Shown here: positions 1 to 64,000 of the stretch, in pieces
Numbering within the stretch: the first letter of the stretch is position 1
Layout: every line of letters starts with the position of its first letter
Source of the DNA: Oceanispirochaeta sp.
GTDB lineage: Bacteria; Spirochaetota; Spirochaetia; DSM-2461
DNA length: 64,000 nucleotides
Direction: 5' to 3'
NCBI GenBank assembly: GCA_963663385.2
Contig: CAXXXD010000002.1
Coordinates: forward strand, 992,001 to 1,056,000
The notes under the pieces: model-generated
Told to the model about the DNA's origin: nothing
The model's database searches: none
Seen by the model: the letters and a program-made list of their open reading frames with translations, nothing else
Made by a program: the position numbers and the translations under genes

Positions 1-2
1 GG

Positions 3-224
3 GGGATTTTCGGTTCGGATGCGACAGATGAAGAGCTTGCGGCAATTAACAGAAATGAAGCCATACGCTGTAGTATCATGTACACCGGATCCTCTGAAGA
101 GGTTGCAGTATACGTCTATGACTGGCTGCTTCAGCTGTATAATAACGAACCTCATGACAAGAATGTATACCATGTATTTGTTCCTGTGGATGGCAGCAAC
201 TATAAAAAGTATTACAACAAGTAA
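3..224 (+). CDS. C-terminal fragment of a sugar ABC transporter substrate-binding protein (RbsB-like); gene runs off the window edge
   Basis: Frame 3 is open from the window start and reads GIFGSDATDEELAAINRNEAIRCSIMY...YNK*. This resembles the G(F/S)D..EA..AI C-terminal segment of periplasmic sugar-binding proteins. It lies directly upstream of the ABC ATPase. Not in the ORF track. Confidence 0.7.
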   Translation, partial: GIFGSDATDEELAAINRNEAIRCSIMYTGSSEEVAVYVYDWLLQLYNNEPHDKNVYHVFVPVDGSNYKKYYNK

Positions 225-295
225 GTCCAGTAATCAGTAAGATATCCACAGAGTCTCATATCGAGGCTTTGTGGATTCTTTATCCAGGAGGTATC

Positions 296-1807
296 ATGCC
301 TAAAGAAGAGATTCCGGTATTAAAATTGAAAAATGTATCCAAGAGATATCCAGGGGTGGTTGCCTTAAACAATGTCTCGATGGAGGTGAAAAAAGGTGAA
401 GTACATGCTCTTGTCGGTGAGAATGGTGCTGGGAAATCTACACTGGTAAAATGCTGCAGCGGGGCTATCAAACCGAGTGACGGTATTATCCAGATTAATA
501 ATGAGGAATTTCATTCACTGACACCCCAATTGTCAGAAAAGAATGGACTTTCAGTGATCTATCAGGAATTCAATCTTATTCAAGAGCTAACAGTAGCAGA
601 AAATGTGTTTTTGGGAAGAGCTATTCGAAATGGAATAGTAATAGATATGAAGTCGATGGCGGAACAAGCCAGGAAAATCTTCTCGCAATTTCATATCAAG
701 ATAAACCCTAATCATGTGGTTAAGAATCTGACAGTTGGTTATCAGCAAATGGTAGAGATCGCTAAAGCTCTGTCCATTGATGCAAAAATTCTATTTATGG
801 ATGAACCGACCGCCCCTTTGACAAAGAATGAGACTGAGGATCTATTTAAAGTCATTCAGAAGCTGAAAGAGGCCGGAGTGACAATAATCTATATATCACA
901 TCGGCTGGAAGAGATCTTCCAACTGTGCGACAGAGTGACTGTTATGCGTGATGGGGAATTTATAAATACTCTAGAGACGAAAGATACCAACAAGAAGCAA
1001 CTTATTGAACTGATGGTGGGGAGGGAGTTTAAAGAGACATTCCCTCCCAGACCATGCTGTATACAGCAAGATGTTGTTTTGGATGTAAAAAATGTATCTG
1101 GAAATGGGGTTCGGGATATCTCCTTTCAGGTCAAGAAAGGTGAGATTCTGGGGCTCGGAGGGTTAGTAGGTGCAGGTCGAACTGAATTGGCGGAATTGCT
1201 TTTTGGTGTAAAACCTATAAAATCGGGGGCTGTTTTTCTGAATAATCAAGAGATTTTCTACAAGGATCCCGAAAATGCCATCAAAAAAGGGATCGCATAT
1301 GTTTCTGAAGACAGAAAACAAAAAGGTGCTTTGCTAGATGTTACTATTCGTGAAAATATTACCATAGCGATTCAAAAAAGAATTTCGAAATTTTCTGTCA
1401 TCAACAAGAAAAAAGAAATGTCTATCGCTGAAAAATTCAAGGAGCAGTTAAGCATCAAGACTCCCGATATTTATCAGCTTGTGAAGAATCTGAGTGGGGG
1501 GAATCAGCAGAAAGTTGTTCTTGCCAAATGGCTTGCTTCCGAGCCTGATCTGATTATTCTCGACGAACCCACTAGAGGTATTGATGTTGGGGCAAAATAC
1601 GAGATTTACAAACTGATCAATGAGCTGGTTCGCCAGGAAAAGGCTGTTATTATGATTTCTTCAGAGATGGAGGAGCTGATTGGAGTTTCTGATAGGATAA
1701 TTGTTTTATCTGAAGGAGTTATTACAGGGGAACTGGCAAAACCCGATTTCAATCAGGAGAAAATATTAGAATTTGCTTCAGAAAACTCAGGAGAGATTAA
1801 AGTATGA
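296..1807 (+). CDS. Sugar ABC transporter ATP-binding protein (RbsA/MglA type, two ABC domains)
   Basis: GENGAGKST Walker A, DEPT, LSGGNQQK, DEPTRGIDVGAK. ATG 296 follows an AGGAGG RBS. Confidence 0.95.
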   Translation: MPKEEIPVLKLKNVSKRYPGVVALNNVSMEVKKGEVHALVGENGAGKSTLVKCCSGAIKPSDGIIQINNEEFHSLTPQLSEKNGLSVIYQEFNLIQELTVAENVFLGRAIRNGIVIDMKSMAEQARKIFSQFHIKINPNHVVKNLTVGYQQMVEIAKALSIDAKILFMDEPTAPLTKNETEDLFKVIQKLKEAGVTIIYISHRLEEIFQLCDRVTVMRDGEFINTLETKDTNKKQLIELMVGREFKETFPPRPCCIQQDVVLDVKNVSGNGVRDISFQVKKGEILGLGGLVGAGRTELAELLFGVKPIKSGAVFLNNQEIFYKDPENAIKKGIAYVSEDRKQKGALLDVTIRENITIAIQKRISKFSVINKKKEMSIAEKFKEQLSIKTPDIYQLVKNLSGGNQQKVVLAKWLASEPDLIILDEPTRGIDVGAKYEIYKLINELVRQEKAVIMISSEMEELIGVSDRIIVLSEGVITGELAKPDFNQEKILEFASENSGEIKV

Positions 1808-2763
1808 ACACTACCGAATTATTTAAAAAATATGGGATCTTCTTAGCATTAGTTATCCTTTTTGTTTTTTTTTCGTTAATGAACAGTGTCTTTTTCACAA
1901 CAAGCAATCTGTTCAATGTTGCCCGGCAGGTTTCCTTTCTTGGAATAGCTGCTGTAGGAATGACATTTACACTTCTTTTGGGGGGGATTGATTTATCCAT
2001 TGGGTCTGTCATCTCTCTTGTCAATGTCGTGGCAGCAACATTAATGGTTCAGCATGGGTTTTCCCCAATAGTTGCTTGTCTTATTGGAATTGCTTTGGGA
2101 ACATTCCTGGGGTTTCTTAATGGATGGGCAATAGCAAATATCGGTATTCCCCCTCTAATTGTCACATTGTGTGCCTTAACTATATGGGAAGGTGTTGCAT
2201 ATATCCTATCAAAAGGTATGCCAATCTTTGGATTTCCACAATCATTTTCCTTTTTAGGGCAGGGCTACCTTGGAGTCGTACCGATTCCTGTCATTGTGAT
2301 GGTTGTGATCCTGATAATAGGGGCATTTATCTTAAATAAGACATATTTTGGCCGGCACTTCTATGCTGTAGGAGGGAATGAAGAAGCTGCTTTCCTGTCA
2401 GGGATTAACGTAAAGAAAGTTAAGTATCTGGCCTACACTCTTTCCGGTTTTTTTGCCAGCGTTGCCGGTATTGTTATTCTTTCCAGAACCAGTTCAGGTC
2501 AGGCTATTACCGGTAAAGGATTTGAGTTCCTTGTTCTGACTGCAATTGCTCTTGGAGGCGTGAGTGTTAACGGAGGAGTTGGAAGGGTATCCAACATTGT
2601 AGCAGGTGTCTTTATTATCGGTGTCCTGACCAATGGTTTGGTTATCTTGAATATCAGCCAATATGTCCAAATGGTTATCAAAGGTTTGGTTCTGTTTACT
2701 GCGGTTGCTTTTGACATGCTGCAGCAGAACGGAAAGCTTAATTTTGTAAAAAACAAGTCATAA
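1804..2763 (+). CDS. Sugar ABC transporter permease (RbsC/BPD_transp_2)
   Basis: Hydrophobic; GGIDLSIG and T.FGR..YAVGGNEEAA.LSGI motifs; overlaps the ATPase stop (ATGA). Confidence 0.95.
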   Translation: MNTTELFKKYGIFLALVILFVFFSLMNSVFFTTSNLFNVARQVSFLGIAAVGMTFTLLLGGIDLSIGSVISLVNVVAATLMVQHGFSPIVACLIGIALGTFLGFLNGWAIANIGIPPLIVTLCALTIWEGVAYILSKGMPIFGFPQSFSFLGQGYLGVVPIPVIVMVVILIIGAFILNKTYFGRHFYAVGGNEEAAFLSGINVKKVKYLAYTLSGFFASVAGIVILSRTSSGQAITGKGFEFLVLTAIALGGVSVNGGVGRVSNIVAGVFIIGVLTNGLVILNISQYVQMVIKGLVLFTAVAFDMLQQNGKLNFVKNKS

Positions 2764-2823
2764 TTTTTTAGATAAAAACAATTAGGATAAAAAAAATATT
2801 AACTCAATATCGGGGATATATAT

Positions 2824-4299
2824 ATGGGATTTACGCAGTTAAATAAGAAAGAGCTGGGGAAACTCAATGGGGTAGAAATACCTACTTATGATTTGAATAA
2901 TCGAAGGTGTCAGATTTTGCACATAGGTGTAGGAAATTTCCATAGAGCTCATCAGGCATATTACCTTCATGATCTATTACAGCAAGAGGATAGTCCATGG
3001 CGGATATGCGGTGCAGGATTGATGCCGCAGGATGAACACATGAAAAAGGCTTTAAGCGGGCAGGATTACATGTATACGCTTGTCTCTCAGAAGTCCGATT
3101 CAGAGGATATACGCATAATCGGCTCAATTCGTAACTATATTCACATATGTACTGAATATTCCAGATTCATTGAAGTTTTCACAGATGATGTGTTGAAGAT
3201 AATCTCGCTGACTGTTACAGAGAAAGGCTATTGCAACACAAATGATTGGAATTTGGATGTGGAGTACGAGGGGATACAACATGACTTGCATAATGAAAAT
3301 GCAATACCGAAGACAGCAATCGGTGTACTTGCTTATGGGATTAAGCTAAGGATGTTAGCCGGGGCTTCCCCTCTGACGATTATGTCCTGTGATAACATTC
3401 CTGGAAATGGAGAGGTTCTGAAAAGAATACTTTTACAATTTGTTGACCAGAAAAAGGATGCAGATCTAAAAGATTATATAAATCGATTCGTTAAATTCCC
3501 ATCATGCATGGTTGACAGAATTACTCCCGGTACAACCTCTGATAAGGTAAAATACCTTGAAAATGAATATGGATTCCAGGATAAAGTTCCAGTTTTTTCT
3601 GAAGATTATATTCAATGGATTATAGAAGACGATTTCAATGTTGAACGACCAGAGTGGGAACGTTTAGGAGTTCAGATCGTCGAGGATGTAAAGCCCTATG
3701 AAATCATGAAGACCAGACTATTAAATGGAGGGCATTCGGCGCTTGCTTTTCCGTCTCTATTATCCGGATTCGAGTTTGTTGACGATGCAATGGAGAATCA
3801 AATCATAAACAAATTTGTTGAGTCATATATGAATGAGGTTAAGGTAACCCTGACACCTATAAACGGTGTCGATTATGATGCTTATATTCAAATGCTCTTA
3901 ACCCGATTTAAGAATCCGGCAATTAAAGATAGAGTCCAAAGATTAGCAGAAGACAGTAGCTCTAAATTCGTGAATTTTATCATCCCCGCATTGATCAAAC
4001 TTATAAACAGAGACGAAAAAACACCTATGATCGCTGTTGTTATAGCGTCATGGATCGTGTATTTGAACGATTCTTTTTCGAATTCTGAGTATGAAGTAGA
4101 TGATCCCCGAAGTGAAAAAATTCGAAATGCGGCATCCAATTCTCTTGAAGATTGTACAGAATTTTTGTCACTCAAAGAGATCTTCCCGGATGAAGTACTC
4201 AATAATCAGGTATTTAAAAAAGAACTGAACAATATGATCAATGATATTCTGAATAAGGGAATAAAATCGGTTTTAACATGTATTATTGAGAAATTATGA
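2824..4299 (+). CDS. Mannitol dehydrogenase family oxidoreductase (polyol/mannonate dehydrogenase)
   Basis: HIGVGNFHRAHQA, SLTVTEKGY, SCDN, MVDRITP and K.RLLNGGHS motifs. Confidence 0.92.
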   Translation: MGFTQLNKKELGKLNGVEIPTYDLNNRRCQILHIGVGNFHRAHQAYYLHDLLQQEDSPWRICGAGLMPQDEHMKKALSGQDYMYTLVSQKSDSEDIRIIGSIRNYIHICTEYSRFIEVFTDDVLKIISLTVTEKGYCNTNDWNLDVEYEGIQHDLHNENAIPKTAIGVLAYGIKLRMLAGASPLTIMSCDNIPGNGEVLKRILLQFVDQKKDADLKDYINRFVKFPSCMVDRITPGTTSDKVKYLENEYGFQDKVPVFSEDYIQWIIEDDFNVERPEWERLGVQIVEDVKPYEIMKTRLLNGGHSALAFPSLLSGFEFVDDAMENQIINKFVESYMNEVKVTLTPINGVDYDAYIQMLLTRFKNPAIKDRVQRLAEDSSSKFVNFIIPALIKLINRDEKTPMIAVVIASWIVYLNDSFSNSEYEVDDPRSEKIRNAASNSLEDCTEFLSLKEIFPDEVLNNQVFKKELNNMINDILNKGIKSVLTCIIEKL

Positions 4300-4327
4300 C
4301 TCAATAATACATAGGGTATTGTAGAGA

Positions 4328-4372
4328 ATGAGCTTGATAGGTTTAGATGCAGGAACTACCTCAATAGGCTAA
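4328..4372 (+). pseudogene. Truncated FGGY-family carbohydrate kinase (first 14 codons only)
   Basis: ATG AGC TTG ATA GGT TTA GAT GCA GGA ACT ACC TCA ATA GGC TAA = MSLIGLDAGTTSIG*, matching the N-terminal phosphate-1 motif (IG.D.GTTS.K) of xylulokinase-type kinases. It sits where such a kinase would follow the polyol dehydrogenase. Confidence 0.65.
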
Positions 4373-4441
4373 AATTCTATAGAAATATTCTTAAATTGTT
4401 TTATAGTAAATAAATGGGTTTAAACCCCTAGTGGAGTTAAA

Positions 4442-4466
4442 GGTCTGTGTGCGTTTCACACAGACC
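4442..4466. repeat. Perfect 10-bp inverted repeat (hairpin) at the composition boundary
   Basis: GGTCTGTGTG-cgttt-CACACAGACC. Confidence 0.6.
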
Positions 4467-4708
4467 CCCTTATTATGCTAAAAAATCTAAGTCTTCTTCC
4501 GGTTTCTTTATTTCCCCTTATTCTGATGAGTCCCGTATCCTACAGGCTGACAAACCGGATCATTTCTAATAACAAACGGACCAATACGGAAGTGGTTATT
4601 GACCGGGTAAGGGATGAACTGAATGCGCTTCTCTCCGAATCCCGAGTCTCTGAATCCCTGGAAAAACATTTACTTTATAAGTTAATACAAATTAATAAGT
4701 ATAATCTA

Positions 4709-4738
4709 TTGACGTTAGGCAAGGCTAATTATTATATT
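4709..4738 (+). promoter_or_regulatory. Putative sigma70 promoter with a DtxR/TroR-like palindromic box between -35 and -10
   Basis: TTGACG (4709) ... TATATT (4733); TTAGGCAAGGCTAA at 4715-4728, upstream of DUF2023-flavodoxin. Confidence 0.45.
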
Positions 4739-4769
4739 TAGTTATAAACAAAACCTTTCAGGGAGTGTT

Positions 4770-5120
4770 ATGAAAGTTTTTATCCATCATATCTATGAAT
4801 TGAAAAAAGGACTGAGAAGACTGGTTCTGCATACCTGTCCTTCCTCTGATCTGCCGGTAATCGAGAGGAAACTGAAGAGCGAGGGGATCCCCTATCTGAT
4901 AGATCAGGTAACGAATTCCAAAATCAATGTTTTTTTCGGGGATGAAACCTGTATTAATGTTCTGAAGGAGTTTTCAACCCTGGCACTGTATCAATTGAGT
5001 GATCAGGAGGATTTTATCCTGGGAACTTTACTGGGGTACGATCTTAAAATTCAGTGCCTTAGGTTTTTGGAGAGGGTGAAGGCCGATTCCAATGAAGGCC
5101 TCCAAATTCTCATGGCATAA
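4770..5120 (+). CDS. DUF2023-family protein
   Basis: N-terminal HHIYE.KKGLR.LVL.T and C-terminal EDFILG.LLGYD...QC.R.L motifs; neighbours flavodoxin, as this family typically does. Confidence 0.8.
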   Translation: MKVFIHHIYELKKGLRRLVLHTCPSSDLPVIERKLKSEGIPYLIDQVTNSKINVFFGDETCINVLKEFSTLALYQLSDQEDFILGTLLGYDLKIQCLRFLERVKADSNEGLQILMA

Positions 5121-5140
5121 ACAAGTTACAAGGAGTTTAG

Positions 5141-5620
5141 ATGACAGTCATAATTTACGGTTCAACAACGGGTAATACGGAAGAGGTTGCCAGAAAAATA
5201 GCAGAGGAAATGGGAGATGCCAGACTGGTGAATGCAGCAGATGCTGCTCCGGATGATCTTTCTTCTGCCGACAGAATCATCCTCGGTACATCCACATGGG
5301 GAGTCGGAGATCTTCAGGATGACTGGGAAGGTAAGATGGGTCTGTTTGACGGCCTGGACCTTTCCGGAAAGAAAGCGGCTGTTTTCGGACTTGGCGACCA
5401 GGAAGGATACCCGGACAGTTTTGTGGACGGAATGGGTATCCTGGCCGGAAAACTGAGTGAAACGGGAGCAGAGCTAGTGGGAACATGGCCTGTAGAGGGT
5501 TATGAATTTGATGAGTCCGGGGCAGTTACGAACGGGCAGTTTGTCGGTCTGGCGCTGGATGAGGATAATCAGAGTGATCTGACTGATCAGAGAATCCGGG
5601 ACTGGATTGGAACTCTTTAA
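5141..5620 (+). CDS. fldA: Long-chain flavodoxin
   Basis: YGSTTGNTE FMN loop, GTSTWG.G.LQDDW, FGLGDQ.GY.D.F.D, FVGLALDEDNQ. Confidence 0.93.
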   Translation: MTVIIYGSTTGNTEEVARKIAEEMGDARLVNAADAAPDDLSSADRIILGTSTWGVGDLQDDWEGKMGLFDGLDLSGKKAAVFGLGDQEGYPDSFVDGMGILAGKLSETGAELVGTWPVEGYEFDESGAVTNGQFVGLALDEDNQSDLTDQRIRDWIGTL

Positions 5621-5795
5621 TTTAAACGCCTCCGGTTTTCTGTCAGAAAGCCGGAGCAAACGGCGGGACTCTGCATGATCCGGGCTGAAGTTCTCAACTC
5701 CCACCGGGGAATTTACTGTTTTCCCTTCTGATTCCTATGATAACATGGTATGGTCCAATTGTTTAACTGAATTGATAGGATAAAGAGGATAGGTT

Positions 5796-6356
5796 ATGAA
5801 AAAGCTTGTAGAGGTATCTGCACAGTCTCACAAGGAAGAGCTGGATATTCGTGTTGTACCTGTTGATGCCGGTCTGATTAGAAAAGATGCGGTATTCAGA
5901 GAGGCCTGTGAACAGAATCTCTGCGGGCATTACAGCGCAAAATGGATGTGTCCTCCCGCTGTCGGTACGGTAGAAGAACTGACCGAAAAACTGAAGCAGT
6001 ATAAGAATGCTGTTGTGATTCAGAGCATACATCCCTTAAAGGATGATCAGGATACCGGGGAGGTATTTACCTGCAGGCAGGAACATATCAGACTATTTAT
6101 GAAAGTTCGGGAAGATCTGTGGGCTGCCTGTCTCTCCGACGATTCCGGAGGATTCCTTGGATTGAGCGCCGGAGAGTGCATGGTCTGTAAAAGCTGCAAT
6201 TGTACAAAGGGGAAAAAATGCCGTTTCCCTGATAAAGCCGTCCCGTCTCTTGAATCCTACTGTATTGATGCGGATGCCCTGCTGAAGTGCTGTAGTCTGA
6301 ATTATCATAACGGTGAAAATACGGTCTCTTTCGTGAGCCTTTTTCTGCTTCAATAG
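5796..6356 (+). CDS. DUF2284-family Cys-rich predicted metal-binding protein
   Basis: C..N.CG.Y...W.CPP and G.C..C..C.......CRFP....PSLE...ID motifs. Confidence 0.8.
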   Translation: MKKLVEVSAQSHKEELDIRVVPVDAGLIRKDAVFREACEQNLCGHYSAKWMCPPAVGTVEELTEKLKQYKNAVVIQSIHPLKDDQDTGEVFTCRQEHIRLFMKVREDLWAACLSDDSGGFLGLSAGECMVCKSCNCTKGKKCRFPDKAVPSLESYCIDADALLKCCSLNYHNGENTVSFVSLFLLQ

Positions 6357-6414
6357 CGTCAATAGCAGGGCCCTGAAAAATTCCTTGACAATTTCTCAAT
6401 TCCAGTATAATTTA

Positions 6415-6430
6415 AATGAAACGTTTCATT
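6415..6430. promoter_or_regulatory. LacI-family operator (autoregulatory), just downstream of TTGACA(6385)/TATAAT(6406)
   Basis: Perfect palindrome AATGAAACGTTTCATT with central CG; a second copy lies at 7495-7512. The -35/-10 spacing is only 15 nt. Confidence 0.8.
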
Positions 6431-6444
6431 ATGGGAGGGGTTTT

Positions 6445-7479
6445 ATGGCTACCATGAAGGATCTGGCAAGAATTGCCGGAGTATCAGTCGGAACAGTATC
6501 CAATGTCATCAATAACAAATCCACTGTAACAGATGAAGTGCGCATGAAAGTTGAGAAAGCCATAAAACTGACCAATTATAAGGTAAATCTCCATGCCAGA
6601 GGGATGATTCTGAAAAAAAGCTTTAATATCGGTTTGATTGTACCTTCCATTCTTGATCCCTTTTTCCCGAGGATGGTTGACGTCATAGAGCAGGAGTGTG
6701 AGAAACTGGATATGAACGTTATTCTGGCATCCTCAAACTACTCGGGAGAGAGAGAAATAGACAAGATTGAGCAGATGCTTTCTAAGAATGTGGACGGAAT
6801 AATCCTTACTCCCGAATCTGATGGAAATATGCCTTATGTCAAAGGGCTGCTTTCAAAGGGAATCCCTCTGGTCCTGTTATCCAGGCGGTATAACAATCTG
6901 CAGACTTCCTATGTTGTCGCAGATAATGAAAAAGCCGCTATTGATGGTTTAAATTATTTATTAGAAAAGAAATACTATGATATAGGATTCCTTGTCTCTC
7001 CATTGATGAACTCCTCTGACGAGGACCGTCTTCAGGGAATTCAGTTGTGGGCAAGAGACAATGCCGATCGCTGCCGTGTTTCTGTGCACTACTGTGAACC
7101 GCTTCCCGAAAAGGACAGGAAGCACAGTATGGAACATCAGATGTCTGAGGGGTATCAGAAGGGTTTGGTTCTGATACGGGAAAACAGGCTGCCCCGTGCT
7201 GTATTTGCCAACAATGACTATATTGCAGTCGGATTTATGAAAGCCTGCTTTGAGGAGGGCGTCCGTATTCCCGAAGATGTGGCACTTCTGGGTGTCAGTA
7301 ATCAGTTTCCGAAAGAGCTTCTGATTAAAGCGTTGAGTACCTTTAATCCTCATGCAGACAGGCTTGGAACAGAAGCTGTGAGAATACTCAAAAACCTGAT
7401 GGATCATCAGGGAGAAATTGTTCCGGAAAGGCATCAGATAAAAATTGGCATGTCCTTGATTGAGGGGATGACAACATAA
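6445..7479 (+). CDS. LacI-family transcriptional regulator
   Basis: MATMKDLARIAGVSVGTVSNVIN HTH plus sugar-binding domain; ATG 6445 follows GGGAGGGG. Confidence 0.95.
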   Translation: MATMKDLARIAGVSVGTVSNVINNKSTVTDEVRMKVEKAIKLTNYKVNLHARGMILKKSFNIGLIVPSILDPFFPRMVDVIEQECEKLDMNVILASSNYSGEREIDKIEQMLSKNVDGIILTPESDGNMPYVKGLLSKGIPLVLLSRRYNNLQTSYVVADNEKAAIDGLNYLLEKKYYDIGFLVSPLMNSSDEDRLQGIQLWARDNADRCRVSVHYCEPLPEKDRKHSMEHQMSEGYQKGLVLIRENRLPRAVFANNDYIAVGFMKACFEEGVRIPEDVALLGVSNQFPKELLIKALSTFNPHADRLGTEAVRILKNLMDHQGEIVPERHQIKIGMSLIEGMTT

Positions 7480-7494
7480 AAAAAATATTTTTAT

Positions 7495-7512
7495 CAATGA
7501 AACGTTTCATTG
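7495..7512. promoter_or_regulatory. LacI-family operator upstream of the ABC-sulfatase operon
   Basis: Perfect 18-bp palindrome CAATGAAACGTTTCATTG, same core as 6415-6430. Confidence 0.82.
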
Positions 7513-7529
7513 GTAAAACAGGAGGTCTT

Positions 7530-8795
7530 ATGAAGAAGGTTGTAGGTACTTTGGGGATGTTGTTTCTTTTTTGCACAGGTCTGTTTGCCGCCGGCCAGCA
7601 GGAGGCAGGATCGGAATCTGTCAAACTGAAGGTGTGGGGGTGGATCTTTAACCAGGGCGAAGGGCCTGTAATTAAAGCAGTTCTGCAGGACTACCGGGAA
7701 CTTCATCCGGAAGTTGAGATTGAAGAAATCGATACACCATGGGCACAGGCGCATGACAAGTTTATTGTGATGACCCAGTCAAGTGATGTTCCGCAGCTTA
7801 CTGCTGTCAACCGAAACTGGCTTACTGAATTCGTATCAATCGGAGCTTTGACGGATTTGACCAGCAGGGTGGATGCCGTTCCCGGAATGAGGGATAAATA
7901 TTATGAAGCGGTGAAGGGGGAGATGGACGGAAAAGTCTGGATGCTGCCTTACAGCGGAGGTAATGCCGCCCTGGTCTACAATAAAAAGGTATTTGATGAA
8001 AAAGGATTGACTCCTCCCGCTACCATGGAAGAGTTTATAGAAATTGGGAAACTCCTTTCCGATCCGGCATCCAATAAATATGCCACACAGCTTTGTATCG
8101 CCGAATCGAATTCATCGGGTGCTCATGTCTGTAACTATGGACCGGTTCTGTACTCATTCGGTGGTAAATATGTGGAAAATAAAAAAGCGGCATTCAATTC
8201 TCCTGAGGGTGTAAAAGCTATGGAGTGGATGATCTCCCTGGAGAACGATCTGAAAATTGCCTCACCCGGATCCATTACCGTTGATGCCAGGGGGATGAGG
8301 GAATCCCTGGCAGGAGGCAGTACATTTATGAACTTTGACGGATCATGGGGAACTCCGTTTTACAATAAGTATCCCGAGATCGAAATCGGAATTGCACCCA
8401 TGCCTAAAGGTGTGTCCATGGGGACTGTTATAAATATTATGAACTGGGGTATTCCGGAAAAAGCAAAGGATAAGGATGCAGCCTGGGATCTGCTGAAGTT
8501 TATTGAGAGCGATGAGAATATGCTGAGACTGTTCCGGGATGCCAATGTAATGCCCAATATGCCGAAATACGGCGAAATGCCGGAATTCCTGGAACAATTT
8601 TCCGGATTCCTCACAACCATGGCCCAATCGGATAACTTTTTTCAGACAGGTTCTATCCCTCATGAATCCGATCTGTACAAAATCCTTGTAAGAGCCTATC
8701 AGAAAGCCTTTCTGGGAGACGCTACAGCCAAGTCAGCACTGGATGATGCGGCTGTAGAATATAATGCACTTCTGGACCGGTTCTATAACAACTGA
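7530..8795 (+). CDS. Carbohydrate ABC transporter substrate-binding protein (CUT1, SBP_bac_1/8)
   Basis: Signal peptide ending LFAAGQQE, LVYNK.VFDE.G...P.T.EE motif; ATG 7530 follows AGGAGG. Confidence 0.9.
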   Translation: MKKVVGTLGMLFLFCTGLFAAGQQEAGSESVKLKVWGWIFNQGEGPVIKAVLQDYRELHPEVEIEEIDTPWAQAHDKFIVMTQSSDVPQLTAVNRNWLTEFVSIGALTDLTSRVDAVPGMRDKYYEAVKGEMDGKVWMLPYSGGNAALVYNKKVFDEKGLTPPATMEEFIEIGKLLSDPASNKYATQLCIAESNSSGAHVCNYGPVLYSFGGKYVENKKAAFNSPEGVKAMEWMISLENDLKIASPGSITVDARGMRESLAGGSTFMNFDGSWGTPFYNKYPEIEIGIAPMPKGVSMGTVINIMNWGIPEKAKDKDAAWDLLKFIESDENMLRLFRDANVMPNMPKYGEMPEFLEQFSGFLTTMAQSDNFFQTGSIPHESDLYKILVRAYQKAFLGDATAKSALDDAAVEYNALLDRFYNN

Positions 8796-8859
8796 TCCCC
8801 GGGGGCATCCGGATGGAATACTCCGGATGCTCCGGAAATTTAATAAATAGGAGAATTAT

Positions 8860-9738
8860 GTGAACATTAGTAAAGAGGCCCGTGGGTATTTCTGGGTAAC
8901 TCCGCTGATTGTAATCCTTTTGCTTACAACCCTGTTTCCCGTTCTGTATATTTTCGGCCTGGGATTCTTTGAAAACTATCTGCCTTCGGGCAAGGTATTC
9001 CCGATTGGTCTGGCAAATTACAGGGAAACTCTTAAGAACCCGCTTTTTTACAAAGTCCTGTCCAATACGGCTGTATATGTCTTTTTCAGCGTCCTGCTCC
9101 ATCTGGTCATCGGTCTGTTTCTTGCGGCGTTTCTGGACAAAAGGAATCGGTTCTCTACACTGGCATCCGGTATGCGGGTCGTATTTATTATTCCCTGGCT
9201 ACTGTCATGGTCGGTAGCATCTTCCATCTGGCTGCTTATTCTGAATCCTACAGGAGTTCTGAACAGTTTCCTGATTTCACACGGCTGGACAACGGATCAG
9301 ATATCCTGGTTCGGTTCTCCCGATTACGCCATGGTCTGGATAATTCTGATAACCGCATGGAAGGCTTTTCCCTTTTACATGATGCTGATATATGCGGCTC
9401 TTACCACCATACCGGAAGAGCTCTATGAATCGGCTTCAATAGACGGAGCAAACCTGGTGCAGAAATTTTACTTTGTCAGTTTGCAGTCCATTATTCCCAC
9501 GATTTTGACTCTGGGTGTCCTGGATGTAATCTGGTCCATCCGGCAATATGACATCTTTGCCCTGACAACCGGCGGCGGACCTCTGGACAGTACCAGAACC
9601 TTATCCCTGCATGTGTATTCCATGGCATTCGAAAACCTCAGGTTCGGCCTGGCTTCGTCCCAGGGAATTATTATTATGTTTATTTCCAGCCTGATTTCCA
9701 TATTCTATATCAGATTGTACGGACAGACGGAGAAGTAA
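8860..9738 (+). CDS. Carbohydrate ABC transporter permease (MalF/UgpA type)
   Basis: EAA loop IPEELYESASIDGA, T.GGP motif. Confidence 0.93.
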   Translation: MNISKEARGYFWVTPLIVILLLTTLFPVLYIFGLGFFENYLPSGKVFPIGLANYRETLKNPLFYKVLSNTAVYVFFSVLLHLVIGLFLAAFLDKRNRFSTLASGMRVVFIIPWLLSWSVASSIWLLILNPTGVLNSFLISHGWTTDQISWFGSPDYAMVWIILITAWKAFPFYMMLIYAALTTIPEELYESASIDGANLVQKFYFVSLQSIIPTILTLGVLDVIWSIRQYDIFALTTGGGPLDSTRTLSLHVYSMAFENLRFGLASSQGIIIMFISSLISIFYIRLYGQTEK

Positions 9739-9740
9739 AA

Positions 9741-10580
9741 ATGAATACTATTGCATCGAATAAATATTTGGACTCCCTCTGGCTGATTGCTGCGATCTTT
9801 CTTTTGGGTGTTATTTTTTTCCCTATTCTATGGATGATCCTCTGTGCTACAAGACCCAATCAGGACCTGTTCCTCTTTCCTGTTCCTTTTATTCAGGAGA
9901 AATTCACTCTTGAAGCCTTTAGAATCATTTTTTCACAGAAGGATGTCTATCTGTCTCTGTATAATACGGTTTTTGTATCCCTTTTTGCGACAATCTTCTG
10001 TATCTGTGTGGCTGCACTGGGGGCATTCGGAATGTCCCGCTACAATTTTAAAGGCCGCCGTTTGCTGCAATTCTATATCCTTATGACCCAAATGCTGCCT
10101 GTCATTCTTATTGCCATACCTTTCTTTAAGGTTTTTATGAGTCTGGGCCTGTATGATACAAAGGTAGGACTTATTCTGGCTTATACCTCTTTCTCTCTGC
10201 CGTTTTGTACTCTTACACTGCTGGGATTCTACAGCAGTATACCCCGCTCTCTGGATGAGGCGGCTCAAATAGACGGCTGTACCCATTTCGGCAGTTTCCG
10301 GAGGATTATCCTGCCGATTTCAAAAACCGGACTGGTTTCTACCGGGATATTTTCCTTTGTTACCGCATGGAACGAATACCTGATGGCCCTGGTTCTCACC
10401 AATTCGAACCGTTCCCAGATGCTGGTTGTGGTTATAGGAAAAAAAATCGGGCAATACGATATCGCCTGGAATGAACTTATGGCCATTACGGCAGTGGCAT
10501 CCCTGCCATTAATTATGATGTATGCGTTTATGCAGAAAAGCTTTATGCGCGGCCTGACGGCCGGTTCCGTTAAAATGTAG
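9741..10580 (+). CDS. Carbohydrate ABC transporter permease (MalG/UgpE type)
   Basis: IPRSLDEAAQIDG, AWNEY, GLTAGSVK. Confidence 0.93.
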   Translation: MNTIASNKYLDSLWLIAAIFLLGVIFFPILWMILCATRPNQDLFLFPVPFIQEKFTLEAFRIIFSQKDVYLSLYNTVFVSLFATIFCICVAALGAFGMSRYNFKGRRLLQFYILMTQMLPVILIAIPFFKVFMSLGLYDTKVGLILAYTSFSLPFCTLTLLGFYSSIPRSLDEAAQIDGCTHFGSFRRIILPISKTGLVSTGIFSFVTAWNEYLMALVLTNSNRSQMLVVVIGKKIGQYDIAWNELMAITAVASLPLIMMYAFMQKSFMRGLTAGSVKM

Positions 10581-10592
10581 GAGTCCCCGACA

Positions 10593-12203
10593 ATGAAACA
10601 GAAAAATATACTCTTTTTATTCAGCGATCAGCATAATGCCAGGGCTATTGGGTGTTATGGTAATAAGGAAGTGCAGACACCCCATCTGGACAAGTTGGCG
10701 GAAGAAGGCGTCCGGTTTGATAATGCTTACTGCAACAATCCGATCTGTACACCGAGCAGAATCAGTTTTCTGAGCGGGCAGTATGCTCATAACCATGGGT
10801 ATTTCGGACTGATGGGACCTCAGATTGAGCAACTGCCCCATATCTTCTCCCATTTCAAAAAAGCCGGCTATGCAACCGGGTGGGTCGGGAAAAGTCATAC
10901 ACCCGCAGGCTGGCTCTCCAACTGTGACTATATCCGGGATGCCATGGGTTACGAAAAGGGTATTACCCTGGAAGAAGCTTCCCGGCTCGAAGGGTTGCAG
11001 GGGCGTGATGACGATGATTATTCACTCTACCTGAAGGAAAAAGGGCTACTCCGATTACGAGAGGATAAGGTCCTGCAGGAGCAGTTTGACCGTTTCGGCC
11101 ATAGCCGGGGACAGGGGGTTGACGCCAAAGCCGGTTCCCTGCCTGTTGATGAAACAGTAGAAGCCTGGTGTGCTTCGGAAACCATGGAGTTTATACGGGA
11201 CAGTAACGATCGGGACAAGCCTTTTATCTGCTGGATGAGTATGCCTCACCCGCATCAGGGATGGGCCCCGGCCAAAGAGTTCTGGGATCTCTATGACGAA
11301 GATGCCCTGACTCTGCCTCCCAATGCGGAAAGCGATTTCTCCTTCCGTCACCCTACGGCGGAAAAGGCCCGTAAGTATTATCAGGAAAATGATGAGTGGC
11401 GGCTTTATGAACCAAAAGATTGGGAATCTGCCCGCAGACGCGTATTGAAGGGGTACTATGCCAGTGTGTCACAGGTGGACGATGCGGTCGGCCGGGTACT
11501 GAAAGGATTGAAGGAGCTGGGGCTGGAAGAGGATACGATTGTGATTTACTCCGCGGATCATGGTGATTTTGCCGGAGAGCACGGAATGATTGAGAAGGCT
11601 CCCGGTATCGCCTTCCGCTGCGTAACCCGGATTCCCCTTATTATGAAGTGTCCCGGTTTGATCCCTGAGAATCTTACCCGTCGCCATCTTGTAGAATCAA
11701 TAGATCTCTTTCCGGGGCTGGTCGAACTCTGCGGCTTATCCGAACCTGACTGGATTGACGGTACAAGTCTGACTCCTGTTTTAATGAAGGATGAACCGGT
11801 TAAGAAATATGCTTTTACCGAACATCCCTTGAGTAAAACGGTGCATACGGAACGTTATAAATTCACCCATTATCAGAAGGAGATGTGCGGCGGAAAAGAC
11901 TTTGGTGAACTGTATGATATGAAACAGGATCCCTGGGAACTGGAAAATCTTTTTTTCAGGGAGGAGTATAAATCTGTTGTGGAAGAACTCCGTCTTGCTG
12001 TCTTGGACTGGCTTATCCAGTCATCCCGGCATCTTACAATTGGTCCGTCACCCTATGTCTGGAAGGGGAAGGATTATGGGACATGGGATCTTGCTCCTCA
12101 ATTATATGATGAGGATGGCCTTCTGGGGCGGGGATATCTCAGTCGTGTACTCTCTTTTCAGGATGGTAAAACCACGAAGGTGAATCCAATAAATTATCTT
12201 TAG
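10593..12203 (+). CDS. Cytoplasmic Cys-type (formylglycine) sulfatase
   Basis: NILFLFSDQH, CTPSR.SFLSG signature, GKSH, PHPH, SADHGD...EHG; no signal peptide. Confidence 0.92.
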   Translation: MKQKNILFLFSDQHNARAIGCYGNKEVQTPHLDKLAEEGVRFDNAYCNNPICTPSRISFLSGQYAHNHGYFGLMGPQIEQLPHIFSHFKKAGYATGWVGKSHTPAGWLSNCDYIRDAMGYEKGITLEEASRLEGLQGRDDDDYSLYLKEKGLLRLREDKVLQEQFDRFGHSRGQGVDAKAGSLPVDETVEAWCASETMEFIRDSNDRDKPFICWMSMPHPHQGWAPAKEFWDLYDEDALTLPPNAESDFSFRHPTAEKARKYYQENDEWRLYEPKDWESARRRVLKGYYASVSQVDDAVGRVLKGLKELGLEEDTIVIYSADHGDFAGEHGMIEKAPGIAFRCVTRIPLIMKCPGLIPENLTRRHLVESIDLFPGLVELCGLSEPDWIDGTSLTPVLMKDEPVKKYAFTEHPLSKTVHTERYKFTHYQKEMCGGKDFGELYDMKQDPWELENLFFREEYKSVVEELRLAVLDWLIQSSRHLTIGPSPYVWKGKDYGTWDLAPQLYDEDGLLGRGYLSRVLSFQDGKTTKVNPINYL

Positions 12204-12212
12204 GAGCAGAAT

Positions 12213-12536
12213 ATGAAAAGGTGGGCACAGGTTATCGGTCTTGAACCGGACCGCCTTGATGAATACCGGGCATATCATAAAAATATATGGCCGGAGGTTG
12301 TCGAAAATCTGAAACAGGCGCATATTCACAACTACTCCATACATTATGCGGGAGGTTATCTTTTCTCCTACTTTGAGTACTCAGGTTCCGATCTGGAAAA
12401 AGATCTGCACCGGCTTGCTTCCCGTCCTGAAAATATCCGCTGGAGGAGTATCATGAAGCAGATGCAGCTTCCCTTTTCAGATGGGGATGAAAGGGTGGTA
12501 TGGATACCCATGGAAGAGGTTTTCTATCTCGAGTAA
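12213..12536 (+). CDS. L-rhamnose mutarotase family protein
   Basis: EY...H..IWPEV...L......NYSI, LFSYFEY, MEEVF motifs. Confidence 0.85.
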   Translation: MKRWAQVIGLEPDRLDEYRAYHKNIWPEVVENLKQAHIHNYSIHYAGGYLFSYFEYSGSDLEKDLHRLASRPENIRWRSIMKQMQLPFSDGDERVVWIPMEEVFYLE

Positions 12537-12575
12537 CCAGGCAGTGTAAAATATGTTAACAGGTTCGTCCCGGAT

Positions 12576-12612
12576 AAAGGCTCCCCGGCTTATAGCTAAG
12601 GAGCCTTTTTTG
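12576..12612. terminator. Probable bidirectional rho-independent terminator
   Basis: AAAGGCTCC...GGAGCCTTTTTT between convergent genes. Confidence 0.7.
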
Positions 12613-12617
12613 GGAAA

Positions 12618-14147
12618 TTACACGTAATCAAACCCTTCGGGAACGGTAAAGCTCTTCTTGAACGCGTTGAACAGGAAGCAGATTGCCGCCAGGATCAGGT
12701 AGCTGAAAAAGAAGGGATTCAGGCTGAACCCGAGGGATGGTGCATGAATAAATCCGATCAGGGCCATAAGCGACGCCGCCAGACCGACAAATCCCGCCTT
12801 GTCCAGGCGTTTATCGATAATAAAGGCTGTTATGGAAGCCCAGAGCATTCCGGTGATAATGGCGCCGTATTTCAGTTCCGGAACCCCCATCCACATAACT
12901 CCCTCATTATTGAGAGCTGCCACTACTTCGGGGCTGAACTCATATACACCCTGTGTATAGAGTGTCAGCTGAACCTCTGTGAATGCATAGTCCGCCAGGT
13001 GGGGAACGAAAGCTACCGCTACAGCAGCGCCATGACGGAAGGGGCGTGCTTCCCTGAAAGCCTGGGTAATAATAACGATGGAGCACCAGATAAAGGTGAT
13101 GGCGCAGATGACAGGAGGCATCAGGGAGTTGATAAAGGCATAGGCACCGAAGATTCCCGCCAGACCGAGGATAAGCCCGGAGATCCAGGAATAACCGGAA
13201 CCGGCTTTTCCCTTTTTCAGTCCGGGGTGTCCCAGCCATACCGTATTGGGAACCACACCGCCGAAAAGGGCGGAGAGCATGGTCATGGCACCGTCGGCAA
13301 TCTGTGTCTCCCTTACATCGTAGTTGTCGCCGGCTGCAATGGCAGATTCAACATTATCCATTGTTTCGATAAAGTTGTAGATCTGAATGGGGATGATAAC
13401 CACCAGATAGGGGCCGATCATGGACATGCCGCTGATAATAGCCCTGATCCCGCCGATCGGACTCATCAGGGTAAACCCGAATCCGCTTACATCGGGATGG
13501 ATCCTTCCAAGAATAGCCGCATAGAGCATACCGCCGATAACAGCTACCATCAGGGCGGGGATCTTTCTGGGGAAAACATATCCGCCGATCAGTCCGATAA
13601 TGGCGATGATAAGAACGGGCATTCCCAGAATCGGATCGGCATAGACATCATAGAAACCCTTGTTGATCATCCAGACCAGGGCTATACCGCCGACTGTTCC
13701 CAGCAGGGCTGCCCGGGGGAGGAATTTGCGGAGCCAGGGACCGACAACGCTCCCCAGCGCTTCAATCACTCCGCCCAGAAAGGTGGCGGCAACGGCGACC
13801 ATCCAGACTTTCTCCGGATCTCCGATGGCATAGTTGAGAGGAGCAATAATGCCCCAGAGATAGACAAACATGGCCGGTGTGGAGACACCGGAAGGGAGGG
13901 CGGTTACATCGGTGCGGCCCTCCTTTTTCGCCAGTCTGTTTGCCATCCAGGCATAATAGATACCAGACCCCATCAATCCCACGGACATGCCCGGGATTAC
14001 CTTGCCGAATACAAGGGCGGCGGGCCATTCGAAAACATAGAGAAGAACACCGATTACAATGATGTAATTGACGATATTCCCGGCCAGACTATAGGCCATC
14101 CCGCCTATGTCACCGCTTCGAAACAACGGCATTTTAGATTCTTTCAT
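12618..14147 (-). CDS. NCS2/AzgA-like nucleobase permease family membrane transporter
   Basis: Highly hydrophobic; TALPSGVSTP, NVESA.AAGD.Y and P.TVW.GHPG.K motifs seen in xanthine/uracil-permease-like proteins. Confidence 0.75.
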   Translation of the reverse strand: MKESKMPLFRSGDIGGMAYSLAGNIVNYIIVIGVLLYVFEWPAALVFGKVIPGMSVGLMGSGIYYAWMANRLAKKEGRTDVTALPSGVSTPAMFVYLWGIIAPLNYAIGDPEKVWMVAVAATFLGGVIEALGSVVGPWLRKFLPRAALLGTVGGIALVWMINKGFYDVYADPILGMPVLIIAIIGLIGGYVFPRKIPALMVAVIGGMLYAAILGRIHPDVSGFGFTLMSPIGGIRAIISGMSMIGPYLVVIIPIQIYNFIETMDNVESAIAAGDNYDVRETQIADGAMTMLSALFGGVVPNTVWLGHPGLKKGKAGSGYSWISGLILGLAGIFGAYAFINSLMPPVICAITFIWCSIVIITQAFREARPFRHGAAVAVAFVPHLADYAFTEVQLTLYTQGVYEFSPEVVAALNNEGVMWMGVPELKYGAIITGMLWASITAFIIDKRLDKAGFVGLAASLMALIGFIHAPSLGFSLNPFFFSYLILAAICFLFNAFKKSFTVPEGFDYV

Positions 14148-14159
14148 ATCACTTACTCC

Positions 14160-15533
14160 TTACAGGAATTTCAAACCCGATTGAATTAACTCTTCCTTTA
14201 CCTGATCGTACATCTCCTGCCAGGCGGGAACGGGGCGGACAGTCTCAAGGTCATATGCTTCGCTTATGCATACCCCGGGATTCCCTCCCTCTTTTACAAA
14301 AACCGCTTCATATTTTTCGAGGAGAGAAAGGATTATTCTGTTGGCCTCTTCCAGACTGAGCCCCTGCCGGGCTGCCGCATGGCCCACTTCTCCCATCAGC
14401 CGGACTTCAAGACCCGTTCCGTTGGGGTAGGAACCGTCGGCGGAACCGACACCTTCCAGATGGCCCCCGCTGACAGTCGCCGCAATGGCATTGGCTGCCA
14501 CTTCATAGAGCAGTTCCTTTGTCAGGGCTCCGCTCTTCGGGTAAATATCGCAGACGATTATCCCGGGAGCATTCCGGGCGATAGCCTGGCAGACCATACT
14601 CTGCAGCCACATACAGCCCCTGGTTGAGGTCGCCACATACTGGATATGGATCGGATGGCAGAGGTGATAGTCTGCGAGACAGATAATATTGGCAGCCAGA
14701 AAAGAAGCTATCTGTGCTACAGCCGCACCGGGAGCGTCACCAGCCAGTCCGCCTACCATTACGGTTGCCAGGGAGGCATTGGCCATTCCATAGAACTGGG
14801 AATTGGCCGCTCTGGTCATATTCCCCTTATCAATCATCAATTCATTGAACATGGCAACCAGATGAGCGTCGCAGGGACGGAGCATATCCGGGTGGGTAGC
14901 AGCCAGGTCTCCGATTTCGGTTACACTGCTTTCGGCTGCCAGCATTCCTATACCGGGTCTTCCTACCTCTTCCCTGACCTGCTTTAAAATAGAAAGTTCC
15001 CGCCTGGAGGCATACAGTTCACTGGGACCGCCTGATTCTACGGAAAGCCCGTCTACATCCACAAGGGATCCGCAGGTTATAAGATCGACTACAGGTTCCT
15101 GGGCCCAGCTTTTTACCGATACTTTATAGAGCTTTTCCGGAGTGGGGACTCCGGGGTTCCCCGCCCATACCGCCGGCGGCCGGCTGTCCATTATCTGCCG
15201 GGGAACGAGGCTGCAGGCGTCTTTTCCCTCGCCCATCACAAGAGGACGGTTCATTTTGCGGATCCCCTCATTGATCTCCCCTTCGCTCAGGGGAATTACC
15301 GTTCCATGGGTCAGGGCGTAAACACCTGTGTTCAGAATAAGTTCCTTTCCGGCCCGGAATATCCGGTCTGCCAGATCCGGATCATTGGGGGTTATGGTAT
15401 TCTGATCCCAGGACAGATCGTATTTTTCAACAAGGTCCCGGACTTTTTCGATAATGGTAAAATCCCAGTCCTCTTTGCTCATTTTCCGGCCTGTACGGGC
15501 CCTTCTGATAATCTCGAGATAATCGTGAATCAT
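14160..15533 (-). CDS. MtmB-family (monomethylamine:corrinoid methyltransferase-like) protein lacking pyrrolysine
   Basis: Colinear by eye with Methanosarcina MtmB motifs (GRPG.G, NEL.ID, GG.AG, TG.E.R.MGEV, YD..TV.P). No in-frame amber codon. ATG 15533 follows GGAG. Confidence 0.82.
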   Translation of the reverse strand: MIHDYLEIIRRARTGRKMSKEDWDFTIIEKVRDLVEKYDLSWDQNTITPNDPDLADRIFRAGKELILNTGVYALTHGTVIPLSEGEINEGIRKMNRPLVMGEGKDACSLVPRQIMDSRPPAVWAGNPGVPTPEKLYKVSVKSWAQEPVVDLITCGSLVDVDGLSVESGGPSELYASRRELSILKQVREEVGRPGIGMLAAESSVTEIGDLAATHPDMLRPCDAHLVAMFNELMIDKGNMTRAANSQFYGMANASLATVMVGGLAGDAPGAAVAQIASFLAANIICLADYHLCHPIHIQYVATSTRGCMWLQSMVCQAIARNAPGIIVCDIYPKSGALTKELLYEVAANAIAATVSGGHLEGVGSADGSYPNGTGLEVRLMGEVGHAAARQGLSLEEANRIILSLLEKYEAVFVKEGGNPGVCISEAYDLETVRPVPAWQEMYDQVKEELIQSGLKFL

Positions 15534-15878
15534 TTTCCTACTCCATCTGGTATAAATGTCATCAAACCATGAGCGGAAAAAAGAATTGTGCGGAAGAAAG
15601 GTAGAAATATTCCGGAAGACAGACTTCACGCACCTCTGATTTTACCCAATCATGGTTAAGCGTGACCCCGATATCTTTTTCAGGATATGAACAGGCTTCC
15701 CGTCCTCAGTGTCATCACCGGAATTTTATGCAAGGAAACTGTATAATGATACAATTTCAATGATTTTTAATAAAATTAGCACGATAGTACAAAAATTGGC
15801 AATATATTTTTGAAAAAAAGGTCAGACAAGTTGAAATTCCTTTCTAAGAGCAGGATGAAGGATGAAGACCAGGGTATT

Positions 15879-15908
15879 AAAAAAGGCAGTTCCCGTCGGG
15901 AACTGCCT
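15879..15908 (-). terminator. Rho-independent terminator of eno
   Basis: AGGCAGTTCCC-gtc-GGGAACTGCCT hairpin followed by a U-tract on the minus strand. Confidence 0.8.
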
Positions 15909-15929
15909 GATATATCCGGAATTCAGATA

Positions 15930-17333
<1,404 letters not shown>

Positions 17334-17400
17334 TCAAGCTGTTACAGGGCCGGTTTGAAAGATTATTCGCTTATCCTAAGTGCATTTTCCGTTTTTCTTC

Positions 17401-18408
17401 TCAGGATAGGGGCAATATGGATTTTCTATCCATGAAGATCTGTTTTATCCGGAGAATATGAGGGGTCTGTCGTCCGCTGCCGAGCCGTTCCAGCATCATA
17501 CCGGCAGCATAACTTCCCATCAGTTCCGTGTCGATTCTCATAGTGGATATCTGATAGGTTTCAGCCGATTCGTAATTCAGAGTATCTCCCGGAGCTATAA
17601 GGGATACATCCCGGGGTATGGAATACCCCATTTTCTGAAGCAGATGGATGACTTTTCCGGCCAGCAGGTCATCATGGAGAAACAGGGCTGTCGGTCCGGT
17701 TCCCTCTAAACGGAATATTTCTTCCAGGTGACTGGAAATATCGTCATAATCCCGGATATTAACTGTTCTCCTCCATTGATCCGGAATTGTAAGCCCATTC
17801 TCTTCCAACGCTTTCCTGAATCCGAAATAACGGTCCGTAAGCGTTCCCGGAAGATTCTCTCTCGGGTAATCAAGGTAGGCTATTTTTCTATGACCAGCCG
17901 TGATCAGTTTCAGGGTTCCTTCGTATGCTCCCAGAAAGTCGTCAACGCAGACTGTAAAAAAACGATCCAGGAAGGCTGTGTTATTGATTATAACACAGGG
18001 GATTCCCTTTTTTTCAAGCTTATCAAAAAGGTGCTGATCTGCCAGGTGAATGGAAAGGAGAGCCGAAGGATTCAGCTCTGATATTTCCGCGAATATTTCG
18101 TCCGTACTCATTTCCCGAGATACCGGAAGCATCGTGACTGTATATCCTGCCTCTTTTGCGGAAATCCGAAGCTGTCTGATAATAGGGTTGAAAAAATAGG
18201 ATAGGGAGTCGTTTTCCCTGTCCTGATTAAAAAGGAGGGTCCAGTGCCGGCTTATGGTCTGACGGCTCTTTCTGTAACCGACCTGTTCCGCCGCATCCAT
18301 AACTTTCTGCCGGACTTCTCCGGAAATCCGGCCTTTCCCTGAAAGGGCCATGGACGCGGTAGTAAGGGAGACTCCGGCTTTTTCTGCTACATCTATTAAT
18401 TTTGCCAT
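17401..18408 (-). CDS. LacI-family transcriptional regulator, divergent from the glycyl-radical genes
   Basis: LIDVAEKAGVSLTTAS.ALSG HTH plus periplasmic-binding-like domain (IP.DVSLI). Confidence 0.92.
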   Translation of the reverse strand: MAKLIDVAEKAGVSLTTASMALSGKGRISGEVRQKVMDAAEQVGYRKSRQTISRHWTLLFNQDRENDSLSYFFNPIIRQLRISAKEAGYTVTMLPVSREMSTDEIFAEISELNPSALLSIHLADQHLFDKLEKKGIPCVIINNTAFLDRFFTVCVDDFLGAYEGTLKLITAGHRKIAYLDYPRENLPGTLTDRYFGFRKALEENGLTIPDQWRRTVNIRDYDDISSHLEEIFRLEGTGPTALFLHDDLLAGKVIHLLQKMGYSIPRDVSLIAPGDTLNYESAETYQISTMRIDTELMGSYAAGMMLERLGSGRQTPHILRIKQIFMDRKSILPLS

Positions 18409-18458
18409 AGAAACCTTCAGAGGTATTGTAGCCTACAAAGACCGTTTGTAGAACAGGA

Positions 18459-18479
18459 TGATAAAATTTTACCACAGTT
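18459..18479. promoter_or_regulatory. Palindromic operator candidate between lacI and the GRE
   Basis: TGATAAAATTTTACCA (one mismatch from a perfect palindrome) + CAGTT; near-identical AAAATTTTATCACAGTT at 23586-23602. Confidence 0.55.
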
Positions 18480-18573
18480 CTATTTTTTTAAACAGTTTCC
18501 CTATTTTTTGCACACCCCCGGAGGAGAAGGGCATTGTAGGATTTTAACAGGTAATCAAATGGAGGATTTTCCC

Positions 18574-20871
18574 ATGAACGAAAGTGCAGTAATAACGGAT
18601 ATTTCAATAAAAGGCCGCCCTGCGGAAGCGGATGCAAGACTAAAAGCCTTGATTAAAAGGAGTCATTCTCTGGCTATCGGGCATAAAAGGGACCTGTTTG
18701 TGGACAATGCGGAGTTTCTCGTGTATCACTGGAGCGGAGAAGCCGCGGCGTTCAGCCCCAATACGGGGGAGACTGCGGCGGATACGGATACACGGATCCA
18801 TATAGGGGATCACAATGCCCGGGTGGATGCGGGAGGGCCCTTCCCCTATACGAAAGAAATGCCATCCAAATCCGGCAGCTTCGAGTACAGTGAAAAAAAC
18901 TGGGCCGAAGATTATGCCTTTTTCCTGGATCACAGCCCTGCTGAAATCCATCCCAATGAGCGGATTGTCGGGGAGTTTCACTGGATGCTGGAGGAAGCCC
19001 GTTACTTTCAATACCCCGAATCCCAGAGAAAGTTGGGAAAGGCAGCCCGTAAACTGGGGGCCGGGGGCATCAGTTTTACCCATACCTGTCCGGATCTCAG
19101 CATAGGACTGGCACTGGGATGGGGCGGTCTGCTGGATAAAGTAAAGAGGAATCTGAAGAAATTCGAAGAGTATGGAAACGAACGATCCGCGGAGTATCTG
19201 AGGGCTCAAATCCTGGTTGTGGAATCCATTATGCGTTTTATCGAAAAGCATGCCGACCGGGCCGAAGAGCTGGCGGCTGCCGAAAAGGATGCTCTGCAGA
19301 AACAGAACTACCTGTTTGTGGCGGGAAACTCCCGGGCCATTATCTCCGCGGCTCCCTCCACCTACGCCCAGGCTGTTCAGTGGTTGCAGTATTTTACTAC
19401 GGTGGAAAGGATTAACGGACACGGTAACGGTTACGGCCGTCTGGACCAGCTGCTGATCGAGTATTACAGCAGGGATAGGGAAAAGGGGATCCTTGACCGG
19501 ACGGAAGCGGTATCTCTTATTGCCGAATTGTACCTGAAATACGGGGGGAACTACTGGTCCTTTGGCGGCCGAGACATAAACGGAGATGATGCCACCAACG
19601 AGATGAGCTGGATCTGTGTGGAGGCCTACGATATTACAGGGGGATACAATCATCTGGGGCTGATGTGGCACCCGGATATAAACGAAGAGTTTTTTACCTA
19701 CGGCTGTGATGTGGTGGCCCGTCACAACTGCGGTACTCCTACCCTGGTGAATTTTGATGTGCTGAGAGACAGCCAGCTCCGTTCCGGAGTGGATGAAAAG
19801 GATGCCTGGAATATGTCCTACTCGGGGTGTCAGTGGTACTGTGTTGTGGGCAGGGAGTATAACGACCAGGATCTGAACTCTTTCGTTCTGGTTCAGCCCA
19901 TGCAGAGAGCCATGGACAGGGCTGCGGAATCCGGTACGACCGATTTTGAAACTTTCTGGCACTATTACGATGAGGAGGTGGATAAAACGGCGGAAATCCT
20001 GAAAGATTTCAAGAACGAAACCTATCTGTGGCAGCATAAGGTCTGGCCGGAAATGGTTACCAGTCTCTGTATGCACGGTCCTATTGAAAAAGGCCGGGAT
20101 GTAACCGATTCTCAGTCTGTCCCCTATAACTACACCTCTGTTAATGTTCTGGGAGTTCCCAATGTGGTCGATTCCCTTTATGCCTTGAAGAAGCTGGTTT
20201 TTGAACAGAAGAAATACTCCATGCAGGAGGTGATTGATGCGGTCTCCTCTGACTGGGAGGGAAGGGAACTGATGCGTCTGGATTTTCTGAACCAGGATAA
20301 ATTCGGAAATGATCTGGAAGATGTGGACGCCATGTCCGTACGTGTTTCCGAGCATATCAGGGAGGTTCTGGAGAACAAGAGGAATAATAAGGGATTCTGG
20401 TTCAGGCCGAGTCTTTTTCAGTATATGGGACACACCTATGCGGGGGATCTTCTGGGAGCCACACCCGATGGAAGGAAGGCTTCGGAACCCCTGGCACATG
20501 GAAACAATCCCATGCACGGTCGTAATACAGAAGGCATGTCAGCCACCATGAAATCCTTCTGTGCCCTGGATTATACCAGGTATCAGGGCGGATCTTTTCA
20601 GGTGGAACTGCAGCCCTCGTTCTTTTCCGGAACAGACCACAAGGGAAAGCTGGTCAGCGCCTTTTCACGGATTTTCTTTAATATGGGAGGGGTCCAGATA
20701 AACCTGAACACGATTGATCTGGCAAAGCTTACCGATGCGATGGAGCATCCGGAAAAAGAGGAGTATTCCGAGCTGGTTGTCAAAGTTACCGGGTATTCCG
20801 CACACTTTGTCGTTCTGGACAGGCGGTTTCAGGAAGAGTTTATTTCCCGTGTAAACTATTCCTCCCTGTAG
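18574..20871 (+). CDS. Glycyl-radical enzyme (PFL-like family), unknown substrate
   Basis: GRLDQ.L, KFGND, GATPDGR.A..PLA, C-terminal Gly loop LVVKVTGYSAHF, Cys loop YSGCQW; ATG 18574 follows GGAGG. Confidence 0.9.
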   Translation: MNESAVITDISIKGRPAEADARLKALIKRSHSLAIGHKRDLFVDNAEFLVYHWSGEAAAFSPNTGETAADTDTRIHIGDHNARVDAGGPFPYTKEMPSKSGSFEYSEKNWAEDYAFFLDHSPAEIHPNERIVGEFHWMLEEARYFQYPESQRKLGKAARKLGAGGISFTHTCPDLSIGLALGWGGLLDKVKRNLKKFEEYGNERSAEYLRAQILVVESIMRFIEKHADRAEELAAAEKDALQKQNYLFVAGNSRAIISAAPSTYAQAVQWLQYFTTVERINGHGNGYGRLDQLLIEYYSRDREKGILDRTEAVSLIAELYLKYGGNYWSFGGRDINGDDATNEMSWICVEAYDITGGYNHLGLMWHPDINEEFFTYGCDVVARHNCGTPTLVNFDVLRDSQLRSGVDEKDAWNMSYSGCQWYCVVGREYNDQDLNSFVLVQPMQRAMDRAAESGTTDFETFWHYYDEEVDKTAEILKDFKNETYLWQHKVWPEMVTSLCMHGPIEKGRDVTDSQSVPYNYTSVNVLGVPNVVDSLYALKKLVFEQKKYSMQEVIDAVSSDWEGRELMRLDFLNQDKFGNDLEDVDAMSVRVSEHIREVLENKRNNKGFWFRPSLFQYMGHTYAGDLLGATPDGRKASEPLAHGNNPMHGRNTEGMSATMKSFCALDYTRYQGGSFQVELQPSFFSGTDHKGKLVSAFSRIFFNMGGVQINLNTIDLAKLTDAMEHPEKEEYSELVVKVTGYSAHFVVLDRRFQEEFISRVNYSSL

Positions 20872-20875
20872 AACT

Positions 20876-21829
20876 ATGAATCCGCTTGTTTTCGATATTT
20901 ACAAAATGTCAGCCCATGACGGGCCGGGGATGAGAACAGTGATATTTCTGAAAGGCTGCCCCCTCAGATGCCGGTGGTGCCATAATCCGGAGAGCTTCCG
21001 TGCTTCTCCGGAAATCTGGGTCTATCCCGAGAGGTGTATCGGATGCGGCCAGTGCCTGGAGTCCTGCCCGGAAGGTGCTCTGTCATTTGATCAGAAGAAG
21101 CGGCCCCTGTTAAACCGGCAGCTCTGTACAGGCTGCGGCCTGTGCTCGGCTGTCTGTCCGGCAAAAGCCCTGGTTGATATAGGTAAATCCTGCTCAAAGG
21201 ACGAGCTTATGAAAATAATTCTGAGGGAAAAGACCTTTATGGATGAAACGGGCGGGGGCGTTACCTTTTCCGGCGGGGAGGCTCTTCTCTATCCCGGGTT
21301 TCTCAGTGAAATGCTGAAGGCCTGTAAAGAGGTCGGGGTTCATACGGCAGTGGATACCTGCGGGGCGGTTCCCTGGGAGAGCCTGGAAAAGGTTCTCCCT
21401 TTTACGGATCTTTTCCTCTATGATCTGAAAATACTGGATCCGCGGGAGCATAAAAAATATACGGGTCTGGGTAACAGGAGGATCCTGTCCAATCTGGAAA
21501 AGCTGAATCCTGTTCTCAGGCGGGAGAAGAAGACACTCTGGATCCGGACTCCCCTGATCCCGGGAGCTACGGACGGTACGGCTAACATCAGGGGCATTGC
21601 CGAATACATCAAAGCTAAACTGGTTCCTCTGCCTGAAAGGTGGGAACTGTGTGCTTTCAATCCTCTGGGCGAGGAGAAATACAGACGGCTGGATCTGCCA
21701 TGGGAGTATAAGAGGGGGTTCATGCTGGAGCAGAAAGCGGCAGACTCCCTTCTGCATACGGCAGGAGAGGTTTTCAGAGGAGCGGGTGAAGCCGGAATTG
21801 TCCGGCTTACAGGTCTGACTGCCTCCTGA
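20876..21829 (+). CDS. Glycyl-radical enzyme activating protein (radical SAM with 2x[4Fe-4S] ferredoxin insert)
   Basis: HDGPG.RTVIFLKGCPLRC.WCHNPES, CIGCGQC...CP, CTGCGLC...CP, GGVTFSGGEAL. Confidence 0.96.
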   Translation: MNPLVFDIYKMSAHDGPGMRTVIFLKGCPLRCRWCHNPESFRASPEIWVYPERCIGCGQCLESCPEGALSFDQKKRPLLNRQLCTGCGLCSAVCPAKALVDIGKSCSKDELMKIILREKTFMDETGGGVTFSGGEALLYPGFLSEMLKACKEVGVHTAVDTCGAVPWESLEKVLPFTDLFLYDLKILDPREHKKYTGLGNRRILSNLEKLNPVLRREKKTLWIRTPLIPGATDGTANIRGIAEYIKAKLVPLPERWELCAFNPLGEEKYRRLDLPWEYKRGFMLEQKAADSLLHTAGEVFRGAGEAGIVRLTGLTAS

Positions 21830-23465
21830 GGGATTCCTGGTATTCAACAGGAGTTATCCCCATGGCCTTGTGGAAGTTTCTGAAAAAGTAACTCCTGCTG
21901 GTGAAGCCTACGGCAATCCCGACCTGTCCCGCATTCAGGGAACTGGTTTTAAACATATGACAGGCTCTGTCTATACGTGTCCTGTTCAGGTAGAAGGAAA
22001 AGGACTCTCCCGCTTCTTCCCTGAACAGCTTCCCCAGATAGGAAGCACTCATCTGGAACTGCTGGGACAGGGTTTTCAGTGAGAGCGGCGCCGAGTAATT
22101 CTGATCTACATAATTGATCAGTCTGCGGGCAATGCTGCTGTCAGAACGTTGTATCAGTTCTTCAGAAATCGCCAGAGACAATTTCCGCAGCCAGTCTATT
22201 AGATCTTCCGGAGATTTCTGTTTAAACAGCTGTCTATGAAGGTTCGCATATCCTCCGGTTAGACTCTCCTTATCCAGTTCCTCCTTTTTAACAAGCGAGA
22301 GAAGATCGGAAAGAATTTCAATCAAAAACCCGATACAGTACTCCCTGTCTGCTGCAGGGTGGTTGGTATAATCCATGAGCAGTCTGTTAAAAAAGTGACT
22401 GATAAGGGTTGTACTCCCTTCTATAATACCGCATATCAGATCATCTGTTTCAATTTCCCCGAAAGGCGTGTCTTCCCTTACAAAGCGGTCAAGGGATGCC
22501 TTGTCAATTATCCGTACGGGCAGGTAGGTAATCGGTTCAATCTCCAGGCCGTTGAACCAGTCTACAGCTGTTTTAACGGGCAGGGTTCCGTCCTGAACAG
22601 GATCCTGCCAGGTTATGGCATTCAGGCTGCCGTTTCGCAAAAGGGCAATCCCAACGGGTGTGCTCCCGTTGGCAACCCGGATCAGATCGGCTCTGCCATA
22701 CCGCGCCAGAGCATCGTTTATGCCCAACTGGCTTGTATTGTCATCCGCACTGATAATTCCCTTCAGTTTCGTTCCGTGTTTTACAAGCCAGGACAGCACC
22801 ATGTCGCATGTTTTCTGTCTGTTCAGCCCGGCCGAAGCCATTTCAAGCAGCTTCATACCCGGAGCACATTCCGCGAGTTCCGTTATGGCTCCCCATGCCC
22901 TGGCGTAATAGGGGGAGGTCCCCGGCAGGTGGGTAACAATGGCATAGCCGCCTTCATGGTTCATCAAACGGGCAAAGTGCCGGCTCAACTGCCTGGTCTG
23001 TTCCCAGTCATCCGGACCGGTCCAGGAGAGGATGTAGGGAAAACCGTCATCCTCCGGGAGCATATTGCTTGCAATGACAGCTATGCCGGCTTCATAGAGT
23101 CGTCTGTACAGGTAGGAACTGTCTTCATTGCTTTCCGGCATCAGTATAACAATGTCAGGCTTATCTTCGATAATGGCTTCAACCTGCTGATCCTGGAGTT
23201 CCGGATCCCACCCGGCATTGTAGATACTCAGCACCATTCCCTTTTTTAATGCCGCCTCACGGAGTCCCCGTATATATTCTCTCTGATAGGGGTGATCTCC
23301 CGCCAGCAGGGCAGCTATCCGTTTCCCCTCCGGTCCTGTTTCAGGGGGAGGCGGCTGCCTTTTTTTTCCGATATGCCAACCGGCATATTCCTTGTCATAC
23401 CAGTGTTCAGGCCTGGTTTTCGGGTATTCAGTCGGTTCTTCCGGACGGGGAGGGATGAATTTCAT
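21807..23465 (-). CDS. Fusion regulator: sugar-binding (RbsB-like) domain + AraC HTH (paralog 1)
   Basis: N-terminal HWYDKEYAGW, WTGPDDW; C-terminal LSLKTLS...SASYLGKLFREE.G..F, VGF....YF...F.K..G.TP; no signal peptide or TM helix. Confidence 0.85.
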   Translation of the reverse strand: MKFIPPRPEEPTEYPKTRPEHWYDKEYAGWHIGKKRQPPPPETGPEGKRIAALLAGDHPYQREYIRGLREAALKKGMVLSIYNAGWDPELQDQQVEAIIEDKPDIVILMPESNEDSSYLYRRLYEAGIAVIASNMLPEDDGFPYILSWTGPDDWEQTRQLSRHFARLMNHEGGYAIVTHLPGTSPYYARAWGAITELAECAPGMKLLEMASAGLNRQKTCDMVLSWLVKHGTKLKGIISADDNTSQLGINDALARYGRADLIRVANGSTPVGIALLRNGSLNAITWQDPVQDGTLPVKTAVDWFNGLEIEPITYLPVRIIDKASLDRFVREDTPFGEIETDDLICGIIEGSTTLISHFFNRLLMDYTNHPAADREYCIGFLIEILSDLLSLVKKEELDKESLTGGYANLHRQLFKQKSPEDLIDWLRKLSLAISEELIQRSDSSIARRLINYVDQNYSAPLSLKTLSQQFQMSASYLGKLFREEAGESFSFYLNRTRIDRACHMFKTSSLNAGQVGIAVGFTSRSYFFRNFHKAMGITPVEYQESLRRQSDL

Positions 23466-23540
23466 GAAAGAAGTTTAGAGAGTGACCGCCCTTTTTGTCA
23501 AACAGCTTTTTTCAACTCCGGGAGCAGGGAGGAATAATAA

Positions 23541-23568
23541 TTGACAAATGGTAAAATTGTGATAAAAT
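23541..23568 (+). promoter_or_regulatory. Host sigma70 promoter, originally for the UroD-like gene and now upstream of the IS110
   Basis: TTGACA-16 nt-TAAAAT with extended TG. Confidence 0.6.
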
Positions 23569-23674
23569 ATAGGTAAAATAAAAACAAAATTTTATCACAG
23601 TTTGTACGAAATGCTCACGGCCTGGTTATGCAAGCGGGCTTGAGAGTTTTTACAGGAGGAATGATAAAAAGTCT

Positions 23675-23870
23675 TCATAGGCTTGTGGATTGATACAATG
23701 TTCTAAACATCGTTTAGAACAGCCAGGTTACTGTTCGCCATTTTTACTGGTCTCCGAGACCGTACAGGAGAATGAAGAGCCGTGACCGAAACATTCAATG
23801 GTCTTCGAGACCGGATAGGAGAATGGAATCAATTCACCGTACAGGCGCTGTTTTAGGCAATAGGAGCGAA
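23675..23870 (+). ncRNA. Candidate IS110 bridge RNA (target-binding loop ~23741-23770, donor-binding loop ~23792-23821); ends approximate
   Basis: 5' hairpin TGTTCTAAAC-atc-GTTTAGAACA, then two modules 51 nt apart of the form [8-nt guide]-GGTCT(C/T)CGAGACC-G-[8-nt guide]-AATG. Their guides match the reconstructed target and donor junctions. Confidence 0.75.
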
Positions 23871-23873
23871 GGT

Positions 23874-24986
23874 ATGAAGATGAGTATCGGAGTGGATCTG
23901 CACAAATCCCAGTTAACAGTCTGTTTCCTGAGTGATGATAGAAGCATTTGTGAATCAGGAATGTATCCGACCTCTGAGGACGGTTACAGAGCATTTCTTG
24001 AGAAAGCAGTGTCCTATACAGAAGAGGGCCTTGATGTTAGGGCTGCAGTGGAATCAACAGGAAATGCCCGGTTCTTCCGTAACAAGCTATTGCTAGCAGG
24101 GATTGAGGTGGTGGTTGTGAATACACTGAAATTCAAAGTTGTAAATGAATCAGTGAAAAAGACGGATAAGCATGATGCCAGAACTCTAGCAGAGTTCTTG
24201 GAAAAAGATATGCTTCCCGAATCACAGCTTTGTTCTCAGGAGAGTGAGGATATCCGTAGAGTTCTTAAATCCAGAACTATCCTTGTTAAATCAGTCGTAT
24301 CTTTGAAGAATCAGGTTCACGGACTGCTTCTAGGGTATGGAATTGAAACAAAAAGAGCTGCGCTGCAGAGTAAAAAAGAAAGGCAGCGCATCCTCATCGG
24401 TCTCGTGGACCATAGGAGTTTCGGAAGCGCTGCCAAAGCGATAGAACCGCTGCTTTCTACGATAGATCAGGTTTCGAACCAGGTCAAGCAGTTAGAGAAA
24501 GTCCTGCTGGAACTTGTAAAGGAAGATGAGGATGTACAGTTATTGCAGACGATCCCGGGAGTCGGATTGATAACGGCATCGACTATTAGGGCCTATACGG
24601 ATGATATCAAGCGGTACGCCAGTGCCAAGAAGTATTCGGCTTATGCCGGTCTTGTACCATGGGTGCAGAACTCCAATGAGACGATTCATCATGGGCATAT
24701 AACAAAGAGAGGGGCTGTAGAACTGAGAACGGCATTTGTTCAGTGTGTTATGGGAATGGTTAGAACTCGGAAAACGACTGGCAATTACCGTATCATGACG
24801 AAGTACAGAGCGATGAAGAAGAACAAGGGCAGCGGCACGAGTATTATCGCCTCTGCAAGAAAGATGAGTACGGTAGTGTACTCCATATTGAAAACCCGTG
24901 AACCCTTTGATCCGTTGAAGATGGTTCCGGATGATAAGTACTTGAAGATGCAGGCGGCTGCATTCAATGCCGTAAAAACTGGGTAA
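23874..24986 (+). CDS. IS110-family transposase/recombinase (DEDD RuvC-like + Tnp domain)
   Basis: SIGVDLHK (D), AVESTG (E), KTDKHDA (DD), LQTIPGVG, YAGLVP..QNS......G.ITKRG; ATG 23874 follows AGGAG. Confidence 0.95.
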   Translation: MKMSIGVDLHKSQLTVCFLSDDRSICESGMYPTSEDGYRAFLEKAVSYTEEGLDVRAAVESTGNARFFRNKLLLAGIEVVVVNTLKFKVVNESVKKTDKHDARTLAEFLEKDMLPESQLCSQESEDIRRVLKSRTILVKSVVSLKNQVHGLLLGYGIETKRAALQSKKERQRILIGLVDHRSFGSAAKAIEPLLSTIDQVSNQVKQLEKVLLELVKEDEDVQLLQTIPGVGLITASTIRAYTDDIKRYASAKKYSAYAGLVPWVQNSNETIHHGHITKRGAVELRTAFVQCVMGMVRTRKTTGNYRIMTKYRAMKKNKGSGTSIIASARKMSTVVYSILKTREPFDPLKMVPDDKYLKMQAAAFNAVKTG

Positions 24987-25046
24987 TCCGGTTCAATTGT
25001 AAGCTTGTTAATAGGCTTATGATTGACTTTTTATAGGAGTAAAAAA

Positions 25047-26306
25047 ATGACTTCAAGAGAAAGAGTTCTGGCCTCTGTCAACCACAGGTCTCCCGATCGG
25101 GTTCCCATTGACCTCGGCGCTACTCCCAGTTCCGGGATATCGGCGGTGGCCCATAACAATCTGATTAAACATCTGGGCTGGGCGGATTCTCCCACCCGGA
25201 TCTACGATGTGGTGCAGCAGCTTGCCCAGCCTGATGAAAAGCTGATAGAGCTTCTGGGGGTGGATATTCTGGATATTGGCCGGACCTTCAATACGTCTCC
25301 CGAAGACTGGTATGAGATAGATCTTCAGAATGGGGGTAAAGCGCAGTACCCGGTCTGGTTTCGTCCTGTCAAAAATGAAAAAACCGGAGAGTGGGAGGCT
25401 TTTCACCGGACCAGCGGGCGAAAGATTGCGTCCATGCCCGACAGCGCCACCTTCTATGATCAGTCATACTTCCCCTGGGTGAACGGATACCCGGACAGCC
25501 GGCAGGGGATGGAAGATGCTCTGGATGAGGCAATGGACCATATCCTCTGGTCCCATCTTGTGCACAGTCCCTGGGACCATGCGGGAGATGCGGGTTTTTT
25601 TGATACCCTCAGAAGCAACACCCTTGCCCTGCGGAAATCCAGCGATAAAGCCCTGATGGTTGTAAACGGGTGCAACCTTTTTGAATGGGGCACCTTTCTC
25701 CGCCGTATGGATAACTTTCTGATGGACCTCTATGTGGAACAGGATAAAGTAGCCATGCTGATGGAGCTGCTCATGGAACGGCATATGAAGGGCCTTGCCA
25801 AAACCTGCGAAGCCGTGGGGGATACGGTTGATATTTTGCGTTTCGGTGATGATCTGGGTATGGATTCGGGGCCTTTTATGGGACTGGAAGTGTACCGGGA
25901 CCTTTTTCATGAACACCGTAAGACTCTCTGTTCCCATGTGCATCAGAACAGCAGCATGAAAACCTTTCTCCATACCTGCGGGTCCATGCATCAGTATATA
26001 CCCAGCCTGATAGAGGAGGGAATGGATATTATCAATCCCGTTCAGACCAACTGCCGGGATATGGAGGCGGATAAACTGAAAGAGGAATTCGGGAAGGATA
26101 TCGTTTTCTGGGGCGGCGGAATGGATCCCCGGGTAATTCTGAATACGGGAACCCCGGAACAGGTCCGGGAAGAGGTCCGGAAGCGTCTGGACGTATTTAC
26201 TCCCGGGGGCGGATATGTTTTCAACAATATTCATAATATTATGCCCGATGTGCCGCCGGAAAATATCCTGGCCATGTTTGAGGAAGTTCAGAAATATCAG
26301 CTGTAG
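25047..26306 (+). CDS. Uroporphyrinogen decarboxylase (URO-D)-fold protein, MtaA/CmuA-like putative methyltransferase
   Basis: MTSRERV.....H..PDRVPID, GDDLG, FLHTCG, NPVQ, FWGGG, GGGYVF...HNI.PDVPPENI. Confidence 0.85.
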   Translation: MTSRERVLASVNHRSPDRVPIDLGATPSSGISAVAHNNLIKHLGWADSPTRIYDVVQQLAQPDEKLIELLGVDILDIGRTFNTSPEDWYEIDLQNGGKAQYPVWFRPVKNEKTGEWEAFHRTSGRKIASMPDSATFYDQSYFPWVNGYPDSRQGMEDALDEAMDHILWSHLVHSPWDHAGDAGFFDTLRSNTLALRKSSDKALMVVNGCNLFEWGTFLRRMDNFLMDLYVEQDKVAMLMELLMERHMKGLAKTCEAVGDTVDILRFGDDLGMDSGPFMGLEVYRDLFHEHRKTLCSHVHQNSSMKTFLHTCGSMHQYIPSLIEEGMDIINPVQTNCRDMEADKLKEEFGKDIVFWGGGMDPRVILNTGTPEQVREEVRKRLDVFTPGGGYVFNNIHNIMPDVPPENILAMFEEVQKYQL

Positions 26307-26328
26307 CAGGTATCTGGCAATCCAGGGC

Positions 26329-26357
26329 GTAGAGACAGGTTTTAAACCTGTCTCTAC
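26329..26357. repeat. GTAG-capped REP-like palindrome or bidirectional terminator between convergent genes
   Basis: GTAGAGACAGGTTT-T-AAACCTGTCTCTAC perfect 14-bp arms, with outer TGGCAATC/GATTGCCA arms. Confidence 0.7.
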
Positions 26358-26429
26358 TGTCCTCTGATTGCCATGGTTATTATTCCGGATGCATTTTCTC
26401 TATGCGTATAATCCCCGAATTGCGGTAAT

Positions 26430-27737
26430 TTACCGGCTGGCCGCTCTTTCTGCTTCTTCCATGGCTATTTTCTCCCAGTCCCACAGCCTTTCGGGTTTGT
26501 AGCTGACCGTGGAAATATCCTTCATGATCAATTCCACATGACACTGGCCTTCGGTTTCATCCAGAAACTCCCGGATCTGCCGCCTGGCTTCGTCCCTGTC
26601 CCAATCACTGGTGGCAAATACGGCCGGGTTGGGTTTTCGGCTGATCACATACTCATCCCGGATTTCAGCAATGGCTTTTTTCGTATTGTTCCAGGGGCTG
26701 CAGGAAATCTTCCGCAGGTTGGGGATCTTCCGCAGCTGTTCCATTTTACCGGCCAGGGGTTCACAGCAGCCGTAATAGGTCATACCCCAGCGCTCAAGCC
26801 ACCTTAAATCGTGTTCGATAGCAAAATCCCAGTGCATCTCAGGGGAAACATCCGAGAAAATCTGGGCATTGGAACAGCCCCACATATTGATTGGTTTTAC
26901 ATAATCCGGATCCGGATTCTCACCGGGCAGCTGTGATGTGTATCCGTAACCGCCGGATCCGATCCTTGTATTGTTGCAGTCCAGTGAGAGCAGGTTCTGT
27001 TCCACAAACTGATCCAGCTCCACCATCCAGGCATCAACCATGCGGTCTACCGCATCATGAACCATCCGGGGACGGAGGACCAGATCCATCATGGCCTCCT
27101 GAACACCCCACCAGCGGATCAGGTAGTCCCAGGGGGTAAACCAGATATGGGTCTGTCCCACCTCTTTTACAGGCATCAGGTCGCCAAAGAGGCTTTCCAT
27201 GGCATCCCTGCCGTAAGCGGTAGCCTCCCTGTTATGGGTTACGATGGGCATTTTGATTTTTTCTATATCCTCGGGATTGGATATCTGAATTTTGAAGTGA
27301 CGGGAGACAATATCATTGGCATCATCCGTTCTGGCAATATCTGTCTCTTCCAGAATACCGAAATCGGTGCTGTGAATAACCTTGGGACATTCAAACCAGG
27401 GGTTTACAACCATATCTCCCCGCATATGCTCCCACTGGTAGATGGTCTTTCTCATCTGATCTTCCATATTCCGGGCCCATGTTCCCTTGCAGCGAAGGGT
27501 CAGCTCATCATTCACATTCATCTCGTGCCAGGGAATCTCATTGATCCAGACCATGGGTCTCCGGGATTTCAGGTCATTCAGATCTGTCCAGAGAGCGGCT
27601 TTCTCTTTATGAACAGGATCCGAGGCAATTGCCGTGATTTTCTCACCAAGTTCCCTGAGTATGCATTTTTCTGTGTTGTCCAAAACTATCGGTTCAGCCA
27701 CCGGGGCGGCTTCTCTATGGCTGGGGTCATGCAGCAT
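26430..27737 (-). CDS. Conserved hypothetical protein, probable distant URO-D/methyltransferase-fold member
   Basis: 435-aa ORF; WWG....MMDL...P..VH, VSP.M...F, YYGCCEPL, RKIS.SPW, SRKPNP motifs reminiscent of divergent URO-D-like proteins. Confidence 0.55.
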   Translation of the reverse strand: MLHDPSHREAAPVAEPIVLDNTEKCILRELGEKITAIASDPVHKEKAALWTDLNDLKSRRPMVWINEIPWHEMNVNDELTLRCKGTWARNMEDQMRKTIYQWEHMRGDMVVNPWFECPKVIHSTDFGILEETDIARTDDANDIVSRHFKIQISNPEDIEKIKMPIVTHNREATAYGRDAMESLFGDLMPVKEVGQTHIWFTPWDYLIRWWGVQEAMMDLVLRPRMVHDAVDRMVDAWMVELDQFVEQNLLSLDCNNTRIGSGGYGYTSQLPGENPDPDYVKPINMWGCSNAQIFSDVSPEMHWDFAIEHDLRWLERWGMTYYGCCEPLAGKMEQLRKIPNLRKISCSPWNNTKKAIAEIRDEYVISRKPNPAVFATSDWDRDEARRQIREFLDETEGQCHVELIMKDISTVSYKPERLWDWEKIAMEEAERAASR

Positions 27738-27857
27738 ATTCTGCTCCTTTTCTGATTACAGGATATTCTATAATTCATTCCTGAACCGGCAGGGAGCAAG
27801 AGGCTGTCGAAATAGTTATAGGGAATTTATTACTTTTTATAGATAAATGTAATTATC

Positions 27858-29567
27858 TTATGATTTTTTTAGACTCTCCATAAAATCCCCGGGATTTATC
27901 CCCTTATATTTTTTAAACAGGCTGAAAAAATAGTTGGGGTTGGAATAGCCCACCTTGACGGCAATCTGTGACGCCGTCAAGCCCCCCGCATACATCAGTT
28001 TTTCAGCCTCCTCCATTCGCTGCCGGTTCAGCCAGGAGGCAAAAGAGAAGCCTGTTTCCTCTCTGAACAGTTTTCCCAGGTAGGGGGAGGATATATTAAA
28101 GCGAAAAGCCAGGGTTTTGAGAGAAAGGGGTTCCGCATAGTGGGTTTCCGCATAGTTTACAATCTGCTGAATCAGGCTGGTATGCCGGTTCCGCTTCCGT
28201 GAGAGATAGTGAATAATCTGCAGGGCTACTTCCTGAAGCCATCCGAGTGTCTTTTCCATACTTGGCTGCTGAAAAAGTTTTTTAAATAGGGTCTCATAGC
28301 TGCCGATTATCTCCTCAGCGGGAAGATCGAGTGTTTTTACAATATTCAGAAGACTGGATAGAACCTGAATGGAGTAACCCCTGAAATAATCCATTGTCAT
28401 ACTGCTGTCCCGGGAAAAATCCTGTTCCACTTTCCTGAAATAGTCAAAGACATCACTGCTGCGGCATTCCATAACAGTCTGGAACAGGATATCCGGAGAT
28501 GTATCTGATGTATCAACCGGTTCGCTGAATAGCTGGCTTATATTGGATCTGTCCAGCAGACGTTTGGGAAGCGTGTTCATAAGAGGGGTTTCCAACCCGT
28601 TGAACCAGTCCACGGCAACCCGGATCGGCAGGGCCCCGTCCTGTTCCGGCAGCTGGAAGGTTATGGCTTTCAGGGAGCCCTCCTGAATCAGCCGTATTCC
28701 CGTAGGGGTGCTGCCGTTGGCAACCCGGATAATATCCTCTCTCTTCTCTTCCCTCAGGGCTTCATTGATCCCCAGTTGGGTGACATTATCATCAGCGCTG
28801 ATAATGCCTTTAAGCTCGGTCCCGTAACGGTTCAGCCATTCCTTTACCAGCTGGCAGGTTTTTTCCCTGTTGAGATCTGTTGAGGCCATCTCCAGAAGCT
28901 TCATTTCCGGAGCATATTTTTTTAATTCCGTAATGGCGGACCAGCTCCGGGCATAATAGGCGGAGGTCTCTTCCCGATGGCAGACTATGGCGTAACTCCC
29001 TTCATGGTTCATCTCTTCGGCAAATCGGCGGGAGAGCAGACGGAACTGTCCCCAGTCGTCGGGACCGGTCCACCCGAGAATATAGGGGAAGCTTTTATCA
29101 AGGGGCAAGAAATTTGAAGCAATCAGAGGGATGCCCGCCTTATAGATCTTCCGGATCATCTCATCGCTTGCCTCTCTGTTTTCGGCGCAGAGGATAATCA
29201 TATCCGGTTTCAGCTGAATGGCCCGTTCGACCTGTATCATCTGCAGATCCGTATCCCACTGGCTGTCATAGTAACTCAGATTAATGGAGTACTGTTCGGC
29301 AGCTTCAAACATCCCCCTCTGATATTCCCTGCTGTAGGGGTGGGATCCTGAACCGAGAGTAATTATACTTTTCCCTTTGGCCCCGTCAGCCGGGGAAAGG
29401 GGCTGTTTTTCCCTTTTTACATGACGTCCGGCATATTCCATATCAAACCAGTGCCTCTCATCATCCAGAGGGTAATCCTCCGGATGATCCGGGCGGGGAG
29501 GTATTTCCCGGGAATCGGTCTGCCAGAAAAGGGGTGATTCCGTGCTATAATGCATCTTCTTAAGCAT
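27858..29567 (-). CDS. Fusion regulator: sugar-binding domain + AraC HTH (paralog 2)
   Basis: HWFDMEYAG, WTGPDDWGQF, LSLKTLA...SSPYLGKLFREETG, VGYSNPNYF. Start codon uncertain. Confidence 0.85.
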   Translation of the reverse strand: MLKKMHYSTESPLFWQTDSREIPPRPDHPEDYPLDDERHWFDMEYAGRHVKREKQPLSPADGAKGKSIITLGSGSHPYSREYQRGMFEAAEQYSINLSYYDSQWDTDLQMIQVERAIQLKPDMIILCAENREASDEMIRKIYKAGIPLIASNFLPLDKSFPYILGWTGPDDWGQFRLLSRRFAEEMNHEGSYAIVCHREETSAYYARSWSAITELKKYAPEMKLLEMASTDLNREKTCQLVKEWLNRYGTELKGIISADDNVTQLGINEALREEKREDIIRVANGSTPTGIRLIQEGSLKAITFQLPEQDGALPIRVAVDWFNGLETPLMNTLPKRLLDRSNISQLFSEPVDTSDTSPDILFQTVMECRSSDVFDYFRKVEQDFSRDSSMTMDYFRGYSIQVLSSLLNIVKTLDLPAEEIIGSYETLFKKLFQQPSMEKTLGWLQEVALQIIHYLSRKRNRHTSLIQQIVNYAETHYAEPLSLKTLAFRFNISSPYLGKLFREETGFSFASWLNRQRMEEAEKLMYAGGLTASQIAVKVGYSNPNYFFSLFKKYKGINPGDFMESLKKS

Positions 29568-29600
29568 AACTGTGATTTTCGGATAATGTAAAGGATATCA

Positions 29601-31319
29601 GTGATGAGTAAAATTCAGAGGTCTACCATGAAAAGGAGTTCCGGCCGTGTTCTGGTTCTCTGGGGACGTTCCGAAAAGGAACTGCCTCCAAAGCCCGGGA
29701 ACCCCGAGTCTCTGAATAAGGAAGACAGGGATTACTGGTATGATAAGGAGTATGCCGGGTGGGATGCCGCTAAAATCAATATACCTGTTTCTCCTTCCGA
29801 TGGCGCCGCGGGGAAATATGTTATTTATATACAGCCCGGCCCTCACCATTATATGGATGAATATGCCGGGAATCTGAAAAAAAAAGCGGCTGCGGCCGGG
29901 ATCCGTCTGGATATTCTGGAATCCTACTGGGATGATAACCAGTTTGACAGGAATGTCAGCCGTGCCATTGCGGAGAAGCCGGATCTGATTCTGCTTAATC
30001 CGGAAAACCAGGGGAAGAGCAATTTCTGGTACCGGAAAATCAATGAAGCGGGGATTCCTGTTATCGGAGGCAATTTCCTTCCCGATAACGAGGGGTTTTC
30101 CTACCTGCTGGCCTGGACCGGTCCCGACGACTGGGGGCAGATACGGCTTCTGGCCAGAGACCTGGCAGAAAGAATGAACTGCCGGGGGAATTACGCCATT
30201 CTTCAGCACCGGGAAGGCACTTCCAGCTATTTTGCCCGAACCTGGGGGTTCATAAGCGAAATGAAAAGCCGGGCCCCCGGGATGAACTGCCTCGACTGCC
30301 GTTCTCCCGGGATGGATCGGAAAAAAGCCTGTTCTACTGTTATGGATTGGATCGCCCGTTACGGAAGGGATCTCCAGGCTATTCTCAGCTCTGATGATGA
30401 ACAGGTCCTTCTGGGGGTGGTGGATGCCCTGAAAGAAACAGGACGGGAGGATATCCTTACTGTGGCTCCCGGCAGCAGCCGAACAGGATTGGAGCTGCTG
30501 AAACAGGGAAAGGTGGAGGCCCTTACCTATCAGAGCGCTGCAGTGGACGGCAGTATCGCCATGGAGACCATTATTGACTGGTTCGAAGGGGTGCCGGTGG
30601 AGCCGATTCGTTATCTGCCCCAGTACATCATCCACCGGGAGGAAGCTTCTGATTTTCTGAATGCCATCGAGTCTGTGGAAGCCGTGAATCTTGAAACTCT
30701 CTACCGGGGAATTGAAAGCTGCGACTGGGAAGGTGTCTATGGCTTTTTCGGAGATGCCTACCAGATTTTTCTGAAAAAAATGATAATCCCTACAGAAATG
30801 TTTCAGGCCTTCTGCCTGGAGATCCTGACAAACCTGATTCTGATCCTGAACGGCAAAGGTCTTGAAGTTGAGGAAACTATCGGTTCCTATGAGCGCATGA
30901 TAAAGCATCTGCTGCTGGATGAGGATATCGGGAGTGTTCTGGAATGGCTTAACGGTCTGTCTCAAAGTGTTATTCGTCAGATTATGATCAGCCGTAATCA
31001 GAAAACCCCCATCCAGCAGATCATTGATTATGTGGAGGAACACTACTGTGAACCCCTCTCGCTTAAAACACTGGCCCGGGATTTCATGGTTTCTCCCGTT
31101 TATCTGGGACAGCTGTTTCGCAAAGAAACAGGAGAGAAGTTCAATGATTATCTTAACAGGAAAAGGGTGGAAGAAGCCTGTTTCAGGTTGGGCGGGGATA
31201 ATGCCAGGGCCAGTTCCATCGCTCTTGATCTGGGTTTTTCCGATCCGGCCTACTTCTATAAAATCTTCAAAAAATATACGGGAAAATCCGTCTCGGAATT
31301 TGTTAGGGAACAGCTCTGA
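29601..31319 (+). CDS. Fusion regulator: sugar-binding domain + AraC HTH (paralog 3)
   Basis: YWYDKEYAGW, WTGPDDWGQ, LSLKTLA...SPVYLGQLFRKETG, LGFSDPAYFYKIFKK. Start codon uncertain. Confidence 0.85.
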   Translation: MMSKIQRSTMKRSSGRVLVLWGRSEKELPPKPGNPESLNKEDRDYWYDKEYAGWDAAKINIPVSPSDGAAGKYVIYIQPGPHHYMDEYAGNLKKKAAAAGIRLDILESYWDDNQFDRNVSRAIAEKPDLILLNPENQGKSNFWYRKINEAGIPVIGGNFLPDNEGFSYLLAWTGPDDWGQIRLLARDLAERMNCRGNYAILQHREGTSSYFARTWGFISEMKSRAPGMNCLDCRSPGMDRKKACSTVMDWIARYGRDLQAILSSDDEQVLLGVVDALKETGREDILTVAPGSSRTGLELLKQGKVEALTYQSAAVDGSIAMETIIDWFEGVPVEPIRYLPQYIIHREEASDFLNAIESVEAVNLETLYRGIESCDWEGVYGFFGDAYQIFLKKMIIPTEMFQAFCLEILTNLILILNGKGLEVEETIGSYERMIKHLLLDEDIGSVLEWLNGLSQSVIRQIMISRNQKTPIQQIIDYVEEHYCEPLSLKTLARDFMVSPVYLGQLFRKETGEKFNDYLNRKRVEEACFRLGGDNARASSIALDLGFSDPAYFYKIFKKYTGKSVSEFVREQL

Positions 31320-31548
31320 ATGATCTGTTCCCCCGGCCGTCCGGAGTTCCGGGAAACTGCTGTACCCTGACCGAACAGACCGAAACAGGCAATATGGGAT
31401 TAATAAATAAGGGTAAATTGTGAAAAATCCTTATTTTTTGCAGTTTTTTATATAATTTTTCCGGTAGCGGAGAAAAAAAAACGGCTCCTACAATGATATA
31501 TACCCGCCTGAAACGGAACGGGACTTATCTATTCAAAGGAGTTTTTAA

Positions 31549-32724
31549 GTGAAAAAATTACTAACTGTTTTATTGACAATCACACTGAGTTTTGCCTTGT
31601 TTGCAAATGGACAGCAGGAAGCCGGATCCGGTATGAGTGATGATCAAAAGCAGGCAAACCTTGCAGCGTCCAAAGCCATTGATATTTCCAATGTGCGCGG
31701 AAGTGACGGTCAGCTTCTGCTGATGTACGGTGAAACAAGACCTGTGCCTCCCAAACCCGCCGATAAAGCGCTGGCCGATATGTGGAGCCTGGAATATGCC
31801 GGTCGTCAGACCAAGAAACTTCCTATGATCGAATCCCCCAGGGATGGTATTATCGGAAAGAAAATTGTCATGATCCAGCAGTCGGAACATCCCTACTGGA
31901 CCGCCGTAAGTAACGGATCCAAACTGGCTTGTGAAGCCTATATGGCTGAATTCGAGCTGTGGAACCCCAATGGTGACCTGAACCAGCAGAACCAGTATGT
32001 AGACAGAGCCATTGCCGAAAAAGCCGATATGGTTCTTCTGGCAACTCTCGATGCCAAAGCCGGTGTACAGCAGTTCAAAAAACTCTACGAAGCCGGAATC
32101 CCCGCTATCGCCTATAACATGATCCCAACCGATGAAGCCATGAGATACGTTCTGGCTATTACCGCTCCCGATGACTTCGGCCAGTTCAAAATGCTTGCTG
32201 AGCATATGGCTCAGCAGGTTGGTGGAAAAGGCGGCGTTGGTTACATTACCCATATCCCCGGCGGTTCCCCCTATTTTGCCAGAACAACCAATGTTGTTGA
32301 ATATTTCAAGGAAAACTACCCCGGTATGAAAACCCTGGATATCCAGTCTCCCGGATTTGATGCCCCCAAAACAAAACAGGTTGTAGCCGACTGGATCACC
32401 CGTTTCGGTGATGATCTGACCTGTATCGTAGTTTCCGATGACTCCGCACAGGGGCTTGGTGTAACACAGGCTCTGGAAGAAGCCGGAAGAGATGACGTAT
32501 ACGTTATTGCCGCAGGGAACTCCAAAGTAGGAATGGACCTGGTAAAAGCCGGTAAAATTGACGCCATTACCTTCCAGTCTGCCGAAGCAGACGGCGCTGT
32601 TCCTGTCAAGGTTGCCGCCGACTGGTTCAACGGTGTGGATATTGGAGCAAATGCAGCGTTTTACCTGCCCCAGGCAGTTATTACCCCTGAAAACGTAGAC
32701 AGCTATATGCCTGCACAGTGGTGA
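31549..32724 (+). CDS. Sugar ABC transporter substrate-binding protein (RbsB-like, N-terminally extended)
   Basis: Signal peptide ending LFANGQQE, HPYW, TAPDDFGQF, ends PAQW; AAAGGAG RBS and GTG start. Confidence 0.9.
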   Translation: MKKLLTVLLTITLSFALFANGQQEAGSGMSDDQKQANLAASKAIDISNVRGSDGQLLLMYGETRPVPPKPADKALADMWSLEYAGRQTKKLPMIESPRDGIIGKKIVMIQQSEHPYWTAVSNGSKLACEAYMAEFELWNPNGDLNQQNQYVDRAIAEKADMVLLATLDAKAGVQQFKKLYEAGIPAIAYNMIPTDEAMRYVLAITAPDDFGQFKMLAEHMAQQVGGKGGVGYITHIPGGSPYFARTTNVVEYFKENYPGMKTLDIQSPGFDAPKTKQVVADWITRFGDDLTCIVVSDDSAQGLGVTQALEEAGRDDVYVIAAGNSKVGMDLVKAGKIDAITFQSAEADGAVPVKVAADWFNGVDIGANAAFYLPQAVITPENVDSYMPAQW

Positions 32725-32843
32725 TCCATTACATTTTCTCATATTGAATGATAGAGGGAGGCGGTAACGCCTCCCCTAATTGCAGAACAAAACACAAGAA
32801 CAAAACTGTGGAACAAATGAAAAAAACATTTGGGAGATTTTAA

Positions 32844-34367
32844 GTGGAAGACTTTACCATTGCATTACAGATGCAGAAAGTAAGAAAACAATTTCCCGGT
32901 ACATTGGCAATTAACAATGTGGATTTTGAAGTCAGAGCTGGTGAAGTCCATGCCCTGATGGGAGAGAACGGAGCCGGAAAATCAACGCTCATGAAAATCC
33001 TGGCCGGATCCTACGCGGACTATTCCGGTGAGATAAAAATCGGAGGAAAGAGCGTTAACCTCCATACCCCTATGCAGGCTAAGGAAGTCGGTGTGGGAAT
33101 GGTTTATCAGGAACTGAGTATTGCCTATAACAGAAGCGTTATGGAAAACATGTTTGCCGGCAATATTCCAAAGAAAGGACTCTTCGTTGATGAAGCAGCC
33201 CTTAGAAAGCAGACAACCGAGTCTCTGAAAAGAGTCGGACTGGATAAGAAAATCGATCCTTGTGTCATGATGAAAAATATCAGTCAGCATGAATCCCAGT
33301 TGATTGAGATGGCCAAGGTTTTAAATAATAATCCCTATATTATGGTTATGGACGAGCCCACATCAGCTCTCTCAAATGAAGAAGTGAAGATGCTTTTCGA
33401 GATTATAAGGGATATTAAAAAACAGGGTGTTTCCGTTGTCTATATTTCCCACCACCTGCCGGAAGTTTTCGAAGTGGCCGATAGAGTTACTGTTCTGCGG
33501 GATGGAAAGAAGATCGCCACAAAAGATATCAGGGATGTAACCAGGGAAGAACTTGTTGAGATGATGGTCGGAGAGAAGGTCGAGGATTATTACAAACAGG
33601 AATCCCACTGCTGTCAGGATAAGGCCCTTGAAGTAAGGAATCTGACCCACTACGGATTTGTTCACGATATCTCTTTTGATCTCTACGAAGGGGAAATCCT
33701 TGGTGTTATGGGACTGGCCGGCTCGGGACGTACAGAGCTGGGCCGCTGTCTGGCCGGAGCAGACAGGGTAGATTACGGTGAAGTGATCCTTGATGGCGAA
33801 AAGGTTGAGATCAGGACCATGAGTCAGATGTTGAATAAGGGACTTGCCTATCTGAGTGAAAACAGGAAAACAGAAGGCCTCGCCCTGCGTCTTTCCAACA
33901 GGGATAATATCCTTTCTTCCATAATAGGCCGTCTTTCCAGCAAGGGATTTTTTATCCCCCGCAAGGGAGATCCTATTGTGGAAGACCTTTATAGAAAACT
34001 GTCCATCTATCCCCCGGATCCCTCTATCGGAACATCCAATCTGTCCGGTGGTAATCAGCAGAAGATTCTGCTGGCCAAATGGCTCTCCACCAAGCCCAAG
34101 GTCCTGATCCTGGATGAACCGACCCGCGGTGTGGATGTGGGAGCCAAAAAACTGATTCATGAAACAATTGTCAGCCTGGCTAAAGAGGGGATGGCGGTTC
34201 TTCTGCTTTCCTCGGATCTGCCGGAACTGGTTTCCCTTTCGGACCGGATATGTGTGTTGAAACAGGGGCATATGATAGGCGATCTTACCAAAGAAGACGG
34301 TTTTGATGAAACAAAAATTCTATTGGCCGCCAATGGTGACAGGAGTGTGTTCAGTGTTGAGTACTAA
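32844..34367 (+). CDS. Sugar ABC transporter ATP-binding protein
   Basis: GENGAGKST, LSGGNQQK, DEPTRGVDVGAK. Confidence 0.95.
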   Translation: MEDFTIALQMQKVRKQFPGTLAINNVDFEVRAGEVHALMGENGAGKSTLMKILAGSYADYSGEIKIGGKSVNLHTPMQAKEVGVGMVYQELSIAYNRSVMENMFAGNIPKKGLFVDEAALRKQTTESLKRVGLDKKIDPCVMMKNISQHESQLIEMAKVLNNNPYIMVMDEPTSALSNEEVKMLFEIIRDIKKQGVSVVYISHHLPEVFEVADRVTVLRDGKKIATKDIRDVTREELVEMMVGEKVEDYYKQESHCCQDKALEVRNLTHYGFVHDISFDLYEGEILGVMGLAGSGRTELGRCLAGADRVDYGEVILDGEKVEIRTMSQMLNKGLAYLSENRKTEGLALRLSNRDNILSSIIGRLSSKGFFIPRKGDPIVEDLYRKLSIYPPDPSIGTSNLSGGNQQKILLAKWLSTKPKVLILDEPTRGVDVGAKKLIHETIVSLAKEGMAVLLLSSDLPELVSLSDRICVLKQGHMIGDLTKEDGFDETKILLAANGDRSVFSVEY

Positions 34368-35442
34368 TGTAATTAAAAAAGGGGATGTCAGAAAAACCAA
34401 ACAGAATTCCTTTACTGTAATTGTAAACCGTTTCGGCGTCTTCTTTATGATCCTTGTACTGGCTCTGATCGGGATGATAGTCTCTCCCAATTTTCTGAGC
34501 AGTACGAACTTGTTGAATATTTTAAATGCTGTTTCCTATCTGGGGATTGTTGCGGCAGGTATTGCCTTTGTCATCTACTGCGGTCAGTACGGTGATCTGT
34601 CGGCTCCGATGACTATGGCTATTTCCGGTGTTATCAGTGTTGAGTTTATGCGATACGGACTTGTCCCCGGTTTTATAGCCGCCATGTGCACCGGTCTGGT
34701 GATCGGTCTGATAAACGGCTACATTATCGGAAAACTCCGGGCCAATGCCATTATCTGGACGCTGGCAATGAACTTCATCCTGGAGGGACTGGTAAGATGG
34801 TCGTATAAGGGAACCCAGATCTATCCGGATATGGCAACCGAGAAGACCTATCAGACCGGGTTCTTTCTGCCCCTGCTGCACAAGCTGGACAGGAATATCA
34901 TGGATATTGATCTTGCTTCCCGGGCTGAGGCGTTTAACGGGCTGGCGACAACCTACCCGCTGGGAGTTCCCCTTGTTCTGTATGTCATGTTTTTTGTCAT
35001 GATTATCGGTTATATCATCATGTCAAAATCCACCTTCGGTAATCAGCTGACCGTAGTCGGTTCCAGTTATGAAGTTGGAAAAATGTCCGGAATCAATGCG
35101 ACCAGAACGGTTATGTTCGCTTTTATGATGTCTTCCATGTTTGCCGCTGTAGCGGGCGTCTTTATGACCTCCCTTAACCAGGTAGGGGCCTTCTACATAG
35201 GTCAGGGCTATGACTTCAAGGCTGTAACGGCCATTATCCTGGGCGGTATGAGCCTGGCCGGCGGCCGGGGGAGTATGATCGGTGTATTCGGAGGTGTTTT
35301 TACTCTGGGACTGATCAGCAATATACTGACTCTGATTGGAATCGGTACGTTCACCCAGAATATGATAACCGGAATCATTTTTGTAATCGTGGTAGCGGTT
35401 AATGCCAGATCACTGAGAAAATTAGGACGGGATTATGCTTGA
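34354..35442 (+). CDS. Sugar ABC transporter permease
   Basis: BPD_transp_2 motifs (GQGYDFKAVTAIILGGMSLAGGRGS). GTG 34354 after AGGAG chosen as start. Confidence 0.9.
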   Translation: MLSTNVIKKGDVRKTKQNSFTVIVNRFGVFFMILVLALIGMIVSPNFLSSTNLLNILNAVSYLGIVAAGIAFVIYCGQYGDLSAPMTMAISGVISVEFMRYGLVPGFIAAMCTGLVIGLINGYIIGKLRANAIIWTLAMNFILEGLVRWSYKGTQIYPDMATEKTYQTGFFLPLLHKLDRNIMDIDLASRAEAFNGLATTYPLGVPLVLYVMFFVMIIGYIIMSKSTFGNQLTVVGSSYEVGKMSGINATRTVMFAFMMSSMFAAVAGVFMTSLNQVGAFYIGQGYDFKAVTAIILGGMSLAGGRGSMIGVFGGVFTLGLISNILTLIGIGTFTQNMITGIIFVIVVAVNARSLRKLGRDYA

Positions 35443-36541
35443 TTTGAAAAATAGGAATAAAGATGAATTAGTTGACAGGATGAACCATAACAGAATCTAT
35501 ATATTTATGGTTCTGGTGTTCATACTGATGTCGATCGGCGCTCCGGGGTTTATGAGATCCAGTAATTTTGCTCCCATGATGAAAACCGGTCTGCTCCCCA
35601 TGATGGTGGGAATCGGATTTACCTTTGTTATGATCGGAGGGAACTTCGATCTCTCTATCGGTTCGGTCATAAATGTGGGCGCCGTAATGGTTATGGGAGA
35701 ATTTAACCGTTTCTACTATTTATTCGGCGGAGAGGCAGGCGGATCAGCCGCTGTTTTCTGGGCCTGGGCTATAGCTATTGTCATTGCTCTGGCTGCGGGA
35801 TCCCTTGTCGGACTGATCAATGGTCTGGTAGTCGCCCGGGGAAAAGTACACTCTTTTATTGTAACAATCGGTACTCTTACAGCCATGCAGGGATTTGTGT
35901 ATACCTATTCCAAGGGGAATACCATCAGCGCCGACAGTTATGCTCTGGTGGATGTAATTGAAAAGCCCTTCTTACGGGTTCCGTACCTTGAGATGTTTAC
36001 CTGGCGCTTTGTGATCACTGTTCTGGTGCTGGTCTTCTTTGAGATTCTTCTGATAAAAACCCGATGGGGCAAGGATCTTTTTATGGTAGGCAGTAATGCA
36101 GAGGCAGCCTGGCAGGCCGGTATCAATACCGAAAAAAAGATTACCTGGACTTTTGTCATATCCGGTTTCTGTGCGGCTTTCGGAGGCATCCTTTTCGCTG
36201 CTTCCATGAATGCGGCGGTACCAAACTACGGGGAGCGGGGAATCAGTCCTCTTATGCTTGTTCTGGCTTCCACCATTATCGGCGGTACGGTTATGACCGG
36301 CGGATACGGCTCTGTTGTTAAAACCGCAGTGGCTGTTATTACGATCGAATCAATTTTTAACGGTCTGATCGGTATGGGACTGGGATTTGACTCCCAGGTA
36401 CTTGCGGCGGGAATCCTTCTGGGCGCTGTTGTACTGGGTGAAGCCTATGCCCTCTACAAACAGGCTCTCAAGAGAGGAGAACGGCCGGCCATGCTGAACG
36501 AAGCTGAAAAGCTGAAGCATATGCATACTCAGAAAGGCTGA
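35435..36541 (+). CDS. Sugar ABC transporter permease (second subunit)
   Basis: GGNFDLSIGS, TRWG......GSN.EAA..AGI, IIGGT...GG.GS. Confidence 0.9.
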   Translation: MLDLKNRNKDELVDRMNHNRIYIFMVLVFILMSIGAPGFMRSSNFAPMMKTGLLPMMVGIGFTFVMIGGNFDLSIGSVINVGAVMVMGEFNRFYYLFGGEAGGSAAVFWAWAIAIVIALAAGSLVGLINGLVVARGKVHSFIVTIGTLTAMQGFVYTYSKGNTISADSYALVDVIEKPFLRVPYLEMFTWRFVITVLVLVFFEILLIKTRWGKDLFMVGSNAEAAWQAGINTEKKITWTFVISGFCAAFGGILFAASMNAAVPNYGERGISPLMLVLASTIIGGTVMTGGYGSVVKTAVAVITIESIFNGLIGMGLGFDSQVLAAGILLGAVVLGEAYALYKQALKRGERPAMLNEAEKLKHMHTQKG

Positions 36542-36619
36542 CCCCCTCGGCTTCGCTAGGGTGTCCCTGATAATTCCCCTCCTTCGGAGAGGGGTTCTAT
36601 ATTTAAAGGAGCAAAAGTA

Positions 36620-36943
36620 ATGAAGCGATTTGGACAGGTTATTAAAGTGGATCCCGCCGGGATTGAGAAATATAAATATCATCACGCCAATCCCTGGCCT
36701 GAAATCAATGATATGATAAAGCAGTGCAACATCAGCAACTACTCCATCTATCTGAAGGACGATTACCTTTTTGCCTATATGGAGTATACGGGCTGTGATT
36801 TTGAAGCGGATATGGCCAAAATGGCGGCAGATCCCAAAACACAGGAGTGGTGGGATCTGATGAAGCCCCTGCAGCGGCCTATTGATACCCGGAAGGAAGG
36901 CGAGTGGTGGGCCGATATGGAAGAGGTATACCACCTGGACTGA
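36620..36943 (+). CDS. rhaM: L-rhamnose mutarotase family protein
   Basis: KY...HA.PWPE, NYSIY, LFAYMEY, TQEWW..M.P.Q, MEEVYHLD. Confidence 0.88.
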   Translation: MKRFGQVIKVDPAGIEKYKYHHANPWPEINDMIKQCNISNYSIYLKDDYLFAYMEYTGCDFEADMAKMAADPKTQEWWDLMKPLQRPIDTRKEGEWWADMEEVYHLD

Positions 36944-36951
36944 TTTAAAAA

Positions 36952-37025
36952 ATCCCTCATTCTCCCCGCAGTAGAGTGACTGCTGTAGGATGACTCCCCT
37001 CCCTGTGAAGGGGTCGGGGGAGGTC
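36952..37025. repeat. Pyrimidine/purine-skewed palindromic intergenic repeat (family member)
   Basis: CCCTC..TCTCCCC....GAG.GACT...CCCCTCC....GGGG..GGGGGAGGTC, same layout as 59613-59689. Confidence 0.6.
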
Positions 37026-37043
37026 CGATAGTTCGAGGGGGGG

Positions 37044-37901
37044 CTATATGCTGCTTCTATTATAGGTTCTGTACTGACTGGGCGACAGCCCGGTCTTTTT
37101 TTTGAAAAAGCGGGAAAAGTAGTACTGGTCCTTAAACTGCAGCAGAAAGGCTATTTTTTTTACGGTATAATCCGTTAGAAGCAGGTACTCCTGGGCAGAG
37201 GATACCAGGCTCTTATCCATATAGCTTTTAATGGAGTATCCCGTATCCTCTTTAAGGCTTTTATACAGAGTGGACTGGGAGGAGTTCATAAAATCCACCA
37301 CATCCGAAACCAGAAGCCTGGCTGAGCTGTTCTCATTGATAAAGCGGAAAAGAGTTTCGTATTTAACAACCCTCTCTATATGAGATTTGAGGTCTACCTC
37401 GTACTTTTCGATAAATCGTCCCATTATCTGAAACAGTATACTCTTGAATGTTACTATACTTTCCAGAGATCCCGATTCGGCGCTGCGGATTATGCGTCTG
37501 ATATGCTCCACCTGTTCCTCCAGGACCAGACAGTCCCGGCACTGGTCAAAAACATCAACACCTTTCATTAAAGAGACATTCAAATGAATAAAAAACTGAT
37601 CCATATGGCGGTCACAGTAGTAGGACCAGGTGGAGTGGGCCGGAATAAGGTAGATATTTCCGGGTACCAGGTCTACCGTTATTTCTTCAGCGGTTCCTGA
37701 CCGGACGATTTTTCCCGCTCCGTCAAGTATAAAATAGAGGCGGTGGAAGGGGGATGTAATTTTCTCATGTATCCAGTCATCCGCCAGGGCAACATGACCG
37801 TGAATATAATTTTCTACGGCCATGTTATTAATCAGAAAATCAAAGTATTCAATCTGGGAGATAATCTGATTATCAAAACGGGTAACCTTCATACCTCCCA
37901 T
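37044..37901 (-). CDS. AraC-family transcriptional regulator (cupin-type sensor)
   Basis: HRLYFILDG.G N-terminal cupin; IA..L.FKDQYYFSRFFKKKTG.SP.QYR. Confidence 0.9.
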   Translation of the reverse strand: MGGMKVTRFDNQIISQIEYFDFLINNMAVENYIHGHVALADDWIHEKITSPFHRLYFILDGAGKIVRSGTAEEITVDLVPGNIYLIPAHSTWSYYCDRHMDQFFIHLNVSLMKGVDVFDQCRDCLVLEEQVEHIRRIIRSAESGSLESIVTFKSILFQIMGRFIEKYEVDLKSHIERVVKYETLFRFINENSSARLLVSDVVDFMNSSQSTLYKSLKEDTGYSIKSYMDKSLVSSAQEYLLLTDYTVKKIAFLLQFKDQYYFSRFFKKKTGLSPSQYRTYNRSSI

Positions 37902-37908
37902 GGTAATA

Positions 37909-38943
37909 CTACTGAATGCTTTTGAACAGAGCTTCTACATTCTCGGGGGGAATATCGGGAAGGATGGCTTCATGGCTGGGTGAGAGAACCAGGCCTGTAG
38001 GAAATATGCTTTTCAGTTCTGCAACCTTTTCCTCTATCTCTTTTTTTGTGCCCTTAACCAGAAGGTACTGGGCATCCACACCGCCGCAGAACGCAACCCT
38101 GTCGCCGAAGTCATCCTTAAGCCCCTGAGGTTCCATCCCCGCTGCCAGGGCCTGTATGGGATGAATCACATCCACTCCCGTATCAATCAGATCGCTGATT
38201 ATCGGCCGGATGGCACCGCAGGAGTGGTGGATCACTTTCAACCCGTAGCTGTGAGCCTGCTCCACAAACCGTTTTGTCCCCGGCAGTACCAGGTCCCGGA
38301 TCAGATCGGGAGAGAGAAGCAGGCTGTCCTGGCTACCCAGATCATTACCGATCAGTACGGCGTGAACCCTTCCTCTGGCAGCCTTGTAGAAGATCTCATT
38401 GGCTTCCAGATAGAACTGAATGATCCGTTCATTAACCGCTTTATACATTTCCGGTTCCAGCATCATTTTAATCATGGCTGTTTCCATACCGAAGGCGGCG
38501 CTGGCATCCTGAAAATGGGCTGACCACAGTACTCCCATAATAACCTTGTCTTTGGGGGCTGCTTCAATCTCTCTTTCCAGTTCATCAAGATCTATGTACT
38601 TTTTGGGATCGGGCCAGTCAAAATCTTCAACCTTCGCCGGATCGGAATAATCCTGGAAAAAGCCGGGTGCCGTCAGGGTTCTCTCAAAATCATCATGTTC
38701 TTCGCCCGTATTTCTGGCAAAACTGAGAGCCGTATAGATGGCATCCGATACGGGGGAGTGGTAGGGGAGTTCAATAGGATAGATATCATCGTTGATGGCA
38801 GTGGTCATCTCTTTGATATCATTTATTTTAAAATACTCTTTCAGGGGCTGCTGAGCTTCCGGAACAGGAAGACCCAGCCAGCTGGCAGGGTAATCTACAG
38901 GTTTTTTATCTATCGTGGCAAAAAAACGTTCAATATGTGTCAT
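37909..38943 (-). CDS. URO-D-fold protein, putative methyltransferase
   Basis: GNDLGSQ, HHSCG, HPIQ, FCGGVD.Q, SPSHEAILPDIPPENV. Confidence 0.85.
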   Translation of the reverse strand: MTHIERFFATIDKKPVDYPASWLGLPVPEAQQPLKEYFKINDIKEMTTAINDDIYPIELPYHSPVSDAIYTALSFARNTGEEHDDFERTLTAPGFFQDYSDPAKVEDFDWPDPKKYIDLDELEREIEAAPKDKVIMGVLWSAHFQDASAAFGMETAMIKMMLEPEMYKAVNERIIQFYLEANEIFYKAARGRVHAVLIGNDLGSQDSLLLSPDLIRDLVLPGTKRFVEQAHSYGLKVIHHSCGAIRPIISDLIDTGVDVIHPIQALAAGMEPQGLKDDFGDRVAFCGGVDAQYLLVKGTKKEIEEKVAELKSIFPTGLVLSPSHEAILPDIPPENVEALFKSIQ

Positions 38944-39095
38944 CTGTCCATCTCCTTTTCTTGTCTGGTATTATTCTAGCAGACATCTGGGATATTCAAA
39001 TGGACAGATATTTCTAAATGATGGACATTTTCGTATTTGAAATGTGCAGGGCCTCATACTGTCACATACAGCTATTCAATTATCATATCCTTTCT

Positions 39096-39156
39096 CCGAC
39101 CCTCACCTCCCGGTCCCCTCTCCTCATGGGAGAGGGGATTAAGGGGTGAGGGTCGG
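39096..39156. repeat. BoxC-like nested palindromic intergenic repeat
   Basis: CCGACCCTCACC...CCCCTCTCC-tcatg-GGAGAGGGG...GGTGAGGGTCGG. Confidence 0.7.
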
Positions 39157-39164
39157 TTAAATAA

Positions 39165-40325
39165 TCAGCTGATATCCCACTCCCCCAGATCCAGGGGATA
39201 GACACCGTGCTTTTTAACAAGATTATAGACAAACTCATAGCGTTCGGCGCTTACATTGCTGGGGACAGAGTGGTCCGACTGTACGATGTATCCTCCGCCC
39301 CTGGCGGCATTCAGTTTGGTCATCACCTCTGCTTTCAGTTCATCCAGGGGGGCATCAGCCCATTTCATAACATTTATATTTCCGCAGAAACCCATATCAT
39401 GCCCGAAGATTTTCCTTTTATCGTTCACATCCATACCGGATTTGGCCTCCAGCGGGTTGTAGCAGTCCAGACCGATTTCTATCAGATCAGGCCAGATGGC
39501 TGTGGAGTTCCCGCAGCCGTGGTAGATAACCGGAAGATTTTTACTGTGGGCAAAGTCTATCATGTTTTTTACCGCCGGTTTGAAATACCGGCGCCAGTAA
39601 TCCGGTGAAAAGAGCATCCCGTTAACATAGGCCACATCGCCCCAGATAACAAAACCGTCCAGATTGCCATCAGCCGCTTCGTACTGAGCTTTCATTATTT
39701 CGAGGTTAAAAGCGGAAACACGGTTCAGGAAGGTTCCCAGTTCGTCAGGGTAGAGGGCTGACCAGAGCAGAAGGTTTTCAGTCCCGATTATCCGCCATCC
39801 CTCTTCCATTGTTTCGCAGACTCCTCCGTAAACGGGAAAATCGGGGTACAGGGATTTAACCCTTTCGGAAAAGGCCGGGATATTCCTGGAGATAACTTCC
39901 GAAACACCGTTTATCTGGTCGTCGCCGCTTTTGAAATACCGTCTTTCATCCCAGGGATCATCAAATTCAAAAGCCAGCATTTTCTCTACCGTGTCAGTTT
40001 CGAATTTTTCAAAATAGGGCATCTGGGCTCCCTTTTTATGGCGGACCACCGCTTCAAATCCCGTCCGGACAATCTGTTCGTCATCCGTATCCTTTACCAT
40101 TTCAAAGGGTTTGATATGAGGATCCATATTGGGATTGGTACAGATCCAGTCCAGGTTATAGTAATAGTACGGATCCGCATCTGAGGCCAGTCCAAGCTCT
40201 TCCCTCCAGCGTTCAATAAAGGTCAGCCAGAAAAAATCGCTGATCGGGACCCTGTCCGCTTCTTCATGGCGCAGGGTTTTATTCATTCTGTCCAGTTTTA
40301 AAAGGCAATTGTCTGTTCTATTCAT
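39165..40325 (-). CDS. URO-D-fold protein, putative methyltransferase
   Basis: H.E.DRVP, WGDVA, YHGCGN, NPLE, FCGNI, GGGYI.QSDHSVP. Confidence 0.85.
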   Translation of the reverse strand: MNRTDNCLLKLDRMNKTLRHEEADRVPISDFFWLTFIERWREELGLASDADPYYYYNLDWICTNPNMDPHIKPFEMVKDTDDEQIVRTGFEAVVRHKKGAQMPYFEKFETDTVEKMLAFEFDDPWDERRYFKSGDDQINGVSEVISRNIPAFSERVKSLYPDFPVYGGVCETMEEGWRIIGTENLLLWSALYPDELGTFLNRVSAFNLEIMKAQYEAADGNLDGFVIWGDVAYVNGMLFSPDYWRRYFKPAVKNMIDFAHSKNLPVIYHGCGNSTAIWPDLIEIGLDCYNPLEAKSGMDVNDKRKIFGHDMGFCGNINVMKWADAPLDELKAEVMTKLNAARGGGYIVQSDHSVPSNVSAERYEFVYNLVKKHGVYPLDLGEWDIS

Positions 40326-40519
40326 AATAACTCCCCGGTTCAGATATACGCAGGATCTGCATACATACAGACCCCGCTTTCAGGTGATACCCTTCTAATT
40401 TGTTTTCGGGTAAAGGAATATTGAACCATAAAGGAATTATAACACCCCGGATCTCCAATCGCCACGGGAAAAACTTTAGATAGGGAGGCAAAAATTAAAG
40501 GACCGGATTCCTTTATGGG

Positions 40520-41719
40520 TTACCATTGGGCGGGGTAGAACTCATTAACATCGGCAGAGGTAATAATATGCCTGGGCAGATAGGATACAGGCTCCAGGCT
40601 GACTCCGTTCAGGAACTGGGCCGCCGAATAGGCTGCCAGGGCCCCATCTCCCTCGGCAGACTGATAGGTAAGGGCTGTTACTTCACCGGCTTTTACGGCG
40701 TCCATTCCGATTTTTGAATTCCCTGCGGCCACAATGGCAATATCGTGTCGTCCGGCGGCATTTACCGCTTCCAGGGCGCCGGTCATGGAAAATCCGTCTC
40801 CCGCCAGGATCAAACCCTGCAGTTCATTGCCGTATTTTGTTATCCATGAGGCCACCAGCTGCATGGTCCCTTCCGCCTCGAGGTTAGCCGTATCCATATC
40901 CAGCAGCTGCATTTCAGGCGCGTATTCCGCCAGTTCCGTAATAGGGGCGTAGGTCCGGGCAAAGAAGGGAGAGGAACCCGGCATATGCCTGATAATGGCA
41001 TACCCCCCGGTCTTATGCATTGTATCAGCCAGTGTACGGGCCAATAGACGGAACTGTCCCCAGTCATCCGGTCCGGTCCAGGCAAGACAGTATCGCATGG
41101 CGTCATCCGTCGGAATGGTATTGGAAGCAATCAGGGGAATCCCCGCTTTGGTTATTTTCCGCATTAAAGGGGTGCATGCTGTTGCATCAACGGGGGCCAT
41201 GACAATGATATCCGGTCGGTCATTAATGGCCTGGTCTGTCTGCTGAGCCTGAAGGTCTATATTCCAGTTGGAGTTGAATACTTTTACATTCATCTCATAA
41301 GCGGCTGCCACTTTCTCAAATCCTCTCAGATACGCTGTCCAGTAGGGATGATCTCCAGCTTTGAGTAGTACCAGGCTTTTCCCTATGGCACCTGTGCCGG
41401 GGGAGGCCGGCATGGGGATCTTCGGGGCTGTCCATCCGGCGTATTCAATGTCCCACCAGTGTCCCGAATCGGTCAGGGGCAGGGACTTCGGATCTGCCGG
41501 CCGGGCAGGGATAACCTTATTGACTCCGGGGAGGATCAGGGGATGACCATCGGTTCCTTTCAGGTCCAGAACATTTACCGAGCGGGACCGGTTCAGATTC
41601 TCCAGATTATCAGACAGGGAATTTTCTGTTCTGCCGGTGCAGCTGAAGAAAAGAAGCAGGGACAGGATAACAGGGACAGTTGATAAAATCTGCCGGATCT
41701 GGGTTGAGAACTTATTCAT
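40520..41719 (-). CDS. Sugar ABC transporter substrate-binding lipoprotein (paralog of 31549)
   Basis: Lipobox-like LLFFSC, HWWDIEYAGW, HPYW, WTGPDDWGQF, ends PAQW. Confidence 0.9.
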   Translation of the reverse strand: MNKFSTQIRQILSTVPVILSLLLFFSCTGRTENSLSDNLENLNRSRSVNVLDLKGTDGHPLILPGVNKVIPARPADPKSLPLTDSGHWWDIEYAGWTAPKIPMPASPGTGAIGKSLVLLKAGDHPYWTAYLRGFEKVAAAYEMNVKVFNSNWNIDLQAQQTDQAINDRPDIIVMAPVDATACTPLMRKITKAGIPLIASNTIPTDDAMRYCLAWTGPDDWGQFRLLARTLADTMHKTGGYAIIRHMPGSSPFFARTYAPITELAEYAPEMQLLDMDTANLEAEGTMQLVASWITKYGNELQGLILAGDGFSMTGALEAVNAAGRHDIAIVAAGNSKIGMDAVKAGEVTALTYQSAEGDGALAAYSAAQFLNGVSLEPVSYLPRHIITSADVNEFYPAQW

Positions 41720-42707
41720 AGGAGCCTCCTTTGTCGATTTCTTTCATAAGAGAGGCCCTCCGCCCCTTCAGCCTGTTGTAGTGGAAGTTGGATACCGATT
41801 CATAAAGGACAACCACTGCCAGAATAAGCCCGTTGATAAATATCTGGACTTCAAATCCCCAGCCGAAGCAGCCTATCCCGTTATTAATGATAACCAGAAG
41901 CAGAACCCCCAGGTAACTTTTAAAAATACTGCCCCGGCCTCCGCTCATAAGGCTGCCGCCGATTATTACCGCAGAAATTACCTGCATAAGGGTTTTACTC
42001 CCGAGAATGGCATAGGATGTCATAGAGGAGATACTCATGGCAAAAACGGCTCCGCCCATGGCAGCCAGTCCGTCACAGATCATAAAACCTGCAATGATGA
42101 ACCGGTCTTTGGGGAGACCGGCCAGCCAGGCTGTTTCAGGACTTCCTCCAATCATAAAAAAGGATCGGCCTGTTCTTGTCTGGGTCAGAAAAAACGAAAA
42201 TATCAGTACCAGCAGCATTGTGATGACTGTCATTGGTGTAAGGATGAAGAGGAAGGAACGGTCCAGCCAGTCGGCCAGGGTGAAGTCATCCACATAAAGG
42301 GAACCTCCCCGGCTGTAGAGATGCATTATCCCAAAGGTAATAATCTGTGTTCCCAGGGTTACAATAAAGGAACTCAATTCCGCCTTTACAACCAGAATAC
42401 CGTTGATAAAACCAATAACTATTCCCGACAGGACGGCTATGGCAAAACTGGCTGTCCAGCCCAGCTGGGGTTGGAAGCCTATACAGAGCATACCCGAAAG
42501 CATGAGAACAGCACCGATGGAGAGGTCCAGCTGTCCCAGTATGATTATGATCGTGAATCCGATCGCGGCTATCCCCGACAGACTGGAACCTTTGAGAATA
42601 GACCGGATGTTATAGACAGAAAAGAAATTCGGGGCAAACAGAGAGAACAGCACAAAGAGGAGGAGGAGAAGAATTGCTACCTTATGTTTGCGTATTGTGC
42701 TATGCAT
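41712..42707 (-). CDS. Sugar ABC transporter permease
   Basis: GQLDLSIG, TRTGR....IGG..E.A.LAG, VIIGGSL.GGRGS. Confidence 0.9.
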   Translation of the reverse strand: MHSTIRKHKVAILLLLLFVLFSLFAPNFFSVYNIRSILKGSSLSGIAAIGFTIIIILGQLDLSIGAVLMLSGMLCIGFQPQLGWTASFAIAVLSGIVIGFINGILVVKAELSSFIVTLGTQIITFGIMHLYSRGGSLYVDDFTLADWLDRSFLFILTPMTVITMLLVLIFSFFLTQTRTGRSFFMIGGSPETAWLAGLPKDRFIIAGFMICDGLAAMGGAVFAMSISSMTSYAILGSKTLMQVISAVIIGGSLMSGGRGSIFKSYLGVLLLVIINNGIGCFGWGFEVQIFINGLILAVVVLYESVSNFHYNRLKGRRASLMKEIDKGGSYE

Positions 42708-43665
42708 CCAGTTCTTCCTTCAGTTTGTTCCGTCTCTGATGCATGGCAATAACAGAGATAAAGATAATCCCGGTAATGATATTCTGCTGAAAATAGTTAA
42801 TGCCCATAAGGGTCAGAATATTGCTTAAAAGCCCTATCACCAGAACGCCGCCCATAACGCCCCGGATTGTTCCAATACCCCCTGACTGCATCATCCCTCC
42901 CAGGACGACCGCAGTGACTGCTTTAAAATCATACCCCTGGCCCAGGTAGAAAACTCCCATTTTGTTCATACTGGTAATAAATATCCCGGCAATGGAACTG
43001 AAGAGCGAGGTAAGGAGGAAGGCATACAGAGTATATCTGGCTGTATTGATTCCGGTAAATTCCGATACATTATGGGATGAACCCAGCAGTCTGAATTTCT
43101 GTCCCAGTCCGGTTTTTGTCAAAATCAGATGGCTTGCCAGAAAAAGGAGCAGCATTATAATCACAGAGAGGGGAACACTGCCCAGGGAAAAACGGAATAT
43201 ACCGACAAACTGCTCGGCTGTTCCCGTATCCAGTCCCTTCTGCTGCAGGATCTGATCCGGATAGAGCTGTGAACTGCTCCATACAAAGCGCATAAATCCT
43301 TCCATAAAGTAGACAACAGCCAATGTCCAGAGGATAGGATTTGCTCTGAGACGACCGATTACGATCCCGTTCATGGCCCCTACAGCCATCCCGGCCATTA
43401 TCCCCAGTACCATGGCTGGTATAAAACCCAGAGGAAGGGAGGCCACCGCAATAATACCGGAAAATGCCATATAGGTGGGAACGGACAGGTCGCACATATA
43501 CCCTGTGTAAACAACAAAAGACATCCCTGCCGAAGCTATCCCCAGAAGAGAGACGGCCCGCAGGATGTTCATCAGGTTTCCCGTGGAGAGAAAGTGGGGG
43601 GAGACAGACATTCCCAGGAGAAAGAGCAGGGCCGCTGCCATATATATGCCGGATTTCCTTATCAC
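42700..43665 (-). CDS. Sugar ABC transporter permease
   Basis: Paralog of 34354 (RAN.I.WTLA, GQGYDFKAVTAVVLGG). GTG 43665 after GGGAG chosen as start. Confidence 0.88.
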   Translation of the reverse strand: MIRKSGIYMAAALLFLLGMSVSPHFLSTGNLMNILRAVSLLGIASAGMSFVVYTGYMCDLSVPTYMAFSGIIAVASLPLGFIPAMVLGIMAGMAVGAMNGIVIGRLRANPILWTLAVVYFMEGFMRFVWSSSQLYPDQILQQKGLDTGTAEQFVGIFRFSLGSVPLSVIIMLLLFLASHLILTKTGLGQKFRLLGSSHNVSEFTGINTARYTLYAFLLTSLFSSIAGIFITSMNKMGVFYLGQGYDFKAVTAVVLGGMMQSGGIGTIRGVMGGVLVIGLLSNILTLMGINYFQQNIITGIIFISVIAMHQRRNKLKEELDA

Positions 43666-43669
43666 GCCC

Positions 43670-45160
43670 CTATACTCCCTCGCCGTTAGCAGCCAGAAGG
43701 ACTGCTTCTTCTGATAGATGGTCACCCTGTATCTCTTCTATAAAATAACCGCTCCGCATAACCAGCACCCTGTCGGAAAGGGAGACAAGTTCAGTCAGAT
43801 CACTGCTTATAAGCAGTATTGTTTTTCCCTTGTCGGCCAGCTCCTGTATGGCCTTATGGATTCCCGTACGGGCTCCGATGTCCACTCCTTTTGTCGGTTC
43901 ATCAAGAATAAAGATCTCCGGAGAGGCTGCCAGCCATTTTGCCAGAAATACTTTCTGCTGATTCCCTCCGGATAGGGTGGATATATCAGATTCCTCCCGG
44001 GGAGGAGAAATATTCAGTTTTTTCATCAGTTCCTTCAACTTTCCCTGATTGTGGTTTTTATTGTAAATCCCCCCGCGGCAGCTTTCATCGATTACGGCGG
44101 AAAGGATATTCTGTCCCACCTCAATCCCGGGAAAAAGACCATCGTTCTTCCTGTCCTCGGAGAGATAGATCATACCGTTTTTTATACATTTCCGGTAGGA
44201 GCCTCTTTTGATCTTTTTCTGATGAATAAGTATCCGCCCGCTGTCGGAAGGATCTATCCCGCTCAGGCTCCGGCCCAGTTCTGACCGTCCGGCCCCGGAC
44301 AGGCCGGCTATCCCCAGGATTTCGCCCTTGTAGGCTCTGAAACTGATATCATGGAAAAAACCGTTGCGGCAGAGGTCGTTTACCCGGAGAGCTTCTTCCT
44401 CTTCTCCCCGAAAGGTATACTCTTTTTGAAACTCTTCAAGGTTCTTTCCAATCATCATATTGGCCAGGGTGGAAGATGTCACCTCATGAACGGCTGTTGT
44501 AATGACTTTTCTGCCGTCCCTCAGAATGGTGATCCTGTCGGCAATACGGAAGATTTCGGGAAGCCTGTGGGATATGTAGACTATGGCTAGACCTTTTTTC
44601 TTCAGGGCATCCACAGCGGTAAAAAGTGTTCGGATCTCTTCGCGTGAGAGAGAAGAGGTCGGTTCATCCATTACCAGTATGGAAGGATTTGTTCCCAGAA
44701 CCTTGGCTATCTCTACCAGCTGGGCTTCATGCTGGGATAGCTCACTTACCGGCGTCATGGGATCCAGATCCAGTCCAACCTGTTCCAGTATCATTATGGA
44801 TTCCTCCACCATGGCCTTCCGGTCGATTCTCAGGTTCCTCTTGCGCGGGAGCCGGCCGACAAGAATATTTTCGGCAATGCTGATAGGCTTGGCCAGGCTC
44901 AGTTCCTGATAGATCATTCCTATGCCGTGTTTAATGGCAACCCCTGGAGAGTTCAGACGGATCTTCTTTCCGTTGATCCGCACCTGTCCTGTATAGTCAT
45001 TATAGGAGCCTGCCAGGATTTTCATCAGAGTGGATTTTCCCGCTCCGTTTTCTCCCAGAAGAGCATGAACCTCTCCCGCTTCAACCTCAAAATCCACCTT
45101 ATCGACGGCGAGGGTTCCGGGGAAGGATTTACTGACTGACTGCATCTCCAGGGCTAACAA
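43670..45160 (-). CDS. Sugar ABC transporter ATP-binding protein
   Basis: GENGAGKST, LSGGNQQK, DEPTKGVDIGA; TTG start after GGAG. Confidence 0.95.
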   Translation of the reverse strand: MLALEMQSVSKSFPGTLAVDKVDFEVEAGEVHALLGENGAGKSTLMKILAGSYNDYTGQVRINGKKIRLNSPGVAIKHGIGMIYQELSLAKPISIAENILVGRLPRKRNLRIDRKAMVEESIMILEQVGLDLDPMTPVSELSQHEAQLVEIAKVLGTNPSILVMDEPTSSLSREEIRTLFTAVDALKKKGLAIVYISHRLPEIFRIADRITILRDGRKVITTAVHEVTSSTLANMMIGKNLEEFQKEYTFRGEEEEALRVNDLCRNGFFHDISFRAYKGEILGIAGLSGAGRSELGRSLSGIDPSDSGRILIHQKKIKRGSYRKCIKNGMIYLSEDRKNDGLFPGIEVGQNILSAVIDESCRGGIYNKNHNQGKLKELMKKLNISPPREESDISTLSGGNQQKVFLAKWLAASPEIFILDEPTKGVDIGARTGIHKAIQELADKGKTILLISSDLTELVSLSDRVLVMRSGYFIEEIQGDHLSEEAVLLAANGEGV

Positions 45161-45296
45161 AAAGAGCTCCGTTTAATATAATCTGAATAATTCCTGTGCG
45201 AATTATCACTTATACTGATAATTCTAGCACTGCCTCTGTTTGAACTGCTATTGTATAAATTCCGGATTATTATGGAAATTTTGGGATTTTGAACCA

Positions 45297-47078
45297 TCAT
45301 TCTCCGCTTCCTCCTGTGTTTTCGATATTCTCCCTGTATTCGGAAGGGTTCATGCCGGTTTGTTTTTTAAATATTCTGTAAAAGTAGCTGGCATCGGTAT
45401 ATCCTGTTTCACGGGCTACTTCATACTCTTTCAAATGCCTGTTCTGCAACAGCTTTTTTGCCTGATCTATACGGATATCATTCAGATAGGCGGAAAAACT
45501 CTGACCAGTCTCTTTTTTAAATATCTGCCCCAGGTAGGCGGCGGATAGATCGTATTTATAGGAAAGGGTTTTCAGGGAGAGTGCTTCCTGTGAGTGGGTA
45601 TTTATATATTCCACAATCCGCTTGATGGGGGTCCGCCCCGGCATTTCCGCCGAAAGATCCGTACAAAAGTCAATAGAGACTTTTTCCAGCCATTTCAGAG
45701 TTTTGCTGAAGGATTTCTGGTGAAAAAGGTAGTTCGCCAGCATGGAGGGATTTGTGCTGATGGAATCTATCCCCCGATTGATCCCTTTTTCGGCAGCCGA
45801 ACTGATAAGCCTGGAAATAATCTCTACCGAAACGCCCCGGCAGTACTCTATGCTTACCAGACTGCATTCGGTAATCTGGTTATAGAGCTCCCTGAAATAG
45901 GCGGAAATCCCGTTCCTGTCTCCCAGCTTAAGGGCGTTTGTGTATCTGGTATAATCCAGAACGGGAACATCATTTTTTTTATTTAAAAAAACATCCACAT
46001 CCTGCTTTGTTATAATATGGACGGGCATATATTTAACGGGAGGTATATCGAAACCGTTAAACCAGTCTACTGCGGTCTGCATGGCAAGTATCCCGTCAAT
46101 GATTCCGGCCTGATAGGTCGTTGCCTGAAGGGTGCCTCTCCGGATATCTTCCAGAGCCTGGGGCGGGCTCCAGTGGGACACATTGATGATATTCTCTCTC
46201 TTCAACTCAATCAGGGCTTTCTTCACACCCTTCTGTACGGTGAGGCTGTCCGACGAAACAATCCCTTTTAACTTGTCTCCATATGTTTTAATCCACCTGC
46301 ATACCTGGTCATAGCTTCCCTTTTCTCCTACACCTGTACTTTTATACTCCAGGCAGGTCATGGCGGGAGCGATTTTTTTCAATTCAGTAATGATTCCCCA
46401 GGTCCGGGCCAGGTCGCAGGAGGTGTCTTCATAGTGGCGAATCAGGGTATAGGAACCCTGATAATCCATCATCCGGGCAAATTCAGCCGCCAGCGCCCGG
46501 GACATCCTCCAGTCATCAGGACCTGTCCAGCTTAATATATAGGGGAGTTCTCCATAATCGGGCACCATATTGCTGGATAAAACGGGAATCCCCCTGTCAT
46601 ATATTTTTTTATAGATTCCTCTGGAACTGCTGATGCTTGTGGGCATATGAATGATCATGTCCGGATTCTTGGCCAGGGCCATTTCGGTAAAATGTATCTG
46701 GGCGTTACTGTCCCAATCCGTATCATAAACTTCCAGCTGAATGTCATGATGATCGGCAATCCTCTGCAGCCCTTTCCGGAAGGCCAGCTGATAGGGGTGG
46801 GAAACCGGCATGTTGCAGATGACTTTCTTACCCTCCGGTCCGTCTGCCGGACTTTCCGGCATGGGCGCTTTCGGAATGCGCCAGGGGGCATATTCAGAAT
46901 CGTACCAGTGCCGGCTGTCCTCTTTGGGATAGATGGAAGGATCATCCGGCCGGGGAGGAATCGAGTAGGATTCATAATCATGTATCAGTATAAGCGGCCT
47001 CTGGTTTTCCAGTTGATCCTCTCCTTTAAAGAATGGGGATATCCTACCATAAGCTGGAGAAAATTGAAAATATATCAC
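45297..47078 (-). CDS. Fusion regulator: sugar-binding domain + AraC HTH (paralog 4); true start possibly CTG 47012
   Basis: HWYDSEYAPW, WTGPDDW, LSLKTLS...SAAYLGQIFKKETG, GY.DASYFYRIFKK.TG..PSEYR. Confidence 0.85.
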   Translation of the reverse strand: MIYFQFSPAYGRISPFFKGEDQLENQRPLILIHDYESYSIPPRPDDPSIYPKEDSRHWYDSEYAPWRIPKAPMPESPADGPEGKKVICNMPVSHPYQLAFRKGLQRIADHHDIQLEVYDTDWDSNAQIHFTEMALAKNPDMIIHMPTSISSSRGIYKKIYDRGIPVLSSNMVPDYGELPYILSWTGPDDWRMSRALAAEFARMMDYQGSYTLIRHYEDTSCDLARTWGIITELKKIAPAMTCLEYKSTGVGEKGSYDQVCRWIKTYGDKLKGIVSSDSLTVQKGVKKALIELKRENIINVSHWSPPQALEDIRRGTLQATTYQAGIIDGILAMQTAVDWFNGFDIPPVKYMPVHIITKQDVDVFLNKKNDVPVLDYTRYTNALKLGDRNGISAYFRELYNQITECSLVSIEYCRGVSVEIISRLISSAAEKGINRGIDSISTNPSMLANYLFHQKSFSKTLKWLEKVSIDFCTDLSAEMPGRTPIKRIVEYINTHSQEALSLKTLSYKYDLSAAYLGQIFKKETGQSFSAYLNDIRIDQAKKLLQNRHLKEYEVARETGYTDASYFYRIFKKQTGMNPSEYRENIENTGGSGE

Positions 47079-47144
47079 AAAGGCATCTTTTCAGACTGAT
47101 TCAGGACGCTGGACATTTGTAAATAATGAAATTATGTTGTCTAT

Positions 47145-47741
47145 ATGGATCGAATTCTTCCAGCTTGTTCTGAATATAAAACACAATTAAGCAGAATATT
47201 CCTATTTGTTTTTTTTCTGTTAACAATACTGGGAAGCTTTCCTTCTGATGCTGAGGAAATAAACAGTTACTGGTCTCTGGGACAGTTCGGTTTATCAACT
47301 GATTTTGAAAAATCGTATCTTTTATTGAAGGGACCGGGACTTTCGCTCTCAATGCCCGATCATGCCCTTTTAAGCATTAATACATTTAACGGGTTTCTGG
47401 ATCTGGATGAAGAAGACCATCGCTATGAAATTCTTCATTCCGTTTTTATGTATAATTTATTTAATCCCCTGAGTTACAGTTCTCTGGGGCCGTTCTTTTC
47501 CGCAGGGATCCGGCTCAATTCCGGAGCGGCATGCTGCGATGCCAAATGCGGTTTAAAATTCAATCTGTCCCATACGTTTGATAATTATAATAAGAGGATT
47601 CCAAAAGTATTTACCATTCTGGAAATTGAATCGGGAGTTTCAATCTCAGACAGGCATTTTTATGCTTCGGTCATAACCGACCTATCGATAATCTATTATG
47701 CTTTTAAGGAGTATTCCATTAATTACTTAATGGATAGATGA
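47145..47741 (+). CDS. Hypothetical AT-rich protein with a hydrophobic N-terminal segment (possibly exported or outer-membrane)
   Basis: 198-aa ORF filling the gap; IFLFVFFLLTILG segment; no recognised motif. Confidence 0.45.
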   Translation: MDRILPACSEYKTQLSRIFLFVFFLLTILGSFPSDAEEINSYWSLGQFGLSTDFEKSYLLLKGPGLSLSMPDHALLSINTFNGFLDLDEEDHRYEILHSVFMYNLFNPLSYSSLGPFFSAGIRLNSGAACCDAKCGLKFNLSHTFDNYNKRIPKVFTILEIESGVSISDRHFYASVITDLSIIYYAFKEYSINYLMDR

Positions 47742-47784
47742 AATATACTTTGTTAAACTCAGTTGATTGAGCCGGTAAAAATGC

Positions 47785-48011
47785 GTACGATCTCGTTTTC
47801 AGGTAATATTATCTAATGTTGTTATAACTTTATCCATTCCTTCCGGTTCAAACCCTCTCCCCCGTCCCCTCTTCCCAATGGGAGAGGGTCGTTGCTTTGG
47901 GATACGTTCTTTCTTATTCATAACCAATTCAATATTAAAAAAGAGGTATTTCGCTTCAATAACTCTGGATTAAACTGTGAAGAATAATAAAACCCGAAAA
48001 CGAGATCGCAC
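47785..48011. mobile_element. MITE-like non-coding element bounded by 28-bp imperfect inverted repeats
   Basis: GTACGATCTCGTTTTCAGGTAATATTAT (47785-47812) vs the reverse complement of 47984-48011, GTGCGATCTCGTTTTCGGGTTTTATTAT (24/28). Confidence 0.45.
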
Positions 48012-48065
48012 CCGATAAAAATCCTTTCCTTGACCATCGTGAATCAAGTGAACTAGAATTATGCC

Positions 48066-49808
48066 ATGAAATACTCCCGTTTAATCGGTAAAACCATACG
48101 CCGCAAGGGCGGATCGTCCATGCTCAGAGGGAACTCCCTGCTGTTTCAGGGGGGATTCGTCCGGATGCTCGGTCAGGGGCTTGTTTCGTTTCTTCCCATG
48201 GGGATGAAAGTTATCAATAACCTTAAATCCCTGATAGCCGAAGAGATGCATCTCCTGGGGGGGGAAGAATTTCAGGTTCCCCTTGTTAACCCCCTCTCTC
48301 TCTGGGAGAAGAGCGGGAGAAGCGAACTCCCCGACAGCAATCTTGTTGTATTTTCAGACAGTCAGGGGCGTAAACTGGTCCTCTCACCCACTCATGAAGA
48401 GGCAGCGGTGGAGCTGGCCAAATCGGTTGTGAATTCCTACAGGGACTTCCCTCTTTTCATCTATCAGTTTCAAACCAAATTCCGGGATGAACCGCGGACA
48501 AGGGCGGAACTGATACGGTCCAAGGAATTTGTCATGAAGGATGCCTATTCCTTTCACCGTTCCTATTCGGAACTGAATAATTTCTTCCCCCGGGTGTTCA
48601 ACTCCTACCTCAGGATCTTTGAGAAGTGCGGAATCTCTGTTATTCCCGCTGAATCGGGAGTCGGTATGATGGGGGGATCCAGAGCCTATGAATTCCTCTA
48701 TCCCCACGAACAGGGCCGTGATGTGGTCATGGTTTGCCCCCATTGCGGGTACCGGGCAAACAGATCTGTCGCTGTGGGTGTAAAAACCTCGATCAGGGAG
48801 ATCCTGTCTGGACTTGAAATGCCGGCCGTTAAAGAGAAGAGTATTGAAAAACAGGCGGAAGAGCTGGGGATCCCTCTCTCCAAAATTGTCAAGCCCAGGG
48901 TATATAACACGGAGAAGGGGCCTGTCATGGCTGTCGTCCGGGGGGATTATGACGTCAGCCTGGATAAGCTGACCGCCTTTCTGGGGATGAGCGTCAGTAA
49001 GCCGGCAGACCATAATATACTGCGTCAATACAATCTGATTCCCGGATTTATGTCTCCTGTTCAGGCACCGGATGAGGTGATGGTCGTTGTGGATGATATT
49101 GTGGTCAATACACCCAACCTGGCCATGGGAACCAATGAAGAGGGATACTATTACAAGAATGCCAACTTCGGACGGGATTTTGATATTCCCGAAACGGGAG
49201 ATATCGCCCAGCTGAACGAAGGGGATAACTGTATAGGCTGCGGTACAGCTCTTGAATCAATCAATGCCTTTGAACTGGGAAATATCTTCAAGCTGGATGA
49301 TTTTTACACCAGGCGGATGAGTTTTACTTTCAATGATTATAAGGGGAAACAGCATTACCCCTACATGGGGGCTTTCGGGCTCGGTCTTGGAAGGCTTCTC
49401 AGCTGCATCGCCGAGGAAAACAGGGATGAAAGAGGTCTTGTCTGGCCCCTCGCTCTGGCGCCCTATACGTTCTACCTGATGGGGATAGGAAAATCTTCCC
49501 GTATCAATTCCGTTGTGGAAGAGATAGCGGAAGAGCTGGGCGAGGATGATGTTCTGGTGGATGACCGCCGGGAGTCCATAGGTGTGAAATTCCGGGATGC
49601 CGACCTGTTGGGGATCCCTCTCCGAATTGTAGTATCCCGCCATTTCCTGGAGAGGGGGGAAGTGGATTTAAGGGACCGGCGGAGCGGCCGGAAATGGTAT
49701 GTAAAAAGGGAAAATCTGAAACAGGAAATTAAAAAATGGAAAAGAGACATTTTACAGAATAGTCTCGACAGCCCAAGGAGAGATGAATGCCGAGACATTT
49801 TAAAATGA
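48066..49808 (+). CDS. proS: Proline--tRNA ligase, bacterial type with INS editing domain (divergent)
   Basis: LW.KSGR, L.PTHEE, YQFQTKFRDE.R, EFVMKDAYSFH, E.G.IFKL, DDR.ES.GVKF.DADL.GIP.RIVV anticodon domain. Confidence 0.88.
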   Translation: MKYSRLIGKTIRRKGGSSMLRGNSLLFQGGFVRMLGQGLVSFLPMGMKVINNLKSLIAEEMHLLGGEEFQVPLVNPLSLWEKSGRSELPDSNLVVFSDSQGRKLVLSPTHEEAAVELAKSVVNSYRDFPLFIYQFQTKFRDEPRTRAELIRSKEFVMKDAYSFHRSYSELNNFFPRVFNSYLRIFEKCGISVIPAESGVGMMGGSRAYEFLYPHEQGRDVVMVCPHCGYRANRSVAVGVKTSIREILSGLEMPAVKEKSIEKQAEELGIPLSKIVKPRVYNTEKGPVMAVVRGDYDVSLDKLTAFLGMSVSKPADHNILRQYNLIPGFMSPVQAPDEVMVVVDDIVVNTPNLAMGTNEEGYYYKNANFGRDFDIPETGDIAQLNEGDNCIGCGTALESINAFELGNIFKLDDFYTRRMSFTFNDYKGKQHYPYMGAFGLGLGRLLSCIAEENRDERGLVWPLALAPYTFYLMGIGKSSRINSVVEEIAEELGEDDVLVDDRRESIGVKFRDADLLGIPLRIVVSRHFLERGEVDLRDRRSGRKWYVKRENLKQEIKKWKRDILQNSLDSPRRDECRDILK

Positions 49809-50737
49809 CACCGGAAATAATGGATCAGGTCATATTCGGTATGGAAAACCAGAACGAAGATATGGTTCTGGATTGTGAAAATGCCCTGGTTATGCCCCGG
49901 ACCGCCATAAAGGCTGATGCGGAAGGGGATGACCCGGAGGAGGAGCGATACTTTGATCTTCCCTGCTGGACTCCTTCCGATGGATTCCGGGTTATGGAGG
50001 GTTTTGCGGGGGCGTTGAAAAATCCGATTTACAGGGAGCGGCTGAGGGATATCCTGAATTCCGGCCGCGGGGTATTCCGCGGGTTTAAAAATGTTCTGAA
50101 AGAGCGTCCCGATCTGGAAAAAAAATGGTTCCTCTACAAGGAACGTTTTATGAAACAGAGGGTTAAAGAGTGGTATACGGATCTTTGCGGTTACTGGGAA
50201 GCCCGTGATGCAGGGGAAGAACCGGCAGAGACGGATGATCTCTTTCAGGAGGAATTCAGTATACAAACGGCAGAGGACAGCGATCCGGATTTTCTGCAGG
50301 GACGACAGGCCTTTATTGAAGAGATCTACAGGGAATCTCCCCCCAATCTTCGTAAAATACTGGAACGTCAGAGTAACTGGCGCGGCAGACCGGCGGATCT
50401 GGTTCTGAAATCCCTTACTCCCGAGGGGAGTTTCTGCGGAGTGCTGAGCGCTTTTATCGATGAATGTGACGACTTTGAGGGGGAACAGGTTTTTCTTTTC
50501 CTGGATGCCCTTTATGTGTTACCGGAATTCCGGGGGGCCGGAATTGCTTCAGGGCTGATGGATAAGGCAGCAGAACTCTGTCATGAGAAAGGGATCAGCC
50601 GTATGGTATCATTTATGCCTCCCGAGGGAGATGTCATGGTGGAAAATCTGAAACGTAAAGGGTTTATAACGTTCCGCAGTACTATGACGCTGGATATCCA
50701 GGCCTGGTACTACGAAACGTACTCTTCGGGGAAATAA
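49787..50737 (+). CDS. UPF0158-like N-terminal domain fused to a GNAT acetyltransferase
   Basis: GFRVME.F......P..R..L..IL..GRGVFRGFKNVL......W; C-terminal LYVLPEFRGAGIAS.LM (GNAT motif A). Confidence 0.75.
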   Translation: MPRHFKMTPEIMDQVIFGMENQNEDMVLDCENALVMPRTAIKADAEGDDPEEERYFDLPCWTPSDGFRVMEGFAGALKNPIYRERLRDILNSGRGVFRGFKNVLKERPDLEKKWFLYKERFMKQRVKEWYTDLCGYWEARDAGEEPAETDDLFQEEFSIQTAEDSDPDFLQGRQAFIEEIYRESPPNLRKILERQSNWRGRPADLVLKSLTPEGSFCGVLSAFIDECDDFEGEQVFLFLDALYVLPEFRGAGIASGLMDKAAELCHEKGISRMVSFMPPEGDVMVENLKRKGFITFRSTMTLDIQAWYYETYSSGK

Positions 50738-50785
50738 AATCCTCAACCCCCGGGTAGAGGATTATTTAAAAAGATCACTGTAAAT

Positions 50786-51667
50786 TTACAGCAGTTTCTC
50801 TCGTTCTTTTTCTGCCGCCAGGTGCATCTTTTCCAGCTCTTCCATCACCTGGTCCACAACATACTGTTTGGGATCGGTTCCTTCCGGAGCATGATTGATT
50901 TTATCCTGGCGGAATTCCTTTCCTGATATGGGTTCAGATACGGTAAAACGGATAATATCCTGATTTACCGTGTCTTTTTCCATATCATCTTCCTGGCAGG
51001 GAATCAGGAGATTCCCGTTAATGCTGATAAACTCGATGTAATCAAAGGCTTTGAGATAGGTGTAGATTTCTCTTACCCCTTTCTTTGAATCCGGAACCCA
51101 GGGCCTGTACCTCGTTCCGGCGGGGAAAACAATAATAATATGGCCGTTATATTTTCTGCGGGTCAGTTCCCTCATGGCAGCATGGTTGATGGGATTGCTG
51201 ATCTTCTTGATCTCCGCCTGTTTCACCGGATCTTTTTCCGCATCTATGGAACGGCTGGGATAGATAACAATTGTTGTATAGGAATTGGAAAAAGCCGCTG
51301 TCAGATCGCTCCCTTCGGAGAGCTTCATTCCCTGAATGGGGATCAGGCAGTCTGCCACGTCCGGTCCCAGGTCAGGGTGTTTTTCTATAAGTCTGTAAAG
51401 AGCCGGGTAGTCGAAATTGCTGTAGTGTTCAATCAGTAGAAGGCAGGATTTTCCCGATTTGGCATAATCATAAAGCTTTTTGAGGTTTTCAGGGTTTACA
51501 ATGCTGCTGCCGGGTTTCATTATTTTTTCAAGTAATCCGCCGATAATCTCCCTGTTGGCTGCAACGCCTTCCAGGTATATATTGTCAGGTCTGGCTTTGT
51601 AATCACCGGTCAGATTTTTTTTCATTTCAGCCGCCATGGGCATAAACTGGTCTATTGATATATCCAT
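50786..51667 (-). CDS. Glycerol-3-phosphate / 1-acyl-G3P acyltransferase (PlsC-family)
   Basis: EHYSNFD (HxxxxD) and VFPAGTR motifs. Confidence 0.85.
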   Translation of the reverse strand: MDISIDQFMPMAAEMKKNLTGDYKARPDNIYLEGVAANREIIGGLLEKIMKPGSSIVNPENLKKLYDYAKSGKSCLLLIEHYSNFDYPALYRLIEKHPDLGPDVADCLIPIQGMKLSEGSDLTAAFSNSYTTIVIYPSRSIDAEKDPVKQAEIKKISNPINHAAMRELTRRKYNGHIIIVFPAGTRYRPWVPDSKKGVREIYTYLKAFDYIEFISINGNLLIPCQEDDMEKDTVNQDIIRFTVSEPISGKEFRQDKINHAPEGTDPKQYVVDQVMEELEKMHLAAEKEREKLL

Positions 51668-51755
51668 AAGTTAAATAATGCCCCTATTGAAGGGATTTTA
51701 CAAGCCATCGCATATAATAAATATATGTTGTACCTTAGGGACAGGAGTCGTACGA

Positions 51756-53381
51756 ATGAGTCTGAATCGTTGGTTTTTTCTAGGAATCTTTTTGATCGTT
51801 TTTGCACATGTTTCGGCCCGCGGACAGAAGGATCAGTCCGAGGAAGCACAGTTTTATGAGTTCCGCATTGCTCATCCCGGCCGGGAGGATGAAAATCAGC
51901 CTCCTGTTCCGGATCCCCATTTCATTGTGGAACCGGCCGATCTCCGTCTCTGGGAAGCCCTTACTGAGGGGCTGGTTGTCAGAGATCCTCTTACAGGCGA
52001 TGGAATCCCCGGTCTGGCCGAGAGCTGGGATATCAGTTCTGATGGAAGGGTCTATACATTTCATTTGCGGGACAGTTCCTGGCAGGACGGTACCCCTGTC
52101 AGTGCAAATCAGGCTGCCCTGTCCTGGAAACGACTCCTGGACCCCGAACTTGATTCTCCCCATGCCTGGTATCTGGCCATGTTTGTCGAAGGAGCCTCCG
52201 AATACAGGGAACAGAAAATACCCTGGAAAGAAGTAGGTATAAAGGCTCTTGATGACAAAACCCTGAGAGTGGAGCTTTCCGGACCGTACCCGTTCTTTAT
52301 TAATGCCATGGCCCATCAGAGTTTTGCAGTTCTGCCTATGCATCTTCTGGAAATTGACGGGGATTGGGCCGTCCCCGATAGAATTGTCGGCAACGGGGCA
52401 TATTCGGTTCAGCTTCCTGTCAGCAGGTATCAAATCGTTCTTCAAAAAAGGACTGATTTTCATAGAGCCGGTCCGGATATGCCCGACAGAATTGTCCTGA
52501 AAGAGTTCAGTCGTTCAGATGAGGTTATCGAAGCGTACCGGAAAGGAGAACTGGATTGGGTTCCTGCAGATCAGTTCCCCCTGGCTGATCTGGATAATCT
52601 GAAATATGAAAAAGGCTTTATGACTTCCGCCCTGCAGGCATCCTATTTCCATATATTTAATACGGTCATGACTCCATTAAATGACAGACGCATCCGGCAG
52701 GCTATGAACCTCGCCATTGACCGGGAGGTTCTGACTGATACCATTTTGAGAGGGTGCCAGATCCCTGCATATTCACCCGTACCGGAAATGAACGGTTTTT
52801 CTCCTTTGCAGCCTGAAGAAACCCTGCAGGATCTGCGGCGTCGGAAAGCGGTGGAACTGCTGAACCTTGCGGGATTTCCGGAAGGGAAGGGGATACCGGC
52901 GCTCAACATGATCTACCTGGAATCCGAAGGGCACCGCGCGGTTGCGGAATTTTTAAGGGATCAGTGGCGGGATGTACTGGGTATAACTGTTACGTTAAGC
53001 GGACGGGACAGCCTTTCCTACTACAACGATCGTAAAAACGGTTCCTTTGCCATTAGCCTGGGAGGATGGCAGGGAGCCTATCCGGATCCTATGGCTTTCC
53101 TCTGTCTTTTTCTGACAGGAGAACCGGTTTTCGGCAGAACCTATTCCAATCCCGAATACGACAAACTTCTGGTGGAAGCCGCTCTTGAAGGGGATCGGGA
53201 GAAACGCTTTGACATTCTTAGAAAAGCCGAAGTGCTGCTTTGTCTGGAAGATGCGGCACTGCTGCCTCTTTTTTACTACAGGGCGCCTCAACTGATTGAT
53301 TTGAAGAAGTGGGGAGGCTTCGCTCCCAACCCTCTGGATTCTCATCCCCTCTGGAATCTGACGAGGAGGGAAGGTTTCTGA
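51756..53381 (+). CDS. Peptide ABC transporter substrate-binding protein (OppA-like, SBP_bac_5)
   Basis: PGLAESWDIS.DG..YTFHLR..W.DG.P, D.RIRQA..LAIDRE, GW...YPDP..FL; ATG 51756 follows AGGAG. Confidence 0.9.
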   Translation: MSLNRWFFLGIFLIVFAHVSARGQKDQSEEAQFYEFRIAHPGREDENQPPVPDPHFIVEPADLRLWEALTEGLVVRDPLTGDGIPGLAESWDISSDGRVYTFHLRDSSWQDGTPVSANQAALSWKRLLDPELDSPHAWYLAMFVEGASEYREQKIPWKEVGIKALDDKTLRVELSGPYPFFINAMAHQSFAVLPMHLLEIDGDWAVPDRIVGNGAYSVQLPVSRYQIVLQKRTDFHRAGPDMPDRIVLKEFSRSDEVIEAYRKGELDWVPADQFPLADLDNLKYEKGFMTSALQASYFHIFNTVMTPLNDRRIRQAMNLAIDREVLTDTILRGCQIPAYSPVPEMNGFSPLQPEETLQDLRRRKAVELLNLAGFPEGKGIPALNMIYLESEGHRAVAEFLRDQWRDVLGITVTLSGRDSLSYYNDRKNGSFAISLGGWQGAYPDPMAFLCLFLTGEPVFGRTYSNPEYDKLLVEAALEGDREKRFDILRKAEVLLCLEDAALLPLFYYRAPQLIDLKKWGGFAPNPLDSHPLWNLTRREGF

Positions 53382-53767
53382 TTGAGGAAATTGTATGCAT
53401 CAAGCGGGAGAATAGCCCTGTATTATAGTAAATTTAATATGTTTTCTATAAAATGAACCGCAAATCAGCAAACGTTTATTTACGGGAATATTTTTTGTAT
53501 TTTTATCGGTCGCTGCAGGGGATGTCGAACTCTATTCCACTTAGAATTCCAAAAGGGGAAAATTATGCATTCTGTATGCACGCAGTGTGCATTCCTGTCC
53601 TGAAGCCGGCTGGCTTGCGGCATTGTTCAAATCACATCTTTACATTGACTTATCATCAAAATGTTGGTTAAATAATATTTTACTCTACTAGAGTTATGCC
53701 CATTTATTGGACACTGGCTCTTTCCCGGAGTATAATTTTCTACAAATTCTTATAAGGAGTATTTTAC

Positions 53768-55414
53768 GTGAAAAAAGTAGTTTTGTTTACTTTGGTTTTC
53801 GCACTGCTCGCCCCTCTTGCCGTTTTTGCCGGCGGTCAGCAGGAAGCAGACAGCGCCAGTGTTGAAACCTCCAAGGCTCCCGTTGTTATGAACTGGAACC
53901 TGGCATCTGATCCTAAAACAATTGATCCCGGTCTGAATGGAGCCTCGGATGGAGGTGATATTATCAGTAATACGTTCGAAGGGCTTGTCCGTGAAAGAAG
54001 CGGTGAAGTTATTCCAGGTATTGCTAAATCCTGGGATATTTCTGAAGATGGAAAGACTATCACTTTTCACTTAAGAGAATCTAAATGGTCAGACGGATCC
54101 CCTCTGACTGCTCACGATTTCGTATATGGCTGGAAAAGAGCAATTGATCCTGCCACAGCTTCCGAATATGGCTGGATATGGCATTATACTAACGTTGTCA
54201 ATGCCGAAGCTGCCAATAACGGTGAAGTTTCACTGGATGAAGTTGGCATCAGAGCAATTGATGACCTGACTTTTGAAGTTTCTCTTTCTGCTCCTACAGA
54301 ATACTTTGTTTCTCTTTCTTCTTTCTATCATTTCAGACCTATCAAGAAGTCTGTTGCTGAAGATCCCGCAGGTGCTGAAGGCGCATGGGCCAAAAATCCC
54401 AAGCTGGCTGTTTCCAATGGTCCCTATAAACTGACTTCCTACACTATCGGTGACGGTCTGACTCTTGAGAAGAATGAATACTTCTGGAATGCCGATAAAG
54501 TCGGATTAGATATTATTAACGTAAAATTTATTGATGCTGCGTCTACAGGTTACAATGCCTATAAAGCAGGTGAGTTTGATTTCCTTCATCAGAATTCCAT
54601 TCCTCCCGCAGAGGTTCCTGCTCTGATCGCCGAGAATCCCGAATTCTACGTTTATCCCCTGTTGGGAACCTACTACTATAATTTCAATATGGATCTTGAA
54701 ATGTGGCAGGATGTCAGAGTCAGAAAAGCTCTGGCCTATGCTATCGACAGAGAGAAAATTGTTGAAACCAAAGCCAGTGGAGAAGTTCCTGCTGCCGGAT
54801 TCATTCCTCCCGGATTCCCCGATGCAGATGGCAAGGACTTTTTCGAAACTGCAGGTACCTATGGTGTATCAACCGATAGTGGTTCTGTAAAAGAAGCGCA
54901 GAGACTTCTTGCAGAAGCCGGTTATCCCGGAGGTAAGGGATTCCCCACATTTACTCTTATGTACAATACGGCAGAAAGCCATCAGCTGGTTGCGGAAATG
55001 GTGCAGGAAATGTGGAAAACCAACCTGGGTATCGAATGTACTCTTGAAAATCAGGAATGGGCTGTATTTCAGGACACCAGAAAACAGGGCGATTATGAAG
55101 TGGCTCGCGGTGGCTGGCTGACAGACTTCCTGGATCCAATGGGTCTTCTGGCTATTTTCGAAGAAGGCAATGACTACAACGATCCCAACTACAATAATCC
55201 TGCCTATAATGCAGCAATGGCAGAAGCTTCTTCCTCTTACGGAAAAAAGCATTTTGACGCTCTGTACAAAGCTCAGGATATTCTGATGAACGATATGCCT
55301 ATCGTTCCTGTGTACCATTACACAGACTTTTTCCTTTCCAGTCCCAAACTGAAGGGCTGGGACAGAAGCATGCTTGGTCAGATGGACTTCAGCACTGCTT
55401 ACATTCAGGAATAA
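53768..55414 (+). CDS. oppA: Oligopeptide ABC transporter substrate-binding protein
   Basis: FAGGQQE leader, DP.TIDP, WSDGSPLTAHDFVY, VSNGPY.L, DVRVRKAL..AIDRE. Confidence 0.93.
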   Translation: MKKVVLFTLVFALLAPLAVFAGGQQEADSASVETSKAPVVMNWNLASDPKTIDPGLNGASDGGDIISNTFEGLVRERSGEVIPGIAKSWDISEDGKTITFHLRESKWSDGSPLTAHDFVYGWKRAIDPATASEYGWIWHYTNVVNAEAANNGEVSLDEVGIRAIDDLTFEVSLSAPTEYFVSLSSFYHFRPIKKSVAEDPAGAEGAWAKNPKLAVSNGPYKLTSYTIGDGLTLEKNEYFWNADKVGLDIINVKFIDAASTGYNAYKAGEFDFLHQNSIPPAEVPALIAENPEFYVYPLLGTYYYNFNMDLEMWQDVRVRKALAYAIDREKIVETKASGEVPAAGFIPPGFPDADGKDFFETAGTYGVSTDSGSVKEAQRLLAEAGYPGGKGFPTFTLMYNTAESHQLVAEMVQEMWKTNLGIECTLENQEWAVFQDTRKQGDYEVARGGWLTDFLDPMGLLAIFEEGNDYNDPNYNNPAYNAAMAEASSSYGKKHFDALYKAQDILMNDMPIVPVYHYTDFFLSSPKLKGWDRSMLGQMDFSTAYIQE

Positions 55415-55435
55415 AAAACTAAAAATGTAATTCAT

Positions 55436-55465
55436 GGGGCTGTTCAACTGGGACAGCCCCTTTTT
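55436..55465 (+). terminator. Intra-operon stem-loop/terminator after oppA
   Basis: GGGGCTGT...ACAGCCCC-TTTTT. Confidence 0.7.
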
Positions 55466-55478
55466 AAGGAGTCAATGT

Positions 55479-56408
55479 ATGAGACATTATATCGTACGGC
55501 GCCTGATTTATTCTGTGTTGACAATCATTATGATTGCAACAGTGACTTTCTTTATGATGCACTCCATTCCCGGAGGACCTTTTACAAGAGAGCGGCCGGT
55601 ACCCCCGGAAATCATGCGTGTACTGAATGAGAAGTACCATCTGGATGATCCGCTTTGGAAGCAGTACGTGGATTATATGAAAGGCCTGTTTTCCTTTGAT
55701 CTGGGACCCTCTTTTTCAAAAATAGGGACATCGGTTAATGACCTGATTATTTCCGGGTTCCCCTTGACGGCTCGTGTCGGCGGGTTGGCCGTTATTCTGA
55801 TTATTCTTCTGGGAGTTCCGGTTGGAATCATATCTGCTTTAAAACAGAATCAGCCAATCGACTACTTTGTGATGTTTATGGCAACCCTGGGGGTCACGAT
55901 TCCCAGTTTTGTTATTGCCACTCTCATTATTTTCGTTTTTTCCGGTAAACTGGGGTGGATTCCGCCATTCGGTTTAAGTACACCTGCCAGTTATATCGGT
56001 CCGGTAGTTGCTCTTTCCGGTTATTCCCTCTCCTTTGTGGCCAGATTGACCCGTTCCAGCATGCTGGAAGTCCTTCGGCAGGATTATGTCCGGACAGCCA
56101 GGGCGAATGGTCTTCGTGAGTATTCGGTTATCGGTAAGCATGCCGTGAAAAATGCTTTAATTCCCGTTGTCACCTATATCGGTCCGACAGTCGCTGCTCT
56201 TATGACCGGATCTTTTGTAGTAGAAAGGATTTTTGCAATTCCCGGTATCGGACGCTATTTTGTAGAAAGCGTTTCAAATAGAGATTATACAACTATTATG
56301 GGGGTAACAGTCCTCTATGCTGCGTTCTATGTTTTAATGGTCTTTATCGTAGATCTGCTCTATGCCGTAATAGATCCGCGGATACGTTTTGAGAAGGAGA
56401 CGGGTTGA
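55479..56408 (+). CDS. oppB: Oligopeptide ABC transporter permease
   Basis: PGGPF, DLGPS, RSSMLEVL.QDYVRTARA.G, DPRIR; ATG 55479 follows AAGGAG. Confidence 0.95.
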   Translation: MRHYIVRRLIYSVLTIIMIATVTFFMMHSIPGGPFTRERPVPPEIMRVLNEKYHLDDPLWKQYVDYMKGLFSFDLGPSFSKIGTSVNDLIISGFPLTARVGGLAVILIILLGVPVGIISALKQNQPIDYFVMFMATLGVTIPSFVIATLIIFVFSGKLGWIPPFGLSTPASYIGPVVALSGYSLSFVARLTRSSMLEVLRQDYVRTARANGLREYSVIGKHAVKNALIPVVTYIGPTVAALMTGSFVVERIFAIPGIGRYFVESVSNRDYTTIMGVTVLYAAFYVLMVFIVDLLYAVIDPRIRFEKETG

Positions 56409-56411
56409 TTT

Positions 56412-57599
56412 ATGGAAGCAACAGATTTTCAATTTATTGATAAAACAGTAAAAGAAATCCCTGAGCAAATGCGTCCCAGTTTAACGTACTGGCAGGATGC
56501 ATGGCGGCGATTAAAAAAACATAGAATGGCCATGGTCGGCCTTGTCGGAGTTATTTGTATACTCTGTTTTGCTATTTTCGGCCCAATGATGGTAAGTAAA
56601 ACCTACTCAGATCAGAATCTGGACTATTCCAATCTTCCTCCCCGGATGGAAATCTATCAGCTGGATGAAGATTATTTTGTATTCTTAACAAATGATTATA
56701 AGCTCCTGAGAGTATCTGGTTCAGGCGAGATTCTCACTAGGCTGGAGCGGGTTAAAACAGATCCAATTAAAAAACTTTATACTTATCAGGATGAAGACCT
56801 GAAGGTTGTTCTGGATTTTTCCTACAACCTTCTACCGGATAAAATGAATAGCCCCTTTGATTATTCCTTTCTCTACAAAGGAGAGGAAATCACTGAAACA
56901 TATAAAATGGTTTTTAACAGAACCTATCCGTTTGGAAGCGATATCCTGGGACGGGATTTACTGGTTAGAGTTATGTACGGTGCCAGAATCTCCCTGACGA
57001 TTGCAATTGTTGCAACTCTTGTAAATTTGCTGATAGGTGTTTTTTATGGAAGCCTGGCAGGTTATGAAGGGGGGCGGACGGATATGCTTATGATGCGTTT
57101 TGTTGATATCCTGAACTCCATACCTCTGGTCCTCTATGTAATTCTTATTATGGTGATTGTCGGGAATCGCGGTTTATGGACTATGACTATCGCCCTGGGC
57201 AGTGTCTACTGGGTGCAGATGGCCCGTCTTGTCCGCGGACAGATGCTCAGCCTGAAAAATCAGGAGTTTGTACTGGCGGCTCAGGCATTAGGCGTTTCAC
57301 GTAACCAGATCATTACCCGTCATCTGATTCCCAACGCTATGGGTCCCATTATTGTATCCATGACGATGCTGATCCCCTCCGCTATCTTTACTGAAGCCTT
57401 TATAGGTTTTATCGGACTGGGTGTTTCGGCTCCTATGGCATCATGGGGAACCCTGGCCAATGATGCCCTGGCTGGTTTGCTCTCCTATCCCTATCAGCTT
57501 TTCTTTCCGGCAATGGCAATTGCCGTTACCATGCTCTCCTTTAACTTCCTGGGAGACGGACTGCGGGATGCGCTGGATCCCAGATTGAGGAAAGGATAA
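56412..57599 (+). CDS. oppC: Oligopeptide ABC transporter permease (with extracytoplasmic insert)
   Basis: YWQDAWRRL, FGSD.LGRD, EFVLAA.ALG, GDGLRDALDPR. Confidence 0.95.
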   Translation: MEATDFQFIDKTVKEIPEQMRPSLTYWQDAWRRLKKHRMAMVGLVGVICILCFAIFGPMMVSKTYSDQNLDYSNLPPRMEIYQLDEDYFVFLTNDYKLLRVSGSGEILTRLERVKTDPIKKLYTYQDEDLKVVLDFSYNLLPDKMNSPFDYSFLYKGEEITETYKMVFNRTYPFGSDILGRDLLVRVMYGARISLTIAIVATLVNLLIGVFYGSLAGYEGGRTDMLMMRFVDILNSIPLVLYVILIMVIVGNRGLWTMTIALGSVYWVQMARLVRGQMLSLKNQEFVLAAQALGVSRNQIITRHLIPNAMGPIIVSMTMLIPSAIFTEAFIGFIGLGVSAPMASWGTLANDALAGLLSYPYQLFFPAMAIAVTMLSFNFLGDGLRDALDPRLRKG

Positions 57600-57603
57600 T
57601 TTT

Positions 57604-58626
57604 ATGAGCGATGAAATACTGTTAGAACTTAAAGATGTGAGAACATCTTTCTATACTCACCACGGCGAAGTTCAGGCCGTAAGAGGTTCCTCTTTTAAAC
57701 TGCGCAAGGGCGATGTGCTCGGTATTGTCGGGGAGTCGGGTTCCGGAAAAAGCGTTACTTCCCTTTCCATTATGGGTTTGATTGAAGAGCCCGGAAAAAT
57801 CAAGAGCGGCGAGATTATATTCGATGGCAAGAATCTGGCGAAAATGAGTCAGAAAGAGCTGTCTGACATGAGGGGTAATGAAATCGCCATGATCTTTCAG
57901 GACCCCATGACTTCTCTTAATCCGGTTTATACAATCCGGAATCAGATGATTGAAGTCATCCGGCGGCATCAGAAGGTTTCTGTCAGGGAAGCCCATAATC
58001 AGGCGGTCGAAATGCTTCGTCTGGTCGGTATTCCAGAGCCGGAAAAACGAATCTACAATTATCCCCATGAATTCTCCGGTGGTATGAGGCAGAGGGTAAT
58101 GATTGCAACGGCTCTCTCCTGCAACCCCCGGCTGCTGATTGCGGATGAACCCACAACAGCTCTGGACGTTACCATTCAGGCTCAGATTCTGGAACTGATG
58201 AACGATCTGAAAGAGAAGATCGATGCTTCAATCATACTTATTACTCATGACCTTGGGGTTATTGCAGAGGTATGCGACCACATCGTTGTTATGTATGGCG
58301 GTACGATTATGGAAAAGGGAACAGAACGGGATATCTTCTACAATCCTCAGAACCCCTACACCGTAGGTCTGCATAAATCTGTTCCAAAAATAACAGAAGG
58401 GGATGAGGAACGTCTTGTTCCAATCGAAGGAACTCCTCCTGATCTGATGCACCCCCCCGAAGGCTGTGCTTTTTCTCCCAGATGCCCCCATACCATGGAA
58501 ATCTGCCTGAAAAAACAGCCCCCTACCTTTAAGCTCAGTGAAACCCACAGTTCGGCCTGCTGGCTGCTTCACAAGGATGCTCCACAGGTCGAAAAATATG
58601 AAAAGGCAGGTGACGAAGTTGAGTAA
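57604..58626 (+). CDS. oppD: Oligopeptide ABC transporter ATP-binding protein
   Basis: [31 protein letters not shown]-terminal Cys motif. Confidence 0.96.
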
Positions 58627-59608
58627 TCAGGAACCTTTGCTGGAAATTAGGAATCTTAAGAAATACTTTTCCATCAACAGCGGTTTTTTAAGACCCAAAA
58701 AGCAGTATCTCAAGGCTGTGGATGATGTGTCCTTTCAGATCAGGCGGGGAGAGACTTTTGGTCTTGTGGGCGAGTCCGGCTGCGGCAAGTCAACAACAGG
58801 ACGAACCATCCTTGGTCTTTACAGGGCCACAGGCGGACAGGTTCTGTTTGATGGAACGGATCTGGCTCTAATCCCCGAAAAAGAGATGAAACCCTTCAGG
58901 AAACGGATTCAGATGATTTTTCAGGATCCCTACGCTTCCTTAAATGCCAGGATGACCGTAACCGATATTATCGGAGAAGGAATTACCACTCATCATATTG
59001 CTGACGGAGCGGAGCGGCAGGAAAGGATTTACAATCTCCTTCATCAGGTCGGGCTTAAGCGGGAGCATGCCAACCGCTATCCTCATGAGTTTTCGGGCGG
59101 TCAGAGGCAGAGAGTCGGTATTGCCCGTGCTCTGGCTGTAGAACCGGATCTGGTCGTTTGTGACGAACCTATATCGGCTCTGGATGTTTCCATTCAGGCC
59201 CAGGTAGTCAATATGATGCAGGATCTGCAGAAAGAAATGGGGCTGACCTATCTTTTTATTGCCCACGATCTTTCCATGGTGAAGTATATTTCAGATAGAA
59301 TCGGAGTTATGTACCTGGGGCAGATGATGGAGATTACTTCCAGTATCGAGATGTATAAAAATCCTCTTCATCCCTATACAAAGGCTCTTCTGTCGGCGAT
59401 CCCTGTACCGGATCCGGATGTTACACGAAGTAATAAAAGGGTTGTGCTTCAGGGCAGCGTTACAAGTCCGATCGACCCGCCCGAGGGGTGCCGGTTTGCT
59501 TCCCGGTGTCCCGAGTGCAGGGCCATCTGTAAAGAGATAACACCTTCTCTTGAAGAAGTAGGACCGGATCACTTTGCAGCCTGCCATGTTGTGCAGGGCA
59601 AAGCATAA
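58619..59608 (+). CDS. oppF: Oligopeptide ABC transporter ATP-binding protein
   Basis: [42 protein letters not shown] 58619 chosen as start. Confidence 0.95.
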   Translation: MSNQEPLLEIRNLKKYFSINSGFLRPKKQYLKAVDDVSFQIRRGETFGLVGESGCGKSTTGRTILGLYRATGGQVLFDGTDLALIPEKEMKPFRKRIQMIFQDPYASLNARMTVTDIIGEGITTHHIADGAERQERIYNLLHQVGLKREHANRYPHEFSGGQRQRVGIARALAVEPDLVVCDEPISALDVSIQAQVVNMMQDLQKEMGLTYLFIAHDLSMVKYISDRIGVMYLGQMMEITSSIEMYKNPLHPYTKALLSAIPVPDPDVTRSNKRVVLQGSVTSPIDPPEGCRFASRCPECRAICKEITPSLEEVGPDHFAACHVVQGKA

Positions 59609-59612
59609 AGCG

Positions 59613-59689
59613 GACCCCCTCCCAGTCTCCCCAAAAGGGAGATGCGACTTGCATGTTGCACCCCTCCTTCGGAGGGGATGGGGGAGGTC
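59613..59689. repeat. Pyrimidine/purine-skewed palindromic intergenic repeat (family member)
   Basis: GACCCCCTCCC.GTCTCCCC-aaaa-GGGAGA...CCCCTCC-ttc-GGAGGGG.TGGGGGAGGTC. Confidence 0.65.
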
Positions 59690-59733
59690 TGTTTAACCCT
59701 TCAACTTTTTCATATAACCGTGGATAATAGGGC

Positions 59734-60480
59734 ATGACAGACGAAGCTTCCCGTTTTCATATTATCTCTGTGGAGGATGATCCTTCAGTCGCCAAGGGAC
59801 TGATCCTGTCCATGGAATCAGCCGGGTACAGGGTCAGCCACTTTCTGAATGGTGAATCCTTTCTCAGGCAGATTGAGGATATGGATCCCTCGCTGCTGAT
59901 ACTTGATGTCCGCCTTCCGGGGAAAGACGGTTTTCTTATATGCCGGGAAGTCCGGCAGAGAGGATATAAATTCCCTATCCTGATGCTTACGGCCAGGGAT
60001 GATGAAACGGATAAAATTGCAGGATTGGAAGGCGGTGCGGATGATTATATGGTAAAACCCTTCAGCCTTAAAGAGCTGCAGTCCCGCATAAAAGCCATGC
60101 TGCGCCGTTCCTACGGGCAGCTCTCGGAAAATCCTGACTCATCCGGGAAAAAGTATGTCTTCGGTGATTTTCAGCTGAGTCAGGACCATATGAAACTGAT
60201 AAGAAACGGCGAGGAGACTGATTTGACCCCAATGGAGTTCCGTCTGCTTCTTTTCTTTTTAAAAAACAGAAATGGTGTATTCACAAGGCGGGAAATCCTT
60301 AATCGGGTATGGTCCGCCGATCATGATTATCATGGAGACGAAAGAACTGTGGATGTCCACATCAGGCACCTGAGGAAGAAAATCGAAACGAATCCCTCCG
60401 AACCAGTCTTTTTAAAGACCTTAAGAGGGGAGGGCTACAGATTTGAATTGAGAAAGGATGGGAATGGCAGCTTTTCTTGA
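59734..60480 (+). CDS. OmpR/PhoB-family response regulator
   Basis: VEDD, LILDV.LPG, MLTAR, GADDY..KPF, LT..EF.LL, RTVDVHI..LRKKIE, T.RG.GY. Confidence 0.96.
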   Translation: MTDEASRFHIISVEDDPSVAKGLILSMESAGYRVSHFLNGESFLRQIEDMDPSLLILDVRLPGKDGFLICREVRQRGYKFPILMLTARDDETDKIAGLEGGADDYMVKPFSLKELQSRIKAMLRRSYGQLSENPDSSGKKYVFGDFQLSQDHMKLIRNGEETDLTPMEFRLLLFFLKNRNGVFTRREILNRVWSADHDYHGDERTVDVHIRHLRKKIETNPSEPVFLKTLRGEGYRFELRKDGNGSFS

Positions 60481-62155
60481 AGCCTTATGGCAATTAATGC
60501 AGCAGGGAGCTTTTTTTTCGGTATTCTTACTAATTCTTCTCGTCTCAAACGGATTGGTCGTTTTTTTCTATCGGAGAAATACGGTAATTACTCTCCGTAC
60601 CGCTGCCATGCGGGTTCAGATGAAGCACCAGCAGCTTGAAGAACGTTCGGTAATGATGAAGATGATGCTTGACCATATTCCGGATCCCATTGTTTTCAGA
60701 GATCCTGATGGTGTCTATGCCTACTGTAATAAAGCGCTGGAACTATTATGGGGTATCAAGCGGGAAGAAATACTGGGAAATTCGCCGGAGAAGCTGTTTC
60801 CAATGGAATCGGATGAGATTAATCGTATTGATGCTGAAGTCCGCAAGGACGGACACAGTATAAAACGTACCAAATGGCTGACCGATAAAACAGGGAAAAA
60901 CCGCTACTTTGAAATCCTGCAAATGCCTTTTGACGGTTTTCCGGATAAAGGACCGGGGGTTCTGGTTTTTTTCAATGATATGACAAAAATAAAGGAAGAG
61001 CTGGCTTCCCTGAGTTTTTTTCATGATACATTGAAGAGGGACCTGCAGGAAAGGGCTCTCTTTTATTCCCAGTTCCTGAGAAAAGCGGTTCACCCTCTGG
61101 AATCGATTCAGAAAAATACGGATTATGTACTGGATCTTGTTCGCGATAATAATGAGGCGAGGAATTCTGTTCGTATTATTGCTGAGGCTGGTCAGCTGAT
61201 GGATTCGTATATCCGGAATCTGGCTTTTCTGGCTTTTCCCGACAAATCGGCTCTGGCCTCCCGTTTTACTGCCAGGGAGACGCTCTCGCTGGAGGACTGG
61301 CAGCATGAACTCAAAAATCGCTGCCAGGTGTTTTCCTTAAAGAGCGGCAAGCCTACATATATTCTCCTCTTCGGAGATGTTCCCGAGAATCTGAAGATCA
61401 ATTATTCCATACTGAATGATCTGCTGGACAGGCTGATTGAAAATGCCGAGCGGTTCAGCCGCGGCGGATTCTATATCATGATACGCATCTATCGGGTAGA
61501 GGAGGGGTATTACTCCATGAATATATCCATTCGGAATCCCGGCAGATGCATACCACAGGCCATGCGTGAAGAGATCTTCAAACCCTTTATTCAGTTGAAT
61601 CAGGAAGAAAACGGCCGTCATGCAGGACTGGGATTAACGGTGGCCAGGCAGCTGGCGGAAAAACTGGGAGGGAGTTTATCCTGTGATCCATCCTGCAGCG
61701 ACGGCGCCCGGTTTCTTCTCTCTCTGCCTCCCATGGCGGGGGATGGACCCGTTATAAGCGGGCATCGTCTTGAAGGGCATTGCCGTGAGTGGCCCTCTTC
61801 CGTTCTGATTGCTGATGATGACAAGGTTTTCAGGGAGCGTTTGGGTAGTCAGCTTAAAAATGCGGGACTGAAGGTCTTTCAGGCCGAGGATGGAAATGAA
61901 GCCAGAAGAATGGTTCTTTCCAGCAAGGCTGAATTACTGATGATCGACAGTAAAATGCCGGGTCTTAACGGCATGGAGGTTTTACAGAGCCTGCAGGATC
62001 AGATTGATTTTTCAAAGCAGGATGTGTATCTGCTTGTTTCCGGTTACAATCCGGAGTTTGAGTCCTGCCCGGGAGATCATGAAAGCCATATAAAAACCCT
62101 CGTAAAGCCCCTGGACTGGTCGCTTCTTATGGATATTCTTGTTATGAAAGGGTAG
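60458..62155 (+). CDS. Hybrid sensor (TM-PAS-HisKA-like-HATPase-REC) with degenerate kinase motifs
   Basis: PAS (IPDPI.F.D.DG.Y.YCN), N-box LIENA.RF, IFKPF, GLGL.VA..LAE.LGG, REC (LIADDD, D..MPG, KP). The H-box His is absent. Confidence 0.8.
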   Translation: MGMAAFLEALWQLMQQGAFFSVFLLILLVSNGLVVFFYRRNTVITLRTAAMRVQMKHQQLEERSVMMKMMLDHIPDPIVFRDPDGVYAYCNKALELLWGIKREEILGNSPEKLFPMESDEINRIDAEVRKDGHSIKRTKWLTDKTGKNRYFEILQMPFDGFPDKGPGVLVFFNDMTKIKEELASLSFFHDTLKRDLQERALFYSQFLRKAVHPLESIQKNTDYVLDLVRDNNEARNSVRIIAEAGQLMDSYIRNLAFLAFPDKSALASRFTARETLSLEDWQHELKNRCQVFSLKSGKPTYILLFGDVPENLKINYSILNDLLDRLIENAERFSRGGFYIMIRIYRVEEGYYSMNISIRNPGRCIPQAMREEIFKPFIQLNQEENGRHAGLGLTVARQLAEKLGGSLSCDPSCSDGARFLLSLPPMAGDGPVISGHRLEGHCREWPSSVLIADDDKVFRERLGSQLKNAGLKVFQAEDGNEARRMVLSSKAELLMIDSKMPGLNGMEVLQSLQDQIDFSKQDVYLLVSGYNPEFESCPGDHESHIKTLVKPLDWSLLMDILVMKG

Positions 62156-62165
62156 AAACTTTTTC

Positions 62166-62200
62166 TTGACAAACTATTAGTAATCATTATTATTATTAAT
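62166..62200 (+). promoter_or_regulatory. perR promoter with an overlapping PerR/Fur-type box
   Basis: TTGACA(62166)-16 nt-TATTAT(62188); AGTAATCATTATT pseudo-palindrome; no SD before ATG 62201. Confidence 0.6.
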
Positions 62201-62590
62201 ATGGAAGAATTCAGAATGACATCCCAGAGGAAACTGATTCTGGAAGAATTGATGTACTCTAGGGAACATCCTTCGGCAGACAGTATCTATGTAAAGGTGA
62301 GAGAACATCTTCCCAATATCAGTTTAGGAACGGTATACAGAAATCTCGAAATCATGGCTAATCAGGGAATGATAATCAAAATTGAAACGCCCGACGGACA
62401 GAAGCGTTTTGATTATAATACAAAACCTCATCCCCATTTTCGGTGTGAAAAGTGCGGAAAAATAGAGGATATACCGCTGGACCTGCGTGCTCCCGAGCCT
62501 GATTTACAGGATCCCTGGGTAAAAGCCCGGAAGATCAGGTCATCTGCGCTCTATTATCAGGGGCTATGCCGGGATTGTGTGGAATCATAA
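62201..62590 (+). CDS. perR: Fur-family regulator, PerR-like
   Basis: R.T.QR..IL, HPSAD.IY, ISLGTVYRNL, H.HFRC..CGKI.D, C..C; heads the oxidative-stress cluster. Confidence 0.85.
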   Translation: MEEFRMTSQRKLILEELMYSREHPSADSIYVKVREHLPNISLGTVYRNLEIMANQGMIIKIETPDGQKRFDYNTKPHPHFRCEKCGKIEDIPLDLRAPEPDLQDPWVKARKIRSSALYYQGLCRDCVES

Positions 62591-62716
62591 AGAATTTTAA
62601 GTGATCTCTTGATTTTGTATTCAGGAGGAATAATCTTTAATAGTGGTTCATGTTTACCGATTACAACTGGACAGACTCTGTATGAGCTGGAATAACTATG
62701 TTTAAGGAGAATATCT

Positions 62717-63292
62717 ATGGCTTCATTGAAGGGAACAAAAACGGAAAAAAACATCTTAACTGCCTTTTGCGGGGAATCCCAGGCACGGAACAGGTATACC
62801 TATTATATCAGTCAGGCAAAAAAAGACGGATTTGTACAGGTTGCTGATGTGTTTGAGGAGACTGCAAATCAGGAGAAGGAACACGCCAAAAGGCTTTTTA
62901 AACTTCTGGAAGGCGGAGAGGTGGAAATCTCCGGAAGTTTTCCCGCTGGTGTAATAGGGACTACTTCAGAAAATCTGGCGGAAGCGGCTGCCGGGGAGCA
63001 CCATGAATGGACTGTGATGTATCCGGAGTTTGCAGAAACAGCAAGAGAAGAGGGATTTCCTGATCTGGCTGTTATATTCGAATCGATAGCCATTGCAGAG
63101 AAACAGCATGAAAAACGCTACCTGGATCTTAAAGCGAATATCGATAACGGAACAGTCTTCAAAAAAGATAAACCCGTAGTATGGCGCTGCAGGAACTGCG
63201 GTTTCCTTTTTGAAGGGACTTCCGCTCCCCAGAAATGCCCGGCCTGTGATCATCCTCAGGCACACTTTGAGTTATTGGGTGAAAACTGGTAG
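62717..63292 (+). CDS. rbr: Rubrerythrin
   Basis: [18 protein letters not shown]...MYP.FA, EK.HE, WRCRNCG...CPAC.HP. Confidence 0.97.
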
Positions 63293-63316
63293 AAATACAG
63301 CCTGTAGGAGGACATT

Positions 63317-63697
63317 ATGGGTGTTAAAAAGATTAATGAAGTATACAAGTGCGAACACTGCGGCAATATTGTAGAAGTTGTTACAGTGGGCGGAGCGGAA
63401 CTGGTTTGCTGCGGTGAGCCTATGAAACTGATGGAAGAGAAAACTGCTGATTCATCAACGGAAAAACATGTCCCTGTTATCGAGAAAACGGATACAGGTT
63501 ACAGGGTGACCGTAGGCAGTACCCTTCACCCAATGGTCGAAGATCACTGGATTCAGTGGATTGAACTCCTGGCGGACGGCAGAGTCTATAAGCAGTTTCT
63601 CAATCCCGGGGACCAGCCGGTTGCTGAATTTTGTGTTGATGCATCCGGTGTCACCGCAAGAGAGTACTGTAATAAACACGGCCTCTGGAAGGCCTGA
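63317..63697 (+). CDS. dfx: Desulfoferrodoxin (2Fe superoxide reductase)
   Basis: YKCEHCGN...[16 protein letters not shown]...[13 protein letters not shown]. Confidence 0.97.
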
Positions 63698-63783
63698 TTA
63701 TATTTGGTAGGATTTTCCTTGCGCTAAGGAAGTAATTATATGATAATTTTTATACCGCCCCTGCGGTATGGAGGTGTAATTTT

Positions 63784-63942
63784 ATGAAATACGTTTGTGA
63801 TGTTTGCGGCTATGTTTATGATCCTGCCGAAGGCGATCCCGATAACGGAGTTGCTCCGGGAACGGAATTCAAGGATCTTCCTGAAGATTGGGTCTGTCCT
63901 CTTTGCGGAGCGGAAAAATCTGATTTCTCTCCCAATGATTAA
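63784..63942 (+). CDS. Rubredoxin (52 aa; below the ORF-track cutoff)
   Basis: [61 protein letters not shown]. Confidence 0.97.
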
Positions 63943-63965
63943 TGACCTGTCAATTTGTTAATTAC

Positions 63966-63993
63966 AGGGCTGCCCAGGGGGCAGCCCTTTTTT
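63966..63993 (+). terminator. Rho-independent terminator
   Basis: AGGGCTGCCC-agg-GGGCAGCCCT-TTTTT. Confidence 0.85.
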
Positions 63994-64000
63994 CTTCTAG

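Follow-up and report, generated by a model that had tools for sequence, protein, structure and literature searches.

In a spirochaete locus with two sugar ABC transporters, four AraC-type regulators carry N-terminal domains that resemble the exported binding proteins (SBPs) of those transporters. Where did these sensor domains come from, and what do they sense? The window analyzed here is a stretch of 64,000 nucleotides from Oceanispirochaeta sp. (GCA_963663385.2, contig CAXXXD010000002.1, positions 992,001 to 1,056,000). An earlier note on this DNA had proposed that the sensors were built from the locus's own SBP, fused to an AraC output and amplified fourfold, perhaps so as to sense the substrate and successive intermediates.

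Architecture of the four regulators

Six intact ORFs encode the four regulators and the two SBPs at the positions that the earlier note had given them (Table 1). The four regulators are spread over one conserved cassette, each beside a different transcription unit: Reg3 lies before ABC-1 and the mutarotase gene, Reg4 before ABC-2 and URO-D c and b, and Reg2 before the gene for the URO-D-like 435-aa protein, while Reg1 faces URO-D a across an IS110 insertion. The mutarotase gene was missing from the initial ORF list (ORFs ≥120 aa). True LacI-family regulators are also encoded in the window, at 6385-7479 and 17401-18408.

Table 1. Features of the regulator locus (positions within the window).
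Feature	Position	Strand	Description
Reg1	21807..23465	-	Peripla_BP_4 + helical linker + AraC HTH_18, cytoplasmic, 552 aa; IPPRP motif right at the start
IS110-family transposase	23772..24986	+	Inserted between Reg1 and URO-D a
URO-D/MtaA-like protein a	25023..26306	+	H317-x-C319 conserved; IS110 element now between it and Reg1
435-aa cassette protein	26430..27737	-	Distant URO-D-like by language-model features; zero matches in Pfam and NCBIfam searches
Reg2	27858..29567	-	Architecture as Reg1, 569 aa; upstream of and in tandem with the URO-D-like gene 26430-27737
Reg2 residues 463-569	27861..28181	-	AraC-type double helix-turn-helix
Reg2 residues 348-462	28182..28526	-	All-helical linker
Reg2 residues 67-347	28527..29369	-	Type I periplasmic-binding-protein (PBP) fold, ribose-binding-protein-like
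Reg2 residues 20-66	29368..29510	-	Family-specific N-terminal extension (IPPRP...HWFDMEYAG...GK)
Reg3	29601..31319	+	Architecture as Reg1, 572 aa; ABC-1 operon directly downstream, co-directional
SBP1	31549..32724	+	ABC-1 binding protein, exported; N-extension shortened; ITAPDDF
ABC-1	32844..36541	+	Double-cassette ATPase + two BPD_transp_2 permeases, CUT2 type
L-rhamnose mutarotase family gene	36620..36943	+	Last of ABC-1; PF05336, E 1.1e-33
Small AraC regulator	37044..37901	-	Classical, 285 aa; ends the ABC-2/URO-D gene string
URO-D/MtaA-like protein b	37909..38943	-	H240-x-C242 conserved
URO-D/MtaA-like protein c	39165..40325	-	H269-x-C271 conserved
SBP2	40520..41719	-	ABC-2 binding protein, exported, lipobox-like; N-extension full
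ABC-2	41712..45160	-	Two permeases + double-cassette ATPase, CUT2 type
Reg4	45297..47078	-	Architecture as Reg1, 593 aa; ABC-2 operon directly downstream, co-directional; most divergent at conserved positions

The anticipated combination of Peripla_BP_4 and HTH_18 is present in all four regulators (Pfam, E = 3.9e-24, 1e-25, 1.3e-24 and 3.8e-18 for the former; 1.9e-16, 1.2e-19, 1.7e-16 and 7.3e-21 for the latter), and SBP1 and SBP2 have Peripla_BP_4 as their sole domain (E = 3.1e-37 and 5.5e-40). The sensor is of transport-SBP rather than LacI type, with Peripla_BP_4 matching at 1e-18 to 1e-25 and Peripla_BP_1 at ~1e-3, the latter in two of the four regulators. Pfam returned no match in the four for Peripla_BP_3, the LacI-type N-terminal HTH (PF00356) or the Response_reg (REC) domain; histidine kinase domains, receiver domains and TM segments are likewise absent from them by Pfam and hydropathy. 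The regulators lack signal peptides and TM helices, as the earlier note had held: the maximum 19-residue Kyte-Doolittle mean is 1.01-1.54, none exceeding 1.6. The N-termini of both SBPs are hydrophobic, and the FFSC sequence of SBP2 is lipobox-like.

An AlphaFold2 model of Reg2 (pLDDT 91.8) confirms the PBP fold and the AraC double HTH and places between them the proposed ~110-aa helical linker, as seven helices at residues 353-460. Over residues 21-70, which include the N-extension, 10-residue block means of pLDDT are 92-97. All Foldseek matches listed for the model (49, ranks 1-49) are ribose-binding-type binding proteins, the best being ribose-binding proteins at a target-normalised TM-score of ~0.9. 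The HTH superposes on AraC-family DNA-binding domains (VIA Z 16-17, rmsd 1.2 Å, 102-105 residues). The same genome encodes a 776-aa AraC regulator whose pre-HTH module is homologous to Reg2 from residue 378 onward (Reg2 residues 378-568 against 581-773; 31% identity, E = 2e-21); this shows the linker and HTH to be a pre-existing output module that the fusion joined to the sensor.

The alignment of the six proteins spans the entire sensor (35-48% identity to Reg1; 49 invariant columns), and they score 235-316 bits against each other, while the next-best PBP of the same genome reaches 81 bits, far beyond chance. The motifs that the earlier note had described as common to regulators and, wholly or partly, SBPs were searched for in stop-to-stop frames of ≥100 aa across the 5.3-Mb genome. 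WTGPDDW occurs in 5 of the 6 proteins, SBP1 having ITAPDDF instead, and in exactly those 5 among 12,288 frames; H[PH]Y is found at the same aligned place in all six. The Pro-rich N-terminal motif is real, with a spacing different from that first reported (10 residues, not 5, from the third Pro to the Trp). So corrected, it matches 5 of the 6 proteins and only those 5 frames genome-wide, and a looser version picks exactly the six.

Origin and distribution of the sensor

Alignment and trees place the regulator sensors and the two locus SBPs in one distinctive SBP family, as had been suggested. Its hallmark is a conserved N-terminal extension of ~45 residues, and its members are often tethered to their own permease. 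Among long SBP frames of other genomes, 43 of 48 combine the SBP with a permease and an extra TM segment; the regulators have no export signal, lipobox or TM tether. Pfam, alignment and trees agree that the cytoplasmic sensor on the AraC output is a recruited receptor domain of an ABC transporter. Regulator sensors of all sampled spirochaete genomes form one clade (support 96, FastTree, 102 rows; SH-aLRT 98, IQ-TREE LG+C20, 55 rows), and its nearest relatives, with moderate support (91 and 83), are three permease-tethered spirochaete SBPs. These phylogenies show the fusion as having arisen once, inside the Spirochaetota, from the lineage nearest the tethered spirochaete SBPs.

Full-length fusions are present at 24 of 79 reference-genome loci, of which 23 have titles naming Spirochaetota taxa and one reads ‘uncultured bacterium’. 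Among 120 matches listed of 729, all have PF13407 + PF12833 and every taxon-bearing source name is spirochaetal. Within the order, the fusion occurs in 14 of 38 genomes (1-4 copies each); a sample of 200 other genomes from across the phylum has none. The regulator family is spirochaete-restricted and patchy.

Two other routes of descent were weighed. In the first, in-place duplication of the locus's own SBP and its fusion to AraC were followed by a fourfold expansion within this genome. This would fit the clustering of all six genes within 25 kb and the finding that, within the genome, the six proteins are more closely related to one another than to anything else, with motifs unique to them there. 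We nevertheless regard it as highly improbable, because the regulators cluster with their counterparts from other spirochaetes, outside the two clades that contain SBP1 and SBP2; a tree constrained to unite regulators and locus SBPs is worse by 172 lnL units (AU p = 4e-29), which contradicts the part of the earlier note that derived the sensors from the locus's own SBP. The fourfold local amplification is weakly rejected (four window regulators as one clade: lnL difference 44.7, AU p = 0.035). Reg2 joins orthologues of other genomes before Reg1, with 60% identity to an orthologue from another genome of the genus vs. 48% to Reg1, and Reg3 and Reg4 branch deep. Judged by these trees, the sensors descend from the distinctive CUT2 SBP family, yet not from the locus's own SBPs, and the regulator paralogues are old. 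Sensor use in regulators is an old, spirochaete-specific invention, not a local one. The other route starts from Escherichia coli XylR (PDB 4FE4/4FE7), a characterised regulator that the background of the earlier note, limited to LacI proteins and to AraC proteins with cupin or REC sensors, had omitted, and with which the architecture is not a new class. As described in PMC3561964, XylR is cytoplasmic, of solved structure, combines a LacI/GalR-like PBP-fold sugar sensor with an AraC double HTH, and controls an adjacent sugar ABC transporter. The regulators have the same order of type I PBP fold and AraC double HTH, the same cellular location and a sugar ABC transporter beside them, which is what ordinary XylR family members, related over the whole protein by common descent, would look like. 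However, XylR (4fe4, 4fe7) matches Reg2 over residues 444-563 only, i.e., the DNA-binding domain, in a PDB sequence search, whereas the sensor finds its best PDB sequence matches among CUT2 SBPs. Since the similarity is confined to the DNA-binding domain, the regulator family represents a fusion independent of XylR. The Reg2 sensor is a Peripla_BP_4 domain with transport SBPs as its nearest relatives in sequence and fold, and it nests inside the transport-SBP family; XylR has, by the account in PMC3561964, a LacI/GalR-like sensor, and at 392 aa it joins this directly to the HTH, whereas the regulators have a family-specific N-extension and the ~110-aa helical bundle. Common descent with XylR is the least probable of the readings weighed here. 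The earlier note had asked whether the architecture belongs to a characterised family: this family is independent and uncharacterised, and the architecture class is known from XylR.

Other systems share parts of the design. LacI/GalR proteins also use the PBP fold as a cytoplasmic sugar sensor and are the textbook example of such a fold linked to DNA binding; they differ in that their HTH is N-terminal and of LacI type, in the absence of an AraC domain and in their PBP subfamily. Three-component XylFII-LytS sensors have a YesN-type AraC protein as final output. In that system, a Peripla_BP_4 paralogue of the transporter SBP serves as the sensor that switches on a sugar ABC operon (PMC8050422); the XylFII-type SBP described there stays extracellular and signals via a membrane kinase, whereas the regulators studied here are direct fusions inside the cell, without kinase or receiver. 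With a YesN-like protein encoded in the same genome, the regulators align over the DNA-binding domain only. In Vallitalea (locus L041), a paralogue of the regulators' SBP family lies beside a dCache kinase and a REC + HTH_18 regulator. The Bacteroides hybrid two-component protein BT1754 (PDB 2X7X) likewise carries its PBP-fold sugar sensor on the same polypeptide as an AraC output, and is among the Foldseek matches listed for Reg2 (rank 46, target-normalised TM-score 0.85). BT1754 is a membrane protein whose sensor is periplasmic and which also has histidine kinase and receiver domains; the four regulators have none of its kinase, receiver or TM parts. CUT2 SBPs (PDB 4yo7, 4rs3, 4rsm, 1drj) share the sensor fold and are its nearest sequence relatives; unlike them, the regulators lack an export signal and the invariant C-terminal QW and carry a linker and HTH. 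The N-extension has no counterpart in the solved SBP 4yo7, as sequence alignments to 4yo7 start only at Reg2 residue 61.

Gene neighbourhood, binding cleft and ligand

The conserved cassette comprises a CUT2 importer, a rhamnose-mutarotase homologue (rhaM; family match E = 1e-33, present at 45 of 79 loci) and four URO-D/MtaA-like proteins. Among 24 regulator loci, a URO-D-type gene is found at 20, ABC genes at 16 and rhaM at 15; a strong URO-D-type gene is absent from the fetched flanks at the remaining 4 of 24. Elsewhere the cassette adjoins fucose genes: in Moorella it is interspersed with FucI, class II aldolase and BMC genes, a GH29 fucosidase adjoins it at 2 Planctomycetota loci, an FGGY kinase and an aldolase stand beside the regulator at L014, and FucI occurs at 3 of 24 regulator loci (L008, L012, L054) and 2 other loci. 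In spirochaetes it adjoins a corrinoid methyltransferase system. Within the window there is no FucI, kinase or aldolase, the genome's one FucI lying ~890 kb away. The nearest solved SBPs, entered in the PDB under CUT2 or generic sugar-binding names, are presumably inositol and polyol binders. Going solely by gene neighbourhood, a 6-deoxyhexose-type sugar is the probable ligand, most likely L-fucose- or L-rhamnose-like and possibly O-methylated.

Comparison of 29 regulator rows with transport SBPs split conserved positions 55/25/4: 55 are conserved in both, and 25 SBP-only positions, including the C-terminal QW, are relaxed in the regulators. W40, E44, Y78, N152, G168, D170, D171, W172, R176, H197, R207 and Q305 are strongly conserved in 123 family members. 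At putative pocket positions, which we assign on the presumed model of ribose-binding protein, Reg1-3 and SBP2 are nearly identical; Reg4 alone departs at several otherwise invariant positions. The changes are Q174M, D260S, D278N and G285W in Reg4, and P77H in Reg3. Where SBPs have an invariant Asn (Reg2 position 286), 66% of regulators have Ser, so they may differ from the transporter in ligand or affinity.

These substitutions bear on what is sensed. The regulators could respond to a cytoplasmic product of the cassette (e.g., a demethylated or processed sugar), or the paralogues to different derivatives, instead of the transported sugar. The Asn-to-Ser change and the Reg3 and Reg4 differences would agree with this, as would the position of every paralogue beside its own transcription unit and the frequency of multiple paralogues (≥2 in 10 of 14 genomes with the fusion). 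We consider it unlikely, given that the 55 shared positions include most putative pocket ones, that Reg1-3 are alike there, and that a lower-affinity version of the same site explains the Asn-to-Ser change equally well. The losses in Reg4 could also mean that the sensor domains are relics that bind no ligand, on AraC regulators that are constitutive or under protein control, but the 12 positions strongly conserved across the family and the 55 shared with functional transport SBPs argue for a maintained binding site and make this very unlikely.

Proposed mechanism

The N-terminal ~330 residues of each regulator form a ribose-binding-protein-type Venus-flytrap domain of the CUT2 SBP family. We propose that the cleft is occupied, inside the cytoplasm, by the sugar that the neighbouring ABC systems import or by a closely related derivative. 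The helical bundle would pass the resulting domain closure on to the double HTH, and the latter would then activate the adjacent promoter, by analogy with ligand-bound XylR and AraC. An operator search of the promoter regions found none: the most widely shared 10-mer is present in 4 of 9 regions, a count also reached in 3 of 20 shuffles, and the spacer between regulator and 435-aa protein gene (unk435) is conserved within one close clade only. As a whole, the likely explanation is that these are cytoplasmic one-component transcription factors with an SBP-derived sensor, products of a single spirochaete fusion, that mediate sugar-induced activation of adjacent promoters.

A cassette with URO-D/MtaA-like proteins that adjoins fucose genes and a corrinoid methyltransferase system suggests sugar O-demethylation; the cassette may demethylate sugars anaerobically, a process that is undescribed. 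The regulators beside it are an independent, uncharacterised variant of the known class of PBP-fold + AraC proteins.

The sensor-AraC fusions and the binding proteins of the locus

The observation in the earlier note on six related proteins of the locus is confirmed. The four proposed regulators (Reg1 to Reg4) are intact ORFs, each encoding an N-terminal Peripla_BP_4 (Pfam, E 4e-18 to 1e-25) and a C-terminal HTH_18 (E 2e-16 to 7e-21), and their whole sensor region can be aligned with the exported sugar-binding proteins of the two CUT2 importers (SBP1 of ABC-1, SBP2 of ABC-2), including ~45 residues ahead of the canonical periplasmic-binding protein (PBP) fold. As had been proposed, the regulators are without signal peptide or TM helix (19-residue Kyte-Doolittle hydropathy never exceeds 1.6); the N-termini of SBP1 and SBP2 form a hydrophobic signal. 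The motif WTGPDDW, described as common to regulators and binding proteins, is found in five of the six and in no other of the 12,288 long frames of the genome. The Pro-rich N-terminal motif is also real and specific, with the spacing between its third Pro and the Trp being 10 residues rather than the 5 originally given; the corrected form recovers the same five frames only, and a looser form recovers exactly the six.

Regulators and binding proteins of the locus (window positions), with examples of tethered relatives (locus positions)
Feature	Position	Strand	Remark
Reg1	21807-23465	(-)	intact ORF
Reg2	27858-29567	(-)	intact ORF
Reg3	29601-31319	(+)	intact ORF
Reg4	45297-47078	(-)	intact ORF
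SBP1	31549-32724	(+)	Pfam: Peripla_BP_4 alone
SBP2	40520-41719	(-)	Pfam: Peripla_BP_4 alone
Tethered SBP examples	L047:8717-11008; L025:8771-11032		permease C-terminus fused to SBP (loci L017-L079)

Reg2 and Reg3 are divergent, with their farthest possible start codons 33 bp apart (window 29568-29600); either the true starts are internal (Reg2 Met5; Reg3 Met2 or Met10) or the promoters overlap coding regions. Long open frames antisense to Reg3 (29598-31043, minus strand, 481 aa), SBP1 (31570-32742, minus strand, 390 aa) and a permease (41637-42752, plus strand, 371 aa) are probably non-coding shadows.

An AlphaFold2 model of Reg2, built from 123 family sequences, has a confident PBP fold, helical linker and double HTH (pLDDT 91.8, pTM 0.74). 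Confidence in the N-terminal extension equals that in the core (means of 92-97 over 10-residue blocks, residues 21-70), and residues 353-460 form seven helices that lead into the double HTH. The Foldseek matches listed (ranks 1-49) are all ribose-binding-type binding proteins (best target-normalised TM-score ~0.9), with no full-length analogue of Reg2 among them. Folded alone (pLDDT 91.9), the linker and HTH matched AraC DNA-binding domains at Z 16-17. A VIA-align comparison of the linker fold with 48,161 chains reached no more than Z 7-8, to AAA+ lid-type helical bundles (model residues 5-115), which is in the chance range for helical folds, and a linker-only HMM found a single weak additional match in the same genome (E 7e-5). 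A 776-aa AraC protein of this genome matches Reg2 in one uninterrupted alignment (its residues 581-773 with Reg2 378-568; 31% identity, E 2e-21). Its N-terminal part has no Pfam match; a second large AraC protein (777 aa) bears dCache_1. Derivation of the linker from YesN-type response regulators was rejected, since the alignment with a YesN-type protein is confined to the DNA-binding domain. Most of the linker and the HTH therefore arrived together, as a preformed output module.

Ancestry and conservation of the sensor domain

Within the genome, the six proteins are mutual best matches (235-316 bits, with the next PBP at 81 bits). A scan using one genome per species yielded 79 loci, 24 of which contain full-length fusions (26 genes); 23 of these 24 loci are titled as Spirochaetota taxa and one as ‘uncultured bacterium’. 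The remaining loci contain binding proteins of the same family from Planctomycetota, Verrucomicrobiota, Lentisphaerota, Hydrogenedentota, Nitrospirota, Calditrichota, Bacillota (Moorella, Vallitalea) and some spirochaetes. A large protein database returned 729 matches; the 120 listed are 518-610 aa long, combine PF13407 with PF12833 and carry automatic names only (e.g., ‘substrate-binding domain-containing protein’), and no NCBIfam model covers the whole regulator. The fusion was absent from all 200 other genomes of an even phylum sample, one of which has three tethered binding proteins. In the order sample (38 genomes, one family), the SBP family is present in 15 genomes and regulators in 14, with one to four copies each and the highest count, four, in G000; an SBP gene is flanked by a regulator on both sides in G204, G205, G208 and G210.

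The earlier note had the sensors built from the locus's own SBP and then amplified fourfold. In a FastTree phylogeny of 102 rows (matches with ≥150 bits and ≥300 query positions aligned; five PBPs from the same genome as outgroup), the 29 regulator sensors, together with a regulator truncated at a contig end (L016), make up a single clade (support 96). The same clade is recovered by IQ-TREE under a site-heterogeneous model (SH-aLRT 98) from 55 of these rows, picked to cover every clade. There, it is sister to three permease-tethered spirochaete SBPs (83), and the combined group adjoins tethered SBPs of Planctomycetota, Verrucomicrobiota and Lentisphaerota (97). SBP1 clusters with free SBPs from spirochaetes and Bacillota, and SBP2 with tethered SBPs from Planctomycetota and Hydrogenedentota. 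Forcing the regulators and both locus SBPs into one clade, which is the hypothesis of the earlier note and was tested after the first tree had been seen, costs 172 log-likelihood units (AU p = 4e-29), so an origin from the locus's own SBP is rejected. Forcing the four window regulators into one clade costs 44.7 units (p = 0.035), a weak rejection of local fourfold amplification; the topology is (Reg1,(Reg2,(L001,L003))), with Reg2 closer to regulators of other genomes than to Reg1, and Reg3 and Reg4 on long, deep branches. By these sequence comparisons the regulator paralogues are old. Recruitment of a transport receptor is thus upheld, but it took place once, long ago and within the spirochaetes, and not from the SBP genes that now adjoin the regulators.

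Of 48 long frames from other genomes, 43 place a Perm2b-type permease ahead of the SBP domain and connect the two by a single additional TM helix and a low-complexity linker; much of the SBP family is hence covalently tethered to its own CUT2 transporter. The tether is followed by the N-terminal extension; because the untethered, cytoplasmic regulators retain this extension, it more likely belongs to the binding domain than to the tether.

A comparison of 29 regulator rows with 67 SBP rows (Reg2 numbering) identified 55 positions that are ≥90% conserved in both. They include P23, R25, P26, P29, W40, D42 and E44 in the N-terminal extension, and H76, N152, W166-D171, R176, H197, R207, D260, Q305 and D310 in the core, which we take to be the putative sugar pocket by analogy with ribose-binding protein. 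Another 25 positions are conserved in the transport proteins only and relaxed in the regulators, among them D75, T80, A81, N103, Q111, Q115, D130, A131, the A-G-N-S-K segment 284-288, D292, E308 and an invariant C-terminal QW; the simplest reading would be that a transporter-docking constraint was lost. Just four positions are conserved in the regulators only. At the shared positions Reg1, Reg2 and Reg3 are alike save for P77H in Reg3, Reg4 departs at Q174M, D260S, D278N and G285W, and SBP1 is also aberrant (W40M, D42S, W166I, G168A, R176K). These residues lend little support to four different ligands, with Reg4 perhaps an exception.

The adjoining cassette and a putative sugar O-demethylation

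The regulators adjoin a cassette (window 25023-27737 and 36620-45160) that consists of a CUT2 importer, three to four URO-D/MtaA-like proteins and a homologue of rhamnose mutarotase; across the 79 loci, anaerobes from seven or more named phyla share this conserved gene set. The literature searched assigns the cassette no function and contains nothing relevant on URO-D with fucose, ABC transporters or mutarotase. Reg3 lies upstream of SBP1, an ATPase, two permeases and the L-rhamnose mutarotase family gene rhaM; Reg4 lies upstream of an ATPase, two permeases, SBP2, URO-D c, URO-D b and a small AraC gene; Reg2 lies upstream of a gene for a 435-aa protein; and Reg1 is opposite URO-D a, with an IS110 insertion between them. 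The IS110-family transposase (23772-24986) ends only 36 bp ahead of the URO-D a start, and its insertion probably split a divergent regulator/target pair. The adjacent units, a different one for each paralogue, are probably the targets of the regulators: by analogy and from the conserved residues, sugar binding in the cytoplasm would lead to AraC-type activation of the adjacent unit.

A URO-D-type gene (≥120 bits) is present in 20 of the 24 loci that have a regulator, ABC genes in 16, rhaM in 15 and the 435-aa gene in 13; the corresponding counts for the 55 other loci are 36, 48, 30 and 18. Regulator loci below the URO-D threshold are L004, L014, L020 and L024, and in L014 Pfam finds a URO-D gene right after the regulator. 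The 435-aa protein has no Pfam or NCBIfam match, but in the ESM Atlas it falls among remote URO-D-like clusters (scores 0.97-0.99).

No operator was found by spacer alignment, 11-mer or 10-mer searches. Conservation in the spacer between the regulator and the 435-aa gene (seven loci and the window) is confined to the close L006/L008/L012/L013 clade, the exact 11-mers common to 11 intergenic regions amount to one A/T-rich pair, and the top 10-mer with one mismatch allowed occurs in four of nine regions, a count also reached by 3 of 20 shuffles. Between 27.5 and 47.4 kb there are 42 promoter-like sites (26.3±4.7 in shuffles) and 27 terminator-like sites (21.8±5.9), counts that do not decide operon borders. 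G+C-rich palindromes of the CCCCTC...GAGGGG type recur in gaps of the locus (36542-36600, 36960-37043, 39085-39164), one of them as a terminator-like hairpin between the last ABC-1 permease gene and rhaM.

The mutarotase homologue (PF05336, E 1e-33), found in 45 of the 79 loci, points to a pyranose sugar. In Moorella mulderi, genes for L-fucose isomerase, a class II aldolase, an aldehyde dehydrogenase and microcompartment shell proteins are interleaved with the cassette; a GH29 alpha-L-fucosidase adjoins it in two Planctomycetota loci; an FGGY kinase and a class II aldolase lie immediately upstream of the regulator in L014; and FucI is present in L008, L012 and L054. The sole FucI of the present genome is ~890 kb from the window. 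Judged by this gene neighbourhood (mutarotase, FucI, kinase, aldolase and fucosidase), our best guess is a 6-deoxyhexose of the fucose/rhamnose type.

An H-x-C motif is kept in each of the three annotated URO-D paralogues (13, 27 and 45 sequences, each comprising the window protein and its orthologues). True uroporphyrinogen decarboxylase is not known to have the zinc site of the corrinoid methyltransferases in its superfamily. In the latter, zinc is held by His-Cys-Cys, or by a carboxylate in place of one Cys (PMC10418091). Further corrinoid-pathway genes accompany some regulators: an MtaC-like corrinoid protein in 5 of the 24 loci (L009, L010, L011, L014, L062), the reductive activase RACo in 6 (the same five and L020), a pterin-binding methyltransferase in 3 (L010, L020, L024) and MTHFR in 2 (L010, L024). 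None of these four was found in the 55 other loci, and corrinoid genes were found neither in non-spirochaete flanks nor in the window. A single 21-kb stretch of L010 encodes, by Pfam, a corrinoid protein, a PocR-AraC protein, RACo, MTHFR and a pterin-binding enzyme, followed by the cassette with the fused regulator, the 435-aa gene, URO-D b, LacI, rhaM, URO-D c, URO-D a and ABC genes. The present genome has the corrinoid protein and RACo together on another contig (C3:249146-253353), with a 440-aa AraC gene between them, in the place taken in L010 by the PocR-domain AraC regulator (L010:1149-5108). The corrinoid part thus seems to have its own, different AraC sensor.

Judged by gene content, the set around the sugar importer and mutarotase is a parts list of a corrinoid O-demethylase. 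The H-x-C motif, the corrinoid, RACo, pterin and MTHFR genes and the links to rhaM, FucI, kinase, aldolase and fucosidase lead to a tentative reading, which we consider possible but rather doubtful, of the regulators as sensors of an anaerobic, corrinoid-dependent O-demethylation of methylated 6-deoxyhexoses. Candidate substrates would be O-methyl-fucose or O-methyl-rhamnose from algal or plant polysaccharides, with uptake through the CUT2 importer and its SBP, tethered or free. The sugar methyl group(s) would go to the corrinoid protein by way of the cassette's three to four zinc-motif proteins of the URO-D/MtaA-like kind, and from there to tetrahydrofolate through the pterin-binding methyltransferase; the freed sugar would enter a fucose/rhamnose route, and the regulator paralogues might distinguish differently methylated sugars or the demethylated product. 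Carbohydrate demethylation is described as an aerobic cytochrome-P450 reaction (PMC6292453), and in the literature searched no other kind of sugar demethylation appears and corrinoid O-demethylases appear for aromatic ethers or halomethanes only. The MtaA-like ‘type 1 MGC’ clusters (PMC10418091) represent another system; the available text of that paper mentions neither sugars nor ABC transporters nor spirochaetes.

Several other gene sets share the window. At 17401-21829, genes for a glycyl-radical enzyme, its activase and a LacI regulator converge on Reg1, and the same enzyme (>1300 bits) adjoins a regulator in L001 and L005; a clear assignment as propanediol dehydratase was rejected, as among solved structures PflD-type ‘probable dehydratases’ (E 1e-63) outscore the diol dehydratase 5i2a (E 4e-55). 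At 12618-15629, a homologue of the monomethylamine methyltransferase MtmB (E 7e-95), without internal stop, adjoins a 509-aa multi-TM protein with no family match; the two might form a further system for methyl transfer with a transporter of its own. A LacI regulator, CUT1 ABC system and sulfatase (6385-12203) suggest use of a sulfated glycan, and Fur, rubrerythrin and desulfoferrodoxin (62.2-63.7 kb) are typical of an anaerobe.

Relation to known sugar sensors

The premise that AraC-type sensors are usually cupin or REC domains missed the closest precedent, E. coli XylR, which establishes a class of cytoplasmic regulators combining a sugar-sensing PBP fold with an AraC HTH (PMC3561964). The present proteins would resemble XylR in their way of working; however, the similarity is confined to the HTH, the present sensor nests in transport SBPs and a helical module intervenes, which rules out membership of the XylR lineage. 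In Firmicutes, an extracellular SBP paralogue acts with a kinase and a YesN-type regulator, whereas here one cytoplasmic polypeptide would do that task. In Vallitalea maricola (L041:178-5006), a second SBP of the present family adjoins a dCache histidine kinase and a REC + HTH_18 regulator, an arrangement that resembles the same sensing task carried out by three components; this SBP is the nearest neighbour of SBP1 in FastTree (82), a placement that IQ-TREE leaves unresolved. The available text of a review of SBP signalling (PMC8050422) contains no cytoplasmic SBP-AraC fusion. The PBP-AraC class is therefore already known, and the spirochaete Peripla_BP_4 + HTH_18 family is a separate variant of it with no characterised member in the literature searched.

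This family offers a clean, datable case of a transporter receptor converted, for a second time and separately from LacI/GalR and XylR, into a transcription sensor inside the cell. With the transport relatives still alongside, the residues kept (ligand binding) can be separated from those relaxed (probably transporter docking), and the sensors are natural biosensor candidates for the sugar handled by the cassette. The most interesting pointer given by the regulators is the cassette itself: should it prove to be a sugar O-demethylase that works without oxygen, it would close a gap in the picture of how methylated sugars from algae and plants are broken down in sediments and guts devoid of oxygen.

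Follow-up and report, generated by a model that had tools for sequence, protein, structure and literature searches.

An IS110-family element within a Shine-Dalgarno sequence

The window, by which we mean the whole 64,000-nucleotide stretch of Oceanispirochaeta sp. DNA analysed, carries an IS110-family element of 1,381 bp (23659-25039, one AGGAG included) lodged within the Shine-Dalgarno (SD) sequence of a URO-D-like gene (Table 1). The five bases AGGAG are common to both junctions; the 1,376 bp between them carry a single ORF, that of the recombinase, and the right junction reads TTTTTATAGGAG-TAAAAAA-ATG, the ATG of the URO-D-like gene. The recombinase is a member of the IS110 family: it matches the Pfam families DEDD_Tnp_IS110 (PF01548; E 9e-21, residues 5-155) and Transposase_20 (PF02371; E 5e-19, residues 222-302), and scores 228 bits, against a cut-off of 140, with the NCBIfam equivalog NF033542, 'IS110 family RNA-guided transposase'. 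Its match to the IS621 transposase of PDB entry 8wt6 (E 9e-16) is significant over the C-terminal domain only, where a serine aligns with that in the YESGS stretch of chain 8wt6_A; by a count of chain positions the latter would be S241, the conserved catalytic serine of the IS110 Tnp domain. An initial annotation of this DNA, which had recognised an IS110 element inserted in an SD sequence, is borne out by the paired AGGAGs and these matches, and the coordinates it gave, 23657-25039, are correct to within 2 nt.

Table 1. Positions in the window of the element, its parts and its host gene
Feature	Position	Strand	Remarks
Candidate host sigma-70-like promoter of URO-D-like gene	23541..23568	+	TTGACA-16-TAAAAT with upstream TG; 11/12 matches
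Left-target positions -2, -1 (AC)	23652..23653	+	only flank positions tracking the target guide
Left AGGAG, host SD, now left junction	23654..23658	+	found at 10/10 left junctions
Element-specific DNA, 1,376 bp	23659..25034	+	common to 10 genomic copies, 0-1 mismatches
Right-donor bases GAATG	23659..23663	+	would be read by loop 2, 5' side; pair with CAUUC
10-codon ORF MIKSLHRLVD, probably no functional peptide	23661..23693	+	ATG 2 nt after AGGAG
-10-like box with TG, TGATAAAAA	23662..23670	+	candidate promoter, complete only in circular form, as read from the sequence
Inverted repeat, left arm ATAAAAAGTC	23664..23673	.	10 bp, 100% complementary to 25025-25034
Bridge-RNA core, two homologous loop modules	23685..23837	+	basal stem 23685-90 with 23832-37
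Loop 1, 5' side UUUUUACU, putative right-target guide	23741..23748	+	complementary to AG+TAAAAA
Loop 1, 3' side UACAGGAG, left-target guide	23763..23770	+	identical to 23651-23658 (left flank + AGGAG)
Loop 2, 5' side CAUUC, right-donor guide	23792..23796	+	complementary to 23659-23663
Loop 2, 3' side AUAGGAG, left-donor guide	23815..23821	+	identical to 25033-25039 (right end + AGGAG)
IS110-family recombinase gene, 370 aa	23874..24986	+	own AGGAG upstream at 23862-23866
Right-end hairpin, 15 bp (24993-25026), then CUUUUUAU	24993..25034	+	terminator-like; holds TTGACT + repeat right arm
Right AGGAG, rebuilt SD of downstream gene	25035..25039	+	found at 10/10 right junctions, ATG 6-8 nt on
URO-D-like gene, SD = target	25047..26306	+	PF01208 E 1e-19; 419-aa ORF

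The promoter-like site already remarked upon ahead of the URO-D-like gene is real as a consensus match. It is the best such site in 23200-25300; from some 90 nt ahead of the insertion it faces into the element, and this geometry makes read-through from the host promoter into the element plausible. A similar promoter precedes the URO-D-like orthologue in one relative (G007). The URO-D-like protein itself gives weak, sub-threshold NCBIfam matches to methyltransferases of the MtaA/CmuA type. Its orthologues in eight same-genus relatives have an uninterrupted SD and start and no element; at just 65-73% identity these loci were rejected as exact empty alleles, and none of the metagenome contigs searched contained an exact match to 23 nt of the left flank. 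In other strains the element is found elsewhere, and one strain has the window locus empty: its contig in run X9 lacks exactly 1,381 bp here and reads ...TTTTTA-T-AGGAGTAAAAAAATG. In this allele the SD and its spacing are as the initial annotation expected on excision, and the target model stands, but T takes the place of C just before AGGAG, a difference that, taken to the letter, goes against that prediction.

Although five bases are common to the two junctions, the crossover core is probably shorter. The guides assigned below to loop 1 overlap on the last AG of AGGAG, and in relative L085, whose left junction has AGAG and whose right junction has AGGAG, the common part is AG only; we infer a 2-nt core at 23657-23658. 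Elements of the IS110 family have a short core common to donor and target and make no true target duplication; here a 5-bp target duplication was judged improbable, both on the L085 junctions and on the finding that the AGG before the core belongs to the conserved right end and to the donor guide. Given this putative 2-nt core, the right end would supply TATAGG and so rebuild the downstream SD and its spacing, as had been proposed.

The subterminal inverted repeat, 10 bp long and perfect, has both its arms conserved in the clade to which the element belongs, and the genome contains no solo ends or partial copies elsewhere when up to three mismatches are allowed. An ORF does begin at 23661, as had been noted, yet the 10-aa peptide is unlikely to matter, since only 2 nt separate the AGGAG from its ATG and the ORF is not conserved: among 25 relatives it varies from 4 to 23 codons with changes of frame and, of the 24 rows that could be read, three start with ACG, CTG or GTG instead of ATG (the remaining row was unreadable).

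Structure and guides of the bridge RNA

Comparison with relatives indicates that the 5' non-coding end of the element encodes a structured, two-loop bridge RNA. Across 25 of them its 30 pairs are 96.4% paired and 11 show compensatory changes, a level of pairing reached by none of 500 shuffles (slid controls, 19-39%); the single-sequence fold has z = -3.4, and the two loop modules form a 32-nt direct repeat with 84% identity. A scan of 23000-25500 against Rfam in E-value mode returned no relevant family. A longer closing stem, CAUU/AAUG, was set aside, only its C-G and A-U pairs being supported.

The initial annotation had postulated a guide containing AGGAG; there are in fact two, one in each loop. 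That on the 3' side of loop 1 tracks the left flank: in 23 related elements the guide matches position -1 in 22 and position -2 in 19, neither score being reached in 20,000 shuffles, while matches further out (8/23 at -3, 5/23 at -4) are not significant. The 5' side of the same loop is the reverse complement of the core and right flank at the window site and is probably the right-target guide, an assignment that takes loop 2 as its model. The right flanks, A/T-rich though they are, match this guide weakly and with no strong position-specific signal. An invariant CAU stands at the 5' edge of the loop. In loop 2 the AUAGGAG of the 3' side is kept in 24 of 25 relatives, as it is in the right ends of the same elements, whose recombinases range down to 37-60% identity with that of the window; on the 5' side, compensatory donor pairs occur as GCACG/CGUGC (L059, L063) and GCATG/CAUGC (L061, L085). 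Two further candidates for guide copies failed: CCGUACAGG at 23836-23845, which shows no tracking in relative G009 (UAUAGG there against a target guide of UUC), and AAUAGGAG at 23860-23866, which is the SD of the recombinase gene.

Insertion at gene starts and its explanation

The genome holds 10 copies of the element; over 1,376 nt, eight do not differ from the copy in the window and the other two differ from it by a single mismatch. Each has AGGAG on both sides, an ATG 6-8 nt past the right AGGAG and the same direction as the downstream gene. The ORFs so placed, of 98-689 aa, have Pfam families in all nine scanned, the ten targets being GNAT, GDPD, alpha/beta hydrolase, MCP, Zn-ADH, Gfo/Idh/MocA, ACP subunit, DUF6588, H+-PPase and URO-D-like genes; in nine of the ten, position -1 is C, and likewise nine have A at -2. 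Only 161 of 1,454 free ACAGGAG sites genome-wide (11%), and about 10-22% of comparable AGGAG sites, are gene starts or resemble them: insertion of the ten copies at SD sequences is far beyond chance. Relatives behave in the same way. A 75%-identical copy in G009 sits at AGGAG-N6-ATG, all 15 copies in a Spirochaetia metagenome-assembled genome (MAG) are at such SD-ATG sites, 12 of them with 6-nt spacing, and an ATG with an ORF follows within 3-12 nt in 36 of the 43 clade right flanks long enough to read. The recurrent targeting of 5' UTRs and SDs claimed earlier is thus seen in the ten copies, in the MAG and, by an automatic test, in the clade right flanks, and SD targeting is, to judge from these flanks, common to the whole clade, members of which are found also on long contigs of Desulfobacterota.

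The best explanation, to which as a whole we give a probability of about 85%, is that the element is an active insertion sequence of the IS110 family, working through a DEDD recombinase and its bridge RNA, and that its attachment site is the Shine-Dalgarno sequence. Loop 1 would read the target, its U-rich 5' side pairing loosely with the AG and the A-rich spacer after the SD, while loop 2 would read the element's joined ends, AUAGGAG corresponding to the right end plus AGGAG and CAUUC pairing with bases 1-5 of the left end. Crossover would fall at the last AG of AGGAG; since target and donor both carry AGG before the core, the left junction would keep the host AGGAG, the right would receive its AGG from the element, and the downstream gene would retain AGGAG at unchanged spacing. 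Because the target is asymmetric, every copy would come to lie in the sense orientation, within a transcribed leader or intercistronic gap, from which host transcription could pass on into the sequences for the bridge RNA and the recombinase. A putative promoter belonging to the element itself would be complete only after excision as a circle, when the joined ends would bring TTGACT (25023-25028) to within a 17-nt spacer of TAAAAA, a -10-like box that lacks the usual final T.

Insertion may affect the downstream gene. In place of sparing by a restored SD, the rebuilding could be a by-product of loop duplication, the terminator-like hairpin silencing downstream genes that are dispensable, an explanation whose chances we put not far short of even. 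The two loops are indeed an 84%-identical repeat, the ten target genes look accessory, a promoter scan found no outward promoter at the right end, and the hairpin, which folds at -17.6 kcal/mol (z = -3.3), is flagged as a terminator-like site with its U-run directly after the stem; hairpin and U-run together may stop transcription ahead of the downstream gene, so an intact SD does not prove that this gene is still expressed. Set against this, only 3 of the 15 pairs in the stem are G-C, and in the relatives, where an inner hairpin persists with some covariation, the U-run does not always follow it directly: in several of them the hairpin ends 4-10 nt short of the U-run, which is not the form of a canonical terminator. 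The near-universal retention of the AUAGGAG right end fits selection on the rebuilt SD, but fits selection on donor recognition also.

It is somewhat less probable again that the guide reads just NN-AGGAG and an A/T-rich right side, the association with gene starts arising later through purifying selection against copies that disrupt ORFs. Plague 2010 (PMC2942039) argues that selection shapes intergenic IS distributions, and about 84% of AGGAG sites in this genome do lie inside long ORFs, so that a gene would be lost on insertion there; even outside them, however, only about 30-50% of candidate sites are gene-start-like. The restriction of guide covariation to two flank positions and the lack of a strong position-specific match in right flanks are consistent with such loose recognition, whereas actual occupancy tells against this account: the copies are almost identical and therefore recent, yet all ten here and all fifteen in the MAG are at gene starts, and four of the ten occupied sites have imperfect left flanks while, of 24 free sites with the ideal sequence TACAGGAGTA, the 19 inside long ORFs stand empty. 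Moreover, every scored start codon is ATG, as against 77% (1,091/1,413) at gene-start-like AGGAG sites, and the 6-nt spacing that predominates among the MAG copies makes up 26% of natural AGGAG-to-start spacings in this genome.

Crossover to the left of the C/T position, which would make the element 23653-25033 with its own CAGGAG at the left end and the host's TAGGAG at the right junction, predicts the empty allele of run X9 exactly, but we reject it as highly improbable: the bases preceding AGGAG differ from copy to copy of one element (TAC x6, AAC, CAC, GGC, AAA) and so derive from the target, they include no constant dinucleotide common to the copies, they covary with the loop 1 guide across elements, and the L085 junctions share AG alone.

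Under the attachment-site explanation that we prefer, a guide match of 7-8 nt by itself leaves unexplained why every copy sits at a real gene start. A bolder proposal, which we regard as rather unlikely, is that these elements form a widespread, cross-phylum bridge-RNA clade with AGGAG fixed in both loops, that the region of translation initiation serves them as a universal landing site, that they recognise real gene starts beyond the 7-8 nt of the left guide, and that the mirrored order of their guides, described below, constitutes a distinct architecture. Such recognition might come about in either of two ways. Possibly the right-hand guide reads the spacer and the ATG start codon, as the invariant CAU at the loop edge, the exclusive use of ATG among scored starts and the narrow spacing suggest; pairing of CAU with the start codon in the register of core pairing predicts a spacing of 5 nt, against an observed mode of 6. 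Possibly, instead, insertion is coupled to the open, transcribed state of leaders. If the bolder proposal is true, the mirrored guide order gives sense-oriented, SD-restoring insertions, in the orientation opposite to that of IS900.

Significance and comparison with known systems

These observations offer an explanation at the level of guides for the old observation of IS110-family elements between SD and start codon, in a clade that as a whole has the SD motif fixed in both bridge-RNA loops. An SD sequence stands ahead of most bacterial genes. An element of this kind takes a portable landing site along with it, which fits the presence of the clade on long contigs of both Spirochaetia and Desulfobacterota; insertion in the sense direction only would place the element under host promoters and rebuild the SD that it splits. 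For genome engineering, the system provides a natural bridge RNA whose programmable part is apparently just 2 nt, whose right guide is relaxed and whose loops are laid out in mirror order, and the gap between the reach of the guides and the sites where copies actually lie poses the question of how bridge recombinases choose their sites.

The bridge-RNA model of IS110 elements comes from IS621 of E. coli (Durrant et al. 2024, PMC11208160; Hiraizumi et al. 2024, PMC11208158), and several features recur here: a recombinase with DEDD and Tnp domains, a non-coding RNA upstream of its gene with two loops, of which one serves the target and the other the joined ends, loops that each read both strands around a 2-nt core, putative in the present element, and guides that covary with the DNA. 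A junction promoter, too, is described for IS110 elements (Durrant 2024, PMC11208160), and a candidate promoter here is likewise split between the two ends. There are also differences. Relative to the IS621 described there, the order of guides within the loops is reversed, so that here the 3' side holds the long left guide and the 5' side the short right one: the stretches that copy left flank and core, or right end and core, fall on 3' sides, and the stretch complementary to the left end falls on a 5' side. The IS621 mechanism is accordingly carried over by analogy. The putative core here is AG when read on the strand of the recombinase gene and CT on its complement, as against CT on the RNA's own strand in IS621; the target is an SD sequence rather than a REP element; only two target positions appear programmable; and a type described as having no such terminal repeats (Siddiquee et al. 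2024, PMC11187229) is represented here by an element with a perfect 10-bp subterminal one.

In a 2026 preprint (Xie et al., 10.64898/2026.08.31.748434) half-match recombination is described for IS621, sites that match the donor arm being usable. At position -2 the donor guide (AU) is a better fit than the target guide for 10 of 15 left flanks in the related MAG and for the empty allele, TTTTTAT-AGGAG. It is possible that such donor-arm recombination accounts for both the MAG flanks and the T allele.

There are precedents in IS900 and IS901 of Mycobacterium avium, elements of the IS110 family reported to land in the gap from SD to start codon (Plague 2010, PMC2942039; Conde 2021, PMC8141618; reportedly also Doran 1997 and Inglis 2003). 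The published IS900 motif, CATGNNNNNNTCTCCTT (PMC8141618), is the reverse complement of AAGGAGA-N6-CATG, a target of the same kind. As this motif is given in the orientation of the element, the transposase of IS900 runs antisense to its target gene, whereas here the recombinase is in the sense direction in 10 of 10 copies. IS900 is further described as having an antisense ORF, hed, that spans the element and uses host start signals (PMC8141618), whereas the longest antisense ORFs here are of 88 and 60 aa. In the literature searched, which held few subscription journals, we found neither a bridge-RNA reading of IS900 targeting nor an SD-targeting bridge-RNA clade. The IS1111 group, as presented with its seekRNA by Siddiquee et al. 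(2024, PMC11187229), also combines an RNA-guided DEDD transposase with subterminal inverted repeats, but its RNA is placed in that account downstream of the transposase gene, whereas the RNA of the element described here lies upstream, as in the IS110 type.

The element and its insertion sites

The element is a real, active member of the IS110 family, and the central idea of the initial annotation, insertion of such an element into a Shine-Dalgarno (SD) sequence, is right. AGGAG stands at both junctions as described there, the left reading ...GAGAGTTTTTAC-AGGAG-GAATGATAAAAAG... and the right ...GATTGACTTTTTAT-AGGAG-TAAAAAA-ATG (ATG at 25047). The recombinase ORF matches Pfam DEDD_Tnp_IS110 and Transposase_20 and NCBIfam NF033542 ('IS110 family RNA-guided transposase', 228 bits against a cut-off of 140); its nearest solved structure is the IS621 transposase 8wt6 (E 9e-16), chiefly over the C-terminal domain. 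The downstream URO-D-like protein gives weak, sub-threshold matches to MtaA/CmuA-type methyltransferases and may therefore act as a methyltransferase instead of a decarboxylase. The upstream locus (18508-23465) encodes a PFL-like glycyl-radical enzyme (787 aa), a radical-SAM activase (317 aa) and the AraC-type regulator.

Features of the element, its bridge RNA and its neighbours (window coordinates)
Feature	Position	Strand	Remarks
AraC-type regulator gene	21807-23465	minus, divergent	periplasmic-binding domain; upstream of element
Left AGGAG	23654-23658		read from sequence
ORF MIKSLHRLVD	23661-93		starts 2 nt after AGGAG
Basal stem	23685-90 with 23832-37		consensus structure
Module 1 outer stem	23726-36 with 23777-87		consensus structure
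Inner hairpins (two)	23748-62 and 23799-813		consensus structure
Closing pairs (two)			C-G and A-U; consensus structure
Loop 1			5' side UUUUUAC(U); 3' side UACAGGAGAA
Loop 2			5' side (CA)UUCAA; 3' side GAUAGGAGAA
Recombinase ORF	23874-24986		370 aa; sole long ORF in the 1,376 bp between AGGAGs
Right AGGAG	25035-25039		read from sequence
Downstream ORF	25047-26306		URO-D match

There are ten copies in the genome (4 contigs, 5.3 Mb), eight identical to that in the window and two with a one-base difference; no solo ends or partial copies were found in it at up to 3 mismatches. Recurrent insertion into SDs had been claimed, and all 10 copies bear this out: each has AGGAG on both sides, a recombinase co-directional with the next gene, and a right AGGAG followed by an ATG (at 6 nt in five, 7 nt in three, 8 nt in two) which opens an ORF of 98-689 aa. 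Each of the other nine downstream proteins matches a Pfam family (DUF6588, Zn-ADH, ACP subunit, GNAT, MCP, H+-PPase, alpha/beta hydrolase, Gfo/Idh/MocA, GDPD). At four sites a long same-strand open frame terminates 3-308 nt upstream, so leaders and intercistronic SDs are both used. The three bases preceding AGGAG are TAC in six cases, and AAC, CAC, GGC and AAA in one each.

The same arrangement extends to related elements. A same-genus genome (G009) has a full copy, 75% identical, sited at AGGAG-N6-ATG, and in two further relatives fragments of the ends lie at AGGAG or AAGGAG, then ATG. A protein-guided scan of species-representative genomes yielded 76 loci. One Spirochaetia MAG chromosome (OY776510.1) carries 15 copies (79% amino acid identity), all of the form AGGAG-element-AGGAG-N5-7-ATG. 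The right end could be located by pattern in 50 of the 76 loci, 43 of them with a readable flank; an ATG opening an ORF lies within 3-12 nt of it in 36 of these 43, and GTG or TTG, though permitted by the test, was never picked. Of the seven misses (L052, L058, L063, L064, L084, L085, L090), inspection by eye showed a nearby ATG that had failed the ORF-length test in L052, L058, L063 and L084, and an ATG beyond the spacing window in L064. The ends are near-invariant (left, AGGAG-G(A/C)A(T/C)GATAAAAA; right, TTGACTTTTTAT-AGGAG), even at recombinase identities of 51-60%; they were not seen in a 33%-identical Lentisphaeria group. Relatives of 71-76% identity lie on long contigs (106-602 kb) labelled Desulfobacterales or delta proteobacterium; Gracilibacteria, WWE3, Dehalococcoidales and Dysgonamonadaceae labels belong to short contigs and may be binning errors.

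Bridge RNA, guides and element ends

The 5' non-coding end (215 nt) contains an 84%-identical 32-nt direct repeat, corresponding to the two loop modules. On an alignment of 25 left ends, from which the consensus structure was derived, 96.4% of 749 cells are paired, with compensatory changes in 11 of 30 pairs (58 cells); none of 500 shuffles attained these values, and sliding the partners by 1-3 columns reduced pairing to 19-39%. Both inner hairpins with their adjoining guides (23748-23820) are 77-78% complementary over 22-23 nt to 24391-24413 in the recombinase ORF, which may reflect chance or an RNA-RNA contact.

The 3' side of loop 1, UACAGGAG, reproduces the left flank together with AGGAG. 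We compared guide and flank in 23 elements, each at its own insertion (L064 and L085, whose left junctions differ, were excluded): the bases agree in 22 at position -1, 19 at -2, 8 at -3 and 5 at -4, against means of 12.5, 9.0, 5.8 and 5.1 on shuffling guides among elements, and 0 of 20,000 shuffles reached the observed matches at -1 or -2—a test that somewhat overstates independence since kin share guides, though the flanks themselves differ. This covariation at -1 and -2 implies that the variable readable target is two bases plus the constant AGGAG. The 3' side of loop 2, AUAGGAG, equals the right end plus AGGAG in 24 of 25 aligned elements, L090 having AUAAGGAG instead; its 5' side, CAUUC, complements GAATG, with which the left end begins, with compensatory combinations in L059 and L063 (CGUGC with GCACG) and in L061 and L085 (CAUGC with GCATG), and a poorer fit in L087 and L104.

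By analogy, the 5' side of loop 1, UUUUUACU, would be the right-target guide. It complements AG+TAAAAA at the window site and, with G-U counted, pairs well wherever the right flank begins with T (four sites) and poorly at the other six. The loop-1 guides overlap each other on the last AG of AGGAG, and the core of IS621 is likewise described as the overlap of both guides (Durrant 2024, PMC11208160). L085 has AGAG at its left junction and AGGAG at its right, and its guide, GGUUGAGAG, matches. From this overlap and the L085 junctions we infer a crossover core at 23657-58 and 25038-39; so placed, it would have the right end supply TATAGG, as the initial annotation proposed.

ATAAAAAGTC (23664-73) and GACTTTTTAT (25025-34) form a subterminal inverted repeat, perfect over 10 bp, whose arms would flank AGGAGGAATG in the joined form. 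Joined ends would also bring together TTGACT, a 17-nt spacer and TAAAAA with a preceding TG, a sigma-70-like promoter that is split on integration; a junction promoter is described for the IS110 family (Durrant 2024, PMC11208160). A promoter scan scored no complete promoter at the integrated left junction. A host promoter-like site at 23541-68 (11/12, with TG) faces into the element, and one weak terminator-like site (23717-23736, in the element's left end) was scored between it and the bridge-RNA core. Two 11-nt arms, TGTGATAAAAT (23558-68, which overlaps the -10 box) and ATTTTATCACA (23589-99), form a perfect inverted repeat with 20 nt between them; lying beside the divergent AraC-type regulator gene, it resembles an operator acting on the promoter of the URO-D-like gene.

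A 15-bp hairpin with 3 G-C pairs is predicted at the right end, and CUUUUUAU comes directly after it. Relatives keep an inner hairpin, with some covariation; it abuts the U-run in L049 and L068, for example, and in others stops 4-10 nt earlier. The 15-bp hairpin may terminate transcription at the element's edge, which would be sensible for a circle yet polar on the host gene. The U-run can pair with the spacer A-run (UUUUUAU/GUAAAAA, 25029-25046), leaving AGGA in a 4-nt loop, and such folding could make the rebuilt SD inaccessible in read-through transcripts. The 10-aa peptide MIKSLHRLVD proposed at the left junction is not conserved: in the 25 aligned relatives the frame shifts and runs to 4-23 codons, one row having no reading and three an ACG, CTG or GTG start. 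The conserved bases there are better explained by the guide-read GAATG, a -10-like box and the inverted-repeat arm.

The empty site and the restriction to gene starts

Four runs, each made up of contigs, were aligned to 23300-25500. In one from another strain (X9; organism code and study differ from those of the best-matching run), 23444-23646 is followed immediately by 25028-25167 on a contig of 343 nt, which skips 1,381 bp; six letters at the joint (TTTTTA) fit both sides, and the segment to the right matches throughout. This gives the reading ...GAGAGTTTTTA-T-AGGAGTAAAAAAATG, an empty locus with SD and spacing as predicted and with T, not the predicted C, at -1. This is the most discriminating guide position; a site with C there matches the guide fully, one with T does not. 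We favour, without regarding it as settled, a strain polymorphism. Less favoured is an ancestral T with a junction changed after insertion; such a site would match the donor arm (TTTTTAT-AGGAG), as do the half-match sites described by Xie et al. 2026 (10.64898/2026.08.31.748434). A crossover lying further left is also less favoured, and the variability of left flanks among the other copies speaks against it. In the same comparison, loose contig ends place the element at other sites in other strains, and the element is therefore mobile within the species.

Left flanks of five MAG loci (L039, L040, L045, L046, L053) fall within an intergenic repeat unit made up of a short hairpin and then ACTTTTTAT-AGGAG, which mimics the element's own right end; at -2, 10 of the 15 MAG left flanks carry the donor guide base (A), not the target guide base (U). 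These units may be right-end relics or donor-arm ('half-match') sites. In L063 the right end occurs twice in tandem (...GACTTTTTATAGGAG, the two about 30 nt apart, at about 1790-1850), and in L090 the right AGGAG is followed immediately by ATGAAGATT, resembling the start of another IS110 recombinase gene; both arrangements suggest insertion into a rebuilt or element-borne SD. The recombinase's own SD (23860-23876), AT-AGGAG with ATG 7 nt later, is a donor-arm-like copy of the target within the element; no nested copy was seen there in this genome.

Free AGGAG sites were counted on both strands, a start codon 4-10 nt downstream opening at least 80 aa being classed as gene-start-like. Such sites make up 1,514 (9.9%) of 15,321 AGGAG, 161 (11%) of 1,454 ACAGGAG and 34 (9.7%) of 349 TACAGGAG; requiring an all-A/T right flank gives only 19-22%. 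Long ORFs contain 72-86% of sites per class. The ideal sequence TACAGGAGTA occurs at 24 free sites, of which 19 are within long ORFs and empty, and left flanks are imperfect at 4 of the 10 occupied sites. Candidate sites outside long ORFs are gene-start-like in about 30-50% of cases. Occupancy of gene starts by 10 of 10 copies is far above every background rate, crude as the gene-start criteria are without a gene caller.

The guides explain motif and orientation; restriction to real gene starts is not obviously explained by them, and selection against gene disruption would be the obvious alternative. All start codons scored are ATG, against 1,091 of 1,413 (77%, a crude count) at gene-start-like AGGAG sites in the genome. 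Spacing is 5-8 nt in all 25 copies of both genomes, against 75% naturally, and exactly 6 nt in 12 of the 15 MAG copies, against 26% naturally in the window's genome. Loop 1 carries an invariant CAU at its 5' edge; its C and A, however, pair within the RNA consensus, and a core-anchored register for it predicts a spacing of 5 nt, not 6.

Comparison with known systems

RNA-guided IS110 elements have been known since 2024. Compared with IS621 the loop sides are reversed: in the present element the 3' side holds the long left guides and the 5' side the short right ones; many bridge RNAs are reported to deviate from the IS621 structure (2026 preprint, 10.64898/2026.10.21.760802), so a variant layout is not unexpected. 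IS110-family insertion between SD and start codon is on record for IS900 and IS901 (Doran 1997 and Inglis 2003, as cited by Plague 2010, PMC2942039). The IS900 motif given in PMC8141618, CATGNNNNNNTCTCCTT, is the reverse complement of SD-spacer-ATG, which sets IS900 antisense to its target gene, with an element-spanning antisense ORF, whereas the present element is sense and has no such ORF. In literature searches, which took in few subscription journals, no account turned up of a bridge RNA carrying AGGAG in each of its loops, of an SD-rebuilding clade that spans phyla or of the mirrored loop layout seen here. The main interest of the element lies in its fixed SD guide, its mirrored loops, the clade-wide pattern and its unexplained precision for gene starts.

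Follow-up and report, generated by a model that had tools for sequence, protein, structure and literature searches.

The 64,000-nt stretch of Oceanispirochaeta sp. DNA analysed here (the window) carries on its forward strand an insertion sequence of the IS110 family, 1381 bp in length (23659–25039), whose limits were set by ten copies in the same genome with differing flanks. Eight of these copies are identical and the other two carry one substitution each; with ten copies separated by 0–1 substitutions, the element is evidently active. A recombinase gene is preceded by a non-coding left end of 215 nt and followed, after its stop codon, by a non-coding right end of 53 nt. Within the left end, a first-pass annotation had proposed an RNA with two guide-bearing modules, and the strings and coordinates that it gave for both, as well as the 51-nt spacing of their hairpins, are all present in the sequence. 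The features on which the argument draws are the following.

23541–23568, forward strand: promoter-like site of the interrupted host gene, TTGACA-16-TAAAAT, with 11 of 12 consensus matches and a TG
23651–23658, forward strand: left half of the target, TACAGGAG, which serves the downstream gene as Shine-Dalgarno sequence (ACAGGAG in 8 of 10 copies)
23664–23673, forward strand: left subterminal inverted repeat ATAAAAAGTC, perfect reverse complement of 25025–25034
23685–23837, forward strand: putative bridge RNA core, a long-range stem (23685–94 with 23828–37) around a 5' stem-loop (23700–20), the target loop and the donor loop
23726–23787, forward strand: putative target-binding loop (module 1), with base stems formed by 23726–36 and 23777–87
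23739–23774, forward strand: parts of module 1, namely CAU 23739–41, 5' guide 23742–48, hairpin 23749–61, G 23762, 3' guide 23763–70 and AAUG 23771–74
23741–23774, forward strand: strings of module 1, namely TTTTTACT (23741–48), hairpin GGTCTCCGAGACC (23749–61), G, TACAGGAG (23763–70) and AATG
23792–23825, forward strand: putative donor-binding loop (module 2), with CAUUC(AAU) 23792–99, hairpin 23800–12, G 23813, (G)AUAGGAG 23814–21 and AAUG 23822–25
23792–23825, forward strand: strings of module 2, namely CATTCAAT (23792–99), hairpin GGTCTTCGAGACC (23800–12), G, GATAGGAG (23814–21) and AATG
23874–24986, forward strand: recombinase gene, 370 aa, with DEDD/RuvC-like and Tnp domains (PF01548, 8.7e-21; PF02371, 4.6e-19)
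24993–25026, forward strand: terminator-like hairpin in the right end, followed by CTTTTTAT (pattern scan only)
25025–25034, forward strand: right subterminal inverted repeat GACTTTTTAT, which together with 25023–24 reads TTGACT and is -35-like
25040–25049, forward strand: right half of the target, comprising the spacer (TAAAAAA) and the ATG start codon of a URO-D-family gene (25047–26306)

The element opens with GAATGA (23659) and closes with TATAGGAG (25032–39), and its joined ends, right end to left end, read GACTTTTTATAGGAG-GAATGATAAAAAGTC. The AGGAG immediately 5' of the element (23654–58) is identical to its last 5 nt, and owing to this repetition the sequence alone places the crossover, and with it any 'core', only to within 5 nt. 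In the contigs of four public sequencing runs, 23654–25039 comes out as a repeat apart from its flanks, with about ten times their depth, and no joints were found in these contigs, neither an empty site nor a circle junction. Inverted repeat pairs of the form ATAAAAAG / TTGACTTTTTAT occur in 53 of the 73 elements that have both ends. Between the two inverted repeats, the joined ends hold 10 nt (AGGAG + GAATG), split 5 + 5 as drawn here or 7 + 3 if AG is given to the left end, and the shared AGGAG fits both divisions. With the terminator-like hairpin of the right end, found by pattern scan only, the downstream gene may or may not still be expressed.

On the protein level, the NF033542 model ('IS110 family RNA-guided transposase') scores 228 bits on the recombinase against a cut-off of 140, and the protein combines a DEDD RuvC-like domain with a Tnp domain in which the catalytic serine is aligned. 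Alignment with the IS621 recombinase (61.3 bits) covers the C-terminal domain only and sets the serine of YESG opposite the S of QNS; the scores against IS4321 and ISCro4 are 70.1 bits (31% identity over 237 aa) and 60.8 bits, respectively. Judged by score, and by pairwise comparison only, the recombinase would be about equally distant from IS4321, IS621 and ISCro4. A likeness to TIGR arrays had also been suggested for the guide-hairpin-guide units; it does not amount to membership, as TIGR-Tas arrays consist of many repeat-spacer units beside a Tas (Nop-domain) effector, whereas there are two modules only here, they lie inside an insertion sequence, and TIGR_Tas_endo reaches 29.2 bits against a cut-off of 100.

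Relatives were drawn from a scan of a genome collection, which gave 76 loci at 32–79% protein identity, mostly in metagenome-assembled genomes, and from a left-junction motif scan of metagenomes, which gave 119 stretches, many of them chance matches inside unrelated genes. The 105 candidate rows extracted by script were reduced to 95 after false starts and duplicates had been dropped. The labels of these relatives include Spirochaetia, Desulfobacterales, other delta-proteobacteria, Lentisphaeria, Gracilibacteria, WWE3, Dehalococcoidales, Dysgonamonadaceae and Clostridia. Orthologues at 51–79% identity retain the left end G-N3-GATAAAAAG, the right end TTGACTTTTTATAGGAG and both modules.

Each of the two loops is made up of a closing stem, a 5' guide, a GGUCU-NNN-AGACC hairpin, a G and a 3' guide, and the two are near-identical. 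The window holds two instances of the composite pattern GGTCTYCGAGACCGNNNAGGAGAATG (hairpin-G-NNNAGGAG-AATG), and 100 shuffles did not produce it once. By itself, TACAGGAG is not rare there, with four matches against 1.3 expected, so that a guide match in a single copy is weak evidence.

That the left end encodes a folded RNA is supported by covariation among the orthologues. The window's own left end folds with an MFE z of -4.15, and 52 of 54 distinct left ends were aligned (L033 and L106 were excluded for indels in a hairpin or in loop 2) and compared with a structure that we had named ourselves and that comprised, besides the long-range stem and the 5' stem-loop, the stems at the base of loop 1, both hairpins and both CAU/AUG closings. 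In this alignment the structure is paired in 85.8% of cells; shuffling gives 78.3% (the observed value being reached by none of 500 shuffles) and sliding of the partners at most 45.6%, and both sides have changed in 200 cells against a shuffle mean of 82.8. Compensatory changes are found at nine of the ten pairs of the long-range stem and in both hairpins (in that of loop 2, GC to AU in 18 sequences and UA to CG in 16), and the CAU/AUG closings are conserved, without compensatory change. Furthermore, G-U pairs are frequent, with U-G in 26 sequences at one pair, which argues that it is the plus-strand transcript that folds. The AATG that trails each 3' guide most likely pairs with CAU as a closing stem and does not serve as a guide or handshake segment. 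A search of Rfam gave five matches, none of which was relevant or came near its gathering score (for the best, 21 bits against 49.9). A handshake, in which AATG would pair with the other DNA, was also considered and set aside: by eye, AATG is unchanged where the left end has become GCACG, GTATG or GCATG.

In all ten copies in this genome the left flank ends in AGGAG (ACAGGAG in eight, GCAGGAG in one and AAAGGAG in one), and the right flank offers 6–8 A/T-rich bases and then an ATG, the start of an ORF of 98–689 aa that runs in the direction of the transposase gene; the element therefore sits between a Shine-Dalgarno sequence and a start codon. At the window locus, the right flank reads TAAAAAAATG (25040–49), the right end TATAGGAG replaces the Shine-Dalgarno sequence with the original spacing kept, and the orthologue of the URO-D-family gene has an unbroken 5' leader in four genomes of the same genus. 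An AC precedes AGGAG-N5-8-ATG at 9.7% of 1437 sites in the genome, against eight of the ten occupied ones (P = 3e-7); ACAGGAG itself occurs at 1462 sites, of which eight are occupied. The same habit extends through the whole clade, which down to 33% protein identity inserts between Shine-Dalgarno sequence and ATG in the gene direction, and a Lentisphaeria group at 33% identity, with another scaffold, also reads Shine-Dalgarno sites.

The 3' guide of module 1, (T)ACAGGAG, equals the left flank of the window element, and the first-pass annotation had proposed that alignment of orthologues should reveal covariation between the two. This was found: guide and flank were compared position by position at the 84 sites whose left flank is 9 nt or longer (22 distinct guides), and at positions -7 to -5 they agree in 64, 79 and 83 of the 84, against shuffle means of 30, 39 and 67, the sum being reached in none of 5000 shuffles, which, like the other shuffle tests, ignore kinship and genome composition. 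At position -8 the match is weak (32 against 26, reached in 399 of 5000 shuffles), the G after the hairpin is mismatched, and positions 6–9 of the comparison are invariant. Given covariation at -7 to -5, weakness at -8 and the mismatched G, the pairing would extend over about 7 nt; of the two eight-of-eight guide matches originally described for module 1, that of the 3' guide is thus firm over 7 nt (ACAGGAG). The 3' guide classes include CAAAGGAG, TTAAGGAG, TTTAGGAG, TACAGGAG and AGGGGAG, and in a subgroup of nine elements CACGGAG stands in both guide and flank, so that the clade is not tied to AGGAG.

In module 2, the 3' guide ATAGGAG is the same as the element's last 7 nt, and since guide and element end are both nearly invariant, no covariation is visible. 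The 5' guide CATTC is the reverse complement of element nt 1–5, and over 58 distinct elements the two agree at 278 positions, where shuffles average 258 and none of 5000 reaches the observed count. Among variant left ends, GCACG is accompanied by CGTGC in three of three cases, GCATG by CATGC in one of two and GTATG by CATAC in one of three. Variant left ends occur in 13 distinct elements, and in seven of these the loop-2 guide is not an exact complement: four are one base off, including one each with GCATG, GTATG and GAGCG, L036 is two bases off, and L040 (one base off by a second count) and L080 show no fit. Pairing of CATTC with GAATG inside the RNA was entertained separately and rejected, as by eye the guide follows the DNA, not the RNA partner, in L031, L037 and L061.

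The 5' guide of module 1 is a more delicate matter. The 7 nt between CAU and the hairpin vary among orthologues, are U-rich and are complementary to A-rich spacers; the other eight-of-eight match, that of TTTTTACT, proved peculiar to the window copy, the right flanks of the remaining copies being A-rich but inexact. In this genome, TAAAA, the complement of the guide, is matched at 2.9 of 5 positions at the ten occupied sites against 1.6 at 217 free ACAGGAG sites with an ATG 4–10 nt away (P = 0.0002), and AAAAA separates the occupied sites as well as TAAAA does, so that more than one register would suit this guide and a general preference for A/T-rich spacers may be at work. Among orthologues (64 sites, 27 guides), where all figures may be inflated by guide and spacer composition common to one genome, fixed registers gave a weak signal (best 258 against 234.6, reached by 3 of 3000 shuffles), and a flexible register gave a best-run sum of 185 against 162.3 over the 64 sites (1 of 5000 shuffles), or 96 against 80.4 without the TTTTACT guide (4 of 5000); alignment of the conserved CAT on the start codon gave 155 against 125.2 (0 of 5000), or 73 against 55.4 without the TTTTACT guide (2 of 5000). 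At 25 sites whose spacer differs from 6 nt, anchoring on the ATG yielded 63 of 100 matches against 52–58 for anchoring on the junction, which is suggestive, not decisive. Long matches are found in L150 (CACAGA), L031 (9 of 10), L027 and L106 (AAACATG). On these comparisons, the complementarity of the target 5' guide to the A-rich spacer before the start codon appears real but weaker.

We regard it as highly probable that this IS110-family insertion sequence encodes, in its left end, a bridge (seek) RNA whose target loop precedes its donor loop. A bridge RNA with these two loops is what the first-pass annotation had put forward, and it is upheld by the IS110 domains, the NF033542 score of 228 bits, the compensatory changes and the covariation of guides with flanks and element ends. 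In the mechanism envisaged, the 3' guide of loop 1, (N)ACAGGAG, which has the sense-strand sequence of the Shine-Dalgarno site, would pair with the antisense strand over about 7 nt, and the U-rich 5' strand CAU-UUUUACU would complement the sense strand of the A-rich spacer and may reach the ATG. Loop 2 would read the donor, formed by the joined right and left ends, with AUAGGAG corresponding to the element's last 7 nt and CAUUC complementing its first 5 nt. The DEDD/serine recombinase would then exchange strands within or beside the shared AGGAG, and this exchange would place the element between Shine-Dalgarno sequence and start codon in the gene direction, with TATAGGAG re-creating the Shine-Dalgarno sequence at its original spacing. 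We infer both the production of the RNA and its binding by the recombinase, as well as where strands are exchanged, in which register the 5' guide pairs and how the host gene is affected. In IS621-type systems the recombinase binds the RNA and altered guides redirect the choice of sites; here, natural reprogramming of the guides is seen as covariation only. A further step, which we advance tentatively and judge to fall short of an even chance, is that the target loop may read an entire translation initiation region, recognising the Shine-Dalgarno sequence through its 3' guide and, through CAU and the variable 5' guide, the start codon and the bases that precede it, with the ATG setting the register. 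In that case the element's joined ends, ATAGGAG-GA-ATG, would mimic such a region, which would account for the near-duplicate loops, and the element would home into leaders in the gene direction, borrow the host promoter for its RNA and recombinase, and supply a replacement Shine-Dalgarno sequence.

Other readings of the same modules have to be weighed against the bridge RNA with a full set of guides. The likeliest of these would retain the RNA, both 3' guides and the donor 5' guide, and would leave the 5' strand of loop 1, TTTTTACT, unpaired with the target, the right half of which would be picked for A/T-richness and easy melting (half-site recognition). The equal discriminating power of AAAAA and TAAAA for occupied sites in this genome fits such an arrangement, as do the weak fixed-register tests and the 15 copies in the Spirochaetia MAG OY776510.1 (L011–L024 and L029), which share one guide and whose right flanks are unrelated beyond A-richness; moreover, recombination at half matches is reported for IS621 in the abstract of a 2026 preprint (10.64898/2026.08.31.748434). 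However, the 7 nt of the target 5' guide vary between orthologues as a guide would, guides that contain G/C occur with matching flanks (L150, CACAGA; L031, CAG..ATG; L122, GTAAG), and the subset without TTTTACT still exceeds its shuffles in both the best-run and the ATG-anchored comparison (96 and 73, as given above), and we consider half-site recognition unlikely on balance.

Much less probable is a scheme in which the recombinase itself recognises Shine-Dalgarno DNA and the 10-bp repeats, the modules being protein-binding or structural repeats or a translation-control leader, and the AGGAG strings ribosome-binding-site mimics rather than guides. The constancy of AGGAG in both modules and in nearly all targets renders most of an eight-of-eight match uninformative, and perfect 10-bp inverted repeats around the donor centre resemble protein-recognised recombination sites; against this, the three variable guide positions follow the flank across 22 guide classes, and neither the change to CACGGAG in guide and target together (nine elements) nor a donor guide that tracks changes of element nt 1–5 would be expected from a protein-only or leader function. 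Least probable of all, to the point of being barely credible, would be an RNA-free scheme in which the modules act as hairpins of single-stranded DNA flanked by guide bases, in the manner of IS200/IS605. Stems with compensatory changes are equally compatible with DNA hairpins, but the protein is a DEDD/Tnp IS110 recombinase without features of an HUH transposase, the many conserved G-U pairs of the plus strand would turn into A-C on the opposite strand and, in DNA, into T-G mismatches, and the fold includes a 150-nt long-range stem.

The preferred reading, a bridge RNA with target and donor loops, invites comparison with IS621, the member of the IS110 group whose bridge RNA and recombinase have been described (Durrant et al., 2024, PMC11208160; Hiraizumi et al., 2024, PMC11208158). 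As in those descriptions, the RNA would lie in a long left end upstream of the recombinase gene and consist of a 5' stem-loop, a target loop and a donor loop, each loop would comprise a stem, a guide, a stem-loop and a second guide with a G directly after the stem-loop, the guides would pair with opposite strands of the half-sites, and the donor would be the joined right and left ends; the DEDD + Tnp protein architecture with its aligned serine is likewise shared. Unlike the arrangement reported for IS621 (PMC11208160), the order of the guides is reversed, the 5' side here complementing the transposase-sense strand (right halves) and the 3' side equalling it (left halves). In addition, a long-range stem surrounds all three parts, the two loops are nearly identical, it is the 3' guide that is long and specific, the perfect inverted repeats measure 10 bp against 2–3 bp in the IS621 reports, and the protein is only distantly related.

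An orientation opposite to that of the transposase gene had been noticed in the first-pass annotation; it is real, and it is at the same time the order already published for IS1111-type seekRNAs. In ISEc11, ISKpn4 and ISPa11, the complement of the top strand lies 5' of the match to the bottom strand (Siddiquee et al., 2024, PMC11187229), and the same article defines the IS1111 family by subterminal inverted repeats of 11–13 bp, extensions beyond the repeats of 7 bp at the left and 3 bp at the right, and a downstream non-coding region, and mentions, but does not analyse, a few upstream-region exceptions (ISMtsp17). With the IS1111 elements so described, the window element shares the guide order and perfect subterminal inverted repeats; it differs in that the RNA region lies upstream of the gene, not downstream, with only the 53 nt of the right end following the stop codon, in repeats of 10 bp against 11–13 bp, and in a target that is a translation start region. 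By eye, IS4321 of plasmid R751 (L206) has the same guide order and the same 10 nt between repeats at its joined ends, there split 3 + 7, and the protein is at least as similar to that of IS4321 as to that of IS621. As read from the sequence, the architecture is a hybrid, in which the IS110 layout (upstream RNA, long left end) is combined with IS1111 site polarity and long repeats.

Insertion at translation initiation signals in a fixed orientation has been reported for IS900, an IS110-family element of Mycobacterium avium subsp. paratuberculosis (Doran et al., 1997, via PMC8141618). The window element is likened to it by that report of insertion. The transposase gene of IS900 runs opposite to the target gene, whereas that of the window element runs with the gene. 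The bridge or seek RNA mechanism and the homing of an IS110-family element to translation start signals are thus known already; the hybrid architecture, the near-identical loops and the RNA-level reading of Shine-Dalgarno sites across a broad clade appear to be new. A search for a bridge RNA that targets ribosome-binding sites gave no such paper among the matches listed, and the supplements of the 2024 papers may list the clade. Bridge and seek RNAs, described in 2024, are under development as programmable recombinases, and the present element is compact (1381 bp), evidently active and accompanied by many natural guide variants. Because the clade mixes hallmarks of IS110 and IS1111, it could help to show how the RNA moved between element ends, and it offers an RNA-level explanation for the long-known homing of some IS110-family elements to translation start signals. 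Should the start codon indeed be read, this would be a mobile element that targets not a repeat but a functional signal standing before many genes, the ribosome-binding site with the start codon.

Two sources of transcription can be proposed for the RNA. The left repeat ATAAAAAGTC includes a -10-like TAAAAA preceded by TG, and across the joined ends it would form with the -35-like sequence of the right repeat a candidate junction promoter of the kind that IS621-type systems rebuild at their joined ends, TTGACT-17-TAAAAA with TG, whose -10 hexamer lacks the T at position 6; a promoter scanner made no call at the natural right-end/left-end junction of L178, and the promoter across the joined ends is a weak candidate only. 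The interrupted host gene has a strong promoter-like site that lies about 90 nt ahead of the element and is directed into it, and since the insertions all lie in leaders and in the gene direction, read-through from host promoters into the bridge RNA could provide an alternative source.

Among the related loci recovered in the genome-collection and metagenome scans (handles L plus a number), several hold miniature elements with ends of the family type:

L015, positions 1180-1287: miniature element
L121: miniature element, 101 bp
L089: miniature element, 157 bp
L096: miniature element, 187 bp

All four carry the left end GAATGATAAAAAG and the right end ..TATAGGAG as in the family, lack both the gene and the guide modules, and lie with a Shine-Dalgarno sequence on one side and an ATG on the other; those of L015 and L121 are homologues of one another. 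Such miniature elements are probably non-autonomous derivatives, mobilised in trans.

Right ends resembling those of the miniature elements also adjoin full copies, as is the case in MAG OY776510.1, which has 15 full copies, at least 5 of them directly 3' of such a sequence (..CCATGCAGGAATTTCTTATAGGAG):

L015, L016, L021, L022, L029: full copies adjoining a miniature-element-like right end, MAG OY776510.1

This placement implies that a Shine-Dalgarno sequence regenerated by one element is what the next one targets, a re-use that gives rise to tandem arrays. A further close arrangement occurs on a metagenome contig of 1822 bp shared by L177 and L178, where a second left end directly follows a full copy (TGACTTTTTATAGGAG-GAATGATAAAAAG). 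The contig holds either two copies joined head to tail or a circle junction captured by assembly; it starts with AAAGGAG, which matches its own target guide, GCAAAGGAG.

Other loci (L064; L106 and L157; L041, L043, L062 and L071) are element variants and wrecks: in L064 the 3' target guide is present twice (GTGAAGGAGACC-GTGAAGGAG), L106 and L157 have an insertion in loop 2, and in several copies part of the left end is missing.

A subgroup and a divergent group also stand out:

L092, L094, L150, L152, L153, L173, L181, L187, L194: subgroup with CACGGAG in the target guide and left flank
L072-L085: divergent group, Lentisphaeria CP091727.1, 33% protein identity

The CACGGAG subgroup, whose 5' guide includes GTG, appears to use a target other than a ribosome-binding site; its sole available right flank, TACACAGAG in L150, agrees with the guide across CACAGA. 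The Lentisphaeria group has an RNA scaffold unlike that of the family, different ends (ATGGTATGATAAAT ... TTTTATCATAGGAG) and the guide GGAAAGGAG, and likewise inserts between ..AAGGAG and N6-9-ATG.

Within the window, residues 182-266 of the recombinase (23874-24986) weakly match the model of the TIGR-Tas endonuclease (E = 8e-7; score 29.2 bits, where the cut-off is 100), which fits a distant kinship of the two protein families and is no evidence of an array in the window. Next to the element lies a regulator:

21807-23465, minus strand: 552-aa regulator, periplasmic-binding-protein domain and AraC-type HTH

It is divergent from, and upstream of, the interrupted URO-D-family gene, and the element sits between the regulator's promoter region and that gene.
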